DNA of 63,697 nucleotides, filler included, from Actinomycetota bacterium (GTDB taxonomy: Bacteria; Actinomycetota; Acidimicrobiia; IMCC26256; VFJJ01): assembly GCA_009886115.1 (NCBI GenBank). It is 6 parts of 6 records of this genome, joined end to end, with 100 filler letters (N's around TTAATTAATTAA, not from the genome) between each part and the next. Parts side by side here need not be neighbours in the genome. Positions count along the whole stretch, not along the records: positions 6,540 to 27,600 come from VFJJ01000089.1; positions 27,701 to 37,537 come from VFJJ01000209.1; positions 37,638 to 55,052 come from VFJJ01000186.1; 3 more parts are not named here. One strand, 5' to 3'. This document shows, piece by piece, positions 1 to 63,697 of this stretch (positions within the stretch are counted from its first letter, which is position 1; each line of letters opens with the position of its first letter). The notes beneath the pieces are model-generated. The model made no database searches and was not told where the DNA came from. It was given only the letters and a program-made list of their open reading frames with translations. The position numbers and the translations under genes are program-made.

Positions 1-51
1 CGTACGCTCGCCGGCCAGGACTGCGTGTCAATCGTGACGGACGGACGGACG

Positions 52-933
52 ATGGGTCGACGAATCGCGTTCCAGGGTGAGCCGGGAGCCAACTCCGACA
101 TGGCCTGTCGGAACATGTTCCCCGAGATGGAACCCCTCCCCTGCCCCACCTTCGAGGACGCCTTCACGGCCGTCGAGTCGGGCGCGGCCGCGCTGGCGAT
201 GATCCCGATCGAGAACTCGATCGCCGGACGGGTCGCCGACATCCACCACCTCCTGCCGCACTCGCAGCTGCACATCGTGGGCGAGAGCTTCCTGCCCATC
301 CACTTCCAGCTCATGGCCCCGAGGGGCGCCACGCTCGAGGGCATCCGCTCGGTCCGCAGCCACATCCACGCGCTCGGCCAGTGCCGCAAGATCGTGAGAC
401 TCCACGGTTGGACGGGCCACGTCGCTGGCGACACTGCCGGCGCGGCCCGCGAGATCGCCGAGCTCGGTGATCTCACCGCGGCGGCATTGGCCCCGCGCAT
501 GGCCGCCGATCTGTACGGGCTCGACATCCTGGCCGAGGACGTGGAGGACGAGCACCACAACACGACCCGGTTCGTCGTGCTCTCGACCGAGCCGGCCGAG
601 CCCCAGGTCGGCAGCGGAACCGTGGTCACGTCGTTCGTGTTCAGGGTGCGCAACGTCGCTGCCGCGCTCTACAAGGCCCTCGGTGGCTTCGCGACGAATG
701 GCGTCAACATCACCAAGCTCGAGAGCTACCAGCTCGGCGGCACGTTCTTCGCAACCCAGTTCTACGCCGAGATCGAGGGGCATCCGCTGGAGCACGACGT
801 GGCGCTGGCGTTCGAGGAGCTGGCGTACTTCTCGGTCGAGCTGCGCTTCCTCGGCACCTATCCGGCGAGCCCCTTCCGGGCCCAGATCGCCGAACCGGCC
901 GAGAACCGCGACCTCCGACCCACCCCCCACTGA
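52..933 (+). CDS. pheA: prephenate dehydratase (PDT + ACT domain)
   Basis: IAFQGEPGANS, PIENSIAG, SHIHALGQC, NTTRF and TKLESY motifs. ATG at 52 preferred over GTG at 25. Confidence 0.93.
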   Translation: MGRRIAFQGEPGANSDMACRNMFPEMEPLPCPTFEDAFTAVESGAAALAMIPIENSIAGRVADIHHLLPHSQLHIVGESFLPIHFQLMAPRGATLEGIRSVRSHIHALGQCRKIVRLHGWTGHVAGDTAGAAREIAELGDLTAAALAPRMAADLYGLDILAEDVEDEHHNTTRFVVLSTEPAEPQVGSGTVVTSFVFRVRNVAAALYKALGGFATNGVNITKLESYQLGGTFFATQFYAEIEGHPLEHDVALAFEELAYFSVELRFLGTYPASPFRAQIAEPAENRDLRPTPH

Positions 934-1058
934 GGCTCCCGCCCGGTCGGCACCAGGGTCGGCACCGCCGAGCAGGAGTGAGAAGTACGGCGCCCAGGGG
1001 GCACAACTGACTCCTGGTCGGGTTGTTGCTCAGTTGCTCAGCCCCTCCTGTGCTGTCC

Positions 1059-1328
1059 TCAGCCGAGACCGGTGGTGCCGTCGCCTTCGACCTCGGAGCC
1101 GGGACGGGGGATCGTGGCGCCTTCCGCGGCGTGCTGGCCGAGCACGCCGAGCAGGCGGGCAACGTCGTCGTCGAGGGTCGAGTCGCCGACGTGCTTGTGG
1201 TACACGGCGAGCCCGAGGTCGCGTGCGGCCTTCTCGATCTCGCGCTTGGTCTGGAACTCGCCGGCCTTGGCCTTGCCCTGCTGGGTGATCGTGGTGGCCT
1301 GCTGCTTGATCTTGTCCATCATTCCCAT
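1059..1328 (-). CDS. small hypothetical protein (helical, Lys/Gln-rich N-terminus)
   Basis: 89-aa ORF MGMMDKIKQQA... with coding-like composition and a GAGGAG RBS upstream. Confidence 0.7.
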   Translation of the reverse strand: MGMMDKIKQQATTITQQGKAKAGEFQTKREIEKAARDLGLAVYHKHVGDSTLDDDVARLLGVLGQHAAEGATIPRPGSEVEGDGTTGLG

Positions 1329-1699
1329 GGGACGCTCCTCACGACACGTGGAGGGTGCTGGTACGGCCCAGCCCTGAACGGGGACCGGTCACACACCGGC
1401 AGTCTGACACCTCGGTTGGCGTGTCGGGCATCGCGATGAGGCCGATCTCAGCCACCGTCGGACGGTCGAGCGGCGCCGATCGATGCCGCGCTGGCCCCGA
1501 CACCGACACCGGCTCCGGCTCCGGCTGCGGCTGCGAGACCCGGCTCAACATTCCCTGACCGGAGGGCCGGCGTTCCCGGTCGGGCCGCTCGCCGTGCGAC
1601 CTGGACGGCCTCCCGTCGCGGTCGAGTCGATGCTCGGCAGGATCGACGTGAGTGTCGAGCCCGGATACCGTCAGGCCGTCGTGGTGAGCGCTCGTCGGT

Positions 1700-2587
1700 G
1701 TGGAGCCGGCGAGCCGGGACTCCGGGGAGGCCCAGGTGGTGGTGGAACAGACGACATCGGTGCTCTGCGGCGGGCTGGTGTTCCCGGAGGGCCCGCGCTG
1801 GCGCGACGACCGCCTCTGGTTCAGCGACATCCGCGGCGGTGCGGTGCTGACGGTCACCCCGGACGGCACGGTGGAGCGGCGCGTCGAAGTGTCGCACCCG
1901 TCCGGGCTCGGCTGGCTCCCCGACGGGCGGCTCCTCGTCGTGGGGATGGAGGACCGTGTGCTGTGGCGCGTCGAGCACGACGGCACACTCGTCGTGCACG
2001 CCGACCTGACCGATCTGGCGCGTTCGGCATGCAACGACATGGTGGTCGACGTCGAGGGCAACGCCTACCTTGGCGGCTACGACCTCCCGATCGGCCACAG
2101 CGTCTCCGACCCTGACCAGGGCAAGCTCATCCTCGTGCGACCCGACGGCAGCGCCGAGATCATCGCCCGCCAGCTGCGATTTCCGAACGGCATGGTCATC
2201 ACCCCCGACGCCACCACGCTCATCCTCGCCGAGAGCGGGGGACGGCGGCTGGTCGCGTTCGACCGTCGCGACGACGCCACGCTCGGCGAGCCCCGGACCT
2301 GGGCGGAGTTGTCGTACCCGCCCGACGGCATCTGCCTCGACGCTGATCACGGGGTGTGGGTGGCCAACCCCATCGGCGACGGCGCGGCGCGCGTGATCGA
2401 GGGCGGCGAGATCACCGACCGGGTGACGACCGGCAGTCCCACGTTGGCCGTCGCCCTCGGCGGACCCGCCCGCACCACGCTGCACCTCGCCACGGCGACT
2501 TCGCCGCGCTTCGAAGAAGCCCAGGCGAACCCCGCCGGCCGGATCGACGTCGTCGAGGTGGCCATCCCCGCCGCCGGGTGGCCGTAG
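1700..2587 (+). CDS. SMP-30/gluconolactonase/LRE family protein
   Basis: FPEGPRW, CNDMVVD, FPNGMVIT and PDGICLD motifs. Start uncertain. Confidence 0.9.
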   Translation: MEPASRDSGEAQVVVEQTTSVLCGGLVFPEGPRWRDDRLWFSDIRGGAVLTVTPDGTVERRVEVSHPSGLGWLPDGRLLVVGMEDRVLWRVEHDGTLVVHADLTDLARSACNDMVVDVEGNAYLGGYDLPIGHSVSDPDQGKLILVRPDGSAEIIARQLRFPNGMVITPDATTLILAESGGRRLVAFDRRDDATLGEPRTWAELSYPPDGICLDADHGVWVANPIGDGAARVIEGGEITDRVTTGSPTLAVALGGPARTTLHLATATSPRFEEAQANPAGRIDVVEVAIPAAGWP

Positions 2588-2810
2588 GGCTGCACCTGAC
2601 CGGTCTTCGTGAAGGCCTCGAGCAAGGCCCCAGAGCGCTCAAGACGGAGAACAGGCGATGGCTGCCGACACGAACGGCATCGATCCTGGCCACATCGTCC
2701 GTTTGCACGCCGGGCGGCACTGATCCGTACCGGGTCGCTTGTCGAGTCGAGCAGTTCGTCGAGGGTGGTGACGGCCTTCACTCGACATCGTTGAACACGA
2801 ACGTGACCGT

Positions 2811-2933
2811 CCCCGACCAGACAGCGTCCAAAACTGGATCGCACGCAATGCTGGGCACACGGCCGCCTACGACGTCCATCCCGCCGAGTGGGAGGCGCGT
2901 CTCGTGTGCTTTCTCGACCACAGCCTCGGCTGA
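2811..2933 (+). pseudogene. C-terminal remnant of an alpha/beta hydrolase
   Basis: Frame reads ...SVQNWIARNAGHTAAYDVHPAEWEARLVCFLDHSLG*, resembling a catalytic-His C-terminus. In-frame stop upstream at 2769 and no N-terminal part. Confidence 0.45.
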
Positions 2934-2982
2934 AGTGAGTCCCTTGGCGACATGATCGGTGCACCCGTGATGTACTGGAGTC

Positions 2983-4110
2983 GTGGACATCGCGGAGCTT
3001 GAATGGATCGCGTGGACGAACCCGATCACCACAGCGTTCGGCAGGGAGGTCGCGGCCTCGGACCTGTCGGGCCGCACCGTGTCCTGTCATCAGCACATTC
3101 TGCCTGGCACCATCGGCATCGTCGGTCCGCTCGTCGAAGCCGGGGCCAGAGTCCGAATGGCGCCATGCAACCCGGATAGCACTGACGACCGTACCGCGAC
3201 GCATCTTGCCTTGATGGGCGTGGAGATCCGTGGCCACGCTGGCATGTCTGCCGTTGAGCTCGCCGACGCGCTGGCGTGGCTGGTGAGCGAGTCAGCCGAT
3301 GCGCTGTGCGACATGGGCGGTGAGTTGATCGTGGCGACGGCGACGGCGGGATACCGGCCCGCCGGTGCCCTTGAGGCCACCACGACTGGGTTGCACCGCT
3401 TGGCCGGCGTCGATATCCCATTCCCAGTCTTGGACTGGAACGGGATCGCGCTCAAGGATCTCGTGCACAATCGGCATCATGTCGGCGCCGAGACGTGGCC
3501 GGCGTTCACGGCGATCACAAATCTGTCGCTGTACGGCCGCGAGATCGTGGTGGTCGGGTTCGGCCCTGTCGGTCAGGGCGTTGCCCTGCGCGCCCGCGAC
3601 CTGGGCGCCAACGTCACGGTTGTCGACCTCGACCCGGTTCGGTTGGTCCAGGCGCAGCATCACGGCTGCCGCGTCGCCGACTTCGATGATGCCGTTCGGA
3701 GAGCGAGCGTGATTGTCACCGCGACCGGTTTCGATGGCGTGGTGGGAGCGGCACAGATCGAGCGCCTCGCCGACGGCGCGATCCTCATGAACGTCGGTCA
3801 CAGCCATCGTGAGATCGACGTCGACTGGCTGAATCAGCACCCCCACACCGACCTGCGTCGACATCTCGAACGGTATGAGGTGAACGGCCGACGCGTGCAT
3901 CTGCTCAACCGGGGCAGCCTCGTGAACCTGGCGGCCGGTCTGGGCAGTGGCGCTCCGCAGCTCTTCGATCCCTTCTCGGCGATCATGCTGCTCGGTCTCG
4001 ACGCGATCCTCCAGGGCCGAATCGCTGGCCTGTCCGCCGGTGTGCAGCGGTACCCCACCGAACTCGAGACCAGAGTCGCTCGCTCTCTCATCGACACCAC
4101 CTCCGACTGA
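2983..4110 (+). CDS. adenosylhomocysteinase-like (AhcY family) protein, divergent
   Basis: DMGGEL, EATTTG, GFGPVGQG (NAD-binding), VTATG, NVGH and VNLAAG follow the SAH hydrolase motif order. GGAG RBS before GTG. Confidence 0.85.
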   Translation: MDIAELEWIAWTNPITTAFGREVAASDLSGRTVSCHQHILPGTIGIVGPLVEAGARVRMAPCNPDSTDDRTATHLALMGVEIRGHAGMSAVELADALAWLVSESADALCDMGGELIVATATAGYRPAGALEATTTGLHRLAGVDIPFPVLDWNGIALKDLVHNRHHVGAETWPAFTAITNLSLYGREIVVVGFGPVGQGVALRARDLGANVTVVDLDPVRLVQAQHHGCRVADFDDAVRRASVIVTATGFDGVVGAAQIERLADGAILMNVGHSHREIDVDWLNQHPHTDLRRHLERYEVNGRRVHLLNRGSLVNLAAGLGSGAPQLFDPFSAIMLLGLDAILQGRIAGLSAGVQRYPTELETRVARSLIDTTSD

Positions 4111-4381
4111 GGCGACGCGAGGACGAGGATCGGTCGCTCTGGAGGGTTCGACCCGACGGATGCGGCGACCCGCCGATGGGCGCCGTGGGCTGCAGGCCAG
4201 CACGAACTCGATAGCGCCGATCTGCCGTGATGCGCTACCTGACCACCTTGACGTACCCGCACAGATCAGCTCCCGGAGCCGATCGGGGTCGATCGCGTCC
4301 ACAGCACTTCCGAGCTCGATGAACAGGCGGTCCTCTCGGCGGTCAATGGCGAACTTCCCGACTCCGTGTACCGTTACCCGA

Positions 4382-4798
4382 GTGCGGACAGAACAAATTG
4401 AGGACTTCGCCACTCGGTACACGGCAGCGTGGTGTTCTCACGACGCAAGTGCGGTCGCAGGCTTCTTCGCAACCGACGGATCGATCGCTGTGAACGGTGG
4501 CGACCCAGCGGTTGGCAGAGTCGCTATCGCCGAGCTCGTTCAGGGGTTCTACGATGCGTTCCCCGACACCGTGGTGATCATGGACGCGGTTCGCGGAGCA
4601 GGCGATGTCGCGGTGTACCTCTGGACCTATGAGGGCACCAACACCGGCGCCGGGGGTACCGGTCACGCCGTCAGATTCAGAGGTTGGGAGGCTTGGACCT
4701 TCTCCGAAGACGGCCTTGTGGCCAACTCCGTTGGGACCTTCGACGCCGAGGAATACGAGCGCCAGCTCGCCGAGGAGTCTGAACCCAGTCATCCCTGA
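4382..4798 (+). CDS. SnoaL-like / NTF2-fold protein (ester cyclase-like)
   Basis: RYTAAWCSHD, FYDAFPD, WTYEGTNTG and GWEAW motifs. GTG start at 4382 inferred inside the longer ORF. Confidence 0.8.
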   Translation: MRTEQIEDFATRYTAAWCSHDASAVAGFFATDGSIAVNGGDPAVGRVAIAELVQGFYDAFPDTVVIMDAVRGAGDVAVYLWTYEGTNTGAGGTGHAVRFRGWEAWTFSEDGLVANSVGTFDAEEYERQLAEESEPSHP

Positions 4799-5173
4799 GG
4801 TGCCGTTGGCGAGCGCCTTGTCGGCGATAGGCGAGGGTCGAGCCGTCCGGCGGCGATGCCCGCGATGGCTCAACCTGTCGATGTAGCCGGGGTTGTTGGG
4901 TCGGAGATACGCCTTGACGTTGAACGTCACCCGTCCGCGAGCAACATGTCGACGCTCATCGTGTACTCGCCGTCGCGCTCGAAGGGCGACAGACGGGCGC
5001 GCCCTCTGGCCACCGATCCTGCGGGGTAGGTCGACGAGTGCCTGGTTCGCTTACCACCGGCGGGTGCTCCCCGTGATCTGCTACGTCGCTGTCTGAGGCG
5101 TCACCGACGCCGGGGGAAGAAATTTCGGCGACGGTGAGCAGCCGTGTTAACGAATCTCCTCAGCGGGAGCCCT

Positions 5174-5659
5174 ATGAGGGTGATGATGGGCGATATGAGG
5201 GATCAGGACCGGGTGGAGAGGGTGTACCGCTCCGTGCACCCCCGCCTCTGGCGCGCGCTGCTGTCGTACACGGGTGACGCCGAGCTCGCGAGCGACGCCG
5301 AGGCCGAGGCCTTCGCCCAGGTCCTGCGGCGGGGCGCCGCCGTCGACGATGTCGCCGCGTGGGTGTGGCGCAGCGCGTTCCGCATCGCCTCGGGCCTGCT
5401 GGCGGCGAGGTCGCACCCCGACGATGCCCGGTCGGCGGAGTGCTCCACATCACCGACCGGTTCCGTCGCCGAGTTCTTGGGCCTGTTGGCCGACCTGTCC
5501 CCGCAACAGCGGGCCTGCGTCGTGCTGCGTTACGTCGGCCAGTACACCTCACCCGAAATCGGCGAGCTGCTCGGGACCAGTGCGGGCACCGTGCGGGTGC
5601 AGCTGCATCGGGCCCACGCCGCGTTGCGCCACACGATCAGGGAGGCTGAGCATGCGTGA
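5174..5659 (+). CDS. ECF-type RNA polymerase sigma-70 factor
   Basis: Region-2-like AEAEAFAQ...WVWRSA and region-4 LSPQQRACVVLRY...EIGELLGTSAGTVRVQLHRA. Start could be any of several nearby ATGs. Confidence 0.85.
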   Translation: MRVMMGDMRDQDRVERVYRSVHPRLWRALLSYTGDAELASDAEAEAFAQVLRRGAAVDDVAAWVWRSAFRIASGLLAARSHPDDARSAECSTSPTGSVAEFLGLLADLSPQQRACVVLRYVGQYTSPEIGELLGTSAGTVRVQLHRAHAALRHTIREAEHA

Positions 5660-6439
5660 CGACTTCGACTCCGTGGTGGCGGACCGATTCAAGGTTCTCG
5701 ACCACGTGACCGTCCCGGACACATGGTCACGCGTTCAGCGCAAGGTTCTCGACCACATGCCTGCCCCTCACACATGGTCGCCCGTTCAGTTCACCGAGGA
5801 GGAGGTAGTGATCATGATCGATCTCGAGGCTACGGACCCAACCGAAACCCGCCAGAAGAAGCCAATGCGGGTCCTGGTCGCCGCAGCCATCGTTGCCCTC
5901 ATCGGAGTCGCCGGCATCGCACTCGTCAACAACACCGACGACGATCGGTCTCCGGCGCCCGCGGCAGCAACCACCGTCGCACCGACCACCGACGCACCCC
6001 GCCGGGAGACCGGTGTCGGCGAGAATCTGACGTACGCCGTGCCGGATGGCTGGGAAAACACCGGCTATGGGGTGGTCAAGGGGGACCCAGCGATCGGGAT
6101 GACCATCGTCTACGCAACCGGCAGCTTCCACACCAGCTATTGCGTTGCGACGGGTGCGGATGCGTACTCGACGGGTAGCGGCCGAGCCAGGTCGGTGTCG
6201 CACGGCGACCCGGTCGGCCCGACCGTTGACGACCTCGTCTCGGCGTGGGCCGACCTGCCTGGTGTCGACGCCACCGCGGCGAGGGACGTCACTATCGACG
6301 GGTTTGACGGAAAGCAGATCGAGTTCACGGTCCCCGACTACGACGCCGGGGACTGCAACGGATTGTTTGGCTTCTGTGCCTATGGTGAATGGACTTATTG
6401 CGAGAGCTATTTGCGGGACAAAGACTTCCCTGTCGGTGA
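5652..6439 (+). CDS. single-pass membrane protein, putative anti-sigma partner (truncated by contig end)
   Basis: ATG overlaps the sigma stop (ATGCGTGA). TM segment VLVAAAIVALIGVAGIALV, then a Thr/Pro/Ala linker and extracellular domain running into the linker. Confidence 0.7.
5690..5791 (+). repeat. 51-bp in-frame tandem duplication
   Basis: CAAGGTTCTCGACCAC...ACATGGTC...CGTTCAG at 5690 and 5741, encoding KVLDHVTVPDTWSRVQR / KVLDHMPAPHTWSPVQF. Confidence 0.85.
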
Positions 6440-6539
6440 NNNNNNNNNNNNNNNNNNNNNNNNNNNNNNNNNNNNNNNNNNNNTTAATTAATTAANNNNN
6501 NNNNNNNNNNNNNNNNNNNNNNNNNNNNNNNNNNNNNNN
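6440..6539. other. artificial scaffold linker (contig junction)
   Basis: N-run + TTAATTAATTAA + N-run, 100 nt, stops in all six frames. Confidence 0.99.
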
Positions 6540-6599
6540 CTCGCCAACCTCGCCAACCTCGCCAACCTCGCCAACCTCGCCAACCTCGCCAACCTCGCC
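6540..6599 (+). repeat. 9-bp tandem repeat (CTCGCCAAC)x6+ at contig edge
   Basis: Read directly from the sequence. Confidence 0.95.
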
Positions 6600-6603
6600 G
6601 GAT

Positions 6604-7408
6604 GTGGTCGACGGCTCGGCCGAGGCGGGCATCGGGCTGGCGACGATGCTGTCGATCTATCACCGGGCGCCCAGCATCATGGCGATGACCGCAGCCACGC
6701 TGGCCTCCAGCTTCCCCGGCCAGGTCACGATCGCGCTCGGGGCGTCATCCCCGCTGCTCGTCGAGACGTGGAACGGCATCCCCTTCGACCGTCCCGTGGC
6801 TCGCACCCGCGATCTGCTGCGATTCCTGAGGGCTGTGTTGGCCGGCGAGAAGGCCGCTGGACCCTTCGAGACCTTTGTCAGCAAGGGTTTCCGGCTGACG
6901 AGCCGCCCTGCGGTGCCGCCGAGGCTGCTCGTTGCCGCAGCCGGCCCCCAGATGCTCGCCCTGGCTGTGAACGAGGCCGACGGCGTCTTGCTCAACTGGT
7001 GCGCCGCCGACGATCTCGACCGCATGCCACTGCCCGACGATCGGTCGCGGGTGAGCGTGTTCGTGAACGTCTGTGCCGAGCCCGACCCGGTGGCCGCTCG
7101 AGCGATCGCCCGTCCCCTGCTCGGCGCGTACCTGCCGGCACCGGCCTATGCCGGGCACCAGGTGCGGATGGGTCGCGGCGAGCTGCTCGCGCCGATGTGG
7201 GAGCTGGCTGCCAAGGGCGATTGGGCCGGAGCGACCGCCGCCGTCCCCGACGAGGCGATCGACGCCCTGATCGTGCACGGCTCGCCAGCCGAGTGTCGGC
7301 AGCGACTCGCCGCCATGGTCACGGAGTCGGGCGTGCGTCCGATCGTGCTCGCGCTCGGCCCCCCCCGATCGGACTCTCGAGCTGATGCGAGCGCTCGGCC
7401 CCGGCTGA
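6604..7408 (+). pseudogene. LLM-class flavin-dependent oxidoreductase, 5'-incomplete, with apparent +1 frameshift in a C8 run
   Basis: IALGASSP...WNG, AAAGPQMLALA...ADGVLLNW and VHGSPAECR motifs. Removing one C from 7359-7366 gives ...GPPDRTLELMRALGPG* ending at 7408. Confidence 0.75.
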
Positions 7409-7445
7409 CCCTCCCCACCCGTGCGGCCCCACCTCAAAACACCCC

Positions 7446-7492
7446 AAATTTGTGCAGAAAACGTCGCCCAGCGACGTTTTCTGCACAAATTT
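7446..7492. repeat. REP-like palindrome family A, copy 1
   Basis: Perfect 22-bp inverted repeat AAATTTGTGCAGAAAACGTCGC-cca-GCGACGTTTTCTGCACAAATTT between convergent genes. Near-identical copy at 61541-61591. Confidence 0.92.
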
Positions 7493-7509
7493 CGTGGGGT
7501 GGGCTCGGG

Positions 7510-8496
7510 TCAGCGGCCAGCGAGGGCGGCGACGAGGGGAGCCAGGGCCTCCAGGTCGTTGGGGTACATGCCCGCGTCGAGCTGGAGCCAACTGAGACCC
7601 AAGGCCTCGCGTCGGGCCTCGAGCGTGTCGACACAGCGGCCCAGCGGGCCCACGAGCACGCCGGGCGACGCGGCCAGCATCGCGGGATCGACCTCGAAGC
7701 GGCGGGCCATGCGGTCGAGCAGAGCATCGGCATCGGCGTCGGTGTCGGTCACGCGTACCAGCCAGTGGTTCATCTCGAACACGATGTCGTCGGGGCTCCG
7801 GCCGGCTGCAGAGGCGGCGTCGCGTACCCAGCCGACCTTCTCGGCCACACGTTCGGCCGTGAGGTCGACCATGGCGTGACGGCCGAGGTGCCCGGAGGTG
7901 AGGCTGGCGTTGATCCCCACGACGTCGGCCTCGCGTCCGGCGAGACGCAGCACGCGGGGGCTGCCACCGCCGAGGAACAGCAACGGCCGAGGGGTCGAGG
8001 CCGGCTTGGGGAGCCCGTCGAGCCCGTCGATGCGGTAGTGGTCGCCAGCGAAGCTGAACGGCTCGGAACCGAAGAGCCCCTTGATGATCGTGATCGTCTC
8101 GGCCAGCCGGCCGATGCGCACGCCCGGGGGGTCGAGTGCCATCCCTCCGGCTTCGTAGTCGCTGGTCATCCAGCCGGCGCCGAGCCCGAGCACGAACCGT
8201 CCGCCCGAGAGCACGTCGAGCAGCGCGGCCATCCGGTGCACCAACACGGGATGGCGATAGTCGTTGCCCAGAACGCCCGTGACCAGCCGCAGCTCGGACG
8301 TGACCATGGCCGCCGCGGTCAAGGCCACCATGGGCTCCGCGACATAGCCGTCGGTGAAGTGGTCGGCTACCACGCCGGCGTGGAATCCCATGTCCTCGAT
8401 GCGCCGCACGGCGTCGGTCCATGCCGCAATGTCGGAGAGGTCGGTCGGCAGCGAGACGGCGAACCGGAACGGATGTCGAGTGGCGAGCGGGCTCAT
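7510..8496 (-). CDS. LLM-class F420-dependent oxidoreductase (TIGR03621-like)
   Basis: PFRFAV, ADHF, NDYRHP, LGLGAGW..DY and GGGSPRVLRLAGREADVVG motifs. Confidence 0.9.
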   Translation of the reverse strand: MSPLATRHPFRFAVSLPTDLSDIAAWTDAVRRIEDMGFHAGVVADHFTDGYVAEPMVALTAAAMVTSELRLVTGVLGNDYRHPVLVHRMAALLDVLSGGRFVLGLGAGWMTSDYEAGGMALDPPGVRIGRLAETITIIKGLFGSEPFSFAGDHYRIDGLDGLPKPASTPRPLLFLGGGSPRVLRLAGREADVVGINASLTSGHLGRHAMVDLTAERVAEKVGWVRDAASAAGRSPDDIVFEMNHWLVRVTDTDADADALLDRMARRFEVDPAMLAASPGVLVGPLGRCVDTLEARREALGLSWLQLDAGMYPNDLEALAPLVAALAGR

Positions 8497-8807
8497 CGGA
8501 CGGTCGGCTCCTTCGGGGGGCCCAAGACCTGCTCGCCCAAGATGTTGCGTTGCACGTGAGCCGTGCCGGCATGGATGGTGCCGGCCTGCGCGTTGTAGCG
8601 GGCGCCCAGCCAGGAGTTCAGGGAGTCGGGAGAGTTGGAGGAGTTGGGGGAGTTGGGGGCTGACGGGTCGTCGGTACGGACGAAGCGCTCGAGCTCGTCA
8701 CCGTCGAGCGCGCCGACGCCCGTCCACGCCGATCGGAGGTGCTCGGCGAGGAAGGCCCGCACCTCCGATCGGAAGGCCTCGGCGGCGGGCGAGTGGCGCG
8801 GGTCCAT
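8493..8807 (-). pseudogene. internally deleted acyl-CoA dehydrogenase
   Basis: N-terminus MDPRHSPAAEAFRSEVRAFLAEHL is joined via an NSP-type repeat to the C-terminus GTIHAGTAHVQRNILGEQVLG. Only 104 aa. Confidence 0.8.
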
Positions 8808-9001
8808 CAGCTGCTCCAACCGGTCGACCGGGTATCGGCGCGCGCCGCAGTGGCGCTGATTCCTGCGGCGTGGGCCCCGTACGACATCCGTGCCTCCCGC
8901 CGCAGCCGTTCCCCGATCCCGGGCCTGATTGTGCTGCACTGTCACCAGAGTGGTCGCAACGCGGCCCGGAGCCGCCAACGGGTACGCGAGGGGGATCGCG
9001 A

Positions 9002-10153
9002 GTGGACTTCGGCCTGAGCGACGAGCAGATGCTGTTGCGAGACACGGCGCGGAGCTTCGTCGAGCGCGTGTGCCCCCCCGAGGTGGCCAAGGACTGGGAC
9101 GACACCCACACCACACCGCCCGAGCTGTTCAGCGGCATGGCCGAGCTGGGATGGTTCGGGATGCCGTTTCCCGAGGCGCTCGGCGGCGGCGGTGGCGACG
9201 TGGTCGATCTGGTCGTCATCGCCGAGGAGCTGGGCCGGGCCAGCCTCGACGTGGCCATGTGCTACTCGGGAACGCTGATCGGCGGGTTGCTGCTCGCCCG
9301 ATGGGGCAGCCCCGGGCAGCAGTCGGGGATGTTGACCGACATCATGAACGGCAAGGCCCGCTTGGCGATCGGCATGTCGGAACCCGACGCCGGGTCTGAT
9401 GCCGCCGCGTTGCGCACGTCGGCCGTCCCCCACGACGGCGGCTTCCTCGTGAACGGCCAGAAGATGTGGTGCACGGGCGCGGGGGTGCCGGCCACCACGA
9501 TCGCGACCTACGTGCGCACCGACCGCGATGCGCCCAAGCACCAGGGCCTGAGCCTGCTGCTCATCGACCCGACGTCGGACGGGGTCGAGCTGCGACGCAT
9601 CCCCACGCTGGCCCGGCACATCCTCGGAACCTACGAAGTGTTCCTCCGCGACGTGGTCGTGCCCTCGGATGCTCTCGTCGGACCGCGCAACGGCGGCTGG
9701 CAGGTGATGCTGTCCGGGCTCGAGATCGAGCGGGTGCTGATGTGCGGCGGCTACGTCGGAGCCGCCCAGGCCACGTTCGACGAGGCGCTCGCGTACTCGA
9801 AGGCGCGCGAGCAGTTCGGCCGACCGGTCGGTACGTTCCAGGCCATTGCCCACGATCTCGCCGACCTCCAGACCGAGATCGATGCCGCTCGCCTCCTGGC
9901 CTACCGGGCCGCGTGGTTGCTCTCGCAAGGCCGCGACTGCTCCCGGGAGGGCGCCATGGCCAAGCTGAAGTGCTCGGAGACCTATGTGGCGGCGGCCCGT
10001 CTGGGGATGCAGATCCTGGCCGGGCACGGCTTCGCGACCGAGAGCGTGATGAGCTTCCGGTGGCGCGAGTCGATCGTGGCGACGATCTCGGCCGGCACCA
10101 GCCAGATCCAACGCAACGGCATCGCCCGCTCGATGGGCCTGCGCACCTACTGA
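9002..10153 (+). CDS. acyl-CoA dehydrogenase
   Basis: [31 protein letters not shown] and GTSQIQRN motifs. Confidence 0.95.
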
Positions 10154-10157
10154 AAGC

Positions 10158-10232
10158 GCCGACTGCCACGCCGACTGCCGACTGCCGACAGCCGCACCGA
10201 CTGCCGCTTGCCGCACCGACAGCCGCACCGAC
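10158..10232 (+). repeat. degenerate short tandem repeats (GCCGACT/GCCGCACCGAC)
   Basis: Read directly in the intergenic gap. Confidence 0.6.
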
Positions 10233-10251
10233 TCGACAGGAGAGCCGTCCG

Positions 10252-11064
10252 ATGAACCTCGACCGCTACCGCGACGCCTTTGGCACGCTGACGTTCAGCG
10301 ACGCCGGCGACGGTGTGCTGCAGATCACGATGGAGGGGCCCGGGCTCAACTCCGTCGACGAGGCCAAGCATGCGCACCTCGCCGACGTTTGGCTCATGAT
10401 CGACCGCGACTCCGACGTGCGCGTCGCCGTGCTCGCCGGTGCGGGACGGGCCTTCTCGTCTGGCGGCAGCTTCGAGCTGCTCGATGCCATCACCACCGAC
10501 TACGCGGTGCGTACCCGGGTGCTGCGCGAGGCCCGCGACATCGTCCTCAACGTGATCAACTGCTCGAAGCCCATCGTGTCGGCCATGTGGGGCCCGGCGG
10601 TGGGAGCGGGACTGGTCGCCGGCTTGTTGGCCGACGTCTCGGTGGTCGGCCGGCGCACCCGCATCATCGATGGCCACACCCGGTTGGGCGTCGCGGCCGG
10701 CGACCATGCCGCGATCTGCTGGCCCCTGCTGTGCGGGATGGCCAAGGCCAAGTACTACCTGCTCACGTGCCGTGACCTCTCCGGCGAGGAGGCCGAGCGC
10801 ATCGGGCTGGTGTCGCTGTGCGTCGACGACGAGACGGTGCTCGACGAGGCGCTGACCGTGGCCCGCGAGCTCGCCGCCGGTGCCCAGCAGGCGATCCGGT
10901 TCACCAAGCACACGCTGAACCACGCCTATCGCATGTTCGGCCCGGCATTCGACGCCTCGCTGGCGTACGAGTTCTTCGGCTTCGGCGGCCCCGACGCAGC
11001 CGAGGGACTGGCATCGCATCGCGAGAAGCGTCCGCCCGTCTTCAACGGTCCCACGAGCGAATGA
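10252..11064 (+). CDS. enoyl-CoA hydratase/isomerase family protein
   Basis: [32 protein letters not shown] and EAERIGLV motifs. AGGAG RBS. Confidence 0.93.
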
Positions 11065-12014
11065 ACGGGATCGAACCCCCCATGAGCCGCCCTCCGGTTC
11101 GGATCGGGATGCGCGTCCCCCACGACGTGCTGGGCCGCGACGCTGCTGAGCTGGCGCCCTTCCTCGCCGAGGTCGAGGCGGCCGGCATCGACGCCGTCTC
11201 GGTCGGCGATCACGTCTCGTTCAGGGGCGGAAGGGGCTACGACGGCTTGATCCAAGCCACGGCGCTGGCGGTCGCCAGCCGACGTCTGAGCGTCTGGACG
11301 GCCGTGTACCTGTTGGCGTTGCGCCATCCTGTTCCGGTGGCTCGTCAGGTCTCGTCGCTGGCTGCGCTGGCGCCGGGGCGTTTCGTCTTCGGCGTGGGCC
11401 TCGGGGGCGACGACCGTCATGAGGTCGAGGTCTGCGGCGTCGATCCCCGGCGCCGAGGCCGCCGCCTCGACGAGTCGCTGGCCATGGTGCGGGCGCTGTT
11501 GGCCGGCGAGACGGTCTCGTCCGATGGTCCCGAGATCCCGGTGCGCGATGCCGTCGTACTGCCGGCACCAGCGCCGCCGGTTCCCATCGTGGTGGGAGGC
11601 CGGTCCGACGCGGCGCTGGCCCGGGCCGCCCGCCACGGTGACGGCTGGATCGGCGTCTGGCTCAGCCCCCAGCGAGCGGCTGCGGCCCGGGCCAGGGTCG
11701 AAGAGGAGGCCGCAGCGCTCGGGCGGGTGCTCCCCGAATGGCGGCACACGATGCTCGTCTGGTGCGGGTTCGGCCCGACCGCCGAGCAGGCCCGCGTGCG
11801 TGTCGCCGCGGAGATGGAAGCCCTCTACCAGCTGCCGTTCTCGGCCTTCGAGCGCTACGTGGCGATCGGCACACCCGACGACGTCGCCGCGGCGATCGTC
11901 CCGTACGTCGACGCCGGCTGTGTCGACGTACTCGTCATGGGTGTGCCCTCCAGCGGTGATCCTGCTGACCTGATCGGGCAGGTCAGCGAGGTCAAGCGGT
12001 CCCTCATCGCGTAA
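11061..12014 (+). CDS. LLM-class flavin-dependent oxidoreductase
   Basis: [21 protein letters not shown] and [18 protein letters not shown] motifs. ATGA overlap with the upstream gene. Confidence 0.9.
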
Positions 12015-12030
12015 CTCTCACCCTCGATCT

Positions 12031-12609
12031 CTACAAGAGCTTGACCACGGCATCACCCTGGTGGACGGTACCGTCGACGACGACCCGGGCGTTGAGGCCA
12101 CGCAGCCGGAGCGCTCGTCCGACGGGCGCGTTCACCAGGCGCATGGCGTCGGCGCCGAACCGGGCCGAGAACTTGGCACAGCCGGTGTGGGGCTGCTCGG
12201 TGATCTCGATGACCGCGGTCCCGATCTGCAGGCGGGTGCCCGGGGGGAGGTTGTCCTCCGACAGGTCGAGATCGAGATGCAGCTGGTCGCCGGCGAGGGC
12301 CCGACGGTCGGGTTGGTCAGCGCCGTCGGCGCCGTCGCCGGCGATGAGTGAGCTGAACCGGGCGTTCATGACGTTCAGCTGCATGTCGGGATGGGGTGAC
12401 TGGTCGGGCGTGCGCCTGCTCGGGCGTTCGGTCCAGGTGTCACCGACCAGACCAACCGTTCGATCGAGCTGCGCGACCGTCACGATCTCTCGCTCGTCGA
12501 CGGCCGGTCGGCGCACGATGAGATCGACCGTTCCGTGGTCGGCGGGTGACTCGCGAACGTGGTCGAGGCCGGCCTCGAGTTCCATCGTGGCCAGGTGTCG
12601 AAGCTCCAT
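12031..12609 (-). CDS. MOSC domain protein
   Basis: GLVGDTW, LAGDQL, PHTGCAKF and LRGLNARVV motifs. Confidence 0.88.
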   Translation of the reverse strand: MELRHLATMELEAGLDHVRESPADHGTVDLIVRRPAVDEREIVTVAQLDRTVGLVGDTWTERPSRRTPDQSPHPDMQLNVMNARFSSLIAGDGADGADQPDRRALAGDQLHLDLDLSEDNLPPGTRLQIGTAVIEITEQPHTGCAKFSARFGADAMRLVNAPVGRALRLRGLNARVVVDGTVHQGDAVVKLL

Positions 12610-12722
12610 GGTGCCAGTCTGGCGCGTGCCGGCCTCGGAGGCGGCGAGGATTCCCGGTGCCCGGGCCGACCCGGCGGGCCGACCCTCGGGTCGGCGGGCC
12701 GGCGCTCGCGTCAGTGCCCGGC

Positions 12723-13535
12723 TCAGCGTGACCAGTCGGCGGGCAGATCGGCGTCGTAGGCGACACCGCCGAAGCGGGGCGGGCGCTTCTCGGTGTAGCT
12801 CGCGACGCCCTCCCTGAAATCGGGCTGCTCACCCATCTCGACCAACAGGCGACTCGCCTCCTGGCGGCTCTGCTCGCAGGTGCGGTCGAGGTCGCCCTGC
12901 ACCTGCCGCTTGATGTTGGCCATCGACAACGGCGAGCAGTTGGCTGCCACGTCGTGGGCGTAGGCCAGGGCAGCAGGCAGGAGATCGGGGAAGTCGTACA
13001 CGCGGTTCACGAGCCCCAGCTCGTGGGCCTCCTCGGCCGTGATGACCCGCGCCGACAGCAACAGGTCCATGGCGACGCCCGTCCCCACGATCCGGGGCAG
13101 GAGCCACGAGCTGGCGTTCTCCGCGGGCAGGCCCCGGCGGGCGAACGAGGTGGTGATCTTGGCGCCCTTGGCTGCGAAGCGGATGTCGGCGCACAGGGCC
13201 TGGATGAGACCGATCCCGGCGCAGGCCCCGTTGATGACGGCGATGATGGGCTTGGGCACCGTATAGGCGAGGGTCATCGGCCGCCGGGGCCGGATCGCGA
13301 AATGATCGCCTTCGCTCGCGGCCGACAACACCTGCATGTCGAGACCGGGGCAGAACGACGTGCCCGAACCGGTGATCACGATCACGCGCACGTCGGGGTT
13401 GCCCGCCGCGTCGACCAGCGCCTGGAAGTAGGTCTCCTCGAGCTCCAGGGTCCACGAGTTCTTGCGTTCGGGACGGTTCAGGGTGAGCAGCAGCACGCCG
13501 TCGGTCAGCTCACGCAGCAGGATGGGCTCGGTCAT
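12723..13535 (-). CDS. enoyl-CoA hydratase/isomerase family protein
   Basis: TLNRPERKN, FCPGLD, KPIIAVINGACAGIG and DFREGV motifs. Confidence 0.93.
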   Translation of the reverse strand: MTEPILLRELTDGVLLLTLNRPERKNSWTLELEETYFQALVDAAGNPDVRVIVITGSGTSFCPGLDMQVLSAASEGDHFAIRPRRPMTLAYTVPKPIIAVINGACAGIGLIQALCADIRFAAKGAKITTSFARRGLPAENASSWLLPRIVGTGVAMDLLLSARVITAEEAHELGLVNRVYDFPDLLPAALAYAHDVAANCSPLSMANIKRQVQGDLDRTCEQSRQEASRLLVEMGEQPDFREGVASYTEKRPPRFGGVAYDADLPADWSR

Positions 13536-13758
13536 GGCTGTCCTCGGTCCGGTCGTCGTCTGGCGCCGCTGGAGCGTTCGACGGGAGCTGGTGCACGCTA
13601 CCTGGGGGTGGCGACGGTCATCGGTCCCGCTCGGACCGCAGCGATCCGGCGCCGTCGGTGCTCTGCCCAGGGGCTGTGCCCTCATGGCGGGTCGCCGTGG
13701 GTCGCCGCGGGTCGCCGCGGGCCGCGGTGGGTCGTGGCGGTTCGTGCGGGCTGCGCCG

Positions 13759-16521
13759 TCAGGTCAACGCACCCGAGGCGGCCAGCTCGCTGATCTCGTC
13801 GTCGGGATAGCCGAGGATGTCACGCAGGACCTCGTAGGTGTGCTGGCCGATCGTCGGACCGGCGTGCGTCGGACGGTGCGGGGTCTCGGAAAAGCGCGTG
13901 ACCGGGCCGTCGTAGCGGAGCCGGCCGATGCGGGGATGGTCGAGCTCGACGAAGAACTCCCGCGCGAGCAACTGGGGATCGTCGTGGAGGTCGGTGGCTC
14001 GGGCCACGACCGAGGCCGGTGTCCCCGAGCGCCGGAGCCGTTCGGCCAGAGCGAAGGGCTGCTCGGTGGCGCAGGCCTGGGCCAGGGCCGCGTCGAGCTC
14101 GTCGCTGCGAGCGGCCCGGGCCTCGAGCCCGTCGAGCCCGTCGAACGCGGCACCGGCCAGACCCGGCAGCGCTTCCCGTAGGGCCCGCCAGTGGCCCGGG
14201 GTCTCGACGGCGATGGCGACGAAGCGCTCGACGCCGGCCGTGCGGAACACACCGTGCGGGCAGGCGCGGTCGCTGCCGTCGCCGCGCAGGCCGGTCACGC
14301 GGCCGTTCACCGTGTAGTCGAGGATGACCGGCGCCAGGAGATGGATGGCCGCTTCGACCTGGGAGAGATCGATGTACTGGCCCTGACCGGTCCGGTCACG
14401 GTGATACAGCGCCGCGGCCAGCGCGGCCTGGGAGTATCGGGGCGAGATGAAGTCGCTGTACGCGGCGAACGGTCCGGCAGGCAGCCGATCGGGCCAGCCG
14501 GTAACCGCGACGAGCCCGGCCAACGCGGCGCCCTGCAAGCCGAACCCGGTGTAGAGACGCTCGGGGCCGGTCTGGCCCCGCATGCACGACGAGAGCATCA
14601 CCAACGCCGGCTTGCGCTTCCTGACCGTCGCGTAGTCGAGGCCGAACTTTGCTGCGGTCCCCGGGACGAACGACTCGATCACCACATCGGCCCAGTCGAC
14701 GAGGCGCTCGACGACCTCGCGGGCCCGCTCCTGGCCGAGGTCGAGGGCCAGGCCGAGCTTCGACTGGTTGAAGTTGGCCATGCTGTGGCCCGTGGCGTGG
14801 TTGGGGATCCCGTCCTTCCACGGCGGGATGATCCGCAGCGGGTCGATGTAGCTCTCCGACTCGATTCGGATCACGGTGGCGCCGAGGTTGGCCAGATCCT
14901 TCGAGACCAGCGGCCCGGCGCCGACCCACGAGAAGTCGGCGATCCTCAAGCCGTCGAAGACCGGGCGGCGTCGGACGTTCGGCACGTCGGCCGGGGGATG
15001 CACGGTGGGTCGGCGGGGTGGGGTGGCGTCTGGAACCAGATGCTGGTGCTGGCCCAGGGTGGGCGCGGGGCCTCGGTACCGGATGGGGGTTTCGCTGAGG
15101 CGGGCGAAGGGGCCGGGGTGGATCGTGCCGTCGACGTCGGTCCAGTAGTCGCGGGCCGCGAGCTGAGGGTCGGCCAACAGATCGGTGGTGTTCCAGGCCG
15201 GGGCTACGAGCCACCGACCGGATACGGCCCGCTCGTGGATCTCCCGCTTGGTCCTGGTGCCGAAGAACGCCACGAGCTGGTCGATGCCGCGCTGGGCGTC
15301 TGCGGCGGTGAGCTTCCCTCCGAAGAGGTGCTCGAACAGGCGCGACCAATCGAGCACCGCCAGATCGGCGTCGAGGCCGTCCTCGGAGGCGGCCCAGGCC
15401 ATCATCCGCCCCAGGCTTCGGGCCCCGGGGGCGCCGAGGACGAGCGTCATGCCGATGAACCCGTCGGCCGTGCGGGCAAAGACCGGGATCGTGAGACCGG
15501 GGATGGCCTGGGGAGGGTTCGCTCGGTCGTCGCCCATGCCGGGCGGGTCGAGACCGAGCGCTCCGTAGCCGCTGACGAACAGCAACGTCCAGATCGCCGC
15601 GGCCTGCATCGAGGTGTCGAGATGCTGGCCCAGCCCCGATCGCCCACGTTCGCACAGGGCCATGATCGTGTCGGCTGCAGCTTGCACCGCGCCGCTGCAC
15701 GACGTCTCGGGATGGCCGATGGGGACGGGAGGTCGGTCCCGATCACCCTGGCAGTTCAGGAATCCTCCGGCCGCAGCCAGCGTGAGGTCGGTGGCCGGGC
15801 TGTGCGCCTCGGGGCCGGTCTGCCCGTAAGGGGTGACCGAGACGTGGATGAGGGTGGGGTTGATGGCTCGGAGGTCGGCGGCCCCGAGGCCGAGCGCCTC
15901 GAGCGCACCCGGGGTCTCGGACTCGACGAGCACGTCGGCGCCGCGAATGAGGTCTCGCAGCCTGTCCCGGTCGGCGGGTTCGTGGATGTCGAGGACGACG
16001 CTGTGCTTGCCCAGCCCCCAGGCCCGCCAGAACAGCGAGCGCTCCGGGTCGGGATGGCCGGGGTCGGGGGCGGGACTGTCGGGGCCGCCGGAGCCGCGGG
16101 AGCCGCGGGCGGGGCTGCGGGCAGGACTGTCGGGACTGTCGGGACTGTCGGGACTGTCGGGACTAGCGGCAGGACTGCCGGAGCTGCGAGCGGGGCTGCC
16201 GGGCTGGCTGGGTTCGTCGACGAACGGGGGAGTGAAGCGTGACGCGCACCCGCCGGGCGGCTCGACCTTGATCACCTCGGCGCCGAGGTCGGCGAGGACC
16301 CGCCCGGTCGCCTCGGCCAACGGGCCCGCCAGGTCGATCACCCTGATGCCGGCCAACGGCCCGGGCGCGTCGTGTGCGCCCGATGCGCCAGGCTCCGAAT
16401 AGCGCGTCCGCGCCGATTCGGCCGCAGATTCTGCGCCCGTGCCCGATTCGGCCGCAGATTCGGCCGCAGATTCTGTGGGCCGTTCGGTGGGCGATTCGGC
16501 GCCGGTGTCGGTGTCGCTCAT
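13759..16521 (-). CDS. CaiB/BaiF family III CoA-transferase, two fused domains
   Basis: PLAGIRVIDL...LADLGAEVIKVEPPGG and a second DGLRIADFSWVGAGP...LGATVIRIES domain. Contains low-complexity insertions. Confidence 0.92.
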   Translation of the reverse strand: MSDTDTGAESPTERPTESAAESAAESGTGAESAAESARTRYSEPGASGAHDAPGPLAGIRVIDLAGPLAEATGRVLADLGAEVIKVEPPGGCASRFTPPFVDEPSQPGSPARSSGSPAASPDSPDSPDSPDSPARSPARGSRGSGGPDSPAPDPGHPDPERSLFWRAWGLGKHSVVLDIHEPADRDRLRDLIRGADVLVESETPGALEALGLGAADLRAINPTLIHVSVTPYGQTGPEAHSPATDLTLAAAGGFLNCQGDRDRPPVPIGHPETSCSGAVQAAADTIMALCERGRSGLGQHLDTSMQAAAIWTLLFVSGYGALGLDPPGMGDDRANPPQAIPGLTIPVFARTADGFIGMTLVLGAPGARSLGRMMAWAASEDGLDADLAVLDWSRLFEHLFGGKLTAADAQRGIDQLVAFFGTRTKREIHERAVSGRWLVAPAWNTTDLLADPQLAARDYWTDVDGTIHPGPFARLSETPIRYRGPAPTLGQHQHLVPDATPPRRPTVHPPADVPNVRRRPVFDGLRIADFSWVGAGPLVSKDLANLGATVIRIESESYIDPLRIIPPWKDGIPNHATGHSMANFNQSKLGLALDLGQERAREVVERLVDWADVVIESFVPGTAAKFGLDYATVRKRKPALVMLSSCMRGQTGPERLYTGFGLQGAALAGLVAVTGWPDRLPAGPFAAYSDFISPRYSQAALAAALYHRDRTGQGQYIDLSQVEAAIHLLAPVILDYTVNGRVTGLRGDGSDRACPHGVFRTAGVERFVAIAVETPGHWRALREALPGLAGAAFDGLDGLEARAARSDELDAALAQACATEQPFALAERLRRSGTPASVVARATDLHDDPQLLAREFFVELDHPRIGRLRYDGPVTRFSETPHRPTHAGPTIGQHTYEVLRDILGYPDDEISELAASGALT
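16411..16476. repeat. 12-bp unit GATTCGGCCGCA repeated in frame at the CoA-transferase 5' end
   Basis: The same unit recurs at 51133-51153 (reverse complement) and 56471-56504. Confidence 0.8.
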
Positions 16522-16637
16522 GGGTGGCAGGCTACGACCCCGTGCGCGCGCTGGGCTGGTGGACGGGGTGCGTGACGTCAATGTGCACCGCGCTCGGGTG
16601 GGTGGGGCGCGCCACTCACGCGACGCCCCTCGGCGGG

Positions 16638-17783
16638 CTACGGCGTTGGGGCGGCCCGGGGTTCGTCGATGCGGCCGTCGGCGTGGCGGGCGAAGCGGTC
16701 GCGGTCGCGGTCGTGGACGGGATCGTCGCTCGGCCAGGGCCATCCGCCGAAGCCGGTGCGTTGGTAGTCGTCGAAGGCCCGTTGGATGCCGGCCTTGTCG
16801 TTCAGCACGAACGGGCCGTACTGGGCGACGGGCTCGCCGATCGGCCGCCCCTGGAGCACGAGCGCCTCGACGGGGGCTCCAGGCCCGCCGCTGGCGGCTT
16901 CGGCGCGCAGCGGGGCTGCGATCTCGGCCCGGAGCACGGCGGCCTGTCCGCGATCGATGCGAAGCCCGCTGCCGCTGCCGCTGCCGCTGCCGCTGCTGCT
17001 GCTGCCGCTGCCGCCGCTGCCGCCCGCGCCGCTGCCGCCGTCGGCGTCGCCGACGAGCAACGAGCCACCGTCGAAGACGTAGATGGTGCGGACGGTGTCG
17101 GGGCCGGCGGCCGGAGGGAGCACCACAGCGGCGCCCGGCTCGATGCGGAGATGCCAGATGGCCACGTCGGCATCGATGCGTGACGCCCACGACGACGGCG
17201 GCGGCGGCACCTGGTGGCGCGCCACGTCAGGGCCGAACCCGCCGGCGATCACGGTGACCTCGGCGCTGCGGCCGGCGTCGTCGATCACGACGTGGCGAGG
17301 GATGGCAGAGTCCCAGAGCATGGCGAAATGCGGCTCGACGAGCTTGTCGGAGCGGGGCAGGTTGAGCCAGATCTGGAACAGCTCGGTGGGGTTCGGCCCG
17401 TCGGCGCGCACGAGCGGGAACATCTCGGAGTGCACGATCCCGCCGCCTGCGGTCATCCATTGCACATCGCCCCGGCCGAAGCGGGCGGCGGCGCCGAGCG
17501 AGTCGCTGTGGTCGATGAGGCCCTGGCGGGCGTAGGTGATGGTCTCGAACCCCCGGTGCGGATGCTGCGGGAACCCGGGCACGACCTGGCCGTGGTACAT
17601 GCTCCAGCCGTCGCGCCCCGCGAAGTCCTGCCCGAGCTGCCGCCCCGCCAGCGATGCCGCAGGTCCGAGGCGCTCGTTGCCTGCCGGATAGGCGTCGAGA
17701 TGGTGCACACAGAACAGGAACGGATCGACCGTCGGCCACGGCGGCGCGCCCAGCGGGACCGTCTGCACCACGAGATCGCTCAT
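16638..17783 (-). CDS. pirin family protein
   Basis: DPFLFCVHH, GFPQHPHRGFETIT, QWMTAGGGIVHSE and YGPFVLN motifs. Gly/Ser insertion near 16968-17040. Confidence 0.93.
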   Translation of the reverse strand: MSDLVVQTVPLGAPPWPTVDPFLFCVHHLDAYPAGNERLGPAASLAGRQLGQDFAGRDGWSMYHGQVVPGFPQHPHRGFETITYARQGLIDHSDSLGAAARFGRGDVQWMTAGGGIVHSEMFPLVRADGPNPTELFQIWLNLPRSDKLVEPHFAMLWDSAIPRHVVIDDAGRSAEVTVIAGGFGPDVARHQVPPPPSSWASRIDADVAIWHLRIEPGAAVVLPPAAGPDTVRTIYVFDGGSLLVGDADGGSGAGGSGGSGSSSSGSGSGSGSGLRIDRGQAAVLRAEIAAPLRAEAASGGPGAPVEALVLQGRPIGEPVAQYGPFVLNDKAGIQRAFDDYQRTGFGGWPWPSDDPVHDRDRDRFARHADGRIDEPRAAPTP

Positions 17784-17929
17784 GCCGACGAGGTTACGCG
17801 GCCAAGGTGGCGCGGCCGGCTGGGCTGGCCCGGTCGCCGGTGAGGGCGGCGGTGCCAGACGACCTGCTGGAACCGGGCTGCAGCCACCGAGGAGCCCGGT
17901 CCGCCTCAGGTCACACGCCAAGCTCTGGA

Positions 17930-17971
17930 GTGGTCGTGCGCTCGATCGCATGTGATCGATTCCACGCCCAC
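17930..17971. repeat. palindrome family B, copy 1
   Basis: GTGGTCGTGCGCTCGATCGCATGTGATCGATTCCACGCCCAC is close to the reverse complement of copy 3 and lies 18 nt past the HNH gene stop. Confidence 0.88.
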
Positions 17972-17989
17972 TGCCCACGCGTCCCGGGT

Positions 17990-19780
17990 CTACCCGACCC
18001 GGCGACACTGATCGAGCGCCTCGCCCATGCCGTTGGCCCTGGTCGCCAACGCGGCGCCGCAATCCGCGCCCGGGCCTTGGGAGCCGTGAGATCCGGTGGA
18101 GGGTTTCCCCAAGTCCTGCGACTCGGCCCGGCTCGCGGTGGGGGATGGTGGTGGTCGAGGTTCCAGACGCCACCGCCCGTGCATCCGATGGAGTCGGGCG
18201 CCGCCCTCGTGCAGGTCGTGGTGGTGTCGGTCACAGACGAGGACGAGGACTGCGAGATCGGTGCAACCACCAACGAAGAACGGGAGGAGGTGGTGGGCTC
18301 GGCAGCGGTCTGCCGGAACCAGGCATCCGGGGACGGCACAGGTTGGCCCGTCGCGTGCGACGAGCGCTCGTCGTTGGTCGGCGGTGGCGACGCGCCGGCC
18401 CCGGCCGAGGTCGAGGACCACGGAGTCGCCGCCCAGCACGACCGGGATCAGGTCGGCGTCGCACGCGAGCCGTCGGGCGCTCGCGGCCGAGATCGGCCCT
18501 CCGCCGACGATCGTCCCCTCCCTGTGGAGCTGCCCGATGAGCGTGTCGTAGTCGATGATGACGACCAACTCGGCCCGTGATTGGTGCGGAAAGTACGGGA
18601 AGTTGCTGGTACGCGGCACGCTCGGCGCCGGATTGGCGGCTTCCACGTGCCCGGGCCCGGGAGCTCGGGCACGTGGTGGTGCCCGTAACCCCGTGGCATC
18701 GAATCGATAGGTACGTTCATCGAGGGTGTCGCCAGGTTCGGTGCTCTTGTGGACGCTGGGGCCGGGTTCGTTGCCGCTGGACTCGGTGCTACCGGATCGC
18801 TGATCTGGCTGACCTGGCTGATTTTGCTCCGCGGCTCGCGACCGGAGGACGGGCTCGGCGAAAGTGGTGTTGGTCACGCCGGCCACGCCGGTCACGCCGG
18901 TCACGCCGCTGCCCGTACGCGGTTGGCTACTTGACTGCGCCGGTGAGGGTGTGCTTTCGGGTGGATTCGCGGCGTTGTCGATCGGGTGCCAGCCGCTGAG
19001 GCTGCGCTGGGCCATCTCGACGATGGCGTCCGCCAGGCGTTGCTCCCAGGTCCGGTCGTCGTCGGACGGACGGGCGTGGCCGTCGGGGTGGGCCGCGTGC
19101 CATGAGCTCTCGGTGATGGCGTTGGCCGCGCTGCGGACGGTGGCCCATTGGTCGGGGGCCCAGCCGGCATTGAGGAAGCCGAGCCGGTTGACGTCGGGCA
19201 TCGAGAACCGGGCGAACCGCTGGGCGTGGAGCTGTCGGGCCCGGTCGGCACCGGCGTCGGCGGCGGCGAGGTCGCAGAATCGGGCGAGATACCGACGGAA
19301 CCGGTCGACGGGCAGATGTCGGGCCGTGACGACGAGCTCGTCGAGGTGCTCGGTGACGATGCCACGGTTGTTGACGGCGAGGGCGTCGAAGTGCTCGAGC
19401 GTTATCTCGCCACGGTCGAGCGCCTCAGCCGCCCGAGCGAGCTCCGGGCGGGCCTGGGCGTGACGTTCGGTCTTGCGGGCCTGCGCCCTCGACTGGCCTG
19501 CGACCGCCGCGACCCGGTCGGCAACGTCACCCCCACCGTCACCCCCACCGTCTCGCCCACCGTCGCCACTCTGACGCTGACCGGCAGCAGCCTTCAGCTC
19601 CCGCAGCCGCTGCACAGCCCGGGTGCGGAGCCCGTCGAGCTGGGCCTGGCACGACCCGACCTCCCGCAACAGCCGCTCGACCCCCCGCCCATCGAGCACG
19701 GAAACATCGGTCTCCGCCACCACCCGCCCCGGCGGCACCGCCATGACATGGTCGTCGGGAAGATCGAGGAGCTTCAGCAC
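17990..19780 (-). CDS. DUF222 + HNH endonuclease protein (13E12-like family)
   Basis: QRLADA, ARRLACDA, VLDLGRGRR...QRRALVARDG.C..PGC...C.AHH...GG.TDL...C..HH motifs. GTG 19780 lies 6 nt after a TACACT -10. Confidence 0.88.
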   Translation of the reverse strand: MLKLLDLPDDHVMAVPPGRVVAETDVSVLDGRGVERLLREVGSCQAQLDGLRTRAVQRLRELKAAAGQRQSGDGGRDGGGDGGGDVADRVAAVAGQSRAQARKTERHAQARPELARAAEALDRGEITLEHFDALAVNNRGIVTEHLDELVVTARHLPVDRFRRYLARFCDLAAADAGADRARQLHAQRFARFSMPDVNRLGFLNAGWAPDQWATVRSAANAITESSWHAAHPDGHARPSDDDRTWEQRLADAIVEMAQRSLSGWHPIDNAANPPESTPSPAQSSSQPRTGSGVTGVTGVAGVTNTTFAEPVLRSRAAEQNQPGQPDQRSGSTESSGNEPGPSVHKSTEPGDTLDERTYRFDATGLRAPPRARAPGPGHVEAANPAPSVPRTSNFPYFPHQSRAELVVIIDYDTLIGQLHREGTIVGGGPISAASARRLACDADLIPVVLGGDSVVLDLGRGRRVATADQRRALVARDGPTCAVPGCLVPADRCRAHHLLPFFVGGCTDLAVLVLVCDRHHHDLHEGGARLHRMHGRWRLEPRPPPSPTASRAESQDLGKPSTGSHGSQGPGADCGAALATRANGMGEALDQCRRVG

Positions 19781-19786
19781 ACGAAC

Positions 19787-19808
19787 AGTGTATCGAACGT
19801 ACGTTCGC
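19787..19808 (-). promoter_or_regulatory. LexA (SOS) box abutting a -10 element of a probable leaderless promoter
   Basis: TCGAAC-GTAC-GTTCGC at 19793-19808 matches the actinobacterial TCGAAC-N4-GTTCGA consensus. TACACT on the minus strand at 19792-19787. Confidence 0.8.
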
Positions 19809-19947
19809 CCGAAGAGTGTCTGAGTGGAGTGCCCAACAGATTTGCCAGGAATACGTAGAACGCGCATTTTGACCGGGAAGCGCTCCGCTTGGTGGGCGAG
19901 CCGTCGGGCGGTCGCGGCGGGGACCACGGGTGGGGGCGGAGGAGCGC

Positions 19948-21129
19948 TCAGCCCAACTCGATGCGCGAGATCGTCCCGTCGCCGCCGTTGGGGATCCAGA
20001 TGGCGCCTTCGCCGAAGACCGGTGTGTCCGGGTTATTGCCGACTCGGATGGTGTCGGTGACTTGGCGGGTGGTGGTGTCGATGCGGCTGATGGTGCCGTC
20101 GCCGATGTTGGCGATCCAGATCGCGTCGTCGGCGTGGACGGGTGTGGATGGGCTGTTGCCGACTCGGATGGTGTCGGTGACTTGGCGGGTGGTGGTGTCG
20201 ATGCGGCTGATGGTGTCGTCGAAGCGGTTGGCGATCCAGATCGCGTCGTCGGCGTGGACGGTTGCGGATGGGCTGTTGCCGACGGGGATGGTTTCGGTGA
20301 CGACGAACGGTTGCCGCTCGGACCCGGAGGTCGTCGATGCCGGGGCGGTGGTGGATGTCGCTCTCCCGCTGCCGGAGCTGGATCCGTCGGTGCCGTCGGT
20401 GGCAGCCCAGAGGCCGACGGCGACGGCGATGACAGCGACGAGCGTCGCCGCGATGACGAGGACGCGGGTTCGTCCCGGTCGGCGTCCCGGGGGACCGTGT
20501 GGCGCGGGGGCGGGCCGCGCGTGCTGGCCAACGACGACGGTGTCGACCAGCGAGGCGGCGACGGGTCGCACGGACGCAGGCGCAGCGTCCCCGAATCCGG
20601 TATCGGTCCGAGCATCGACGAGCGGGCCCGTCGCCGCGTCGAGGGCAGGTTCGGCGGCAGGAGTCGGGAATCCGGGATCGGTACGCGGTTCGATGAGGAC
20701 CGCTGGAAGATCGTCGTCGACGGGTTCGGCCTTGGTGTCATCGGGTTCGTCGTCGGCGATGATCAGGATCTCGGGGAGGGCGGGCAGCGGCTGGGCGGGG
20801 GCCGGGGTGACCGCTGGGACTGGTGGCGAGTCGGCGGTCGCACCATCGGCGCCGTCTACGACCGCTGCGCCCCCGTCATCGAGCGTGCCACCGTCGGCTC
20901 CAGGGGCGCGGTCGGCTCCAGGGGCGCCGCCGGCTTCGCCAGCAACGACGGCAGCATGCTCGACGACGGTGGCATGATCAGGTTCACCAGCACGGCGAGA
21001 ACCCCCGACAGGACGAGAACCCCGAGCGTCGCCGCCGCGACCGTCGCGGGCGGGTGCGGGCTCGCCGTGGTCGGCGTCGTCACCGGCAATGGCGAGCTCA
21101 CGCCACGTCTGCACATCGGACAGCGCCAC
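19948..21129 (-). CDS. membrane-anchored YVTN/YncE-type beta-propeller repeat protein
   Basis: Low-complexity N-terminus, TM segment VLVIAATLVAVIAVAVGLW and three 40-aa repeats (TIRVGNSP...IWIAN..D.TISRID). Start uncertain. Confidence 0.72.
   Translation of the reverse strand: MALSDVQTWRELAIAGDDADHGEPAPARDGRGGDARGSRPVGGSRRAGEPDHATVVEHAAVVAGEAGGAPGADRAPGADGGTLDDGGAAVVDGADGATADSPPVPAVTPAPAQPLPALPEILIIADDEPDDTKAEPVDDDLPAVLIEPRTDPGFPTPAAEPALDAATGPLVDARTDTGFGDAAPASVRPVAASLVDTVVVGQHARPAPAPHGPPGRRPGRTRVLVIAATLVAVIAVAVGLWAATDGTDGSSSGSGRATSTTAPASTTSGSERQPFVVTETIPVGNSPSATVHADDAIWIANRFDDTISRIDTTTRQVTDTIRVGNSPSTPVHADDAIWIANIGDGTISRIDTTTRQVTDTIRVGNNPDTPVFGEGAIWIPNGGDGTISRIELG
19960..20300 (-). repeat. 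120-bp coding tandem repeat, about 3 copies
   Basis: Sequence from 20041 is nearly identical to that from 20161. Confidence 0.9.
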
Positions 21130-21171
21130 CGCGTCACGGCGGCGCTGCGGTGGCGGTGGTGCTACGGCGAA

Positions 21172-21213
21172 CTGGTCGTGGAATCGATCACATGTGATCG
21201 ATTCCACGACCAC
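21172..21213. repeat. palindrome family B, copy 2
   Basis: Perfect 40-bp palindrome TGGTCGTGGAATCGATCACA|TGTGATCGATTCCACGACCA at 21173-21212. Confidence 0.95.
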
Positions 21214-21345
21214 TTCACCGGGACAGCGGCATTCCGGACGCCTACACGGCCCCGGGGTCGGCCCCGCCAGGCGGCTGCCGAGGCGGCCCCGGGTGACCAG
21301 CCGCCGACAGCCAGCGCGGGCCGTCTCCGGTCAGCACAAGGGTTT

Positions 21346-21374
21346 CTGTCATACCCGGCTGGCATCGTGGGTGC
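21346..21374 (+). promoter_or_regulatory. conserved upstream motif, PafBC/RecA-NDp-like, probably leaderless
   Basis: CTGTCATACCCGGCTGGCATCGTGGG, i.e. TGTCAT-N10-CATCGT-N6-ATG. Near-identical to 39646-39675. Confidence 0.65.
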
Positions 21375-22301
21375 ATGAACGAAGCCGAACGTGACGTCAT
21401 CGTGCTGGCGACGGCGCAGTGGGGAGTGTTCACACGTGCGCAGGCGCTCGAGCTTGGGCTGCCCGAGGCCACGCCGAGCCGCCGCGTGCGAGAGGGGCGC
21501 TGGGAGATGGTGCAGCCGCGGGTGTACCGGATCGCCGGGACACGCGGCTCGTTTCGCCAGCGCGCCATGGCGGCCACGTTGTGGGCTGGGCCTGGCTCGG
21601 TGATCTCGGGAGCTGCCGCGGGCCGGCTGTGGGGCCTCGACGACATCCGCACCAGCCAGATCGAGGTGTCGGTGACACGCGATCGCAACCGGCGGGCCAT
21701 CCCGGGAATCGCCGTGCGAGCCGTGCGCACCTTGGCGAGGCCCGACACGTCCGAGCTCGAAGGGATTCCCGTCACCAGCCTGGCCCGTACGGTGATCGAC
21801 CTGGCCCAGACGTGTGACCCGGCGACCCTGGAGGTGGCCATCGACGCAGCGCTGCGCACGGGTCGCACCTCTCCGACGGCAATCCTTCTGCGGGCCAAAG
21901 CCGTGGGCCCCAGGGGACGCCGCGGTACCGGAACCCTCCGAGCGCTTCTCTGGGAACGACGCGCCGGACGGGTCGCATCGGGGAGCGCCCTCGAGACCCG
22001 GGTGCGGCGGATGCTCATCAACGCCGCCCTCCCGCTGCCCGTGTCGCAGTATCGAATTCACGATCGGGGTCGCCACGTCGCCCGGGCCGATTTCGCCTAC
22101 CCCGAGGCGCTCCTGGTGGTCGAGGTGAAGGGTTACCGATGGCGCAGCGGACGAGCGGCCTGGCTGAGCGACGCCATCCGCGACGGCGAGATCGCGGCTC
22201 GGGGGTTTCGCGTGGTCACCATCACCTGGGACGAGGTGCGCTTCGCTCCCGAAAGGGCCGTCGACCGAGTCCGCCGCGCGCTGGGGAGGCTGGCCGCCTG
22301 A
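21375..22301 (+). CDS. AbiEi-like N-terminal domain + DUF559 (Vsr-like) domain protein
   Basis: QWGVFTRAQA...RVY, VTSLARTVIDLA, SALETR, ADFAYP..LVVEVKG and GFRVVTITW motifs. Confidence 0.88.
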   Translation: MNEAERDVIVLATAQWGVFTRAQALELGLPEATPSRRVREGRWEMVQPRVYRIAGTRGSFRQRAMAATLWAGPGSVISGAAAGRLWGLDDIRTSQIEVSVTRDRNRRAIPGIAVRAVRTLARPDTSELEGIPVTSLARTVIDLAQTCDPATLEVAIDAALRTGRTSPTAILLRAKAVGPRGRRGTGTLRALLWERRAGRVASGSALETRVRRMLINAALPLPVSQYRIHDRGRHVARADFAYPEALLVVEVKGYRWRSGRAAWLSDAIRDGEIAARGFRVVTITWDEVRFAPERAVDRVRRALGRLAA

Positions 22302-22325
22302 GCGCCGAGTGGCTGGAACACGGAA

Positions 22326-22367
22326 GTGGTCGTGGAATCGATCACCTGTGATCGAACGCACGACCAC
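22326..22367. repeat. palindrome family B, copy 3
   Basis: GTGGTCGTGGAATCGATCACCTGTGATCGAACGCACGACCAC, 24 nt after the stop. Shares flanks GAA...TCACCGG with copy 2. Confidence 0.92.
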
Positions 22368-22454
22368 GTCACCGGCGGGCGTTGGTGGAGCAAGCCCCCG
22401 GCAAGCCCCCGGTAGCCCCCCGCCCGGCACCCCGCCCTGGCCCAGCGAAGCGTG

Positions 22455-23522
22455 TCAGCCCTTGTAGGTGGTGGTGGCGGCGAGCTCGGCGGCGTTGCGC
22501 ATGAGGTCGACCACGACGGGGCCGAAGCCGAGGAGCTTGTCGTTGTCGCCGGCACCCGAGACGGCCCGCATGTACCCCTGCTCGAGCACGATGGCCAGCT
22601 TCCAGCGGCCGAGGACGATGTAGTAGTCCATGTCGTCGACCTGGCGGCCCGACCGCTCGGAGAAGAACTGCAGCAGCTCCGTCCGTCCGGGCATGCCGGT
22701 GAGGTCGACGTAGGTGGCATCGGAGGCGTCGGAGGTGTCCTCGGGCCAACTGCCCACCACCCAGGCCAGGTCGAGCTTGGGATCGCCGATGGTGCCCATC
22801 TCCCAGTCGATGATGGCCGACAAGCGAGCCGGGGCACCGTGGTCGAACATGACGTTGGCGAACTGGTAGTCGCCGTGCATGAGACCGGGCACGAAGTCGA
22901 GCGGCTTGTGCTCGTTCAGCCACGCCGTCGCTTCTTCGAGGCCTTCGAGCTCACGAGTGCGGACCCGGTCGTAGAAGCGCATCCACCGCTCGACCTGGCG
23001 CTCGTGGAAGCCGTCGGGCCGGCCCAGGTCGCCCAGGCCTCGGGCTTGCCAGTCGACCTTCGACATCTCCGCCACGCCGTTCACGAGCTCGAAGGCCAAG
23101 CCCCGCCTGGCTTCCAGGTCGGTATCGAAGGGTGCCGGCCAACCGTCGGTGTTCATCGGCGACCAACCGTCGACGAACCCCATGAGGTAGAAGGTGCAGC
23201 CGAGCACGCTCTCGTCGGTGCAGACGGCGAACGCCTCGGTGTGGGGCACGTCGGTGCCGTCGAGAGCCTCGATGATCCGCCATTCCCTCACGATGCCCTC
23301 GTTGCGCCCGGCCGGTGCCTTCAGCGGCGGACGGCGAAGCGCACAGCGGAAGTCGCCTCGGGTGATCTCGAAGATCTCGTTCTGGCTCCCGCCGGAGATG
23401 AACCGGTACTCGAGCGGCACACCTTCGCCTGCGATCCCTTGGGAATCCATCCATCGGCCGAGTCGCACCGGGTCGATGAGCGCATCTGTGGGGGCGCTGT
23501 CATGCACGGCGTTGTCGCTCAT
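22455..23522 (-). CDS. phosphotransferase (APH/ACAD10-like) family protein
   Basis: GGSQNE, LRRPP, HGDYQFAN and IIDWEMGTIGDP motifs. Confidence 0.92.
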   Translation of the reverse strand: MSDNAVHDSAPTDALIDPVRLGRWMDSQGIAGEGVPLEYRFISGGSQNEIFEITRGDFRCALRRPPLKAPAGRNEGIVREWRIIEALDGTDVPHTEAFAVCTDESVLGCTFYLMGFVDGWSPMNTDGWPAPFDTDLEARRGLAFELVNGVAEMSKVDWQARGLGDLGRPDGFHERQVERWMRFYDRVRTRELEGLEEATAWLNEHKPLDFVPGLMHGDYQFANVMFDHGAPARLSAIIDWEMGTIGDPKLDLAWVVGSWPEDTSDASDATYVDLTGMPGRTELLQFFSERSGRQVDDMDYYIVLGRWKLAIVLEQGYMRAVSGAGDNDKLLGFGPVVVDLMRNAAELAATTTYKG

Positions 23523-23691
23523 GGCGATGCTCCTCGGGCCGTTCGTCGTTCCTGACCGGAGCGTACCGGCGCTCACCGTGACGCACACGCCGTCGAGCCC
23601 GAAGCCGAGCCGCCTCGCGGCCTCCAGCGTGCAGCGAGCGTCGCAGCCGGTCGCGTTGACCGGGCGTGGTCACGACGACGATGATCAGCGA

Positions 23692-25332
23692 GTGAGCGCT
23701 GCCAACCCATCCACGGACGGCGTCGGGTCGATCGACGTTCCGGTCAGGTCGATCCCGGCCCTGGCGCAGTGGGCCGCCGGGCGCTTCGGCGATCGGGAGG
23801 CGATCGTCGACGGCGATCGGCGGATCAGCTTCGTCGAGCTCGATTCCTTGGCGCTGCAGGCCACGCGGGCGTGCATCGCCAGGGGAGTGAGCCCGGGCGA
23901 CCGCGTTGCCATCTGGGCTCCCAACTCCTGGGAGTGGATCGTGGCCGCGCTCGGAGTGCTCGGCGCCGGCGGCTGGCTGGTACCGCTCAACACCCGCTTC
24001 AAGGGCGACGAGGCGGCCTACGTGCTCGAGAAGGCCGACGTGAGCCTCCTGTTCACCGTCGAGGGCTTCCTCGGCGTCGACTACGTCGCGGTGGCGCGGG
24101 ATGCCGCGCCCCATCTGCGGGCCCTCCGCGAGCCGGTGATCCTCAAAGGCGCGGCTCTCGGCGCAGGGGCCGTGTCGTTCGACGCCTTCCTCGCCACGGG
24201 CGACGCTGTCGATCCGGCCGAGGCCCAGGCCCGTATCGACGCCATCGGCAGCGACGACGTGAGCGACGTGATCTTCACGTCGGGTACGACCGGCCGGCCC
24301 AAGGGCGTGATGCTCCGCCACGGGCCGTCGCTGCGCTGTTACACGATGTTCAGCGAGGGATTCGGGCTGACCGAGGGCGATCGGTACCTCATCGTCAACC
24401 CGTTCTTCCACTGCTTCGGCTACAAGGCCGGCTGGATGGCCTGCCTGCTCACGGGGGCCACTGCCGTGCCCGTGGCGGTCCTCGACGTGGAAGCGGTGCT
24501 GGGCCTCATCGAGCGTGAGCGCATCTCGGCCCTGCCCGGGCCGCCGACGTTGTTCTGGTCGCTGCTCGAGCGCCGCGCCTCGGCCGACTCCCGCCACCAC
24601 GACCTGTCGTCGCTGCGGATCGCGTTCATGGGGGCGGCCGCCATCCCTGCCGAGCTCATCCGCCGGGTCCGTGAGGAGCTGCCGTTCAAGCGGATCACGA
24701 CCGGATACGGCCTCACCGAATGCCACGCGCTCGTGTCGATCACGCGGCCCGATGACCCGCCGGAGTGGATCGCGCGATGGAGCGCAGGGGTGGCGTTCCC
24801 GGGGATGCACGTCCGCATCGTCGATGCTGCCGGAGCGCCCGTCCCGATCGGGGAGCAGGGTGAGATCATGGTGTCGGGGTTCCACATCATGAGCGGGTAC
24901 TACGACGAGCCCGAGCAGACAGCGGCTGCCATCGAGCCCGATGGTTGGCTCCACACGGGCGACATCGGGATGCTGTCCGAGCGCGGCGACATCCGCATCA
25001 CCGACCGGTTGAAGGACATCTACATCTCGGGCGGGTTCAACGTGTCGCCGGCCGAGGTCGAGAGCGTGCTCCTGGGCTACGAGGGCGTCTCCCAGGTGGC
25101 GGTGGTCGGTGCTCCCGACGAGCGCCTGGGCGAGGTGGGGGTGGCGTTCGTGATCGCCCGTCCCGGATCGATCGTCGACGCTTCCGCTCTCATGGTTTGG
25201 GCGCGCGAGCATATGGCGAACTTCAAGGTGCCTCGGCGCGTCGAGATCGTCGAGGCCTTTCCGCTCAACGCCACCGGCAAGGTGCTCAAGGGCGAGCTGC
25301 GGCGACACACGACGATCGAGGAGAAGACATGA
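23692..25332 (+). CDS. acyl-CoA synthetase (FadD3-like)
   Basis: FTSGTTGRPKG, NPFFHCFGYKAG, YGLTE, GWLHTGDIG and GKVLK motifs. Start uncertain. Confidence 0.92.
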   Translation: MSAANPSTDGVGSIDVPVRSIPALAQWAAGRFGDREAIVDGDRRISFVELDSLALQATRACIARGVSPGDRVAIWAPNSWEWIVAALGVLGAGGWLVPLNTRFKGDEAAYVLEKADVSLLFTVEGFLGVDYVAVARDAAPHLRALREPVILKGAALGAGAVSFDAFLATGDAVDPAEAQARIDAIGSDDVSDVIFTSGTTGRPKGVMLRHGPSLRCYTMFSEGFGLTEGDRYLIVNPFFHCFGYKAGWMACLLTGATAVPVAVLDVEAVLGLIERERISALPGPPTLFWSLLERRASADSRHHDLSSLRIAFMGAAAIPAELIRRVREELPFKRITTGYGLTECHALVSITRPDDPPEWIARWSAGVAFPGMHVRIVDAAGAPVPIGEQGEIMVSGFHIMSGYYDEPEQTAAAIEPDGWLHTGDIGMLSERGDIRITDRLKDIYISGGFNVSPAEVESVLLGYEGVSQVAVVGAPDERLGEVGVAFVIARPGSIVDASALMVWAREHMANFKVPRRVEIVEAFPLNATGKVLKGELRRHTTIEEKT

Positions 25333-26606
25333 CGGACGTGACCAACGGGACCGGCGGGACCGATGTCAAGGTGCTGCCGAAGATCGTGAGCGTCGACGAC
25401 CACGTCGTGGAGCCTGCCCACCTGTTCACGTCGTGGCTCCCGGCCAAGTGGCGCGAGCGAGGACCTCGGATCGAGCGCAAGCTCATCGCCGGGGTGCGCA
25501 CCGTGGGCACCGGCGCCTACGAGCTCGACATCTCCGACGACGGCGCGCCGGCCGATTGCTGGCTGTATGACGACCAGATCGTCTACGTGCACAAGTCACA
25601 CGTCGTAATCCCCAAGACGGCCATCCCCGACGGCGACATCTTGCGCTTCGACAAGTCGAAGATGGATCTCCAGTGCATCACCTACGACGACATGTGGCCG
25701 GGTTGCATCGAGCCGAAGGCCCGGATCGCCGACCTGGCGGCGTGCGGCGTCGACGCCTCACTGGGATTCCCCACGATGCCGCGCTTTTGCGGCCAGGTGT
25801 TCCTCGAGGCCACCGACCGCGAGCTCGCGCTGGCCTGTGTGAAGGCCTACAACGACTGGATGGTCGAGGAATGGTGCGGCGATTCCGACGGCCATCTCGT
25901 TCCCCTGTGCCTCGTGCCCTTGTGGGATCCGCAGCTCGCAGCGGCCGAGATCAGGCGTAACGCTGCCCGCGGTGTCAGGGCCATCACGTTCAGCGAGATC
26001 CCGCCGCACCTGGGGCTCCCGAGCATCCACTCCGGTCACTGGGACCCGATGTTCGAGGCCTGTGACGAGACGATGACCACCGTGTGCATGCACATCGGCT
26101 CGTCGTCGAAGATGCCGATCACCTCGGCCGATGCTCCCATCGCCGTCACGGCCACGCTCACGTTCAACAACGCCATGGCCTCGCTCTCCGACTTCTTGTT
26201 CTCGGGTCTGTTCCCCAAGTACCCGAACCTGCGGGTCGCCTATTCCGAGGGCCAGATCGGTTGGCTGCCCTACGTGATCGAGCGGGCCGACGACGTGTGG
26301 GCCACCCACGACGGCTGGATGCACACTCGCAAGACGGTCCCCGAGAAGCCGTCGACCTACTACCACGGCCACGTCTTCGGCTGCTTCTTCCGTGACTTCC
26401 ACGGCGTGAAGTCGCTCGACGAGATCGGCGTCGACAACGTCACCTTCGAGACCGACTACCCGCACACCGACACGACGTGGCCGCACACGCTCAAGTACGT
26501 CGACCAGATGATGGGCCACCTGCCCGACGACGTGGTCTACAAGATCCTGCGCGGCAACGCCCTGCGCATGCTCAGCCTCAACGACGACCTCAAGGTCATC
26601 AACTGA
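25329..26606 (+). CDS. amidohydrolase family protein (amidohydro_2)
   Basis: SVDDHVVEP, AYNDW, MHIGSS, EGQIGW and ETDYPHTD motifs. ATGA overlap. Confidence 0.93.
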   Translation: MTDVTNGTGGTDVKVLPKIVSVDDHVVEPAHLFTSWLPAKWRERGPRIERKLIAGVRTVGTGAYELDISDDGAPADCWLYDDQIVYVHKSHVVIPKTAIPDGDILRFDKSKMDLQCITYDDMWPGCIEPKARIADLAACGVDASLGFPTMPRFCGQVFLEATDRELALACVKAYNDWMVEEWCGDSDGHLVPLCLVPLWDPQLAAAEIRRNAARGVRAITFSEIPPHLGLPSIHSGHWDPMFEACDETMTTVCMHIGSSSKMPITSADAPIAVTATLTFNNAMASLSDFLFSGLFPKYPNLRVAYSEGQIGWLPYVIERADDVWATHDGWMHTRKTVPEKPSTYYHGHVFGCFFRDFHGVKSLDEIGVDNVTFETDYPHTDTTWPHTLKYVDQMMGHLPDDVVYKILRGNALRMLSLNDDLKVIN

Positions 26607-26689
26607 GAGTCGCCGTGGCTGTCGTTCATCGACCTGGCGCTCGCCCGCCTGAACCTGCAGCTCAGTAGCCTACAGCTCAGTAGTTGAAC

Positions 26690-27439
26690 GCTGGCCGAGG
26701 AGCGCCGGGCCCTCTTCGGCCGATTCGGGTTGAGGCTCCCCGTCCATCCGTTCCGGCCGCACGAAGCCGCCGAGATGCTGACGCACCTGACGCCGTCCGA
26801 TCGGGCAGTGGTGTGGGGCCTCCTCGGCGGCGTCCCGCTCTACCTGTCGTGGTGGGATCAGGAGGCCACGGTGCTCGAGAACCCGGCCGAGCTCCGGCTC
26901 ATCGAGCGCGTGGTCCCCGTGACCGACGATCCCTCGAGATCGCGCCGGGTCGTGTACCGGGTCGCCGACAATTGCTTGGCCTTCTGGCTTGGCTCGGCGT
27001 CGTCGATCCGTACCGGGTCGAGATCGACCGAGGCCTGGGCCCGTCGATCCTGCCGGTGCTGCAATCGGCGCTCGACGACTTCATGGGTGCCCGATGGGAG
27101 GACGCGTTCCGCCAGCATCTCCGACGCCTCGCCGGGACAGGAGATCTTGGCGATGTCGTGGGGATCGGCCCCTTCTGGTCTGGCGGAGCCATCGAGATCG
27201 ACGCCGTCTGTCTCGCCGGACGAGACCGCGCTGCAGTATTGGTTGGCGAGGCCACGTGGGCCCGCCGGATCCGGGCGAGCGCGCACGAAGCCGCGTTCGC
27301 ACGCAAGGCCGCCGCTCTGCCCCGAGTGCGCGCTCAGCTTCGCCTGGCGCTGTGTGCTCGCGAACAGATCACTCATGCGGCTCCATCGACCCTGACGGTC
27401 ACGGCCGCCGACATCGTCAACCTGCCCGATTCGGCCTGA
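26690..27439 (+). pseudogene. archaeal-type ATPase / DUF234 family fragment
   Basis: LFGR...PF...GGVPLYL...YRVADN..AFW, then a frameshift near 26990 to ...FMG..WED..RQ...EIDAV...GEATW. No P-loop N-terminus. Confidence 0.75.
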
Positions 27440-27448
27440 AACACCCCT

Positions 27449-27600
27449 CGGGCACCTGGCGGGATGGCCGGAGGCCAGGGGCCGAGTCTCGAGACGTGCA
27501 GCGGTACTCGCCCGCGGCTCGGGGGTGGGGCCCCCCGGGCACCTGGCGGGATGGCCGGAGGCCAGGGGCCGAGTCTCGAGACGTGCAGCGGTACTCGCCC
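27449..27600 (+). repeat. 65-bp direct repeat x2 with 22-bp spacer, cut by contig end
   Basis: 27449-27513 is identical to 27536-27600. Confidence 0.92.
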
Positions 27601-27700
27601 NNNNNNNNNNNNNNNNNNNNNNNNNNNNNNNNNNNNNNNNNNNNTTAATTAATTAANNNNNNNNNNNNNNNNNNNNNNNNNNNNNNNNNNNNNNNNNNNN
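27601..27700. other. artificial scaffold linker
   Basis: N-TTAATTAATTAA-N. Confidence 0.99.
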
Positions 27701-27774
27701 CCCGGCGCCCGGCGCCCGGCGCCCGGCCGCCGGGTCGTGCGATGTCGTACGCTGCCGGGCCGAGAGGAGTGCGC

Positions 27775-28377
27775 ATGACCTACGTTCTGCCCGATCTCAC
27801 CTACGACCCCGGCGCTCTCGAGCCGCACCTCGACGGTCGGATCGTCGAGCTGCACCACGGCAAGCACCACGCCAGCTACGTGGCTGCGACGAACGCCACG
27901 CTCGACCGGCTGGCCCAGGCCCGAGCCGATGATCGGTGGGACTCGATCGTCGGTCTCGAGAAGAGCTTGGCGTTCAACCTCGGCGGTCACGTCCTGCACA
28001 GCCTCTACTGGGCCAACCTGTCGCCCCAAGGCGGGGGCGAGCCCACCGGTGGGTTCGCCGACGCCCTCGGTGGCTCGTTCGGCTCGTTCGCCGCGTTCAA
28101 GGCGCAGTTCACCCAGGCGACCGTCAGCGTGCAGGGCTCGGGCTGGGGGCTGCTCACCTACGAACCGCTCGGCGACGTGCTGATCGTCGAGCAACTCGAG
28201 GTGCACCACCAGTCGACCGTCTTGGGCGGCGTGCCGATCCTGGCGATCGACGCCTGGGAGCACGCCTACTACCTGCAGTACGAGAACCGACGCGCCGAGT
28301 ACATGAGCGCTATCTGGAACGTCGTCGACTGGAGCGACGTCGAGCAGCGCTGGCAGTCGGCCACCAGGGCCGGCTGA
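27775..28377 (+). CDS. sodA: Fe/Mn superoxide dismutase
   Basis: LHHGKHH, FNLGGHVLHSLYW, QGSGW and DAWEHAYY motifs. GAGGAG RBS. Confidence 0.95.
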   Translation: MTYVLPDLTYDPGALEPHLDGRIVELHHGKHHASYVAATNATLDRLAQARADDRWDSIVGLEKSLAFNLGGHVLHSLYWANLSPQGGGEPTGGFADALGGSFGSFAAFKAQFTQATVSVQGSGWGLLTYEPLGDVLIVEQLEVHHQSTVLGGVPILAIDAWEHAYYLQYENRRAEYMSAIWNVVDWSDVEQRWQSATRAG

Positions 28378-28381
28378 GAGG

Positions 28382-29272
28382 TCAGCGCCATCCCGGGAGC
28401 GGCGGCAGCTGTTCGATGTCGGCGACACCTTCACGCCAGTCGCCGGACATCTGCGCCTCGGTGAGCAACCCGAACGATCGCACGACGTTCGCGGCGTCGA
28501 CCAGCTCCCCGTTGAAGATCGACGGGTTGGGACACGTCGCGAGATAGGTCGCGGCCCGGGCGGGCACGCACACCGAGTGGGCCATCGATGGCACGAAGCC
28601 GGCCCGGCTCGTGTCGGCATAACGCTGTTCGGCGATCGACAGCGTGAGACCCGGGTCGAACGTGAGCATCGTGACGCCGTGTGGCGCCAGCTCGCGGCGG
28701 AGCGCCGGGGCCAGACGGTCGGTGACCCCCCGGGTGACGGGGATGGCCATGCCGCACATGCCTTCGCCCGGCATCGGGAGATCGGGGAGCGACAACCACG
28801 AGCAGTTCTGGGTGACGTTCATGACGATCCCACTGCCCCGGGCGACCATCCCCGGGAGCACGAGTCGCACCAGCAGCAACGCCGAGGTGACGTTGATGGC
28901 CACGTGCTCCTCGATCGCCTCCCAGCGAGTGTCGACGAACTGGCTCAGATACGTGCCACCGTCGCTGAAGTCGATGTGGGTGGCGTTCGTGATCAGCACG
29001 TCGATCCGCTGCATCTCCGCGAGCGTCGCATCGACCGCGGCGCGGACGTCGTCCTGGCTCCGCAGATCGAGTCGCAGGGGCAGGGCTCGACCGCCGTGGG
29101 CCCGTACCCGCTCCGCAGTCTCCTCGACCGTCCCCGGCCAGCTCTCGGCGCTCGACGACACGGAGCGGGCCGTGGGCACCACGTCGAAGCCGTGCCGCGC
29201 CAGGTCGATGCACATCGCCCGCCCGATGCCTCGGCTCCCGCCCGTCACCAACGCCACCGGTCGCTCGCTCAT
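28382..29272 (-). CDS. SDR-family oxidoreductase, atypical (no YxxxK)
   Basis: VALVTGGSRGIG and IDVLITNA motifs. The catalytic helix reads MAIPVTRG. Confidence 0.85.
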   Translation of the reverse strand: MSERPVALVTGGSRGIGRAMCIDLARHGFDVVPTARSVSSSAESWPGTVEETAERVRAHGGRALPLRLDLRSQDDVRAAVDATLAEMQRIDVLITNATHIDFSDGGTYLSQFVDTRWEAIEEHVAINVTSALLLVRLVLPGMVARGSGIVMNVTQNCSWLSLPDLPMPGEGMCGMAIPVTRGVTDRLAPALRRELAPHGVTMLTFDPGLTLSIAEQRYADTSRAGFVPSMAHSVCVPARAATYLATCPNPSIFNGELVDAANVVRSFGLLTEAQMSGDWREGVADIEQLPPLPGWR

Positions 29273-29411
29273 CGCATCCCTCCCGGCCGCTCCCGTGCAC
29301 GAACTCCGAGCTTCGGGCTGTCGTCGTACGGATCGTGTCTGGCAATCCCTCGGTTGGCCGGAGTCTGGCGGGCGCACCGTGGCGTGTCCAGCACGGGCGC
29401 ACGACGATCGA

Positions 29412-31256
29412 TCAGCGGCCGGCGCCATCGACGGTGGTCTCGAGACCGGAGAGGTCGTCTCGGTCGCGCCACTCACGCAAGATGCCGAAGAAGGCCTGGG
29501 CACCGCCGCCGTAGTTGCCACCGAACCAGCCCGGGCCTTCTCCGGGCCGTCCCTCATTGTTGTAGTACCCGGGTGTGCACTCGTGCTGGAACGACGCCCG
29601 GCCCTCCATCGAGGTCTCGATCGTCTGGATCCAACCCTGCTCGGCCGCCTCGGTCGGTTCGACCGTCGCCAACCCCCGCTGCAACGCCTCGCCGATCAGG
29701 TAGGCGACGTGCTGGCTCTGCTCGTTGTACAGCTCGGTGAAATTCGGGCTCACCCCCGATTGGATACCGCCCATGAACAAGCAGTTGGGAAACCCGCGGC
29801 TGATCAGCCCGTGGAACGTGGCGACCCGTCGGCCCCACTTCTCGCTGAGCGTCACGCCATCGCGCCCGTGGATCTCGCAGCCCGCTCGACGGCTGTATTC
29901 GGTGCCCACCTCGAAGCCGGTCGCGAAGATCAGGCAGTCGAGCGGGTGCTCGACGCCAGCCGCGACGACGCCGAGCTCGGTGATTCGTTCGACACCGGCA
30001 CCTCGGGTGTCGACCAGCGTGACGTTCCGGCGGTTGAACGTCGCCAGGAAGTCGTCGTGGAAGCACGGCCGCTTGCAGAACTGCCGGTACCAGGGCTTCA
30101 GCGACGCGGCCGTCGCGGGGTCGCGCACCACCTCGTCGACCCGGCCGCGAATCTGCTCCATCTTGGCGAAGTCGGCCAGCTCGATCTGGGTGGCGATCTC
30201 GGCCGGGGTCAGCGCGCTCCCGCTGCGATCGGCCAGTCCGGAGAGGTTGCGGAGGATCTCGGTCCAGCCGTCGCTCACGAGGTCGACGTCCTGGTGACCG
30301 CCGGTCACGATGATGCCGAAGTTCTCGATCCGCTCCTGCTGCCATCCGGGCTCGAGCGAGGCAGCCCATGCCGGATCGGTCGGACGGTTCCCGCGGGCGT
30401 CGATCGACGACGGTGTGCGCTGGAAGACGACCAGCTCGTTCGCCCACGCTCCCAAGTGCGGGATGCACTGCACGGCAGTCGCGCCCGTGCCGATGATGCC
30501 GACCCGCTTGTCGACCAACCGCGTCAAGTTCCCGCGGGTGTCGCCGCCGGTGTAGGCGTAGTCCCAGCGGCTGGTGTGGAACATGTGACCGCCGTACGTC
30601 TCGATCCCCGAGATGCCGGGCAGCTTCGGTCGGCTGAGCGGGCCGATCGCCATGATCACGAACCGGGCGGTCATGCGATCGTCGCGATCGGTCGAGATCG
30701 ACCACCTCGCCGCATCGTCGTCCCACGACAGCGCGGTCACCCGGGTCTGGAAACAGGCGTCCCGATACAGGTCGAAGTGCCGGCCCAGACGCTGGCTGTG
30801 CTCGAAGATCTCGGGCCCGTACGAGTACTTCTCCTTGGGCATGGAGCCGAGCTCCTCCAGCAACGGGAGATAGATGTACGACTCGATGTCGCACTGGGCA
30901 CCGGGGTAACGGTTCCAGTACCAGGTGCCCCCGAAGTCGGCGCCGGTCTCGATGATCCGGATCCGATCGACGCCGCGCTGGCGCAGGCGGGCACCGGCGA
31001 GGAGACCGCTGAAGCCGCCACCCACGATGGCCACCTCGATGTCGTCGCTCAGCGGCGGCCGGCCTGGCCTCGCCTCCACGAACGGGTCGTCGAGGAAACG
31101 CGAGAACGTGCCCGTCGCCTCCCGGTACTGGTTGTTGCCGTCGGCCCGCAGCCGCTTGTCACGTTCCTGGCGGTACTTCGCCCGGAGCGCGTCGGGGTCG
31201 AACGTGATGTGCCTGCCAGCCCGGTCATCGCCCATCCGGCCCGTCTCCTCGCTCAT
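29412..31256 (-). CDS. Baeyer-Villiger type flavin monooxygenase
   Basis: GGGFSG, GGTWYWNRYPG, YGGHMFHTSRWDY, IGTGATA and ATGF motifs. Confidence 0.95.
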   Translation of the reverse strand: MSEETGRMGDDRAGRHITFDPDALRAKYRQERDKRLRADGNNQYREATGTFSRFLDDPFVEARPGRPPLSDDIEVAIVGGGFSGLLAGARLRQRGVDRIRIIETGADFGGTWYWNRYPGAQCDIESYIYLPLLEELGSMPKEKYSYGPEIFEHSQRLGRHFDLYRDACFQTRVTALSWDDDAARWSISTDRDDRMTARFVIMAIGPLSRPKLPGISGIETYGGHMFHTSRWDYAYTGGDTRGNLTRLVDKRVGIIGTGATAVQCIPHLGAWANELVVFQRTPSSIDARGNRPTDPAWAASLEPGWQQERIENFGIIVTGGHQDVDLVSDGWTEILRNLSGLADRSGSALTPAEIATQIELADFAKMEQIRGRVDEVVRDPATAASLKPWYRQFCKRPCFHDDFLATFNRRNVTLVDTRGAGVERITELGVVAAGVEHPLDCLIFATGFEVGTEYSRRAGCEIHGRDGVTLSEKWGRRVATFHGLISRGFPNCLFMGGIQSGVSPNFTELYNEQSQHVAYLIGEALQRGLATVEPTEAAEQGWIQTIETSMEGRASFQHECTPGYYNNEGRPGEGPGWFGGNYGGGAQAFFGILREWRDRDDLSGLETTVDGAGR

Positions 31257-31284
31257 TGGTGCGACCTGCCTGCGCGGCGCTCCC

Positions 31285-31749
31285 TCACCTCGAATTCGCG
31301 GTGGCGTTCTCCCACATGGCGATCAGCGAGTCGATCGTCACCGTCGAGATGACGCGCCCGTCGTCGCCGACGATCTCATAGAGGCGACCATCGACGCTGT
31401 GATGGCTGAAGAACACCACCGCACCTTCAGGCCCACCTCGCTCGAGATGCGGGTACGGATCACCAGTGGTGAGATGGTGCTCACCCGCCCTGCGCATCTT
31501 GTGCACGCGCTCTCCGTCGGGACGGAGCTCGTCGAGGTGCTGCTCTCCCTCGAGGACGAGCACCGATGTCGTGGTGACGTGACGGTGCGCCTGACAATGC
31601 CCGCCACGATCGTCGAAGCGGATGAGCAGATCGATGGTCCCGGCGTCGCGGTCGTAGCCGAGGATGCACAGATCGTGGTGGATCGGGTACGAGCTCTCGG
31701 CGTTCCCCGTGATCTCGAGCCAGGCGAACTTCTGGGAGTCGAGCTTCAT
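31285..31749 (-). CDS. cupin-like hypothetical protein
   Basis: HRH...VLVLEGEQH...HLERGG. GAAAGG RBS before ATG 31749. Confidence 0.7.
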   Translation of the reverse strand: MKLDSQKFAWLEITGNAESSYPIHHDLCILGYDRDAGTIDLLIRFDDRGGHCQAHRHVTTTSVLVLEGEQHLDELRPDGERVHKMRRAGEHHLTTGDPYPHLERGGPEGAVVFFSHHSVDGRLYEIVGDDGRVISTVTIDSLIAMWENATANSR

Positions 31750-32164
31750 GGAAGGCCTTTCTGTCGGAGTGCCTCCGATGTCGACGACGTCGCTCATGCA
31801 GTCCCTCGTCCGTGATCGTTGGATCGGCTGTTCGGCGCCCGGAGGGAACCGGCCGCCCGCCGGACGGTAACGAGCGGCCGAGCCGCCCGTCAACGCGTGA
31901 GGCCTCACGCCCGTGGGTGCACGCCGGGAGATCCGGGCGGTCTTCACCTTGCCCGGCAACCGACGAGTCACCGTTGCACCGTTGCATCCTCTCGCCGCGT
32001 GGCGCGGTCCGTTCTCTCGAATGTCCCGTTGAAGATCGACGCGTCGGAGGACGCCGCGAGCCGGACCGGGCCGGTCCCGCTCGATCTCGGGCGGTCTGAT
32101 TAGAGTTCGAAGCTCGCGTTGGATGACACCCGGGCCCGCTGTGTGCCCAGGGAAGGGACCAGAC

Positions 32165-33079
32165 ATGAGACGCACGGCGTTCACAGCTGTACTGTTGGGC
32201 ATCGCATTCGTGGCTGCGGCGTGCGGCGACGACGATGACGATGCCGCCACGCCGGCCAGCTCGACCCAGACCACGGTCGACGCCGGGGCCACGACGGCGG
32301 CGGCCAGCACCGGTGCCGACGCTGGTGGGTGCGCCGTCGACCAGTTGGCGTTGAAGACACCGGGCACCCTCACCGTGGCCACGGGTGAGCCGGTGTTCCC
32401 GCCGTGGATGGTTGACGATGATCCCACGAACCAGCAGGGCTTCGAGAGCGCGCTGGTGTATGCGCTCGCCGGGCAGATGGGCTTCACCGCCGACCAGGTG
32501 GTGTGGGTGCGAACCGGGTTCGACGAGGCCATCGCCCCTGGGCCCAAGGACTTCGACTTCAACGTCCAGCAGTATTCGATCTCGCCCGATCGCGACGAGG
32601 TCGTCGACTTCTCCGACGGGTACTACACCGTCGAGCAAGCGCTCATCGCCGCAGCCGATGCCGACATCGCCTCGGCCGCGTCGCTGGCCGAGCTCAAGGA
32701 CGCCCAGCTGGGCGCGGCGGTGGGCACGACCAGCCTCGAGTACATCGACACGGTCATCCAACCCGACAGTGACGCGCTCGTCTTCGACGACAACGCCGCG
32801 GCCAAGTCGTCGTTCGACGCCGGCCAGGTCGACGGCATCGTGTTCGACCTCCCCACCGCATACTTCATCACCGCAGTCGAGATCCCGGAGGCCTCGATCG
32901 TGGGCGTCCTGCCCCGGGTGGGCGACGCCGAGGAGCTGGGCCTCCTGTTCGAGGACGGCAACCCGTTGGTGGCGTGCGTGAACGAGGCGCTCGCCGCCAT
33001 CAAGGCCGACGGATCGCTCGACGCCATCGAAGAGCTATGGCTGAGCCAGGGCGGCGACATCCCCACGCTGACCGAGTGA
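32165..33079 (+). CDS. polar amino acid ABC transporter substrate-binding lipoprotein
   Basis: Lipobox AAAC, plus LTVAT...FPPW, GFE and VDFSDGYY motifs. Confidence 0.92.
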   Translation: MRRTAFTAVLLGIAFVAAACGDDDDDAATPASSTQTTVDAGATTAAASTGADAGGCAVDQLALKTPGTLTVATGEPVFPPWMVDDDPTNQQGFESALVYALAGQMGFTADQVVWVRTGFDEAIAPGPKDFDFNVQQYSISPDRDEVVDFSDGYYTVEQALIAAADADIASAASLAELKDAQLGAAVGTTSLEYIDTVIQPDSDALVFDDNAAAKSSFDAGQVDGIVFDLPTAYFITAVEIPEASIVGVLPRVGDAEELGLLFEDGNPLVACVNEALAAIKADGSLDAIEELWLSQGGDIPTLTE

Positions 33080-33948
33080 CCGTGTCCGGCGGTGTCCCCA
33101 TGGGGCCACCCCGTGACACCAACCGACGATCGGCCGCGCGCGCCCTGCTCCGAGAGGAGGGCGCGCGTGGCGCGTTGGTGGCCTTCGCCAGCACGGTCAC
33201 CCTCTTCGCCGTCGTCGTGGTCCTCGTGGCCACGAGCGACAACTGGCCGAAGGTGCGCAAGCAGTACTTCTCCGTCGACGACTTTCGGACCGTGTTCCCG
33301 TCCATCCGCAAGGGATTCTGGCTCGACATCAAGATGTTCGTCTACGCGGCGCCCTCGGTGCTCGTGGTGTCGCTGGTGATCGCGGTGTTGCGGAGCTTGC
33401 GGGGAGCGGTGTTCTTTCCGCTGCGTCTGCTCAGCGTGGTGTTCATCGACCTGTTCCGCGGGATACCCGTCTATCTCGTGATCCTCCTTCTGGGCTTCGG
33501 GGTTCCCGCCCTCGACATCGGTGGGGTGCCGCGCAGCGCCGTGTTCTGGGGCGTTACCGCCATGGTGCTCTCGTACTCGGCGTACACGGCCGAGGTGTTT
33601 CGATCCGGGATCGAGTCGGTGCACGACAGCCAGCGCTCGGCGGCGCGGGCGTTGGGGCTCACGCAATGGCAGTCGTTGCGCTTCGCCGTGTTGCCCCAAG
33701 CGGTCCGCAACGTCATCCCGGCTCTGCTCAGCACCTTGGTGAGCCTGCAAAAGGACGTCGCCCTCATCGGCGTGCTCGGCATTCGTGAGGCGGTGAAGGC
33801 CGCCGACGTGTACAAGGGCAACACGTTCAACTACACGGGCTACATCGCCGCCGCGTTCTTGTTCCTGCTCATCAGCGTGCCCCTGGCCCGTTTCGCCGAC
33901 TGGTACACGGGCCGGGAGCGGGCGCGACGATCGCAGGCGTTGGCATGA
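33076..33948 (+). CDS. amino acid ABC transporter permease
   Basis: FRGIP, SAYTAEVFRSGI, ARALGL and LPQA motifs. Start uncertain. Confidence 0.92.
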   Translation: MTVSGGVPMGPPRDTNRRSAARALLREEGARGALVAFASTVTLFAVVVVLVATSDNWPKVRKQYFSVDDFRTVFPSIRKGFWLDIKMFVYAAPSVLVVSLVIAVLRSLRGAVFFPLRLLSVVFIDLFRGIPVYLVILLLGFGVPALDIGGVPRSAVFWGVTAMVLSYSAYTAEVFRSGIESVHDSQRSAARALGLTQWQSLRFAVLPQAVRNVIPALLSTLVSLQKDVALIGVLGIREAVKAADVYKGNTFNYTGYIAAAFLFLLISVPLARFADWYTGRERARRSQALA

Positions 33949-34697
33949 GCGTCCCCCCGAAGCTCGCGATTCGTGAGGTGCACAAGGCGTTCGGCGCCAC
34001 CCGGGTGCTCGACGGGGTGTCGCTCGAGGTGACCGAGCACGAGGTGGTGTGCCTCATCGGATCCTCGGGAAGCGGGAAGTCGACTCTCCTGCGGTGCGTG
34101 AACCTGCTCGAGATCGTCGACTCGGGCCAGATCGTCCTCGACGGTCACGAGATCACCGGCCCCGGCGTGAACGCCAATGATGTCCGCAAGCGCATCGGCA
34201 TCGTGTTCCAGTCGTTCAACCTGTTCCGGCACATGACCCTGCTCGACAACGTCACCCTGGGGCCGCGTCGGGTCCGCAAGGTCCCCAAGGCTCAGGCCGA
34301 GAGCAGGGCCATGGAGCTGCTCGCCCGCTTCGGCTTGGCCGACAAGGCCCGCGAGTATCCCGACCGGCTCTCGGGCGGCCAGCAACAGCGCGGTGCCATC
34401 GTGCGAGCGCTGATCGGCGATCCCGAGCTGCTACTCCTCGACGAGATCACCTCGGCCCTCGACCCCGAGCTCGTCGGTGAGGTGCTCGGCGTGATCCGCG
34501 AGCTCGCCGCCGGGGGCATGACCATGGTGCTGGCCACCCACGAGATGGGCTTCGCGCGCGATGTCGCGACCACCGTGGCCTTCCTCGACGGGGGCCGGGT
34601 CCTCGAGGCGGGCCCGCCAGCTCAGCTCCTGTCCGACCCGCAGCACGACCGCACCCGCCGTTTCCTGGCCCGCGTCATCGAAGCTGGTCGCCTGTAA
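33945..34697 (+). CDS. amino acid ABC transporter ATP-binding protein
   Basis: GSSGSGKS, LSGGQQQR, LLLDEITSALDPE and THEMGFA motifs. Confidence 0.95.
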   Translation: MSVPPKLAIREVHKAFGATRVLDGVSLEVTEHEVVCLIGSSGSGKSTLLRCVNLLEIVDSGQIVLDGHEITGPGVNANDVRKRIGIVFQSFNLFRHMTLLDNVTLGPRRVRKVPKAQAESRAMELLARFGLADKAREYPDRLSGGQQQRGAIVRALIGDPELLLLDEITSALDPELVGEVLGVIRELAAGGMTMVLATHEMGFARDVATTVAFLDGGRVLEAGPPAQLLSDPQHDRTRRFLARVIEAGRL

Positions 34698-34743
34698 GCG
34701 TCCGTTTCTGGCTCCCGTCGCCCGGCTCCCGTCGCCCGGCATC

Positions 34744-34782
34744 GGCGATGGCGATGGCGATGGCGATGGCGATGGCGATGGC
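34744..34782 (+). repeat. hexamer tandem repeat (GGCGAT)x6
   Basis: Read directly, between convergent genes. Confidence 0.9.
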
Positions 34783-34804
34783 AAGGAGGTCCACCGTTTC
34801 CCGT

Positions 34805-35947
34805 TCAGCGCAAGGGGCGGAAGAACTCGCGAATCTCGTGCACCAGGGCACCGGGGTTCTCCATAGCGGGAAAGTGCCCGCCGTCGTCGATGCGGGTATA
34901 GCGGTGGAGGTTGAAGTGCGGCTCGATCAGCTCCCGCGGCGGCCGGTTCATCTCGTTGAAGAGTGCGACGCCGGTCGGGACGTCGACGCGTGGGCGGGGG
35001 ATCTGCGATCCGGGCCCGAAGGTCTCGGCGTACATCCGCATCGACGGTCCGATGCACCGGGTGGCCCAGTAGATCGTGAGGACCGTGCACATCTGGTCGA
35101 TCGAAATGCGGTTCTCGAGGCGCCGCACGCCGTCGGGGCCGACGCAGTCGGTCCAGCGCCACCATTTCTCGACGAGCCACGCCGCGAGCCCGGCGGGGGA
35201 GTCGGTGAGCGCGAACGCCGGGGTCTGCGGCTTCGTCCGCTGGAGGTGCACGTAGCCCCACTCCGCGTCGCGATACGTCGCCAGCGCGTCGGCCCAGACC
35301 CGCTGTTCGGCCGTCAGTGTCGCGGCGTCGAACGGTGGGGCCACCATGTTCAGGTGGATGCCGACGAGACGCTCGGGGTGCCGCACGGCCAGCGCGGTGG
35401 TGACGGCCGATCCCCAGTCGCCGCCCTGGGATCCGAAGCGCTCGTACCCGAAAGCCGCCATCAGCTGCACCCACAGGTCGGCCACCCGGTCGATACCCGT
35501 CCCGCGCTCGGTCGGGGGCGACGAGAACGCATATCCGGGAAGCGACGGCACGACGACGTGGAAGGCGTCGGCCGGATCGCCGCCGTGGGCGCCCGGGTCG
35601 GTGAGCGGCCCCAGAACCTCGACCATCTCGACGAAGCTGCTGGGCCAGCCGTGGGTGATCACGAGTGGGAGCGGTGCCGGTCCGCGGCCGGGAACGTGGA
35701 CGCAGTGCACGTCGAGACCGTCGAGTGTCACCAGGTACTGGGGAAGCTGGTTGAGCCGGCGCTCGTGGAGGCGCCAGTCGTAGCGGTGGCGCCAATGCCG
35801 GCACAGCCCCTGGACGTATCCGAGGTCGCTGCCGTAGTCCCAGCCCGCGCCGGCGATGGTCTGGGGCCACAGGGTCGCGTCGAGCCGGCGGTGGAGGTCT
35901 TCGACAACGTCGTCGGCGACGGCGATCGTGAACGGCTGGGGCGTCAT
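34805..35947 (-). CDS. epoxide hydrolase (microsomal/EHN type)
   Basis: HGWP, VVPSLPGYAFS, QGGDWG and GGHFPAME motifs. Confidence 0.95.
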   Translation of the reverse strand: MTPQPFTIAVADDVVEDLHRRLDATLWPQTIAGAGWDYGSDLGYVQGLCRHWRHRYDWRLHERRLNQLPQYLVTLDGLDVHCVHVPGRGPAPLPLVITHGWPSSFVEMVEVLGPLTDPGAHGGDPADAFHVVVPSLPGYAFSSPPTERGTGIDRVADLWVQLMAAFGYERFGSQGGDWGSAVTTALAVRHPERLVGIHLNMVAPPFDAATLTAEQRVWADALATYRDAEWGYVHLQRTKPQTPAFALTDSPAGLAAWLVEKWWRWTDCVGPDGVRRLENRISIDQMCTVLTIYWATRCIGPSMRMYAETFGPGSQIPRPRVDVPTGVALFNEMNRPPRELIEPHFNLHRYTRIDDGGHFPAMENPGALVHEIREFFRPLR

Positions 35948-36118
35948 TGCACTCGCGCTCCTCGGGCCTCGGGCTCTGCTGGCTCACATCTTCGGTACAC
36001 CGTACGGGTTCCCGGGGCTGCCCCCCCGGCGGCGTTCCCCAGGTCGCTGGGAGGCTCCCCACGCCCGTCGTCGGGAACCGGTCCGCTGAGCCGACGACCA
36101 ACGGCGCAACCGCGATCG

Positions 36119-36340
36119 TCACGAGGGGCCAGGGAGCTCGGCCATGGTTCGATGCGCCCGCACCGCCGCCTGCACCAGCGGGACCGCCAGGCACGCCCCG
36201 GTGCCTTCTCCGATCCGAGGCGGAGGTCGAGCTCCAGCAGCGGCTCGAGCCCGAGGTGGGCAGTGCGATGGTTTGCCCCGGACCTCGGGCACCTGTTTCA
36301 GAAGGATGCCGACGAGACACGCCGGACGGCGGACGCGGGA
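36119..36340 (-). pseudogene. cobT: C-terminal remnant of nicotinate-nucleotide--dimethylbenzimidazole phosphoribosyltransferase
   Basis: HLGLEPLLELDLRLG, a 5-bp TCGGA duplication at 36209-36218, then EGTGACLAVPLVQAA...TMA, matching the CobT LRLGEGTGA signature. 5' boundary approximate. Confidence 0.75.
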
Positions 36341-36420
36341 CGGCCGTGGTGACGGCCGACCCCCCGTCGCCTCCCAGCGCGGCATCGAACGCGGTTCGGG
36401 GCCGGGCCCTTGGTTCGAGA

Positions 36421-36447
36421 ATATAGACAAGTAGATATACTGGCACG
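36421..36447 (+). promoter_or_regulatory. probable leaderless promoter with overlapping imperfect inverted repeat
   Basis: TATACT at 36436-36441 lies 6 nt before ATG 36448. ATATAGAC-AA-GTAGATAT is an AT-rich imperfect inverted repeat. Confidence 0.6.
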
Positions 36448-36780
36448 ATGGACCCCGCCACCGTGCTCCGAGATGCTCGCCGACGATCGGGGCTGACCCA
36501 GAGCGAGCTGGCCCGGCGCGCGGGCACGTCGCAGCCCGTGATCTCGGCGTACGAGCGGGGCCATCGAGATCCCACCTCGGCGACGCTCCAGCGGCTGGTC
36601 GAATCCACGGGGCATCGGCTTCGCATCGACGCCGTTCCCATTCCGACCTGCGACATCGAGCCGCCAGTCGATGTCGCTGAGCATGGGCGTCGACTCATCG
36701 AGGTGCTGGGCCTGGCCGACGCCATCCCGGCTCGACCTCGAAGCCCGGTCCTGCGAGCGCCGCGCCTCGTGTCGAGGTGA
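36448..36780 (+). CDS. XRE-family helix-turn-helix protein
   Basis: LRDARRRSGLTQSELARRAGTSQPVISAYERG. Confidence 0.9.
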   Translation: MDPATVLRDARRRSGLTQSELARRAGTSQPVISAYERGHRDPTSATLQRLVESTGHRLRIDAVPIPTCDIEPPVDVAEHGRRLIEVLGLADAIPARPRSPVLRAPRLVSR

Positions 36781-37331
36781 ACCGTTTCTCGCTCGTCGAC
36801 AAGGTGCTCGCCATCTCCGGCGCGCTCGAGATGCTCCCGCACGCGTTCGGCGGGGCGTTGGCCCTTGCGTACTACGCAGAGCCGCGATCCACGATCGACA
36901 TCGACCTGAACGTCTTCGTTCCGGTCACGGGCTTCCCGGAGGTCGCTGAGCGGCTCGGGGCTCTCGGCGTCGCCATCGGCGACCGAGGTGTTGCCGCGCT
37001 GGTCGAGCGGGACGGGCAGGCGCGCGTGCACTGGGAGTCGACGCCCATCGACCTCTTCTTCGCCTACGACCCGTTCCATGATGCTGCCGAAGCGCGGCGC
37101 CGGATGGTGCCGTTCGCCGACTCGGCGATCTCGATACTCGCCGCCGAGCATCTCGTGGTCTGCAAGGTGATCTTCAATCGCCCCAAGGACTGGGTGGACA
37201 TCGGCGCCATGCTCGACCTCTGGACGGCCATCGACGCGGCGGAAGTCTTCCGTTGGGTGGGGCGCATCGCGGGCGACGATGATCCGCGCTTCGAACGTAT
37301 CGTCGCCGTCCTCACCCACCCCGTCCGCTGA
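36777..37331 (+). CDS. nucleotidyltransferase-fold protein (AbiEii/DUF6036-like)
   Basis: GGALAL.YY..PRSTIDIDL, IDLFF and K....RPKDW.D motifs. GTGA overlap with the XRE gene. Confidence 0.82.
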   Translation: MNRFSLVDKVLAISGALEMLPHAFGGALALAYYAEPRSTIDIDLNVFVPVTGFPEVAERLGALGVAIGDRGVAALVERDGQARVHWESTPIDLFFAYDPFHDAAEARRRMVPFADSAISILAAEHLVVCKVIFNRPKDWVDIGAMLDLWTAIDAAEVFRWVGRIAGDDDPRFERIVAVLTHPVR

Positions 37332-37537
37332 GGCGGAACGCATCGGGCTCGCGGCGTTCGGGTCGCCGAGTGTGCCCTTTGGAGCCGTCGAGGGTTGGCC
37401 CATCGGCGACGCCGAGACCTTCGAGGTGGACGTCGGCGGTCGGTTGCTGGTCACTGGCTACTGATGAGTAGCTCAGAACTACCTCTGTCGTTATCGGCGC
37501 CCGGCTGCCGCTCGGCAGCTGGCTGCGGTTCTGGAGG

Positions 37538-37637
37538 NNNNNNNNNNNNNNNNNNNNNNNNNNNNNNNNNNNNNNNNNNNNTTAATTAATTAANNNNNNN
37601 NNNNNNNNNNNNNNNNNNNNNNNNNNNNNNNNNNNNN
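37538..37637. other. artificial scaffold linker
   Basis: N-TTAATTAATTAA-N. Confidence 0.99.
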
Positions 37638-37796
37638 GTCGGTCATGAGTGTCCGGGGCTCGAGCAAGCCTCGGAGAGCATCGACCGGTGCGATCGCCGC
37701 CTGTAGCGCTGCAGCGGTGCCCGGTCCGTCGGGTGGCGGCCGAGGAGTCGGCGGTAGCCTCCGGCCCGAAACCCGCCCAGCCTCCCGGAGTGCGCG

Positions 37797-38753
37797 ATGC
37801 CGGTCAGCCTCATCCCCGCAGGTCAGCTCGTGTACGGCATGCAGCTGCAGGTGCAGGCCCAGAGCGCCCACTTCATCGAGCCCTGGGAGTGGACGGCCGG
37901 AGCCGACGAGCTGGCGACCATGGCCCGCAAGGCCGACGAGGCGGGGTTCTTCTACATCGGGGTGTGCGACCACGTTGCCGTGAACACGGCCGTCCCCATG
38001 GCCCACATGGGCTCGGCGTGGTACGAGACGCTCTCGACGCTGGGGTTCCTGGCCGCGCACACCACTCGGGTCAGGTTGCTGTCGAACGTGGCGATCCTGG
38101 GATTCCGCCATCCCCTGGTGACGGCCAAGCAGTGGATCACGCTCGACAAGCTGTCGAAAGGGCGGGCGATCCTCGGGATCGGCGTGGGTTGGGCCGAGGG
38201 CGAGTACGACCTGCTCGGCGCCGACTTCGTGAACCGCGGCCGGTTGGCCAACGACGCCTTGACGGTCATCCGGGCCGTGTTCGACGAGGAGTACCCGACC
38301 GTCACGGCCGGCGAGTGGTCGCTCGACGGATCCTGGGGATTCGGCCCGCGTCCCGTCCAGGACCACATTCCGGTGTGGATCGGCGGACGGGGCAAGCCCG
38401 CGCTGCGACGGGTGGCCGAGCACGGTGACGGCTGGGTCCCCCAGGGCACACCCCTGGCCGAGCTCGCTGCCGAGATCGCCTACGTCAGGGAGCACCAGGC
38501 CCGAATCGGCCGAGAGGGCCCGCTCGACATCGGTGCGATCACCGAGGTCATGTACGTGGGAACGCCGAGCTGGGACGTGAGCGACCGTCCGACGCTCGTC
38601 GGAACACCCGAGCAGCTCGCCGAGCGGATGCGGGAGTGGAAGTCGGCGGGCGCCAACCATCTGCAGATCCGCTTCCGCAACCGGTCGGTCGAGGAGCTCT
38701 GCGACCAGATGGATGCCTGGTATGCCGGCGTCGCCCCCCTCCTCAACGATTGA
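37797..38753 (+). CDS. LLM-class F420-dependent oxidoreductase (TIGR03619-like)
   Basis: CDHV, RHPLVTAKQ, LGIGVGW..GEY and WIGG...ALRRVAEHGDGW motifs. Confidence 0.92.
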   Translation: MPVSLIPAGQLVYGMQLQVQAQSAHFIEPWEWTAGADELATMARKADEAGFFYIGVCDHVAVNTAVPMAHMGSAWYETLSTLGFLAAHTTRVRLLSNVAILGFRHPLVTAKQWITLDKLSKGRAILGIGVGWAEGEYDLLGADFVNRGRLANDALTVIRAVFDEEYPTVTAGEWSLDGSWGFGPRPVQDHIPVWIGGRGKPALRRVAEHGDGWVPQGTPLAELAAEIAYVREHQARIGREGPLDIGAITEVMYVGTPSWDVSDRPTLVGTPEQLAERMREWKSAGANHLQIRFRNRSVEELCDQMDAWYAGVAPLLND

Positions 38754-38767
38754 AAGGCTGTTCCACC

Positions 38768-39550
38768 ATGGGACTCTGTGACGCGAAGGTGGCTGTGGTC
38801 TCGGGCATCGGCCCCGGGATGGGCCGCGACATCTCGTTGGCCTTGGCCGCTGAAGGCGCCGACATCGTGATGCTGGCGCGCACCGAGGCCAAGACGCTCG
38901 AGGTCGCCGCCGAGGTGGAGGCGCTCGGACGCCGAGCCGTCCCCATCCGGTGCGACATCACGTCGCTCGACGACTGCGCGCACGTCGCCGAGGTGTGCCA
39001 CGCCGAGTTCGGACGGGTCGACGTGCTGGTGAACAACGCCTTCCACGAGGGCGACTACTCCGCTGCGATGACCGCCGACCTCGACGTGTGGCGTCAGACG
39101 ATGGAGATCAACTTCTTCGGGACGCTGCAGTTGGTACGGGCGCTCGTCCCGCTGATGAAGCCCACGGGCGACGGGCGAATCATCAACGTGAACACGCAGT
39201 CGACGTTCCAGTACAAGGCCAATTTCGGGGCCTACGCGTCCTCGAAGAACGCCCTGCTGTCGGTGACCAAGAGCCTGGCTCGCGAGCTCGGCCCCGACGG
39301 GATTCGCGTCAACTCGATCCATCCCGGCTTCATCTGGGGCCCGTCGGTCGAGGGCTATCTCCAGCGCCAGGCCGACGCCCGGGGCGTGCCGTTCCAGCAG
39401 GTGTACGACGAGGTGGCATCCGAGACCTGCCTGAGGTACCTCCCGCACTCGTCCGAGATCGCCGGCTCGGTCGTCTTCCTCGCCTCGGCATTGTCACGCC
39501 CCGTCACCGGCCAATGGTTCGCCGTCAACTGCGGCCACGTCATCGTGTAG
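38768..39550 (+). CDS. SDR-family oxidoreductase
   Basis: SGIGPGMG, VLVNNA, YASSK and GIRVN motifs. Confidence 0.93.
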   Translation: MGLCDAKVAVVSGIGPGMGRDISLALAAEGADIVMLARTEAKTLEVAAEVEALGRRAVPIRCDITSLDDCAHVAEVCHAEFGRVDVLVNNAFHEGDYSAAMTADLDVWRQTMEINFFGTLQLVRALVPLMKPTGDGRIINVNTQSTFQYKANFGAYASSKNALLSVTKSLARELGPDGIRVNSIHPGFIWGPSVEGYLQRQADARGVPFQQVYDEVASETCLRYLPHSSEIAGSVVFLASALSRPVTGQWFAVNCGHVIV

Positions 39551-39558
39551 ATCCATCT

Positions 39559-39602
39559 TTCTTCGCGATTTCGCACCGGGGGTGCGCGAAATCGCGAGGA
39601 AA
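39559..39602. repeat. palindrome family C, copy 1
   Basis: TTCTTCGCGATTTCGCACC-GGG-GGTGCGCGAAATCGCGAGGAAA, a bulged hairpin. 43/44 identical to 40575-40618. Confidence 0.93.
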
Positions 39603-39645
39603 TCGTCAGTCGGGCGCTGCGTCGGGCCGTGCCCACCGGGCGAGA

Positions 39646-39675
39646 CTGTCGTACCCCATCGGCATCATGGGGCGC
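39646..39675 (+). promoter_or_regulatory. conserved upstream motif, PafBC/RecA-NDp-like, probably leaderless
   Basis: CTGTCGTACCCCATCGGCATCATGGG, i.e. TGTCGT-N10-CATCAT-N7-ATG. Matches 21346-21374. Confidence 0.65.
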
Positions 39676-40671
39676 ATGAGATTCGAGCGGGTGGGTTCCA
39701 TCGCCAGCACTCAGTTCGGCCTGATCACGACCAGGCAGGCCCTCGGGGTGGTTTCCCGTCGCGATCTGGAGCGGGCCGTACGCACCGGCTCGCTCGTCCG
39801 GGTCGCCCAAGGGGTGTATGTCTTCGCAGGCGTCCCGCCGTCGTGGGAGCGGTTGGTGATGACCGCGGTGCTCGCGGCGGGCGAAGGGGTGCGCGTGTCC
39901 CACGCTGCGGCCGCGGTCCTGTGGGGCCTCCCCGGCTTCGACGGCCGCCTCCGGCCGCCACCGGAAGTCACGGTGCCCAACGGACGATGGCCCCGCCTCC
40001 GAGGGGTGGTCGTGCACTCGTCCTCGATGATCGATGGGGTGCACCAGGCCCGTCTGGGTGGCTGGCCGATCACCTCGATCGCCCGAACCCTCTGCGACGT
40101 GGCGCCACGCCTGTCGGCATCAGCGCTGACTGCGACGCTCGATCAGGCCCTCGTGACCAGGATGGTGACCGTCGAACAGATGAACGAGATGCTCGCCCTG
40201 CGCGCCGGACCCGGTCGGCGTTCCCCGGGAGCGCTACCACGCCTGATGGCAGCGCGGGGCGTCGAGTACGAGCGAGCCGACAGCCGCCCCGAGGTGATCC
40301 TGTATCGCTGGATCGTCGCAGCGGGTCTGCCCGTCCCCGTCCAGCAGCATCCCGTCACGGTCGATGGCCACACGTACTGGATCGACCTTGCCTACCCGGA
40401 GGGGCCCATCTTCTTCGAGTACGACGGCTGGGATCCGCACCGGTCCCGCTCGGCCTTCGACTCCGACCGGGCCCGTCGGAATCGGCTGACCTCGATGGGG
40501 ACGGTGTTGGTCTACACCTCGGCGAGCACCCGGGCTCAGGTCGTGTCCGACATCGCCACGGCCCTCCACCTCGATTCTTCGCGATTTCGCACCGGGGGTG
40601 CGCGAAATCGCGAAGAAACCGTGGGGCAGGCGCTGCGACGGGCCGCCGGTGGCGAACGGCGGGCCGGGTGA
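39676..40671 (+). CDS. AbiEi-like N-terminal domain + DUF559-like domain protein
   Basis: QFGLITTRQA...QGVY, SHAAAAVLWGL, TSIARTLCD, SRPE and DLAYP...EYDG..PH...D..R motifs. The ORF reads through the downstream palindrome. Confidence 0.88.
   Translation: MRFERVGSIASTQFGLITTRQALGVVSRRDLERAVRTGSLVRVAQGVYVFAGVPPSWERLVMTAVLAAGEGVRVSHAAAAVLWGLPGFDGRLRPPPEVTVPNGRWPRLRGVVVHSSSMIDGVHQARLGGWPITSIARTLCDVAPRLSASALTATLDQALVTRMVTVEQMNEMLALRAGPGRRSPGALPRLMAARGVEYERADSRPEVILYRWIVAAGLPVPVQQHPVTVDGHTYWIDLAYPEGPIFFEYDGWDPHRSRSAFDSDRARRNRLTSMGTVLVYTSASTRAQVVSDIATALHLDSSRFRTGGARNREETVGQALRRAAGGERRAG
40575..40618. repeat. palindrome family C, copy 2
   Basis: TTCTTCGCGATTTCGCACCGGGGGTGCGCGAAATCGCGAAGAAA, a direct repeat of copy 1. 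Confidence 0.93.
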
Positions 40672-40697
40672 GCCCCCGAGCGGGCGGGTGCTCGTGG

Positions 40698-41678
40698 TCA
40701 CCCCGCGGGTGGCGGGTCGAAACCGTGGAGCATGCGATCGCTGTCGGCCTCGCCGAGGTGCAACACCCTGATGGGCGACTCGGCCATCAGCTCGGCCATG
40801 TGATCGCGCACGTCCTCGATGCTCAACGGGCGCTTGGTGAATCCCTCGTTCACCCCGATCAGGACGCGCGCCATGTAGCCGGCGCCGACGGTGAAGATCT
40901 CGCCGGTCACGTTGCAGTGCTCGTGCACGAGCCACAGTGCGAGCGGCGCGATGTACTCGTGCCCGAACCAGGCGAACAGCTCGGGCGACGCCGGGATCGT
41001 CCCCAGCCCGGTCTCGTAGCGGGTCTTGGCCATGGGCATGAGCGCGTTGACGGTGATTCCGAGCGGACGGCCCTCGGCGGCCATCTCCCGGGTGAGCCCC
41101 ATCACCGCGGCCTTGCCGGCCGCGTACGGCGCCATGTTCGGGATCCCGTAGATGGCTGCGCCCGAGGAGAGGTTGAGGATCTTCCCGTACCCCTGCCGGG
41201 CCATGTGCCGCCACGCGGGACGGGTCACGTTGAACACGCCTCCCACCTGGGTCTCGAGCACCGGGTCGAGCAGCTCGGGCGTCACGTCCGCGAACGGAGC
41301 CTGGCGCACGACACCGGCGTTGTTGATCACGATGTCGATCCGGCCCCAGGTGTCGAGGGCCTTGGCCACGACGGCCGCGCCGCCTTCGACGGTGGCGATC
41401 GACTCGGTACTCGCCACGGCATCGCCGCCTGCGGCGAGGATCTCGGCGACGACGTCGTGGGCCGGGTTCGACGGCGGCGCCGTCCCCAGCCCGTCGGTGT
41501 CGCTGATGGCCACGCCGATGTCGTTGACGACGACCCGGGCCCCTCGCTCGGCGAGCCACAGCGCGTAGAGCCGACCCAGGTTCCGCCCCGACCCCGTCAC
41601 AGCGGCCACGCGTCCGTCGAAGCGGACCGGGCCGCTCGTCGAGCCGGTGTCGCCCGTCGATCCCGAGGTGGCGCTCAC
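40698..41678 (-). CDS. SDR-family oxidoreductase (MFE-2/3-hydroxyacyl-CoA dehydrogenase-like)
   Basis: VTGSGRNLG, VVVNDIG, INNAG and YAAGK motifs. Confidence 0.9.
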   Translation of the reverse strand: MSATSGSTGDTGSTSGPVRFDGRVAAVTGSGRNLGRLYALWLAERGARVVVNDIGVAISDTDGLGTAPPSNPAHDVVAEILAAGGDAVASTESIATVEGGAAVVAKALDTWGRIDIVINNAGVVRQAPFADVTPELLDPVLETQVGGVFNVTRPAWRHMARQGYGKILNLSSGAAIYGIPNMAPYAAGKAAVMGLTREMAAEGRPLGITVNALMPMAKTRYETGLGTIPASPELFAWFGHEYIAPLALWLVHEHCNVTGEIFTVGAGYMARVLIGVNEGFTKRPLSIEDVRDHMAELMAESPIRVLHLGEADSDRMLHGFDPPPAG

Positions 41679-42577
41679 CGCAGCACGTCACTTCCGAAGC
41701 CGGTGATGAGATCGAGGTACGCGGCCCGGCTCGGTGCCGGAAGATGCAGGCCCACCATGGTCACGCCCAAGGCACCGAGCTGTTCGACGACCTGACCGAA
41801 CGCCGAACCGTCCCACCCGGACGTGCCGTAGGCGCCCACCCCCACGGCGGCGAACATCACGTCGCGCAACCGGGGACGCCCGATGGCGTCGGCGTGGTCG
41901 GCCGCCATGGCGAGTCGCGACGCCAGTTCGTCGACGGTCTCCAGGGCTGCGGTCTTGCGGCGTGCGGCCAGCGAAGCCGGGTTGGGGAACGGCATCCAGC
42001 CATCGCCCAGCTCGACGGCCCGCCGAACCGCTCGGTTCGAGTTCCCTCCGATCCAGATCGGGGGATGGGGCTGCTGCACGGGTCGGGGCGCCATCGTGTG
42101 GGAGCGACCCGAAGCCGCGACCTCGACCGAGGCTCCGCTCCAGGCGGCCTTCATGGCGACGAGGGCGTCGTCGAAGCGGTCGTTGCGATCGTCGAAATCC
42201 TGGCCGAGAGCGGCGAACTCGGCTTCGAGATAGCCAGCACCGCAGCCCAGGATCAGGCGGCCCTTGGAGAGCACGTCGAGGCTCACCGCAGCCTTCGCGA
42301 GCAGGTACGGGTTGTGGTACGGGACGACGCAGAGGTTCGTGAGCACCAGGAGGCGAGTGGTTGCCGCGGCGGCGAAGCTGAGCGCCACGAAGGGATCGAG
42401 CGCGTGATGACCACCGCTGGCCATCCACTCGTCCTCGGGGAACGGATGCTCGGTCACGAACACGGCGTCGATCCCGGCATCCTCCGCAGCCCGGGCGACG
42501 GCCGAAACGCCGTCGAACGACGTGAACTCGTCACCCCGGTCGACCTGGTCGGTCTGCAACGACAGGCAGTAGCGCAT
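41675..42577 (-). CDS. LLM-class F420-dependent oxidoreductase
   Basis: TEHP, DPFVALSF, PYHNPYLLAK, GAGYLEAEF and WIGGNS motifs. Confidence 0.92.
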   Translation of the reverse strand: MRYCLSLQTDQVDRGDEFTSFDGVSAVARAAEDAGIDAVFVTEHPFPEDEWMASGGHHALDPFVALSFAAAATTRLLVLTNLCVVPYHNPYLLAKAAVSLDVLSKGRLILGCGAGYLEAEFAALGQDFDDRNDRFDDALVAMKAAWSGASVEVAASGRSHTMAPRPVQQPHPPIWIGGNSNRAVRRAVELGDGWMPFPNPASLAARRKTAALETVDELASRLAMAADHADAIGRPRLRDVMFAAVGVGAYGTSGWDGSAFGQVVEQLGALGVTMVGLHLPAPSRAAYLDLITGFGSDVLR

Positions 42578-42660
42578 GGCCGGCGTTCTATCGCTCGGGC
42601 CCGCCGGCCGCCACGTGGACCGCCACGTGGACCGCCACGCTGGCCCCGACAGGCGCGCGT

Positions 42661-43275
42661 TCACGCGCCCCAGGAGCCCCTTCGAACCACGTCGTCGAAC
42701 GAGCGCCGGGGTCGGCTCGCAGCCGATCCCACCGGGCGCGACAACGCCTCGGCGCTGGGATGGCCCAGCGCGACGATGCCGATCGGCTGCCAGTCGCCAC
42801 TCACGTCGAACGCATCGCGCAGAGGGCCGTAGTCGTCGAGCGCATAGAACAACGCGCCGAGCCCGGCATCCACGACGCCGAGCAGCAGCGTCATGGTGGC
42901 GAACGACGTGTCGACGAGCCAGTAGGGGACGGGCCACGCCTCGGCCGACTCACCCAGGCCGGCTCGGGCCTTGTCGGGCTCGGCGTAGCGGTCGACGTAG
43001 GCCTGCGAGTGCGCGAGCGGGATGACGATCGCCGGGGCCCGGAGCAACCCGGGGAACGCGAACCCGGCGCGGGCGACGGCGGGAAGGGTCACCTCCCAGA
43101 ATCGATCCCGCTCGCGGGGCTCGTCGAGCACGAGGAAGCCGGTGCCCTGGCTGAACCCGGCCGAAGGCGCCCGGCGGGCCTGGTCGATGAGCATGTCGAG
43201 GATGCCCGCGGCAATTGGACGGCCGTCGAAATCGCGACACATCCGCCGCCGTCGTACGGTGTCGCCGAACTCCAT
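42661..43275 (-). CDS. nitroreductase family protein
   Basis: VRRRRMCRDF, APSAGFSQG, VPYW.VD and GLGALF motifs. Confidence 0.92.
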   Translation of the reverse strand: MEFGDTVRRRRMCRDFDGRPIAAGILDMLIDQARRAPSAGFSQGTGFLVLDEPRERDRFWEVTLPAVARAGFAFPGLLRAPAIVIPLAHSQAYVDRYAEPDKARAGLGESAEAWPVPYWLVDTSFATMTLLLGVVDAGLGALFYALDDYGPLRDAFDVSGDWQPIGIVALGHPSAEALSRPVGSAASRPRRSFDDVVRRGSWGA

Positions 43276-43299
43276 GATGGCAGCCTTGCACCCCGGTGC

Positions 43300-44337
43300 T
43301 CAGCGCGTGAGCACCACCATCTGCTCGATGCGGCTGACCGTCACCCCGGCAGCAGGAACGACAGGCGGGGCGACCAGGGAGGTGGCGCCGGTCAGGGCGT
43401 AGTCGAGGGCCAGGCCAGGAAGGTTCACGCCCGATCCGGCGCACGACACGCTCGTGCCTGCAGCCATGCGCGGGTTGATCTCCAACATCGTGGGCGTGCC
43501 ACCGGCATCTTCTCGAACCTGAACGTTGAACGTGTATGAGAGGTTGAACGTCGCGGCAGCTCGTCGGGCAACCTCGATGAGATCGTCGGCCGGCTCGACG
43601 CGTTGCACACGCCCGTCGACCTTGCGCCGTGCGACGGCCACGGCCAGCTCCCCCTTCCACGCGACGCAGTCGATCGACCATTCGAAGCCGTGCAGGTACT
43701 CGGACACGAGGAGCGCCGGGAAGGGCTCGCCGGCAACAGCCAAGGCTCGTTCGGCTTCGGCCCGGGAGATCTGCACGCCCGCCGGGGTGAACAACGACGG
43801 GGCCTCGTCGGTGACGATGCGGAAGCCCGTCGCTCCCTCGGCTCGCGCCGGTTTGCAACAGACGGTGTGCCCGCCAGCAGCGAGACGGTCGACGGCGGCT
43901 CGGAACTCCGGGATCGTCGTCACCGCCTCGTAGACCGGGATGCGAGCAACCTCGTCCGCTCGACAGACCTCCAGCTGGGAGACCTTGTCGGCCAGGATGC
44001 GATAGGTCGCGCCGTCGGGAGCCGCGCAGACCACGGCCACCCCGGCAGCCGTGAAGGCGGGGAGACGGTCGGCGATGGCCCCGAGGCGATGATGCGGCCA
44101 GAACACGTCGATCCCGTGGTGGTGACATTGCTCGAGCGCCCAGGTGACGTAGTCGTCGCCCTGGAGCGGTGACTCCCCACCGCGCTCGTCGGCCGCGGCG
44201 AGCACCAGCGAATCGGGCAGATCATGGGTGGCCCGGATGTGGATCTCGGGGTTGCTCTCGCGCAGCAACCGCGCAAGGTGCCAGCCCGACGAGAACATTC
44301 GATTGATCCATACCCTCGTCGTGGCCACGGCCGGCAA
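43300..44337 (-). CDS. ATP-grasp domain protein (Ter-cluster associated)
   Basis: CKP..AEGATGFR, EYL.G.EWSID and LEINPRMAAG motifs. Divergent from the ter operon; start may be GTG 44328. Confidence 0.88.
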   Translation of the reverse strand: MPAVATTRVWINRMFSSGWHLARLLRESNPEIHIRATHDLPDSLVLAAADERGGESPLQGDDYVTWALEQCHHHGIDVFWPHHRLGAIADRLPAFTAAGVAVVCAAPDGATYRILADKVSQLEVCRADEVARIPVYEAVTTIPEFRAAVDRLAAGGHTVCCKPARAEGATGFRIVTDEAPSLFTPAGVQISRAEAERALAVAGEPFPALLVSEYLHGFEWSIDCVAWKGELAVAVARRKVDGRVQRVEPADDLIEVARRAAATFNLSYTFNVQVREDAGGTPTMLEINPRMAAGTSVSCAGSGVNLPGLALDYALTGATSLVAPPVVPAAGVTVSRIEQMVVLTR

Positions 44338-44464
44338 GCTATCGACCCCGGAGGGCCGAACGGTGGACCGTCGCGGGCTCGAGCGGCGACGGGGCAGCGA
44401 GTGGCGCGCAGCACCCGCTCGGCGAGCCTACGATCGTGGCCGCCAGACAGCGGAGGGACGGCCC

Positions 44465-44650
44465 GTGCGAGTCGAATACAAGGTCATGACCCAGAAGGAC
44501 AAGATGTGGGGAGATCGGTTCGACCCCGATCAACTGGAACAGGCGATCAACGCCTATGCGTCAGAGGGCTGGCGGGTCGTCACCATGGCGACCGCGAGCT
44601 TGGGTGGCGATCGCGACGAAGTGATCATCGTCTTCGGCCGGGAGGTGTGA
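44465..44650 (+). CDS. DUF4177-like small protein
   Basis: EYKV...LEQAINAYASEGWRVV...IIVFGR. GGAGGG RBS. Confidence 0.8.
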   Translation: MRVEYKVMTQKDKMWGDRFDPDQLEQAINAYASEGWRVVTMATASLGGDRDEVIIVFGREV

Positions 44651-44651
44651 C

Positions 44652-44900
44652 GTGGAGGAGCGCTTCGGCGTCTCGGGTTCGAGCATGGGTGGGGTCTTCT
44701 TCGTCGAGGGGGTGATCCCCGGCGCTCGGGCCTTCGAGCACATACGGATCGAGATCGGCAAGCAGAACGCCAACCTCATCCAGGTCAAGCAGGAGATGGC
44801 CGAGAAGGCCAACAAGAAGGGCGCGGTCGCCGTACAGAGCTTCCGGTACGGACAGATGAAGAAGGGCTGGTACGGCGAGGGCGACCTCGTCCACGTGTAG
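44652..44900 (+). CDS. small hypothetical protein (possible YbjQ-like fold)
   Basis: 82 aa with KQEMAEKANKKGAVAVQSFRYG. GGAGG RBS and tight operon packing. Confidence 0.7.
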   Translation: MEERFGVSGSSMGGVFFVEGVIPGARAFEHIRIEIGKQNANLIQVKQEMAEKANKKGAVAVQSFRYGQMKKGWYGEGDLVHV

Positions 44901-44903
44901 ACC

Positions 44904-45833
44904 ATGCCTGAATTCGCCCGGGGTCAAAAATCGCGTCTCAGCGATCACACGAACGCCACCGAGCTCAACGTGGGCATCGACGTGTCGAGCGCCCAGAACT
45001 TGGTGTTCGACATCTGCTGCTTCGCGCTCGACGCCAACGACCGGTTGATCGACGACGACCATCTCGTGTTCTTCAACAACCCGGTGTCGCCCGACGGGGC
45101 CATCCGATCCGTCGGTCCGCACGGGGGTGACGAACAGGTCTTCTCGATCAACCTGGCGGCGCTCTCGCCTTCGGTGGTGCGCCTGGTCTTCACGATCAAC
45201 CTCGAGGGCGGCGGCACGATGGCCGACATCGCCCGAGGTCATGTGCGGATCGTTGCCGCCGGGGCCGAGGTCCTGAAGTACCCGTACTACGGGGCCGACT
45301 TCACCAACGAGCAGTCGATCATCGCCGCCGAGCTCTACCAGCGCGACGGCTGGCGTTTCGGCGCCGTCGGTCAGGGCTTCGTCGGCGGTCTCGAGACGCT
45401 GGTGCGTACCTTCGGTGGCGACATCGCCAGCGATTCCCCGTCCCCCATCCTGGCGCCACCGGCGCCCGCCGCTCCGCCGCTGGCTCCCTTGGCGTCGCCG
45501 TCGCTGCCCGCCGCTGGGCTTGCGCCTTCCCCGCCTCCTCCACCACCTCCGCCTCCGCCTCCAGGAGCGGCGGCGCCCGTCAGTGCCCTGTCGCTCTTCG
45601 GCTCGACGGTGTCGTTGACCGGGCTCGGTCCGCAGCTCTCGGGGCCGCCGATGGAGTACAAGGTTCTCACCCAGCGTGATCGTTTCTTCGCCGGCAAGCT
45701 CAACGCCGACCAGGTGGAGCAGGCGATCATGGCCTACGCGTCCGAAGGATGGGTGATGATCAGCTCGGCCACCGCTGCGCTGGGTGGCCGGCGTGAGGAG
45801 TACCTGGCGCTGCTCGGCCGTCCGATCGGCTGA
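44904..45833 (+). CDS. TerD-domain protein fused via Pro-rich linker to a DUF4177-like domain
   Basis: RGQK, DICCF.LD...FFNN..SPDG and [17 protein letters not shown] motifs. C-terminal EYKV...AYASEGW. Confidence 0.88.
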
Positions 45834-45910
45834 CGGCGTCACACTCCAGCCTCTTCGGAGGATTTTTCGGACTACCCTTCAACCCAGTCCCTTTCACCCA
45901 AGGAGTCCCC

Positions 45911-46486
45911 ATGAGCGTCTCTCTCAGCAAGGGCGGGAACGTCTCGCTCTCCAAGACCGACCCCAGCATGAAGAATCTCCACGTCGGACTGGGCTGGGAC
46001 ATCCGGGCCACCGACGGCGATGCCTACGACCTCGATGCCTCGGTGTTCCTGCTGACGTCGACGGGCAAGGTGCGATCCGACGGTGATTTCATCTTCTACA
46101 ACAACCTGAAGTCGTCCGACGGTTCCGTCGAGCACACCGGCGACAACAAGACGGGCGAGGGCGAGGGCGACGACGAGGTCGTCAACGTGAACCTCGACGG
46201 CGTCCCTGCCGAGGTCGACAAGATGGCGTTCTGCGTGACGATCCACGACGCCGAGACCCGCAAGCAGAGCTTCGGCCAGGTGCAGGGCGCGTTCATCCGG
46301 GTCGCCAACAAGGACTCGGGAACCGAGCTCGCCCGCTACGACCTGTCCGAGGACGCCTCGACCGAGACCGCCATGATCTTCGGCGAGGTCTACCGCGCGA
46401 GCGGCGAGTGGAAGTTCCGTGCCGTGGGCCAGGGCTTCGTCGGCGGCCTCGGGCCGCTGGCTCGCAACTTCGGCGTCAACGCATAG
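45911..46486 (+). CDS. terD: TerD family stress protein
   Basis: [33 protein letters not shown] and WKFRAVGQG motifs. Confidence 0.95.
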
Positions 46487-46604
46487 CGGTCCCGAATCTC
46501 GTTGGCAGCGCCCCGGTTCGGCCTCAGCCTGCCGGGGCGTTGTCGTTGTTGCGGCACGCCGCGATGTCGGCTGGGCCGCCACGTCATTCTCGAAAGGTGT
46601 CGTC

Positions 46605-47888
46605 GTGGCTGATTTCTCCCGAGGTCAAAAGAGCAAGGTAAGCGACCTCACGTCGGCGACCAGCTTCGTCGTCGGCATCGATGTCCAGGCCGACGGGAAC
46701 CCCGACATCGACATCTCCTGCTTCGGTGTCGACGCTGCGGGCAAGCTCTCGGACGATCGCTACTTCGTCTTCTTCAACCAGACCGCCTCGCCCGAGGGCG
46801 CCATCACCTTGAAGGGCACGGCCGACGGCGACAAGCAGACGTTCAGCGTCGATCTCGACCGGGTTCCGGCGTCGATCGACAAGCTGGTGTTCACGGCCAC
46901 GATCGACGGTGCAGGGACGATGTCGCAGATCAGCCGGGGCCACCTCCGGATCGTCGCCGGGGGCTCCGAGGTGGTCCGCTTCCCATTCGCCGGTGCCGAC
47001 TTCTCCCAGGAGAAGGCCCTGATGATCGGCGAGCTCTACCGCAAGGACGTCTGGCGCTTCGCTGCGGTGGGCGCAGGATTCAACGGCGGCTTGAGCGCTC
47101 TCCTCGTCCACTTCGGCGGCAGCGAGTCCGATGTTGCGGCGCCGGCCCCGGCTGCCCCGTCCCCGTCCCCGCCCCCGCCCCCGGCCCCGGTACCGCAGGC
47201 TGCACCCCCGCCTGCCGCGCCCGCCCCGAGCGCGCCCCCGGCTCCCGCGGCCGGTCCCAAGCTGTCGTTGTCGAAGGTCACGCTCGACAAGCGAGGATCG
47301 ACGGCTCGGGTCTCCTTGGCCAAGGGGGGATCGGGATTCCAGAAGATCCACGTGAACCTGAACTGGGACAACCCCAACGCCGGTGGTGCCAGCAAGCCCG
47401 CCAAGAAGAGCCTCTTCGGGCGCAAGGAGGGATCGGGTGCTCCCGATCTCGACCTGGGCTGCATGTGGCGTCTGCTCGACGGCACGGCCGGCGTGATCCA
47501 ACCCCTCGGTGGTCGATTCGGCTCACGTACCGAGCCGCCCTACATCCTGCTCGACAAGGACGACCGATCGGGCTTCGACGCCGATGGCGAGAACCTCTAC
47601 ATCGAGCGCACCGACCTCGTCGACCTCGTCGTGGTCTTCGCCATGATCTACGAGGGCGCGACCGACTTCACCGCCGTCGGTGGCCGCCTCACGATCGTCG
47701 ACGAGGACCAGGAGGTGGCCATGCGCCTGGCCTCTCCCGAGCGCGGTGTGGGCTTCGTCGCGGCATGCAGCATCCGTAGAATCGGTGACGAGGTCGTGGT
47801 CACCAACGAAGAGCGCTACTTTCCCGGGCACAAGCAGTGCGACGAGCATTTCGGTTTCGGCTTCAAATGGGTTGCCGGATCGAAGTAG
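46605..47888 (+). CDS. TerD-domain + TerA-like C-terminal domain protein
   Basis: N-terminal TerD domain, Pro/Ala linker, then VNLNW...DLDLGC...QPLG..FG...PYI.LDKDDRSG...GENL...WVAGSK. Confidence 0.88.
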   Translation: MADFSRGQKSKVSDLTSATSFVVGIDVQADGNPDIDISCFGVDAAGKLSDDRYFVFFNQTASPEGAITLKGTADGDKQTFSVDLDRVPASIDKLVFTATIDGAGTMSQISRGHLRIVAGGSEVVRFPFAGADFSQEKALMIGELYRKDVWRFAAVGAGFNGGLSALLVHFGGSESDVAAPAPAAPSPSPPPPPAPVPQAAPPPAAPAPSAPPAPAAGPKLSLSKVTLDKRGSTARVSLAKGGSGFQKIHVNLNWDNPNAGGASKPAKKSLFGRKEGSGAPDLDLGCMWRLLDGTAGVIQPLGGRFGSRTEPPYILLDKDDRSGFDADGENLYIERTDLVDLVVVFAMIYEGATDFTAVGGRLTIVDEDQEVAMRLASPERGVGFVAACSIRRIGDEVVVTNEERYFPGHKQCDEHFGFGFKWVAGSK

Positions 47889-47915
47889 CTGTCCATAGGG
47901 AAAAGGCGCGTCACC

Positions 47916-48974
47916 TTGCGACACTTCGGTTTCATGGCTCCCGAGCGATCGGACGAGGTCTTCGCAGTCGCGCCGAGTGAGATCGACGGGAACTCGTCGA
48001 TCTCACTCGTTGGTATGAGCCTGGGAGCCACGCTCTACACGCCGGCCACGCACGGCGGGCTGGCGAAGAAGCTGAACTGGTTGGCGTCCGAGATCGGCCT
48101 GACCACCTCGGTCCTGTGCCTCGAAGATGCCATCGCCGATTCCGACGTGCACCGAGCCGAGGCCAACGTGGTCGAGGCGCTGGATGAGGCGTTGGCCGAC
48201 GGGCTGGCCCTGCCCCGGGTGTTCCTGCGCGTCCGTGCACCCGAGCAGATCGGCCGTCTGGTGGAAGCACTCGGTCCCGTGTTGACGGCCGAGGCGATCA
48301 GCGGGTTCGTGCTTCCGAAGTTCGGCTCCGAGAACGGGCACGCGTACCTCGAGGCCACGCGGGCACTTGCGCCGAAGGCGCTCGTGATGCCCATCCTCGA
48401 GTCGCTGGCCATCGCCCACGTCGAGACCCGAAGGGCCGAGCTGGCCGCTGTGCGCGCGCTCGTCGACGAGCATCGCGATCGGATTCCGTGCCTCCGGCTC
48501 GGCGGCACCGACCTCTCCGGGCTCTTCGGGTTGCGCAGACCGCACGACAGCACCATCTGGGATGTCGCTGTCGTGCGCGACGTCATCGCCGACATCGTCA
48601 ACGTGTTCGGACGAGCCGGCGAGGCGCTGCCGATCTCGGGCGCGGTGTGGGAGTACTACCGGTCGAGTCCGGTCGACGGGCTCGTGCGCGAGGTACGGCT
48701 CGACCACGTGAACGGACTGTGCGGAAAGACGGTGATTCACCCCTCGCACGTCCAGATCGTCAACGCCATGCACGCCGTGCCGTTCGACGACCACCAGGAC
48801 GCCCTGGCCATCGTCGACGAAGGGATCCACGCAGGGGCCTCCGCCGGACTTGGCGGGGCGCGGATGAACGAGGCTCGACCCCATCGCCCGTGGGCGCTCC
48901 GAGTTCTCCAGCGAGCCACGGGCTACGGCGTCCTCGCTCCCGCTGTGACCTGGCGCGACCTGCTGCACGCGTGA
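47916..48974 (+). CDS. HpcH/HpaI aldolase/citrate lyase family protein
   Basis: LGATLYTPA, CLEDAI, LGGTD...GLRR and GKTVIHPSH motifs. TTG start. Confidence 0.9.
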   Translation: MRHFGFMAPERSDEVFAVAPSEIDGNSSISLVGMSLGATLYTPATHGGLAKKLNWLASEIGLTTSVLCLEDAIADSDVHRAEANVVEALDEALADGLALPRVFLRVRAPEQIGRLVEALGPVLTAEAISGFVLPKFGSENGHAYLEATRALAPKALVMPILESLAIAHVETRRAELAAVRALVDEHRDRIPCLRLGGTDLSGLFGLRRPHDSTIWDVAVVRDVIADIVNVFGRAGEALPISGAVWEYYRSSPVDGLVREVRLDHVNGLCGKTVIHPSHVQIVNAMHAVPFDDHQDALAIVDEGIHAGASAGLGGARMNEARPHRPWALRVLQRATGYGVLAPAVTWRDLLHA

Positions 48975-50239
48975 ACGGAATCGCCTCCCGAGGGTTCTCG
49001 ATCACCGACGACCCGTACGGCCTCGGCGTCGGGCGCCTCTTTCAGATGGCCGAACGGCGCAACGACAAGCGCGGGCACCTCTTCGTGAGCACCGTGCTGG
49101 GCAAGCACCTCCCCGTCGATCCTCGCGAGGCCTTGGATTTCGGAGCGCTCCTCGGCCGTCGGTGGCTCGAGCGCTCCGGCGCCGCCGTACCCGAGGGTGA
49201 TCGTCTCGGGCTCGCCCGTGGGCCGGGACCCGATATCGGCGCACCGCTCGTGCTGGGTTTCGCCGAGACGGCAACGGCGCTCGGTCATGCCGTCGCCGAC
49301 GAGCTGACCCGTGTGTGGCCCGCCACGACCTACGTGCACAGCACCCGTCTGGCGGAGAGCGGGCGCCCGCTGGCGTTCGGGTTCGAGGAAGAGCACTCGC
49401 ACGCCACCTCGCACCGGGTCGTCGCCGACTCGTCGTGGTTCGACCACGACCGGCCCGTACTGCTGGTCGACGACGAGCTCACCACCGGGCGTACGGCGCT
49501 CAACACGGTTCGGGCGTTGCAAGCAGCGTTTCCCCGTCGTCACTACGGTTTGGCCACCTACCTCGACTGGCGGGGGCCCGACGACCGGGCTGCGTTCACC
49601 GCGACCGAGGCCGAGCTGGGCGTGACGATCGACGTCGTGTCCCTCCAGGCCGGCACCATCGATTCGACCGCTCGCGGTCGGGAAGCTCGGCCATCCGGGT
49701 CGCTCGACGACGGCCGTCGCCCCCGTCCGTTGACGGTGACGGTCGACTCGTGGGACGAGGCACCCGTCCTCCATGCCCGCCATGGCTGGACGGCGGCCGA
49801 CACCAAGACGCTGGAGGCGTTCGCGCACGACGTCGCTGCGTCCCTGTGCGTCGCTGGCGTCGGGTCGGGGCCGGTGCTGTGCCTGGGCGTCGAGGAGTTC
49901 ATGTACGCACCGATGCGTGTGGCTGAGGCGATGGGTCGTCGGCTCCGTTGCGACGCGAGGGGGGTCGCGTACCAGACCACGACCCGAAGCCCGATCCTCA
50001 TCCGGGACGAGCCGGGATATGCCGTGCGCCACGGCATCTCGTTCGACGAGCCCGGCGAGCCGGGGCGGGCCAGCTTCGTGTACAACCTCGCGCCCGCCGG
50101 CCATCCGGGATGGGACCACGTGTTCGTCTTCTTCGACGGACCCCGTCGAGACGCTGCGCTGGAGCCGTTCGTCCACGCGGTCGCTGGCTGCGGAGCGACA
50201 GCGAACCTGCACATCGTGTTCCTCGGAGCTGATCGATGA
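48971..50239 (+). CDS. phosphoribosyltransferase with TRSP-type C-terminal domain
   Basis: KRGHLFVSTVLGKH, GFAETATALG, EEHSHA, LVDDELTTG, EEFMY and TTRSP motifs. Confidence 0.9.
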   Translation: MNGIASRGFSITDDPYGLGVGRLFQMAERRNDKRGHLFVSTVLGKHLPVDPREALDFGALLGRRWLERSGAAVPEGDRLGLARGPGPDIGAPLVLGFAETATALGHAVADELTRVWPATTYVHSTRLAESGRPLAFGFEEEHSHATSHRVVADSSWFDHDRPVLLVDDELTTGRTALNTVRALQAAFPRRHYGLATYLDWRGPDDRAAFTATEAELGVTIDVVSLQAGTIDSTARGREARPSGSLDDGRRPRPLTVTVDSWDEAPVLHARHGWTAADTKTLEAFAHDVAASLCVAGVGSGPVLCLGVEEFMYAPMRVAEAMGRRLRCDARGVAYQTTTRSPILIRDEPGYAVRHGISFDEPGEPGRASFVYNLAPAGHPGWDHVFVFFDGPRRDAALEPFVHAVAGCGATANLHIVFLGADR

Positions 50240-51504
50240 GCGATCGGGGGTCTGATCCGGCCGGCGCCCGTACGGTTGCGCCCAGGTCGCAAACCCAGCC
50301 CTCCTTCGAGCCGCAGCCGCCGCAGCCGCCGCAGCCGTTCGGGAGCTACCCCGCCGCCGACGTCACGTGGCTGTTGAAGGACCTCGGCGACGCCGCGCTG
50401 GAGCGACCCCTCGACGAGCGGGAGGAGGCCATCCAGGGCGGTCGCCACTACTCCGAGATGCTCCCGGTCGAGTACCGCCCCTCGGAGGCGTATCAGGCCC
50501 TGTTCATCGAGGCGTTGCACTCCTCTGCGCAGCGGGTGGCCGCGGCCGTGGCCGCCGTCGGCGATCAGATCGTCGAGCGTCGTGGACCCGAGGTGGTGCT
50601 GGCCTCGCTGGCCCGGGCCGGAACACCCATCGGGGTCCTGATCCGGCGCTGGCTGCGTTTTCGTCACGGCATCGACACGCCGCACTACACGTTGTCGATC
50701 ATCCGGGGCCGCGGGATCGACCTGGTCGCGGTGCGTTGGCTCCTCGCCCGCCACCGGGCCGAAACGATCCAGTTCGTCGACGGGTGGACGGGCAAGGGGG
50801 CGATCCTGAGGGAGCTCGTGGCCGCGTGCGACGGGCTGCACGTCGCCGGCCTGCGCCCCGATCTGGCGGTCCTTGCCGACCCCGGACACTGCACCGATCT
50901 GTTCGGCACCAGGGACGACTTCCTGATCCCGTCGGCCTGCCTCAACGCCACGGTGTCGGGCCTCGTCAGTCGTACGGTGCTGAACGATCGCTTCGTGGGT
51001 CCCGGCGACTTCCACGGCGCCAAGTGGTACCGCGAGCTCGCCGGGGAGGACGTGTCGAACCTGTTCGTCGACACGGTCACCGCGGCGTTCGATTCGGTCG
51101 GCGAAACCGCTGGTAAGCCTCCATGGTCCACCGAATCTGCCGCCGAATCGGCGCGGAGGGAGCGATGCGCCCCCACATGGGCCGGTCTCGCCGCCGTCCG
51201 GACGATCCAGGATCGCTTCGGAATCGCCGATAGCAACCTGGTGAAGCCCGGAGTCGGGGAAACGACGCGCGTTCTGCTGCGACGAGTGCCGTGGAAGGTG
51301 CTGATCAACCCGGACCGGGCCCGTGACCTGGGTCCGGTGCTACTCCTCGCACGTGAGCGCGGGGTCGAGATCGTCGAGGATCTGACCATGGTGTACTCCG
51401 CATGCGGCATCATCCGACCTCTCGCGGCTGATCCGGCCGGGGCGGCGATCGCACCGGGGACCCCGGTCGCACGCTCGTCGGGAGAACGGCAGGACCCGAC
51501 GTGA
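50236..51504 (+). CDS. StiP-like / PELOTA-RNA-binding-domain Ter-cluster protein
   Basis: GSY...DVTWLLKD, HYSEMLP.E, SLARAGTP, FVDGWTGKG and VKPGVGETTRVLLRRVP motifs. Confidence 0.9.
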   Translation: MSDRGSDPAGARTVAPRSQTQPSFEPQPPQPPQPFGSYPAADVTWLLKDLGDAALERPLDEREEAIQGGRHYSEMLPVEYRPSEAYQALFIEALHSSAQRVAAAVAAVGDQIVERRGPEVVLASLARAGTPIGVLIRRWLRFRHGIDTPHYTLSIIRGRGIDLVAVRWLLARHRAETIQFVDGWTGKGAILRELVAACDGLHVAGLRPDLAVLADPGHCTDLFGTRDDFLIPSACLNATVSGLVSRTVLNDRFVGPGDFHGAKWYRELAGEDVSNLFVDTVTAAFDSVGETAGKPPWSTESAAESARRERCAPTWAGLAAVRTIQDRFGIADSNLVKPGVGETTRVLLRRVPWKVLINPDRARDLGPVLLLARERGVEIVEDLTMVYSACGIIRPLAADPAGAAIAPGTPVARSSGERQDPT

Positions 51505-52295
51505 GCGTGCTCTTCGCCTCCGACCTCGATCGCACGCTGATCTACTCGGCCCGGGCAGCCGGGATGCCGCTCGATCGGCTCGAACCGGTCGAGTTCCGAA
51601 ACAGCCTCCCGATCAGCTACATGACCCCCGGAGCGCTGGCGACGCTCATCGAGCTGTCGATGAGGCTGTGGTTCGTGCCCACGACCTCGCGGAGCATGGC
51701 GCAGTACGCGAGGATCGGCCCGTTGGCGCCCAGTCGCTACGCCATCGTGGCCAACGGCGGGAGGATCCTCGACGAGGGCCGTCCCGACGAGGTCTGGTCG
51801 CAGCGCATCGAGCGCCTCATCTCGTCGACCAGTGAGCCCCTCGGCACCGTCGCCGGGATCATCGAGCAGGCTGCCGAGCAGCCGTGGTGCCGTTCGGTCG
51901 GGCGCTGCGACGACCTCTACCTCGTGGTGACCGTCGACCGCGCCGCCGTACCGGTCGACTGGTTGGCGTCGCTCGTCGACCGACTCACGCTCCGCGGGTG
52001 GAAGGCCGATCTGCAGCACGGGAAGCTCTACGTGCTCCCCGACGCACTCGACAAGTGGCTCGCGGTGTCGCACCTGGCCGACCGGACCGGCGCTGAGACC
52101 GTGGTTGCGGCCGGCGACTCGTGCCTCGATGTGCAGATGCTGGAGCACGCCGACGTCGGCCTCCGGCCGGGGCACGCCGAGATCGACGCCGGGATCGTCG
52201 TGACGCCGGGAACGCATGGTGCTGGAGCGGCCGAGGAGATCCTCGCCGCCATCGAGGTTCTGATCGGCGTGGTCGAATCCGGATCTACACTGTAA
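51501..52295 (+). CDS. HAD-family hydrolase
   Basis: SDLDRTLIYS, PTTSR and AAGDS.LD motifs. Confidence 0.9.
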   Translation: MSVLFASDLDRTLIYSARAAGMPLDRLEPVEFRNSLPISYMTPGALATLIELSMRLWFVPTTSRSMAQYARIGPLAPSRYAIVANGGRILDEGRPDEVWSQRIERLISSTSEPLGTVAGIIEQAAEQPWCRSVGRCDDLYLVVTVDRAAVPVDWLASLVDRLTLRGWKADLQHGKLYVLPDALDKWLAVSHLADRTGAETVVAAGDSCLDVQMLEHADVGLRPGHAEIDAGIVVTPGTHGAGAAEEILAAIEVLIGVVESGSTL

Positions 52296-52414
52296 CGACC
52301 GGCGTGTCGGGATTCGCCCCGCCGTCGTGAAGCGGTGCGATCATCCGATCTCGGTCCTCGCATACACTTCGACCCTGATCTGTGATTCATGAACTTCACT
52401 TCAAGGAGGAAGCG

Positions 52415-52990
52415 GTGCCCATCTCGCTCAGCAAAGGCGGCAACATCTCGCTCAGCAAGGCCGCGCCGGGTCTCACCAAGGTCACCGTGGGCCTCGGTTG
52501 GGACGTGCGCCAGACCGACGGCGCTGCGTTCGACCTCGACGGCAGCGTGTACCTCTGCGGCGTGAGTGGCACCGTTCGAGGTGACGGCGATTTCGTCTTC
52601 TACAACCAGCTGAAGTCGGGCGACGGGTCGGTCGAGCACCTCGGCGACAACAAGACCGGCGCGGGCGAGGGCGACGACGAGAACGTGCGTATCAACCTGG
52701 CCACGGTGCCCGCCGACGTCGACAAGATCGCGGTCGGCGTCACGATCCACGAAGCCGCGCAGCGCAACCAGAACTTCGGCATGGTGCGCAACGCCTTCAT
52801 CCGCATCCTCAACGACGACAACGGTGAGGAGCTCGCACGCTACGACCTCTCCGAGGACGCATCGGTCGAGACGTCGATGGTGTTCGGCGAGGTGTACCGC
52901 CACGGTGGGGAATGGAAGTTCCGCGCTGTCGGCCAGGGTTTCCAGGGCGGCCTCGACGCCATGGCCAAGAGCTTCGGCGTCACCCTGTGA
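52415..52990 (+). CDS. terD: TerD family stress protein (second stand-alone paralogue)
   Basis: [28 protein letters not shown] and WKFRAVGQG motifs. AAGGAGG RBS. Confidence 0.93.
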
Positions 52991-55052
52991 GCATCGATTC
53001 CCCCACGACTGACGTCGTTCATGGGCTGACGAGCACTGAGGTCGAAGAGAGCCGTCGAACCCATGGCGCCAACTCGTTCAGCGAGTTGCCCACCAAGTCG
53101 ATCTGGGATTTCCTGAAGGAAGCCCTGAGTGATCCGGTGCTCCGGATCCTGATCCTGTGTGCCGTGATCTCGGTGGCTCTGGGCGCGTACACGGGCCACT
53201 ACATCGAGGGCGTGGCGATCACCGCAGCCGTGATCATCGTGACGCTGGTGGGGACGCTGAACCAGATGCGGGCGCAGTCGGAGTACACGGCGCTCGACGC
53301 GGTCGCCCAGCGCGAGAAGGTGCGCGTGATCCGCAACAGCGACGTCGAGGAGATCGACAGCGAGGAGCTCGTCGTCGGCGATGTCGTCGAGCTCAACACG
53401 GGCGACATCGTTCCGGCCGACATGCGCTTCGCCCGGGGCAACGACCTCCTGGTCAACGAGGCCCACATCACCGGCGAGCCTGACACCACCAAGGAGCTGG
53501 GCGAGCATCTGTACGGCTCGTCGCGCATCCTCGACGGATCGGGGCGCGGGATCATCCTCACGGTCGGCGACAACACCACCTTCGGGAAGATCCGCCAAGA
53601 GATCGCCCAGAAGGACAAGACGACACCGTTGCAGGAACGGTTGGCCAAGCTGGCCGTGAAGATCGGCACGGGCGGTAAGTGGGCGGCGATCATCACGTTC
53701 CTGGCGCTGATCATCTCGGGTTTCGCCCGTAACGACGTCGACCTCGAATGGTCGAAGGACTTCGTCACGTTCATCATCGACGCGATCACCATCGCCATCA
53801 CGATCGTTGTCGTCGCGGTGCCCGAAGGGTTGCCGCTGGCCGTCACGATCTCGCTGGCGTTCACGACCCGCAAGATGGCCGCCGAACAAGCCCTCGTACG
53901 GGAGCTCTCGGCCTGCGAGACGATGGGGGCCGCGACGATCGTCTGCACCGACAAGACCGGCACCCTCACCGCAGGGCACATGACCCTGCACTCGGCCGAG
54001 TTCGTCGGAGTGGGCTGGAGCTCCGACGAGCTCGAGACCATCGGCCGCCACGAGCAGGCCGCCGAGCCATTCCGTGACCTGGCTGAGGCCATCTCGATCA
54101 ACAGCTCGGCCGACCTCATCGAGCGGGAGGGTCAGACCGTCGTCGCTGGCAACAGCACCGAAGGTGCGCTGCTGCGTTGGATCGTGGGCCAGGGCATCGA
54201 CTACCGCCCGATCCGCGATAGCGCCGATGTCGCTGTCCGACGGGAGTTCAACAGCACCCGCAAGCACATGCTCACGGCCGTCCGTCGCACCAGCGACGAC
54301 CTCACCGTCTACATGAAGGGCGCCCCCGAGATCGTCCTCGGGTACTGCACGTCGATCCTCGCGACGCACGGCGAGGATCACTCGGTCACCGATGAGAGCA
54401 AGGAGCGCCTCATCGAGACCGTGCGCGACGCGGCCCGTCGGGGCTACCGGACCCTCGGTCTGGCTTCAGGATCCAAGCCGGCGTCGACCGTCCCCGACGA
54501 GATCGACCAGGGGCTGCGCTTCGACGCACTCCTGATCATCTCCGATCCGCTCCGAGCCGAGGTTCCCGACGCGGTGGCCCGCTGTCGTAGCGCCGGGGTG
54601 CGGGTGATGATGATCACCGGCGACATCCGCGAGACCGCCACCGAGATCGGTCGGCGCTCGATGATCGTCTCCGAAGGCGACATCGTCCTCGAAGGCGACG
54701 AGTTCCGCTCGATGCCCGATGCCGACGTGGTCGAGCGCCTGTCTCACATCACCGTGCTGGCCCGGGCCCTGCCCGACGACAAGAAGCGGATGGTGGAGCT
54801 GCTCCAGAGCCAGGGCGAGGTTGTCGCGGTCACTGGTGACGGGGTGAACGACGCGCCTGCGCTCGTAACGGCCGACGTCGGGTTCTCGATGGGTTCAGGA
54901 TCGAAGGTGGCCCGGGAAGCCAGCGACATCGTGATCGTCGACGACAACTTCGTCACGATGGTCCGGGCGATCCAGTGGGGACGCAGCGTCTTCGAGAACA
55001 TCCGGAAGTTCCTGCAGTTCCAGCTCACGATCAACGTGGTCGCCCTCACGAC
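52987..55052 (+). CDS. P-type ATPase, calcium-translocating PMCA-like (truncated by contig end)
   Basis: [35 protein letters not shown] and [13 protein letters not shown] motifs. GTGA overlap with terD. Confidence 0.92.
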
Positions 55053-55152
55053 NNNNNNNNNNNNNNNNNNNNNNNNNNNNNNNNNNNNNNNNNNNNTTAA
55101 TTAATTAANNNNNNNNNNNNNNNNNNNNNNNNNNNNNNNNNNNNNNNNNNNN
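55053..55152. other. artificial scaffold linker
   Basis: N-TTAATTAATTAA-N. Confidence 0.99.
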
Positions 55153-56274
55153 ACCCGGCGGTCTACGCCCCCGATGGCTCCGACGAGCCCACTTTGGGCG
55201 TGTTCACCTTCAGCGGCGCAGCGTCGGATGTGTCCGTCAACTCAGCCGGCGAGGCCGTGATCGTTCGCGGGCACGCTGGTGTGCTGCAGGCCGACGAGCC
55301 CAGCCTGCCGGGGCCCCAGGCGGTGCTGTCGTGGGCGGAACGTCCGGGGCTCATCCTCACCCTGGTATCCCCATCGCTCTCGGGTGCCGAGCTCGTCACC
55401 GTCGCCGCCAAAGCCGCGCTTCGGCCGCTTGCGGCGCCCATCCCCGGGCTCTTCGCGGGGTTCCAGGGCGGCGCCTCCGGTGTCGGCTCCGCGGTGGTGT
55501 ACGCAACGCCGAGCCAGGACGCGAACGTCATGGTCGGCGGTCTTGCCGGGGCGAGCGACGATCTCGGCGCAGATCGTGATGTGGCAGCTCAGCGACGACT
55601 ACACGGTGCAGCTGTTCGTCACCGGAGACCTGAGCGACGAGGAGCTGACGGCCATCGTCGAGTCGGTCGAGTTCGTCGACGCGACCGAATGGGCCGCCTT
55701 CGCGGCCGCGGCCACGGCCACGGCCACGGCCACGGCCACGGGGCAACGAGGGCTTCACCCTCGACTCTGAAGACCAAGTCACCATTGACTCCGGCGAGGT
55801 CGACGGTGAGCCCTGGCGGCTCACGGTGACCCGGTCGATGCAGCCCGAGGGTGCCCCGCCGGGGAGCGACGTGTCGGTCTGTGTCGAGCTCCAGAACTCC
55901 TCGAGCTGCGGAGGTCGTGCGGTTGCGGTCGGTGTCAACGGCGCCGTCGAGCCGAGAGCACGATCGAACCGATGTCGATGGGCGTCAGCGACGCAGGGGC
56001 CCAGGTGGTCCATGGCGAGGTCACGGCGGAGGTCGCCCGCCTCACCGCCGACGGCGTCGACGTCGAGATCCACGAGGCGCTGGGCCTGCGGGTCTGGTCG
56101 CTCGGCATCATCTCGGAACCCGTCGAGATGGTCGCCTACGGCGCAGCGGGCGACGAGCTGTCGTTTGCGATCGCCGCCCCGGGCCCAAACGTCTCGACGG
56201 CACCTCCCCCGCTCTCCACGCCCCTGACGATCACCGCCGACCCGGATCCTTCGCCCGCCACGACCCGCGGCTGA
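55153..56274 (+). pseudogene. frameshifted fragment of an extracytoplasmic protein resembling the downstream gene
   Basis: Coding-like segments switch frame near 55570, 55740 and 55950 (VIVRGHAG...LSWAE...ELVTVA; LSDEELTAIVESVEFVDATEW). 5' end lost at the linker. Confidence 0.55.
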
Positions 56275-56433
56275 GCGCCGGAGAGCGCTCAGCCCCCGCC
56301 CCACCTCGAGCACCTGTCGCTCAACGGGCAGGAGTGCGGTTGAGCGACAGGTGCTCGCTGGGGTTCGCCGGGGTTCGCTCCGAGTTTGGGGCTTTTCGCT
56401 CCAGTTGGGGCGAACGCGGGTCGATGTCGGGGT

Positions 56434-57654
56434 ATGGACCTCGCGCCCACCGACGCCACCGAGGCCTCCCCCGCAGATTCGGCCGCAGATTCGGCCGCAG
56501 AATCGACGGCGGCCGTCGACACGGAATCGGTCACGAGCACCCACGCTGATTCCGCAGAATCTGCCCCTGACCAGGCCGGAGACCCCGCGCAGAATCTGTC
56601 GCAGAATCGGCGCGGAAGGACCACGGCAACGATTGCGGCCATCACCGCCGCCGCCCTGGTCGTCGGCATCGGCGCCGGAGCGCTGCTCGCCGCTCAGCGC
56701 CGGGACGGCACTGACGCGACCGCGGTTGCCGGCGGCGCCAGCCAGTTCACCGGGCCGGATGCGACCGCCGCGACGTTCACCGGGCCGATCCACGCGCTGC
56801 CCGGACTCGTCCCCGAGGGGTTCGAGATCACCCACGTCGAGGATCTGCCGTGGCTGTTCGGCACCGGGACCGTCGACTCGACCGTGATCTTGTGGTCGCA
56901 GCCCGACACCCCCGGGGAGGTCGCGCTGGCCACGACCGTCGTGCTCGGCGAGGCCGCCGAGGTCACCGGCGGTGAGCAGGTCACGGTACGGGGGCGGATC
57001 GGGCGCCACCTCGCACCGGGCGACACGGCGAGCGGCCTCGCCGTGCTCACGTGGGAGGAGCAGGCCGGCTCCCGGATGACCCTGAGCGCCCGAGACGCCA
57101 CGCCGGGCGAGCTGGCTGTCATCGCCGACGGTCTGCAGCTCGACGAAACCGGGACCAGCGCGATCGGCCTCGCGCTCGCCGGAGAGGACCTCGTCCCCCA
57201 CGCTGTGTCGCGTGCGCTTCCCGCCACCATCACCAACGGCCCCCGGGGCAGTCTCGTGTGGCTGGCCAGCGCCGATGCGTCGATCTCGATCGTCGCCACC
57301 AGCGGCACCGACGACGACCTGACCGCCGCAGCCTGGATCTACGAGCGCGACGCCCGCCCGGGCACCCTCGTCGACGGCGTGCCCGCGTTCCGGGCCCGCT
57401 ACGAGCAGCGCCGAACCGACACCACCGCCACGGCCACCACGGGCGCCCCGACCACCGCGACAGCCACCCCCACCAGGCCCGACATCATCGAGCACGAGAT
57501 CCTGGCCTGGTTCGAGGCCGACGGTGTGCTCGTGGTGGTGAACGGCTTCGGCGTCGACGAGGCCACGCTCGCGGCCGTCGCCGCGAGCGTCACGCTCGTC
57601 GACGACACCGCCTACTCCGAAGCGTCGGCGTCAGCGTTCACGGCCGGGGGCTGA
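56434..57654 (+). CDS. single-pass membrane protein of unknown function
   Basis: Low-complexity N-terminus, TM segment IAAITAAALVVGIGAGALL, then LPGLVPEGF, VTVRG, LTWEE and LAAVAASV motifs. Confidence 0.75.
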   Translation: MDLAPTDATEASPADSAADSAAESTAAVDTESVTSTHADSAESAPDQAGDPAQNLSQNRRGRTTATIAAITAAALVVGIGAGALLAAQRRDGTDATAVAGGASQFTGPDATAATFTGPIHALPGLVPEGFEITHVEDLPWLFGTGTVDSTVILWSQPDTPGEVALATTVVLGEAAEVTGGEQVTVRGRIGRHLAPGDTASGLAVLTWEEQAGSRMTLSARDATPGELAVIADGLQLDETGTSAIGLALAGEDLVPHAVSRALPATITNGPRGSLVWLASADASISIVATSGTDDDLTAAAWIYERDARPGTLVDGVPAFRARYEQRRTDTTATATTGAPTTATATPTRPDIIEHEILAWFEADGVLVVVNGFGVDEATLAAVAASVTLVDDTAYSEASASAFTAGG

Positions 57655-57758
57655 GGCCGGCGAGGGGACGATCGACACCGCTCGCCGAGCCCGGGCCACA
57701 ACGACACGGCCCCGACCAGCCTCCGTCGCGGTCACGCGCTCGATGCTAGAACCAGCCG

Positions 57759-58991
57759 GTGACGACGGCCTCCACGACTCCAGGCACGTCAGGCCGGCAG
57801 GGTGCGCTGCTGCGAGCCTTCCGTCACCGCGAGTTCAAGCTCCTGTGGATCGGCTTCTTCGCCAGCCAGATGGGGTTCTGGATCAGTCACATCTCGATGC
57901 AGTCGCTGCTGGCCGACCTCACGGGCGACGATCCCGCCTGGATCGGCTGGCTGTTCTTCGCCGTGTACATCCCATCGCTGCTCCTGTCGCCGATCGCCGG
58001 GGTGGTGGCCGATCGGGTCGACCGCAAACGCATCCTGGTCACGTGCTACCTCGCGGTGCTCGTCCTGTCGGTGAACAACGCCGTCCTCACCGCGACCGAC
58101 ATGATGACGCCGGGTCGTCTGCTCGCCTTCGGTGCCGTCTTCGGCGCGGTCTTGGCCTTCATGGGCCCGGCGGCCCAGGCCGTGGTGGCCAACTCGGTGC
58201 CGCCCGAAGACCTGGCCAGCGCCATCTCGCTCCAGGCCGGCGCCGGCAACCTCACGCGCGTGGTCGGCCCCATGCTCGCGGCGCCCGTCCTCGCCGGAGG
58301 TGGAGCCGACATCGCGTTCGCCGTGTACGCGCTCGCGATGCTGATCGTGACCGCGGTGCTGATCCCCGTGCGCCTCACGCCGTACACGCCCGAAGCCGAC
58401 AGCACCGGGGTGCTCTCGCGCATGGCCGACGGGTTCCACCACGCCCGCGAGCGCCAGCCGGCGCTGGCCGCCATCGTGCTGCTGGGCATGCTCTCGATCT
58501 TCGGAGTGGCCCACACGGCGCTGGTGCCCACGCTGGCCCGCACGGTGCTCGGCCAGGGCAAGGCCGGCTTCACGGGAATCGTCGCCGCGACCGGCTTCGG
58601 GGCGATGGTCGGGGCGCTCGTCGTCGGATCCCGGAATCGAGCGCCGGCCATGCGCAAGGCGGCGCTCAACTGCACGGCGTACGGCGTCGCGCTCAGCGCC
58701 TTCGCCGTCTCGCGGATCTTCTGGCTGACGCTGATCTGTGCGGTGGTCGTCGGCTACTTCTACTTCGCGACCACGACCATCCTCAGCACGCTCGTGCAGC
58801 AGATCGTCGACGAGGACAAGCGCGGGCGGGTGTCGAGCCTGTTCATGTTGGCCTGGGGCGGGCTCGTGCCGCTGGGGACGGTCGTCATGGGGATCACCGC
58901 CCGCCACGTCGGCGCCCCCGAGACCATCCTCACGGGCGCGCTCGTCGTCACGGCCTACGCCGGGTGGGTGGCGATCCGAAGCAGGAGCTGA
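57759..58991 (+). CDS. MFS transporter (MFS_3/DHA3-like)
   Basis: About 12 hydrophobic segments, AGVVADRVDRKR and RGRVSS motifs. Confidence 0.92.
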   Translation: MTTASTTPGTSGRQGALLRAFRHREFKLLWIGFFASQMGFWISHISMQSLLADLTGDDPAWIGWLFFAVYIPSLLLSPIAGVVADRVDRKRILVTCYLAVLVLSVNNAVLTATDMMTPGRLLAFGAVFGAVLAFMGPAAQAVVANSVPPEDLASAISLQAGAGNLTRVVGPMLAAPVLAGGGADIAFAVYALAMLIVTAVLIPVRLTPYTPEADSTGVLSRMADGFHHARERQPALAAIVLLGMLSIFGVAHTALVPTLARTVLGQGKAGFTGIVAATGFGAMVGALVVGSRNRAPAMRKAALNCTAYGVALSAFAVSRIFWLTLICAVVVGYFYFATTTILSTLVQQIVDEDKRGRVSSLFMLAWGGLVPLGTVVMGITARHVGAPETILTGALVVTAYAGWVAIRSRS

Positions 58992-59046
58992 GCCGAACCC
59001 GCTACCGGGCCGACGCCGGACGGGCGCCGGACGGGCGTCGGGCGGC

Positions 59047-59238
59047 TCAGCCCTCGATCTTGATCGCCTGCTTGGGGCACCGGCGGACGGCCTCTTCGAC
59101 CTTGGCCCGGAGCTCCTCGCCCGGGTTCTCGTCGAGGATGTAGAGGAAGTCGTCGTCGCGTACCTCGAACACCTCGGGCGCGGCCTCCATGCACAGGGCG
59201 TTGCTCTCACACACGTCGAAGTTCACGACGACCTTCAC
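59047..59238 (-). CDS. ferredoxin ([3Fe-4S]-type, CxxNxxC...CP)
   Basis: KVVVNFDVCESNALC...APEVF...CPKQAI. GGAGGGG RBS before GTG. Confidence 0.92.
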   Translation of the reverse strand: MKVVVNFDVCESNALCMEAAPEVFEVRDDDFLYILDENPGEELRAKVEEAVRRCPKQAIKIEG

Positions 59239-59307
59239 GGCGATCCCCTCCAATGGGCCCACGGACGGGCGCAGCCTATCCACCTCGGCGAGGCGGGGCC
59301 GCTCCGG

Positions 59308-60981
59308 TCACACTCCGATGCCTTCGCGGACCGCGATCAGCACCGACTCCCGGTCGAACAGCACGCGAAACTCGCCGCTCGCGATCAACGACTCGAGCAA
59401 CTCGAGCTCGGGGGTACCCAGCGAGGTCATGTCGAGGGCGAGGTACTCGATCGTGGCCGGGTCGCGTTGGTGCTCCCCGCTCACACCCCAGTTCAGCTCC
59501 CGCCACGGATTCGGAAACGTGTAGATCTCTGGCCGGTGGGTGAGATGCGGCACGTACTGATAGGTCGCGCTGACGGCGACGTCGTCGGGAACGAGGTCGA
59601 GACCGGCCTCGGCGAAGATCTGCCGCGGGTTGTGGGCCAAGGGCCAGATCCCCGACTCGTAGTCCTTGCTGAGGGCCGAGGTTCCCCGCAGACCGGTGTT
59701 GAGCATCGCGCAGCCGACGACCACGGCCACGAGGAACGGTGCGAACTGACGACGTCGACGAGCGAGCAGCCCGATGGTCTCGATCATGCCGATGGTCACG
59801 CCGACGAGCGGCATGGCCACATAGTGGTACTGGTCGTCGTAGATGAAGTCGTGGATCGCCAGGGTGTTCATGACCCCCTGAGGCACACCGAGCAGCACGG
59901 CCGGGGATCCGAACGAGAGGTAGCCGTAGGGCGAGGCGACGTCGGCGACATAGTGGCCGGCGTCGGAGTCCTGCCAGTGTTGCCAGACGAGCTCCGGATC
60001 GGTGAGCACGTTGGTTGCGATCTCGGTCGTCGAGTTGCCGAGATCGCCGTAGAGGTTCACGTAGAACGGCTCGCTGCCCTCGGCCCCGTCGAAGGCCGGG
60101 ATGACGAGCCTCGTGCTCACCGCGAACCAGACGACGGCCGCCCCGGCGACGGCCAGGCCACGCCGTCGATCCCCCCGGAGGGCCACGATCGCACCGAGCA
60201 CGAAGATGGCCAGCGCCAGGTCCTCCTTCCAGATGATCGTCGCGATCACCGAGATGGTGAACCATCGCCAGTTCTTCGTGACCGAGAAGTAGTAGGCGAA
60301 CATGAGCGGGAGCATGGCCATCACCTCGGGATGGAACAGCTCCCAGGTGACCCACTGGGTTGACGGATGGGCGAGGAAGGCCAGGGCCAGCGGAACGGCG
60401 AGCCAGGGGTTGCCCAGGCGGTGTCGGGCCAGCAGGTACAAGGGGATCGTGCACAAGCCCAGGCTGAGCGTCTGGATGTTGCTGAGGATGGTGGGAGTGG
60501 CGAGGCCCACCCACGACAGCGGGGCGAAGAGGTAGAGCGCCAGGTTGTTGTGGTGCCCGAAGACCGGCAGCCCCCGGACCGTCATGAAGTGGCGGCCTCG
60601 GGCGAGGAGCCAGACCGCCTGGTCGAGGAAGCCCATGTCGAAGTCGTAGGCCCCGAAGCGCCGGATGCGCAGCGCCACCAGGCGCCCGAAGTGCCAGACC
60701 CAGATGGCCACGGCCAGCACGAGCACCCGGCGAGCCCATCGGCTGTCGACGCCGTGCGCCGACGACCCGTCAAGTTCGTCTGGCGACGTACCCGACTCCG
60801 CTCCATGCGACGGGCTCGCGTCGGCGATGGCATCGGCGACCTCGGCCTCGACCTCGTCGGCATTGGCGTCGTCGGCACGGTCGTCAGCGCGCGGATCGGC
60901 TGGCACCTTCGCGAGCGACACGGTGGTGCCTCGGTCGTCGAGCGGCATTCCACCCCTGTCGTCCGTTTCGACCCCGTCCAC
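59308..60981 (-). CDS. DUF2079-like membrane protein (GT-C-type fold)
   Basis: YDFDMGFLDQAVW, FGHH, FHPE, KED and YHY motifs with multiple TM segments. Start uncertain. Confidence 0.82.
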   Translation of the reverse strand: MDGVETDDRGGMPLDDRGTTVSLAKVPADPRADDRADDANADEVEAEVADAIADASPSHGAESGTSPDELDGSSAHGVDSRWARRVLVLAVAIWVWHFGRLVALRIRRFGAYDFDMGFLDQAVWLLARGRHFMTVRGLPVFGHHNNLALYLFAPLSWVGLATPTILSNIQTLSLGLCTIPLYLLARHRLGNPWLAVPLALAFLAHPSTQWVTWELFHPEVMAMLPLMFAYYFSVTKNWRWFTISVIATIIWKEDLALAIFVLGAIVALRGDRRRGLAVAGAAVVWFAVSTRLVIPAFDGAEGSEPFYVNLYGDLGNSTTEIATNVLTDPELVWQHWQDSDAGHYVADVASPYGYLSFGSPAVLLGVPQGVMNTLAIHDFIYDDQYHYVAMPLVGVTIGMIETIGLLARRRRQFAPFLVAVVVGCAMLNTGLRGTSALSKDYESGIWPLAHNPRQIFAEAGLDLVPDDVAVSATYQYVPHLTHRPEIYTFPNPWRELNWGVSGEHQRDPATIEYLALDMTSLGTPELELLESLIASGEFRVLFDRESVLIAVREGIGV

Positions 60982-61161
60982 GAACCGAACATCGTACCGG
61001 CGATCGCACCCCGATCCGGCGCGCCGACGAGGTGGAGCCCCTCATTGCACCCTTGGGGCGTTTCTCCCCTTCAGCAACCTCGTCGCGATGTCGAGGTCTC
61101 GTTGGCTGGAGGACCGCGGCAGAGGCCGGCACGGTTTGAGGATGGACGGAGCCAGACGGTG

Positions 61162-61491
61162 ATGGACCCGAGCGTGTTCGCGTCGGTCGTGCTCGTACTG
61201 GGCGCGGGAGCCACGTTGGCGATCTTCCGACATGAGGCCGGTTCGGTCCCGAATTACGTGCCTGTCGGTCGCCTGACCTACATCGCCCTCGCCGCTGGGC
61301 TCCTCGTGTGGGATCCCGCGCTCGCCGTTCTCGTGGTGCTCGCCGGGACGCTCGGCCGCCTCCGCGACACGAGCTACGCCGACCGGTACCGCAGTCGGGC
61401 CAAGGCGCTCAGCGCCTACGACGCCCCCGATTCACCGGCCGAGCTCGGACGGGCGACCATCCGCCGTCTGCGCCGCCCCATCACCCGCTAA
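61162..61491 (+). CDS. small hypothetical membrane protein
   Basis: 109-aa hydrophobic ORF MDPSVFASVVLVLG... Confidence 0.6.
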   Translation: MDPSVFASVVLVLGAGATLAIFRHEAGSVPNYVPVGRLTYIALAAGLLVWDPALAVLVVLAGTLGRLRDTSYADRYRSRAKALSAYDAPDSPAELGRATIRRLRRPITR

Positions 61492-61494
61492 CAC

Positions 61495-61542
61495 CCCCCG
61501 ACGCAGCCGACCCCCCGACGCAGCCAAACCCCCGACGCAGCC
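61495..61542 (+). repeat. tandem repeat CCCCCGACGCAGCC x3
   Basis: Read directly; abuts palindrome A copy 2. Confidence 0.85.
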
Positions 61543-61591
61543 AAATTTGTGTAGAAAACGTCGCTGGGCGACGTTTTCTGCACAAATTTGG
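61541..61591. repeat. REP-like palindrome family A, copy 2
   Basis: CCAAATTTGTGTAGAAAACGTCGC-tgg-GCGACGTTTTCTGCACAAATTTGG, in reverse orientation to copy 1 and between convergent genes. Confidence 0.92.
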
Positions 61592-61594
61592 CGG

Positions 61595-61707
61595 TCAGGC
61601 GGTGGTCTTGGCGGCCGCCACGAACTGAGCCGGGTCGAAGGGCTCGTCCATGACCGTGGGCGCCGGCAGCGTCGACGCCTGCGGCAGGTTGGCGACGGTC
61701 TCGTCCG
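61595..61707 (-). CDS. 3' end of an unidentified gene (partial)
   Basis: Open frame ...DETVANLPQASTLPAPTVMDEPFDPAQFVAAAKTTA* runs from the linker. Confidence 0.5.
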
Positions 61708-61807
61708 NNNNNNNNNNNNNNNNNNNNNNNNNNNNNNNNNNNNNNNNNNNNTTAATTAATTAANNNNNNNNNNNNNNNNNNNNNNNNNNNNNNNNNNNNN
61801 NNNNNNN
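61708..61807. other. artificial scaffold linker
   Basis: N-TTAATTAATTAA-N. Confidence 0.99.
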
Positions 61808-61826
61808 CGCCGAGCCGGCCGAGCCC

Positions 61827-62393
61827 GTGGAGATCTGGTGGCGTGAGCGGCGGACCGGCACGATCGAGCACGCCACCTTCGACGCTTCGGCTCGTGCTTC
61901 GGCAGGCGTCGGGGCGGGCATCGTCTTGCGGGGCACGGTGCTTCCGCTCGACGAGCCGCTCGAGATCGACTACCGCGTCGAAACCGACGATCGCTGGCAC
62001 ACCCGTCACGTCACCATCACCGTCGTCGACACCGAGACCGGAGAACAGCGCCACGTCGAGCTCGACTCCGACGGCGCCGGCACGTGGACCATCCACGGTG
62101 AGCAACGCCCCGATCTCGTCGGCTGCGTCGATGTCGACCTGGCCTTCAGCCCGATCACCAACACCCTCCCGATCCGGCGGCTCCGACTGGCGATCGGGGA
62201 TTCCGCCGACGTGCATGCCGCATGGGTGCAGTGGCCGTCGCTCGAGGTGACCGCGTTGCCTCAGCGGTACCGGCGGACGGCACGCGATCGTTACCACTAC
62301 TCGTGCGCAAGCTTCAGAGCTGCTCTGGTGGTCGACGGGCACGGACTCGTCAACGACTATGAAGGCGGATGGGAGGTCGTCGAGCCGCGGTAG
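61827..62393 (+). CDS. putative glycolipid-binding domain protein (DUF1089-like)
   Basis: GCVDVDLAFSPITNTLPIRRL, QRY and VDGHGLVNDY motifs. Possibly 5'-incomplete. Confidence 0.85.
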   Translation: MEIWWRERRTGTIEHATFDASARASAGVGAGIVLRGTVLPLDEPLEIDYRVETDDRWHTRHVTITVVDTETGEQRHVELDSDGAGTWTIHGEQRPDLVGCVDVDLAFSPITNTLPIRRLRLAIGDSADVHAAWVQWPSLEVTALPQRYRRTARDRYHYSCASFRAALVVDGHGLVNDYEGGWEVVEPR

Positions 62394-62399
62394 TCGAAT

Positions 62400-63434
62400 T
62401 TGCGCAGCGCTCGCGATCGTGCCGACGATGCACCCGTGATCGCCAGCGCGGGAACGACGTCGGGTACGCCGACGGTGTCACGATCCCGTGCACGGCCCGC
62501 GTCGGCTGCGGGTGAACCGTTCGCCCGAACCCCCGAGCCCCGACCAGAGATCATCGAAGCCGCGGTTCCGGCTGGGATCCCGACACGAATGATGGTGTTG
62601 GGCGTCGCCGACGTGACGGGCGTGATCCATGCCGACGACCTGGCCCGGGTTGCCGGAGCATGCGGCGTATCACCCGAGCAGGTGCGATCGTGCGTTCGGC
62701 GGATCGTGACCGAGGGGCTCTACGACCGCGTCGGGTCGGGTCGCTCCGCTCGGTTCGAGCCCACAACCAAGGGTCTGGCCGTCCTCGCGAAGTGGTCGAG
62801 CCGGGCCCAGTGGGCCTGGGGTCTCGACTCGGCCGACCAAGGCTGGGATGGTCTGTGGCGCCTCGTCGGCTTCGCTGTTCCCGAGCGCCAACGGTCTCGC
62901 CGCGACTCGTTCAGGGCGGCACTGCTGCGCATGGGCGGAGCTGCCGTGCACGGTGGCCTCTACGTGTCGCCCCACCCGTGGCTCGACCGGGTCGGCACCC
63001 GGGCCGAGCGCATCGGGCTCGGCAACCAGATCACCCTGGTCACCGCGAACCGGCTGGTGGTCGGGCCGCACCACGAGCCTCGGGAGATCGTGGGGTCACT
63101 GTGGCCGATCGCCGAGCTGGGAGCGCGGTACCGAGGCTTCATCGCCGCGTGCACACCGGTCGTGTCGCGTCTGCGAGACGCCAACCGTCACGGACGACGG
63201 GTCACCGACGCCGAGGCCTTCGCCGGCGCGATGTCGCTGGCCGTCTCATTCACCGAGGTGTTCCTCGACGACCCGTTGCTGCCGCGTGAGCTCCTGCCCC
63301 ATCCCTGGCCCGGACAGGTTGCCCGGGCCCTGGTCGCCGAAGGCCAGCATCTCGCCGCCGCGCTGCGAGAGAGCGCCGGCGGACCGGCGCTCTTCCGCCT
63401 CTACGAGGACGTCATGACCGCGAAGCCGGCGTGA
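62400..63434 (+). CDS. PaaX-family transcriptional regulator
   Basis: WDGLWRLVGFAVPE..R..RD.FR, GLYVSPH and DPLLPRELLP..WPG motifs. The true start is probably downstream of 62400. Confidence 0.85.
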   Translation: MRSARDRADDAPVIASAGTTSGTPTVSRSRARPASAAGEPFARTPEPRPEIIEAAVPAGIPTRMMVLGVADVTGVIHADDLARVAGACGVSPEQVRSCVRRIVTEGLYDRVGSGRSARFEPTTKGLAVLAKWSSRAQWAWGLDSADQGWDGLWRLVGFAVPERQRSRRDSFRAALLRMGGAAVHGGLYVSPHPWLDRVGTRAERIGLGNQITLVTANRLVVGPHHEPREIVGSLWPIAELGARYRGFIAACTPVVSRLRDANRHGRRVTDAEAFAGAMSLAVSFTEVFLDDPLLPRELLPHPWPGQVARALVAEGQHLAAALRESAGGPALFRLYEDVMTAKPA

Positions 63435-63697
63435 GCGACGAGCACACCGCGTCGGCTCCCGGGGACGAGTTCTGGTCGCTGCGACCTCGTCCTCGTCCCA
63501 CACCGTTCACCGAGCCGTTCTGGCAGGCCACATCGGAGGGACGGCTCGTCGTACAGCGCTGCGGGGCATGCCGCAACTGGAGATGGCCCCCGCAGCTCGC
63601 CTGTCCCGAATGCCTCTCGGAGGTCGGCGACTGGGTCGACACCGCGGGGACGGGAACCGTCTACAGCTACTCGGTCGTGCATCGCGGGGTCGACCGG
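63431..63697 (+). CDS. Zn-ribbon + OB-fold (DUF35) protein, partial
   Basis: PFW....EGRLVVQRCGAC...PP...CPEC...GTVYSYSVVH, running off the window end. Confidence 0.88.
   Translation, partial: MSDEHTASAPGDEFWSLRPRPRPTPFTEPFWQATSEGRLVVQRCGACRNWRWPPQLACPECLSEVGDWVDTAGTGTVYSYSVVHRGVDR

Follow-up and report, generated by a model that had tools for sequence, protein, structure and literature searches.

Why should two divergent genes on separate contigs of one actinobacterial genome each lie between two direct copies of a palindrome, and each have a palindrome of its own? The window, i.e., the whole stretch of DNA that was analysed, spans 63,697 nucleotides and comprises six contigs of a 5.4-Mb draft genome of an Actinomycetota bacterium (69.5% GC, 95.6% complete). 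The two genes, referred to as B and C, are located on contigs C74 and C76, which are joined in the window by runs of N. The original prediction ascribed to both a single layout made of a palindrome, a promoter-like motif, the gene and a second direct copy of the palindrome, and analysis of direct repeats and palindromes bears this out. Locus B is composed as follows:

17929..17972, no strand: third family-B palindrome, found by BLAST (C74:11390-11433), 3.2 kb upstream and directly behind a DUF222 gene
21169..21221, no strand: upstream copy of the family-B palindromic repeat, a near-perfect 48-nt palindrome with a few flanking bases, both direct and inverted repeat
21347..21353, plus strand: motif TGTCATA, 28 nt ahead of the ATG of gene B, a candidate promoter or operator seen in the alignment of the upstream regions of seven paralogues
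21375..22301, plus strand: gene B, 308 aa, AbiEi-type winged helix, AbiEi C-domain and Vsr/I-Bth0305I-type nuclease domain
22323..22375, no strand: downstream copy of the family-B palindromic repeat, 21 nt past the stop codon of gene B

Locus C has the corresponding parts:

39559..39629, plus strand: upstream copy of the family-C element, a 44-nt palindrome with an asymmetric loop and a 27-nt G-rich tail, direct repeat
39647..39653, plus strand: motif TGTCGTA, 29 nt ahead of the ATG of gene C
39676..40671, plus strand: gene C, 331 aa, a paralogue about 31% identical to B whose homologous part stops near 40563
40575..40645, plus strand: downstream copy of the family-C element, in the same orientation as the upstream copy, direct repeat with zero mismatches to the family pattern

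At locus B the direct repeat is 53 nt long, with copies that are 89% identical and each itself palindromic; as single-stranded DNA the upstream copy folds at -23.6 kcal/mol (z -8.3) and the downstream copy at -17.7 kcal/mol (z -4.7), and none of 200 shuffles folded as well. At locus C the repeat is 71 nt long (copies 90% identical), and its upstream and downstream copies fold at -18.7 kcal/mol (z -5.7) and -21.6 kcal/mol (z -6.4), respectively. The frame of gene C continues through the downstream palindrome to its end at 40671, with the last ~32 codons coming from the repeat. The shared upstream motif is real and extends to the family, as TGTC.TA is present at 32 of 74 family loci versus 5 of 370 control windows, and the upstream palindrome copy stops shortly ahead of the motif, at a median distance of 66 nt from the first matched codon. 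As the original prediction stated, neither gene adjoins an AbiEii toxin, which had no match in the six neighbouring ORFs scanned around the two loci; these ORFs encode SDRs, a luciferase-like monooxygenase, an APH-type phosphotransferase, a DUF222 protein and a product with weak matches to Vgb_lyase/DUF6923, and no recombinase was found among those scanned.

The proteins are AbiEi-type winged-helix modules fused to a nuclease domain of the Vsr/I-Bth0305I type. Pfam AbiEi_4 is matched by both B (27.5 bits) and C (31.3 bits) above the cut-off of 25. In the AlphaFold model of protein B (pLDDT 95.3), Foldseek aligned the N-terminal two-thirds with AbiEi (6y8q, E 1e-4, TM 0.66 on the target) and with Rv2827c (1zel), and the C-terminal domain with the catalytic domain of I-Bth0305I (3r3p, TM 0.65-0.76, 22-24% identity) and with Vsr (1cw0, 1vsr). 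DUF559 (PF04480) scores 17.1 bits in B, under its cut-off of 20.6, MTES_1575 likewise falls short of its own cut-off in B, and protein C matches no Pfam nuclease family, DUF559 included; two other paralogues, on contigs C131 and C70, passed the DUF559 cut-off in the genome-wide scan. Across 74 sequences D239, E250, H257, D266 and R269 are at least 90% conserved, and by analogy with the acidic/histidine set of the structural relatives the first four are probably catalytic; aligned with the six other paralogues, protein C retains the invariant D and E columns. The proteins resemble the antitoxin of the type IV AbiE system and Rv2827c in the winged helix and the domain that follows, while differing from AbiE in the added C-terminal nuclease domain of ~100 aa, in the palindromes, dispersed elsewhere, that bracket the genes and in the missing neighbouring AbiEii nucleotidyltransferase. 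From Vsr and I-Bth0305I they differ in the fusion to an AbiEi module and in a setting free of intron, intein or phage.

The family is large. A profile built here retrieved 16,934 representative clusters (50% identity) at E <=1e-30, a number that rises to 106,675 at E <=0.001, and of 121 Actinomycetota genomes sampled 42 have members, with 1-14 paralogues per genome, many of them divergent. Searches of mobile replicons returned no match covering at least 80% of the protein in 72,556 plasmid records and no full-length match in 50,697 phages.

The bracketed layout is general. All seven full-length paralogues of the genome are bracketed by a pair of repeats of 32-72 nt, whose family differs from gene to gene. 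In a control set of 500 ORFs (270-360 aa), 20 had any match, two a match of at least 30 nt and one a palindromic match; palindromes are indeed far commoner beside these genes than beside others. The expectation that each gene owns a private palindrome family holds for all seven, and the palindromes of B and C are unrelated, sharing neither sequence nor site (no overlap between families at 76 sites). The layout recurs in relatives: in a sample of the order (20 relatives from 20 families), a repeat pair of at least 30 nt flanked 30 of 68 loci and any match 45, and elsewhere in the phylum the figures were 14 and 23 of 40. About half of the loci, 38 of 68 in the order and 26 of 40 beyond it, carry no flanking repeat of at least 30 nt, and in one family just 2 of 10 loci carry one. 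In a complete 2.5-Mb relative, a single gene is accompanied by two flanking copies that are 98% alike and by 15 solo copies that are 78-90% alike. Because the flanking pairs in the genome under study are only 87.5-96% alike, none of them is a fresh event. The proposed co-phylogeny of protein and palindrome did not emerge from the global test of their similarities (Spearman -0.02, reached by 1233 of 2000 permutations; Pearson 0.07, reached by 244 of 2000), and the same outer arms are kept only in the closest protein pairs (64-77% identity).

The palindromes are not confined to the gene loci, to which the original prediction had tied them. BLAST places family B at 11 and family C at 21 genomic sites, together with 2 for A, 31 for D, 3 for E and 8 for F. 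Six families are scattered with between 1 (family E) and more than 60 solo copies, mostly right behind the stop codons of other genes, and housekeeping genes for a crotonase and an acyl-CoA dehydrogenase even lie between two family-D copies. A strict palindrome census yielded 139 sites, the largest cluster of which (64 copies) is related to the gene A pair and is represented in the window by two solo copies:

7446..7492, no strand: solo copy of the A superfamily, the largest family (C74:913-947), whose cognate gene lies beyond the window, on contig C178
61541..61591, no strand: the other A-superfamily solo copy in the window (C82:6389-6439)

By BLAST the gene A pair matches itself only, and it departs by several bases from the abundant A1 subfamily; no gene belongs to the A2 subfamily, and the assembly contains no partner gene for an orphan family (GCACCTGTCGCTCA..., about 5 copies). 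No mismatch to the pattern is present in 14 of 31 A1 copies and in 8 of 19 D copies. Within the arms of the A superfamily 1217 of 1280 cells are paired, 433 being changed on both arms yet complementary and 63 broken, counts that refer to cells rather than events and that register shifts can inflate. A terminal GTAG/CGTC tag was not visible by eye in the family alignments, CGTC occurring inside the A1 stem. As a separate observation, these palindromes break short-read assemblies and hence matter for the quality of actinobacterial MAGs.

The position of the repeats could suggest a purely regulatory arrangement, in which an autoregulated AbiEi-like DNA-binding protein would use the upstream palindrome as operator and the downstream one as terminator, the solo copies being binding sites or generic terminators that the protein does not mobilise. 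AbiEi autoregulates via inverted repeats in its own promoter, and the AbiEi fold, the upstream copy placed just ahead of TGTC.TA and the solo copies directly behind other stop codons would all fit. However, this leaves no role for a nuclease domain with such conserved residues, nor does it explain the many identical copies or, as described below, the insertion/deletion polymorphism of solo copies and the concerted replacement at orthologous sites, and we consider it quite unlikely.

Comparison of the genome under study (G000) with a congener, its sister species (G001), shows that the genes are not syntenically stable. Gene C is missing from the contiguous orthologous site, where one solo palindrome with the same tail remains; genes A and E are missing from contiguous orthologous sites as well, and gene B is not beside its conserved neighbour, no paralogue of the congener exceeding 47% identity to any of these four. 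Empty sites holding one palindrome or none had been proposed as a check, and they exist for all three genes, with a palindrome retained at the C site and no full palindrome at the A and E sites. Solo copies are polymorphic as well, C_7232 and A1_12203 being missing from the congener with contiguous flanks. Palindrome copy number tracks gene presence: in a comparison limited to two genomes, and with patterns derived from G000, copies number 31 versus 3 for A1, 33 versus 7 for A2 and 17 versus 8 for C (the 8 persisting without gene C), and two outer-arm patterns 30 versus 10 and 18 versus 3. In addition, copies at common sites show concerted evolution in each of the two genomes. The inner stem of GTGCAG-type copies is CGTCGCC in 30 of 30 cases in G000 and GCTCAC in 9 of 10 in G001, and of three A-family sites aligned, two have solo copies kept by the congener, both with each genome's own variant. 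In parallel, two family-D copies conserved across the species have identical outer arms, while their inner stems changed compensatorily.

Gain and loss of the units between congeners, together with the single palindrome with the same tail at the empty C site, also fit a selfish gene of the homing type. REP-like palindromes would then spread by other means, the nuclease would cut a solo palindrome, and the gene would be copied in by repair with its flanking copies as homology arms, thereby ending up between two full copies; the homing endonuclease I-Bth0305I is indeed among the best structural matches of the nuclease domain. Nevertheless, there is one gene copy per family, although as many as 60 or more intact copies could serve as targets, the empty A and E sites hold no full palindrome, and the plasmid and phage searches gave no full-length match. 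Since such a gene would also leave unexplained that the number and variant of solo copies track the gene and that orthologous sites change in concert, we regard this account as unlikely.

Rapid turnover could likewise denote a defence or addiction cassette, i.e., a single-chain relative of AbiE with the nuclease as its toxic part and the palindromes as recombination sites for a host or other recombinase. The AbiEi_4 domain and the numerous divergent paralogues are in keeping with this, as is the syntenic G locus, whose gene in the congener is just 64% identical in protein. It is nonetheless very improbable: neither AbiEii or another partner nor a recombinase adjoins B and C among the ORFs scanned, the lack of full-length matches in the same plasmid and phage searches weighs against it, and dozens of solo copies behind housekeeping genes would be unexpected for cassette sites.

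The reading that we prefer, with a probability of roughly 0.55, is a REPtron-like partnership of nuclease and palindrome, of which the genome holds seven units including B and C. A RAYT gene is reportedly flanked by two copies of its own REP palindrome, as Nunvar is said to have described in 2010. The likeness extends to one gene copy per repeat family, to the gene placed between two copies of its own palindrome, to several gene/family pairs in one genome, to solo copies that are extragenic, dispersed and behind genes, and to hairpins preserved through compensatory change. Single-copy RAYTs are described as replicating non-autonomous REPINs (10.1101/2022.05.22.493013, PMC3337134, 10.1101/119735), the REPIN-RAYT systems as mostly inherited vertically, and REP palindromes as 20-40 bp long (PMC3733652); with respect to these accounts, the present units are gained and lost between congeners and their palindromes are longer (44-56 bp). 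Moreover, the enzyme combines a winged helix with a Vsr-type nuclease and is not an HUH/Y1 transposase. No RAYT was detected, in line with the original prediction, as no Y1_Tnp (PF01797) match was found anywhere in the 95.6%-complete genome. The host belongs to the Actinomycetota, unlike those of the REP/RAYT systems of other bacteria. Insertion sequences such as IS1397 and ISKpn1 target REP elements, and they are similar in placing a mobile gene unit in or beside REP-type palindromes; here, instead, there is no transposase, two full palindromes replace a split one, and each gene has a private family. With the layout of a REPtron and an unrelated enzyme, the system looks like an undescribed actinobacterial counterpart of REP/RAYT, and no published account of an AbiEi-nuclease/palindrome pairing was found in the literature.

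In such a partnership, the unit is a single gene between two copies of a private hairpin-forming palindrome (about 45-70 bp), and its product a putative site-specific DNA-binding nuclease. The winged-helix module would recognise its own palindrome by the conserved outer arms, in duplex form or as an extruded hairpin, and the nuclease domain would then nick or cut there; recombinational repair with another copy as template would spread and homogenise the family, both through gene conversion and through an occasional insertion at a new site. The pair beside the gene would tie it to its repeats and may double as operator and terminator. The unit of gene and palindromes itself comes and goes between close species. 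That each protein recognises and mobilises or maintains its own hairpin is partly supported, by association, by copy-number differences and by concerted evolution. Counting against this reading are the negative global test, the loci lacking a flanking repeat of at least 30 nt, the divergence of the gene A pair from A1, the A2 and orphan families that lack a gene, the single solo copy of family E, the family-C copies persisting in the congener and the housekeeping genes between family-D copies. A bolder extension is possible but rather doubtful, namely a phylum-wide, HUH-independent repeat system in which each nuclease of a large and rapidly diversifying family reads its private hairpin via a variable winged helix and a Vsr-type nick drives homing of the palindrome by gene conversion, both over existing copies and to further locations. 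Mismatches are where Vsr-type enzymes cut, so that on extruded hairpins a mutation in one arm could become a matched pair, which would account for the concerted evolution as well as for the abundance of compensatory changes.

To our knowledge, RAYT tyrosine transposases are so far the one kind of enzyme partnered with REP-type repeats. The same signature, a single gene flanked by palindromes of its own whose family is dispersed, is found here with an unrelated enzyme class, which points to convergent evolution of enzyme/repeat partnerships and bears on the origin and persistence of short palindromic repeats outside RAYT-bearing lineages. It also provides a candidate function for a very large family now annotated merely as 'AbiEi antitoxin domain' or 'DUF559' and, provided that the ~25 bp read per half-site differ from protein to protein, this family would represent a natural library of nickases and DNA binders with long sites.

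The window (63.7 kb) consists of six contig pieces, with N runs between them, from a draft genome of 224 contigs (5.45 Mb, 69.5% GC, 95.6% complete). The two genes of interest lie on contigs C74 (gene B) and C76 (gene C). As the original prediction had it, each gene stands between two copies of a palindrome, and both pairs extend as direct repeats:

Features of loci B and C
21169-21221 and 22323-22375: family-B direct repeat, 53 nt, 89% identical, both copies palindromic
21375-22301: gene B, 308 aa
39559-39629 and 40575-40645: family-C direct repeat, 71 nt, 90% identical, a 44-nt palindrome with an asymmetric loop, followed by a 27-nt G-rich tail
39676-40671: gene C, 331 aa

Folding of the four flanking copies as single-stranded DNA gave z-scores of -4.7 to -8.3, equalled by 0 of 200 shuffles. 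The frame of gene C is stop-free up to the downstream palindrome, and about 32 C-terminal codons are read from the repeat and its tail (40564-40671). Since a similar G-rich tail is found on several other family-C copies and on the solo copy (a palindrome away from a family gene) at the empty site of a congener, the 27-nt tail is probably part of the family-C element, and a 71-nt target-site duplication at this locus was dropped as an explanation. Public metagenome contigs (Logan, four runs) matching 38900-41400 have ends at both palindromes (39568-39612 and 40572-40620), and one contig of 1035 nt runs exactly from palindrome to palindrome; three contig joints at the locus, considered as possible signs of excision or circles, have sides of just 20-22 letters, under the reliability guide. 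Family-C palindromes break up short-read assemblies.

The neighbours of B and C are ordinary metabolic genes and one DUF222 gene; no AbiEii toxin adjoins either, in keeping with what had been claimed for both loci, and their reading as a defence or addiction cassette appears very improbable. The DUF222 gene (17990-19927, minus strand) encodes a 645-aa protein (E 4e-12) and ends 18 nt from a third family-B palindrome (17929-17972). This domain is typical of mycobacterial 13E12-repeat/HNH-endonuclease proteins, and two kinds of putative nuclease gene, DUF222 and gene B, are thereby found among family-B palindromes within 4.5 kb.

Profile and tblastn searches of the genome yielded seven full-length paralogues (A-G), 30-69% identical, and two shorter AbiEi-only relatives. 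Each of the seven lies between two copies of a repeat (32-72 nt, 87.5-96% alike), with a different palindrome family for every gene. When the identical flank-repeat test was applied to 500 randomly chosen ORFs of 270-360 aa and high GC3, any match was obtained for 20 and a match of at least 30 nt for two, one of them palindromic. The expectation that palindromes would be commoner beside these genes than elsewhere thus held (7/7 paralogues vs 2/500 control ORFs at 30 nt or more). The palindromic control case was a crotonase gene between two family-D copies. Two housekeeping genes, crotonase-like and acyl-CoA dehydrogenase-like (named by eye from translations), each lie between two family-D palindromes (C52:25464-26544 and C120:13584-14955); bracketing alone is therefore not exclusive to nuclease genes where a family is abundant.

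The genes also share the predicted promoter-region motif: TGTC[AGC][TC]A precedes the matched start by 28-50 nt at 32 of 74 loci, compared with 5 of 370 control windows. A leader RNA hairpin perceived by eye (ACCCC with GGGG) was rejected, as RNAalifold found no conserved RNA structure in the seven leaders (-0.43 kcal/mol, no supported helix); the TGTC.TA motif is unaffected. AbiEi proteins bind repeats in their own promoters, and a purely regulatory arrangement of gene and palindromes can be envisaged, albeit as a rather improbable explanation.

At the protein level, AbiEi_4 is the sole Pfam family above cut-off for B and C, and the scores of nuclease families are under cut-off for B, with no match for C. 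An AlphaFold model of B (input alignment of 74 family sequences, mean pLDDT 95.3) was searched with Foldseek: the first two domains matched the AbiEi antitoxin of Streptococcus agalactiae (6y8q, E 1e-4) and Rv2827c (1zel), and the last domain matched the catalytic domain of the homing endonuclease I-Bth0305I (3r3p, TM 0.65-0.76 on target) and Vsr (1cw0, 1vsr). As D239, E250, H257, D266 and R269 are kept in at least 90% of the 74 family sequences, the nuclease domain appears to be active and subject to selection. Conservation of residues 31-40 (0.19 vs about 0.32 overall) is the second lowest among 10-residue windows, with three other windows similarly low or lower; that they form a variable recognition helix is suggestive only. 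MTES_1575 is defined as a Vsr-type domain in PMC3710099. The likeness to I-Bth0305I favours the main rival explanation, namely a homing-type selfish gene aimed at pre-existing palindromes, which is nonetheless judged unlikely and has against it the presence of one gene per family.

The palindromes are also dispersed over the genome. BLAST sites number 11 for family B, 21 for C, 31 for D, 8 for F, 3 for E and 2 for A, none of these sites being common to two families. A strict palindrome census (20-nt arms, at least 18 paired) returned 139 sites in 41 clusters, G-related and F-related clusters among them; on one large contig it gave 4 in the real sequence vs 0 in three shuffles. The largest cluster, with 64 copies, agrees with the pair around gene A in the outer arms and in part of the inner stem, and consists of two subfamilies (A1 and A2) set apart by matched changes on both arms. 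In the arms of this A superfamily 1217 of 1280 cells are paired, and 433 are off-consensus on both arms yet complementary vs 63 broken, the counts being of cells, not events, and open to inflation by register shifts. Solo copies lie just behind stop codons and are often bordered by C-rich and G-rich tracts and short tandem repeats; copies of the A superfamily, solo and gene-flanking, have a C-rich tract on the left, a G-rich tract on the right and short tandem repeats. Beside gene A (L001:1612-1650, contig C178) the 8-mer GTCAGCCC occurs five times, repeating the stop-codon region of the convergent neighbour, and is single copy in the congener. An orphan family, GCACCTGTCGCTCA...TGAGCGACAGGTGC, has about five copies (56307-56357, equal to C82:1155-1205, and on C181, C202, C138 and C6) and no partner gene in the assembly. 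A loop motif common to all families was considered and found too weak, with ATA or TAT at 15 of 32 hairpin centres and an AT content of 0.47 in loops vs 0.40 in arms. RAYT genes are flanked by REPs, and the architecture of the resulting REPtron is like that described here, whereas the enzyme is different. A search of the genome revealed no Y1 transposase (RAYT) domain, as anticipated.

Comparison of the source genome (G000) with one congener (G001), whose flanking genes are 82-90% identical in DNA, points to turnover of these genes. Gene C is absent from G001, where its flanks are 39 nt apart vs 1011 and what is left is a single family-C solo palindrome bearing a similar tail. A gene remnant beside this palindrome was rejected, the likeness to the gene 3' end being CGA before TTCTTCGCG alone, which is common to many family copies. 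Genes A and E are also absent, with a short intergenic stretch that holds no full palindrome. The empty sites foreseen, with one palindrome or none, were therefore found for C, A and E. Gene B is not beside its conserved APH-type neighbour in G001, where synteny on the other side is broken too. The empty site of C is a further point for the homing-type gene, and those of A and E, without a palindrome to aim at, count against it. Gene G has one-sided synteny and a protein just 64% identical, gene F an orthologue at a contig end (89% identical in DNA), and gene D a nearest relative 77% identical in protein; for A, B, C and E, identity to any paralogue in G001 does not exceed 47%. One short G001 contig carries two family genes about 1.8 kb apart (C24:2-541 and 2330-3226; L058 and L099). 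One is the partial orthologue of gene F, 89% identical in DNA; the other, a paralogue at 71% identity, has a palindrome pair to itself.

Seven solo sites of G000 were aligned to G001. At two (one C, one A1) G001 cleanly lacks the palindrome, and at one (C) it has unrelated sequence of about the same length instead. Both D copies are kept, with identical outer arms and compensatory changes in the inner stems, and the two A-type copies occur in either species, each genome having its own variant. Among orthologous intergenic palindromes, C38:15076-15118 and C38:29384-29424 of G000 and L160 and L164 of G001 show the subfamily variant of their own species, the two arms having changed in a matched way. 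Own-species variants at orthologous sites imply that copies were converted or replaced in place and not simply inherited by vertical descent.

Palindrome copies in G000, which has genes A and C, and in G001, which has neither; the A1, A2 and C patterns derive from G000 variants, and the outer-arm patterns are variant-neutral
A1 pattern, up to 3 mismatches: G000 31; G001 3
A2 pattern, up to 3 mismatches: G000 33; G001 7
C pattern, up to 3 mismatches: G000 17; G001 8
Outer arm GTGCAG...CTGCAC: G000 30; G001 10
Outer arm GCGCGG...CCGCGC: G000 18; G001 3

A first contrast of about 6-fold (64 vs 10) was discarded, as it undercounted G001, which has a different variant; the outer-arm recount gives about 3.7-fold (48 vs 13). 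Solo copies track the gene, which again speaks against homing to pre-existing palindromes. All 30 GTGCAG-type copies of G000 have the inner stem of the gene A pair, and 9 of 10 in G001 have another; zero-mismatch copies make up 14 of 31 for A1 and 8 of 19 for D. Thus, judged from the sequences of two genomes, the inner-stem uniformity of each genome and the many zero-mismatch copies indicate that copies are homogenised within a genome, orthologous sites included.

The protein search recovered relatives in MAGs of Acidimicrobiia and other Actinomycetota. The family is present in 19 of 21 sampled genomes of the same order, with 1-11 copies each, and, with an E threshold of 1e-30, in 42 of 121 genomes drawn from the whole phylum (five flagged unpublished contribute to this tally alone, their sequences being left aside); at the same threshold it comprises 16,934 representative clusters. 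No plasmid record covering 80% of the protein and no phage match was found, and the family is essentially chromosomal. Among 68 loci from 20 relatives in the order, a flank repeat of at least 30 nt was found in 30 (30/62 where both sides have at least 300 nt) and any match in 45; among 40 loci belonging to other families in the phylum the figures are 14 and 23, with a rate per family of 2/10 to 4/6. A single-protein query gave 10 loci, three with any flank repeat and two with at least 30 nt, where L008 and L023 share their flank-repeat sequences and are apparently one locus counted twice. Over the 37 repeat-positive loci (7 of this genome and 30 of the order), median repeat length is 50 nt and median identity 92%; the upstream copy ends a median of 66 nt before the first matched codon, the downstream copy starts a median of 19 nt after the last, and the best orientation is direct in 24 and inverted in 13. 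In a complete single-contig relative, one gene is flanked by two copies that are 98% alike, and the 15 solo copies are 78-90% alike.

Covariation of protein and palindrome, also part of the original prediction, was borne out in one form only. That every gene has a private family amounts to covariation of a kind; no correlation of similarities emerged from a Mantel-type test of protein identity against palindrome similarity over the 37 loci (Spearman -0.02, reached by 1233 of 2000 permutations), where most protein pairs are 30-45% identical and their palindromes unalignable. Three pairs exceed 60% identity. In two of them (71% and 64%) the palindromes score beyond the 95th percentile for all pairs, with outer arms shared and inner stems different; the third (B/E, 69%), for which the B repeat was shortened to 33 nt, does not show this. 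For the D protein and its 77%-identical G001 relative, the family-D outer arms are identical in both species.

A full-text literature search, with subscription journals outside its range, found no published description of DUF559/AbiEi genes with flanking dispersed palindromes, and a term search of PMC3733652 gave no mention of Actinobacteria. Moving from association to activity, we infer as the most likely function, with a probability of roughly 55%, that each protein may recognise its own palindrome and that its nuclease activity would drive the spread and homogenisation of that palindrome family, probably by repair-templated copying.
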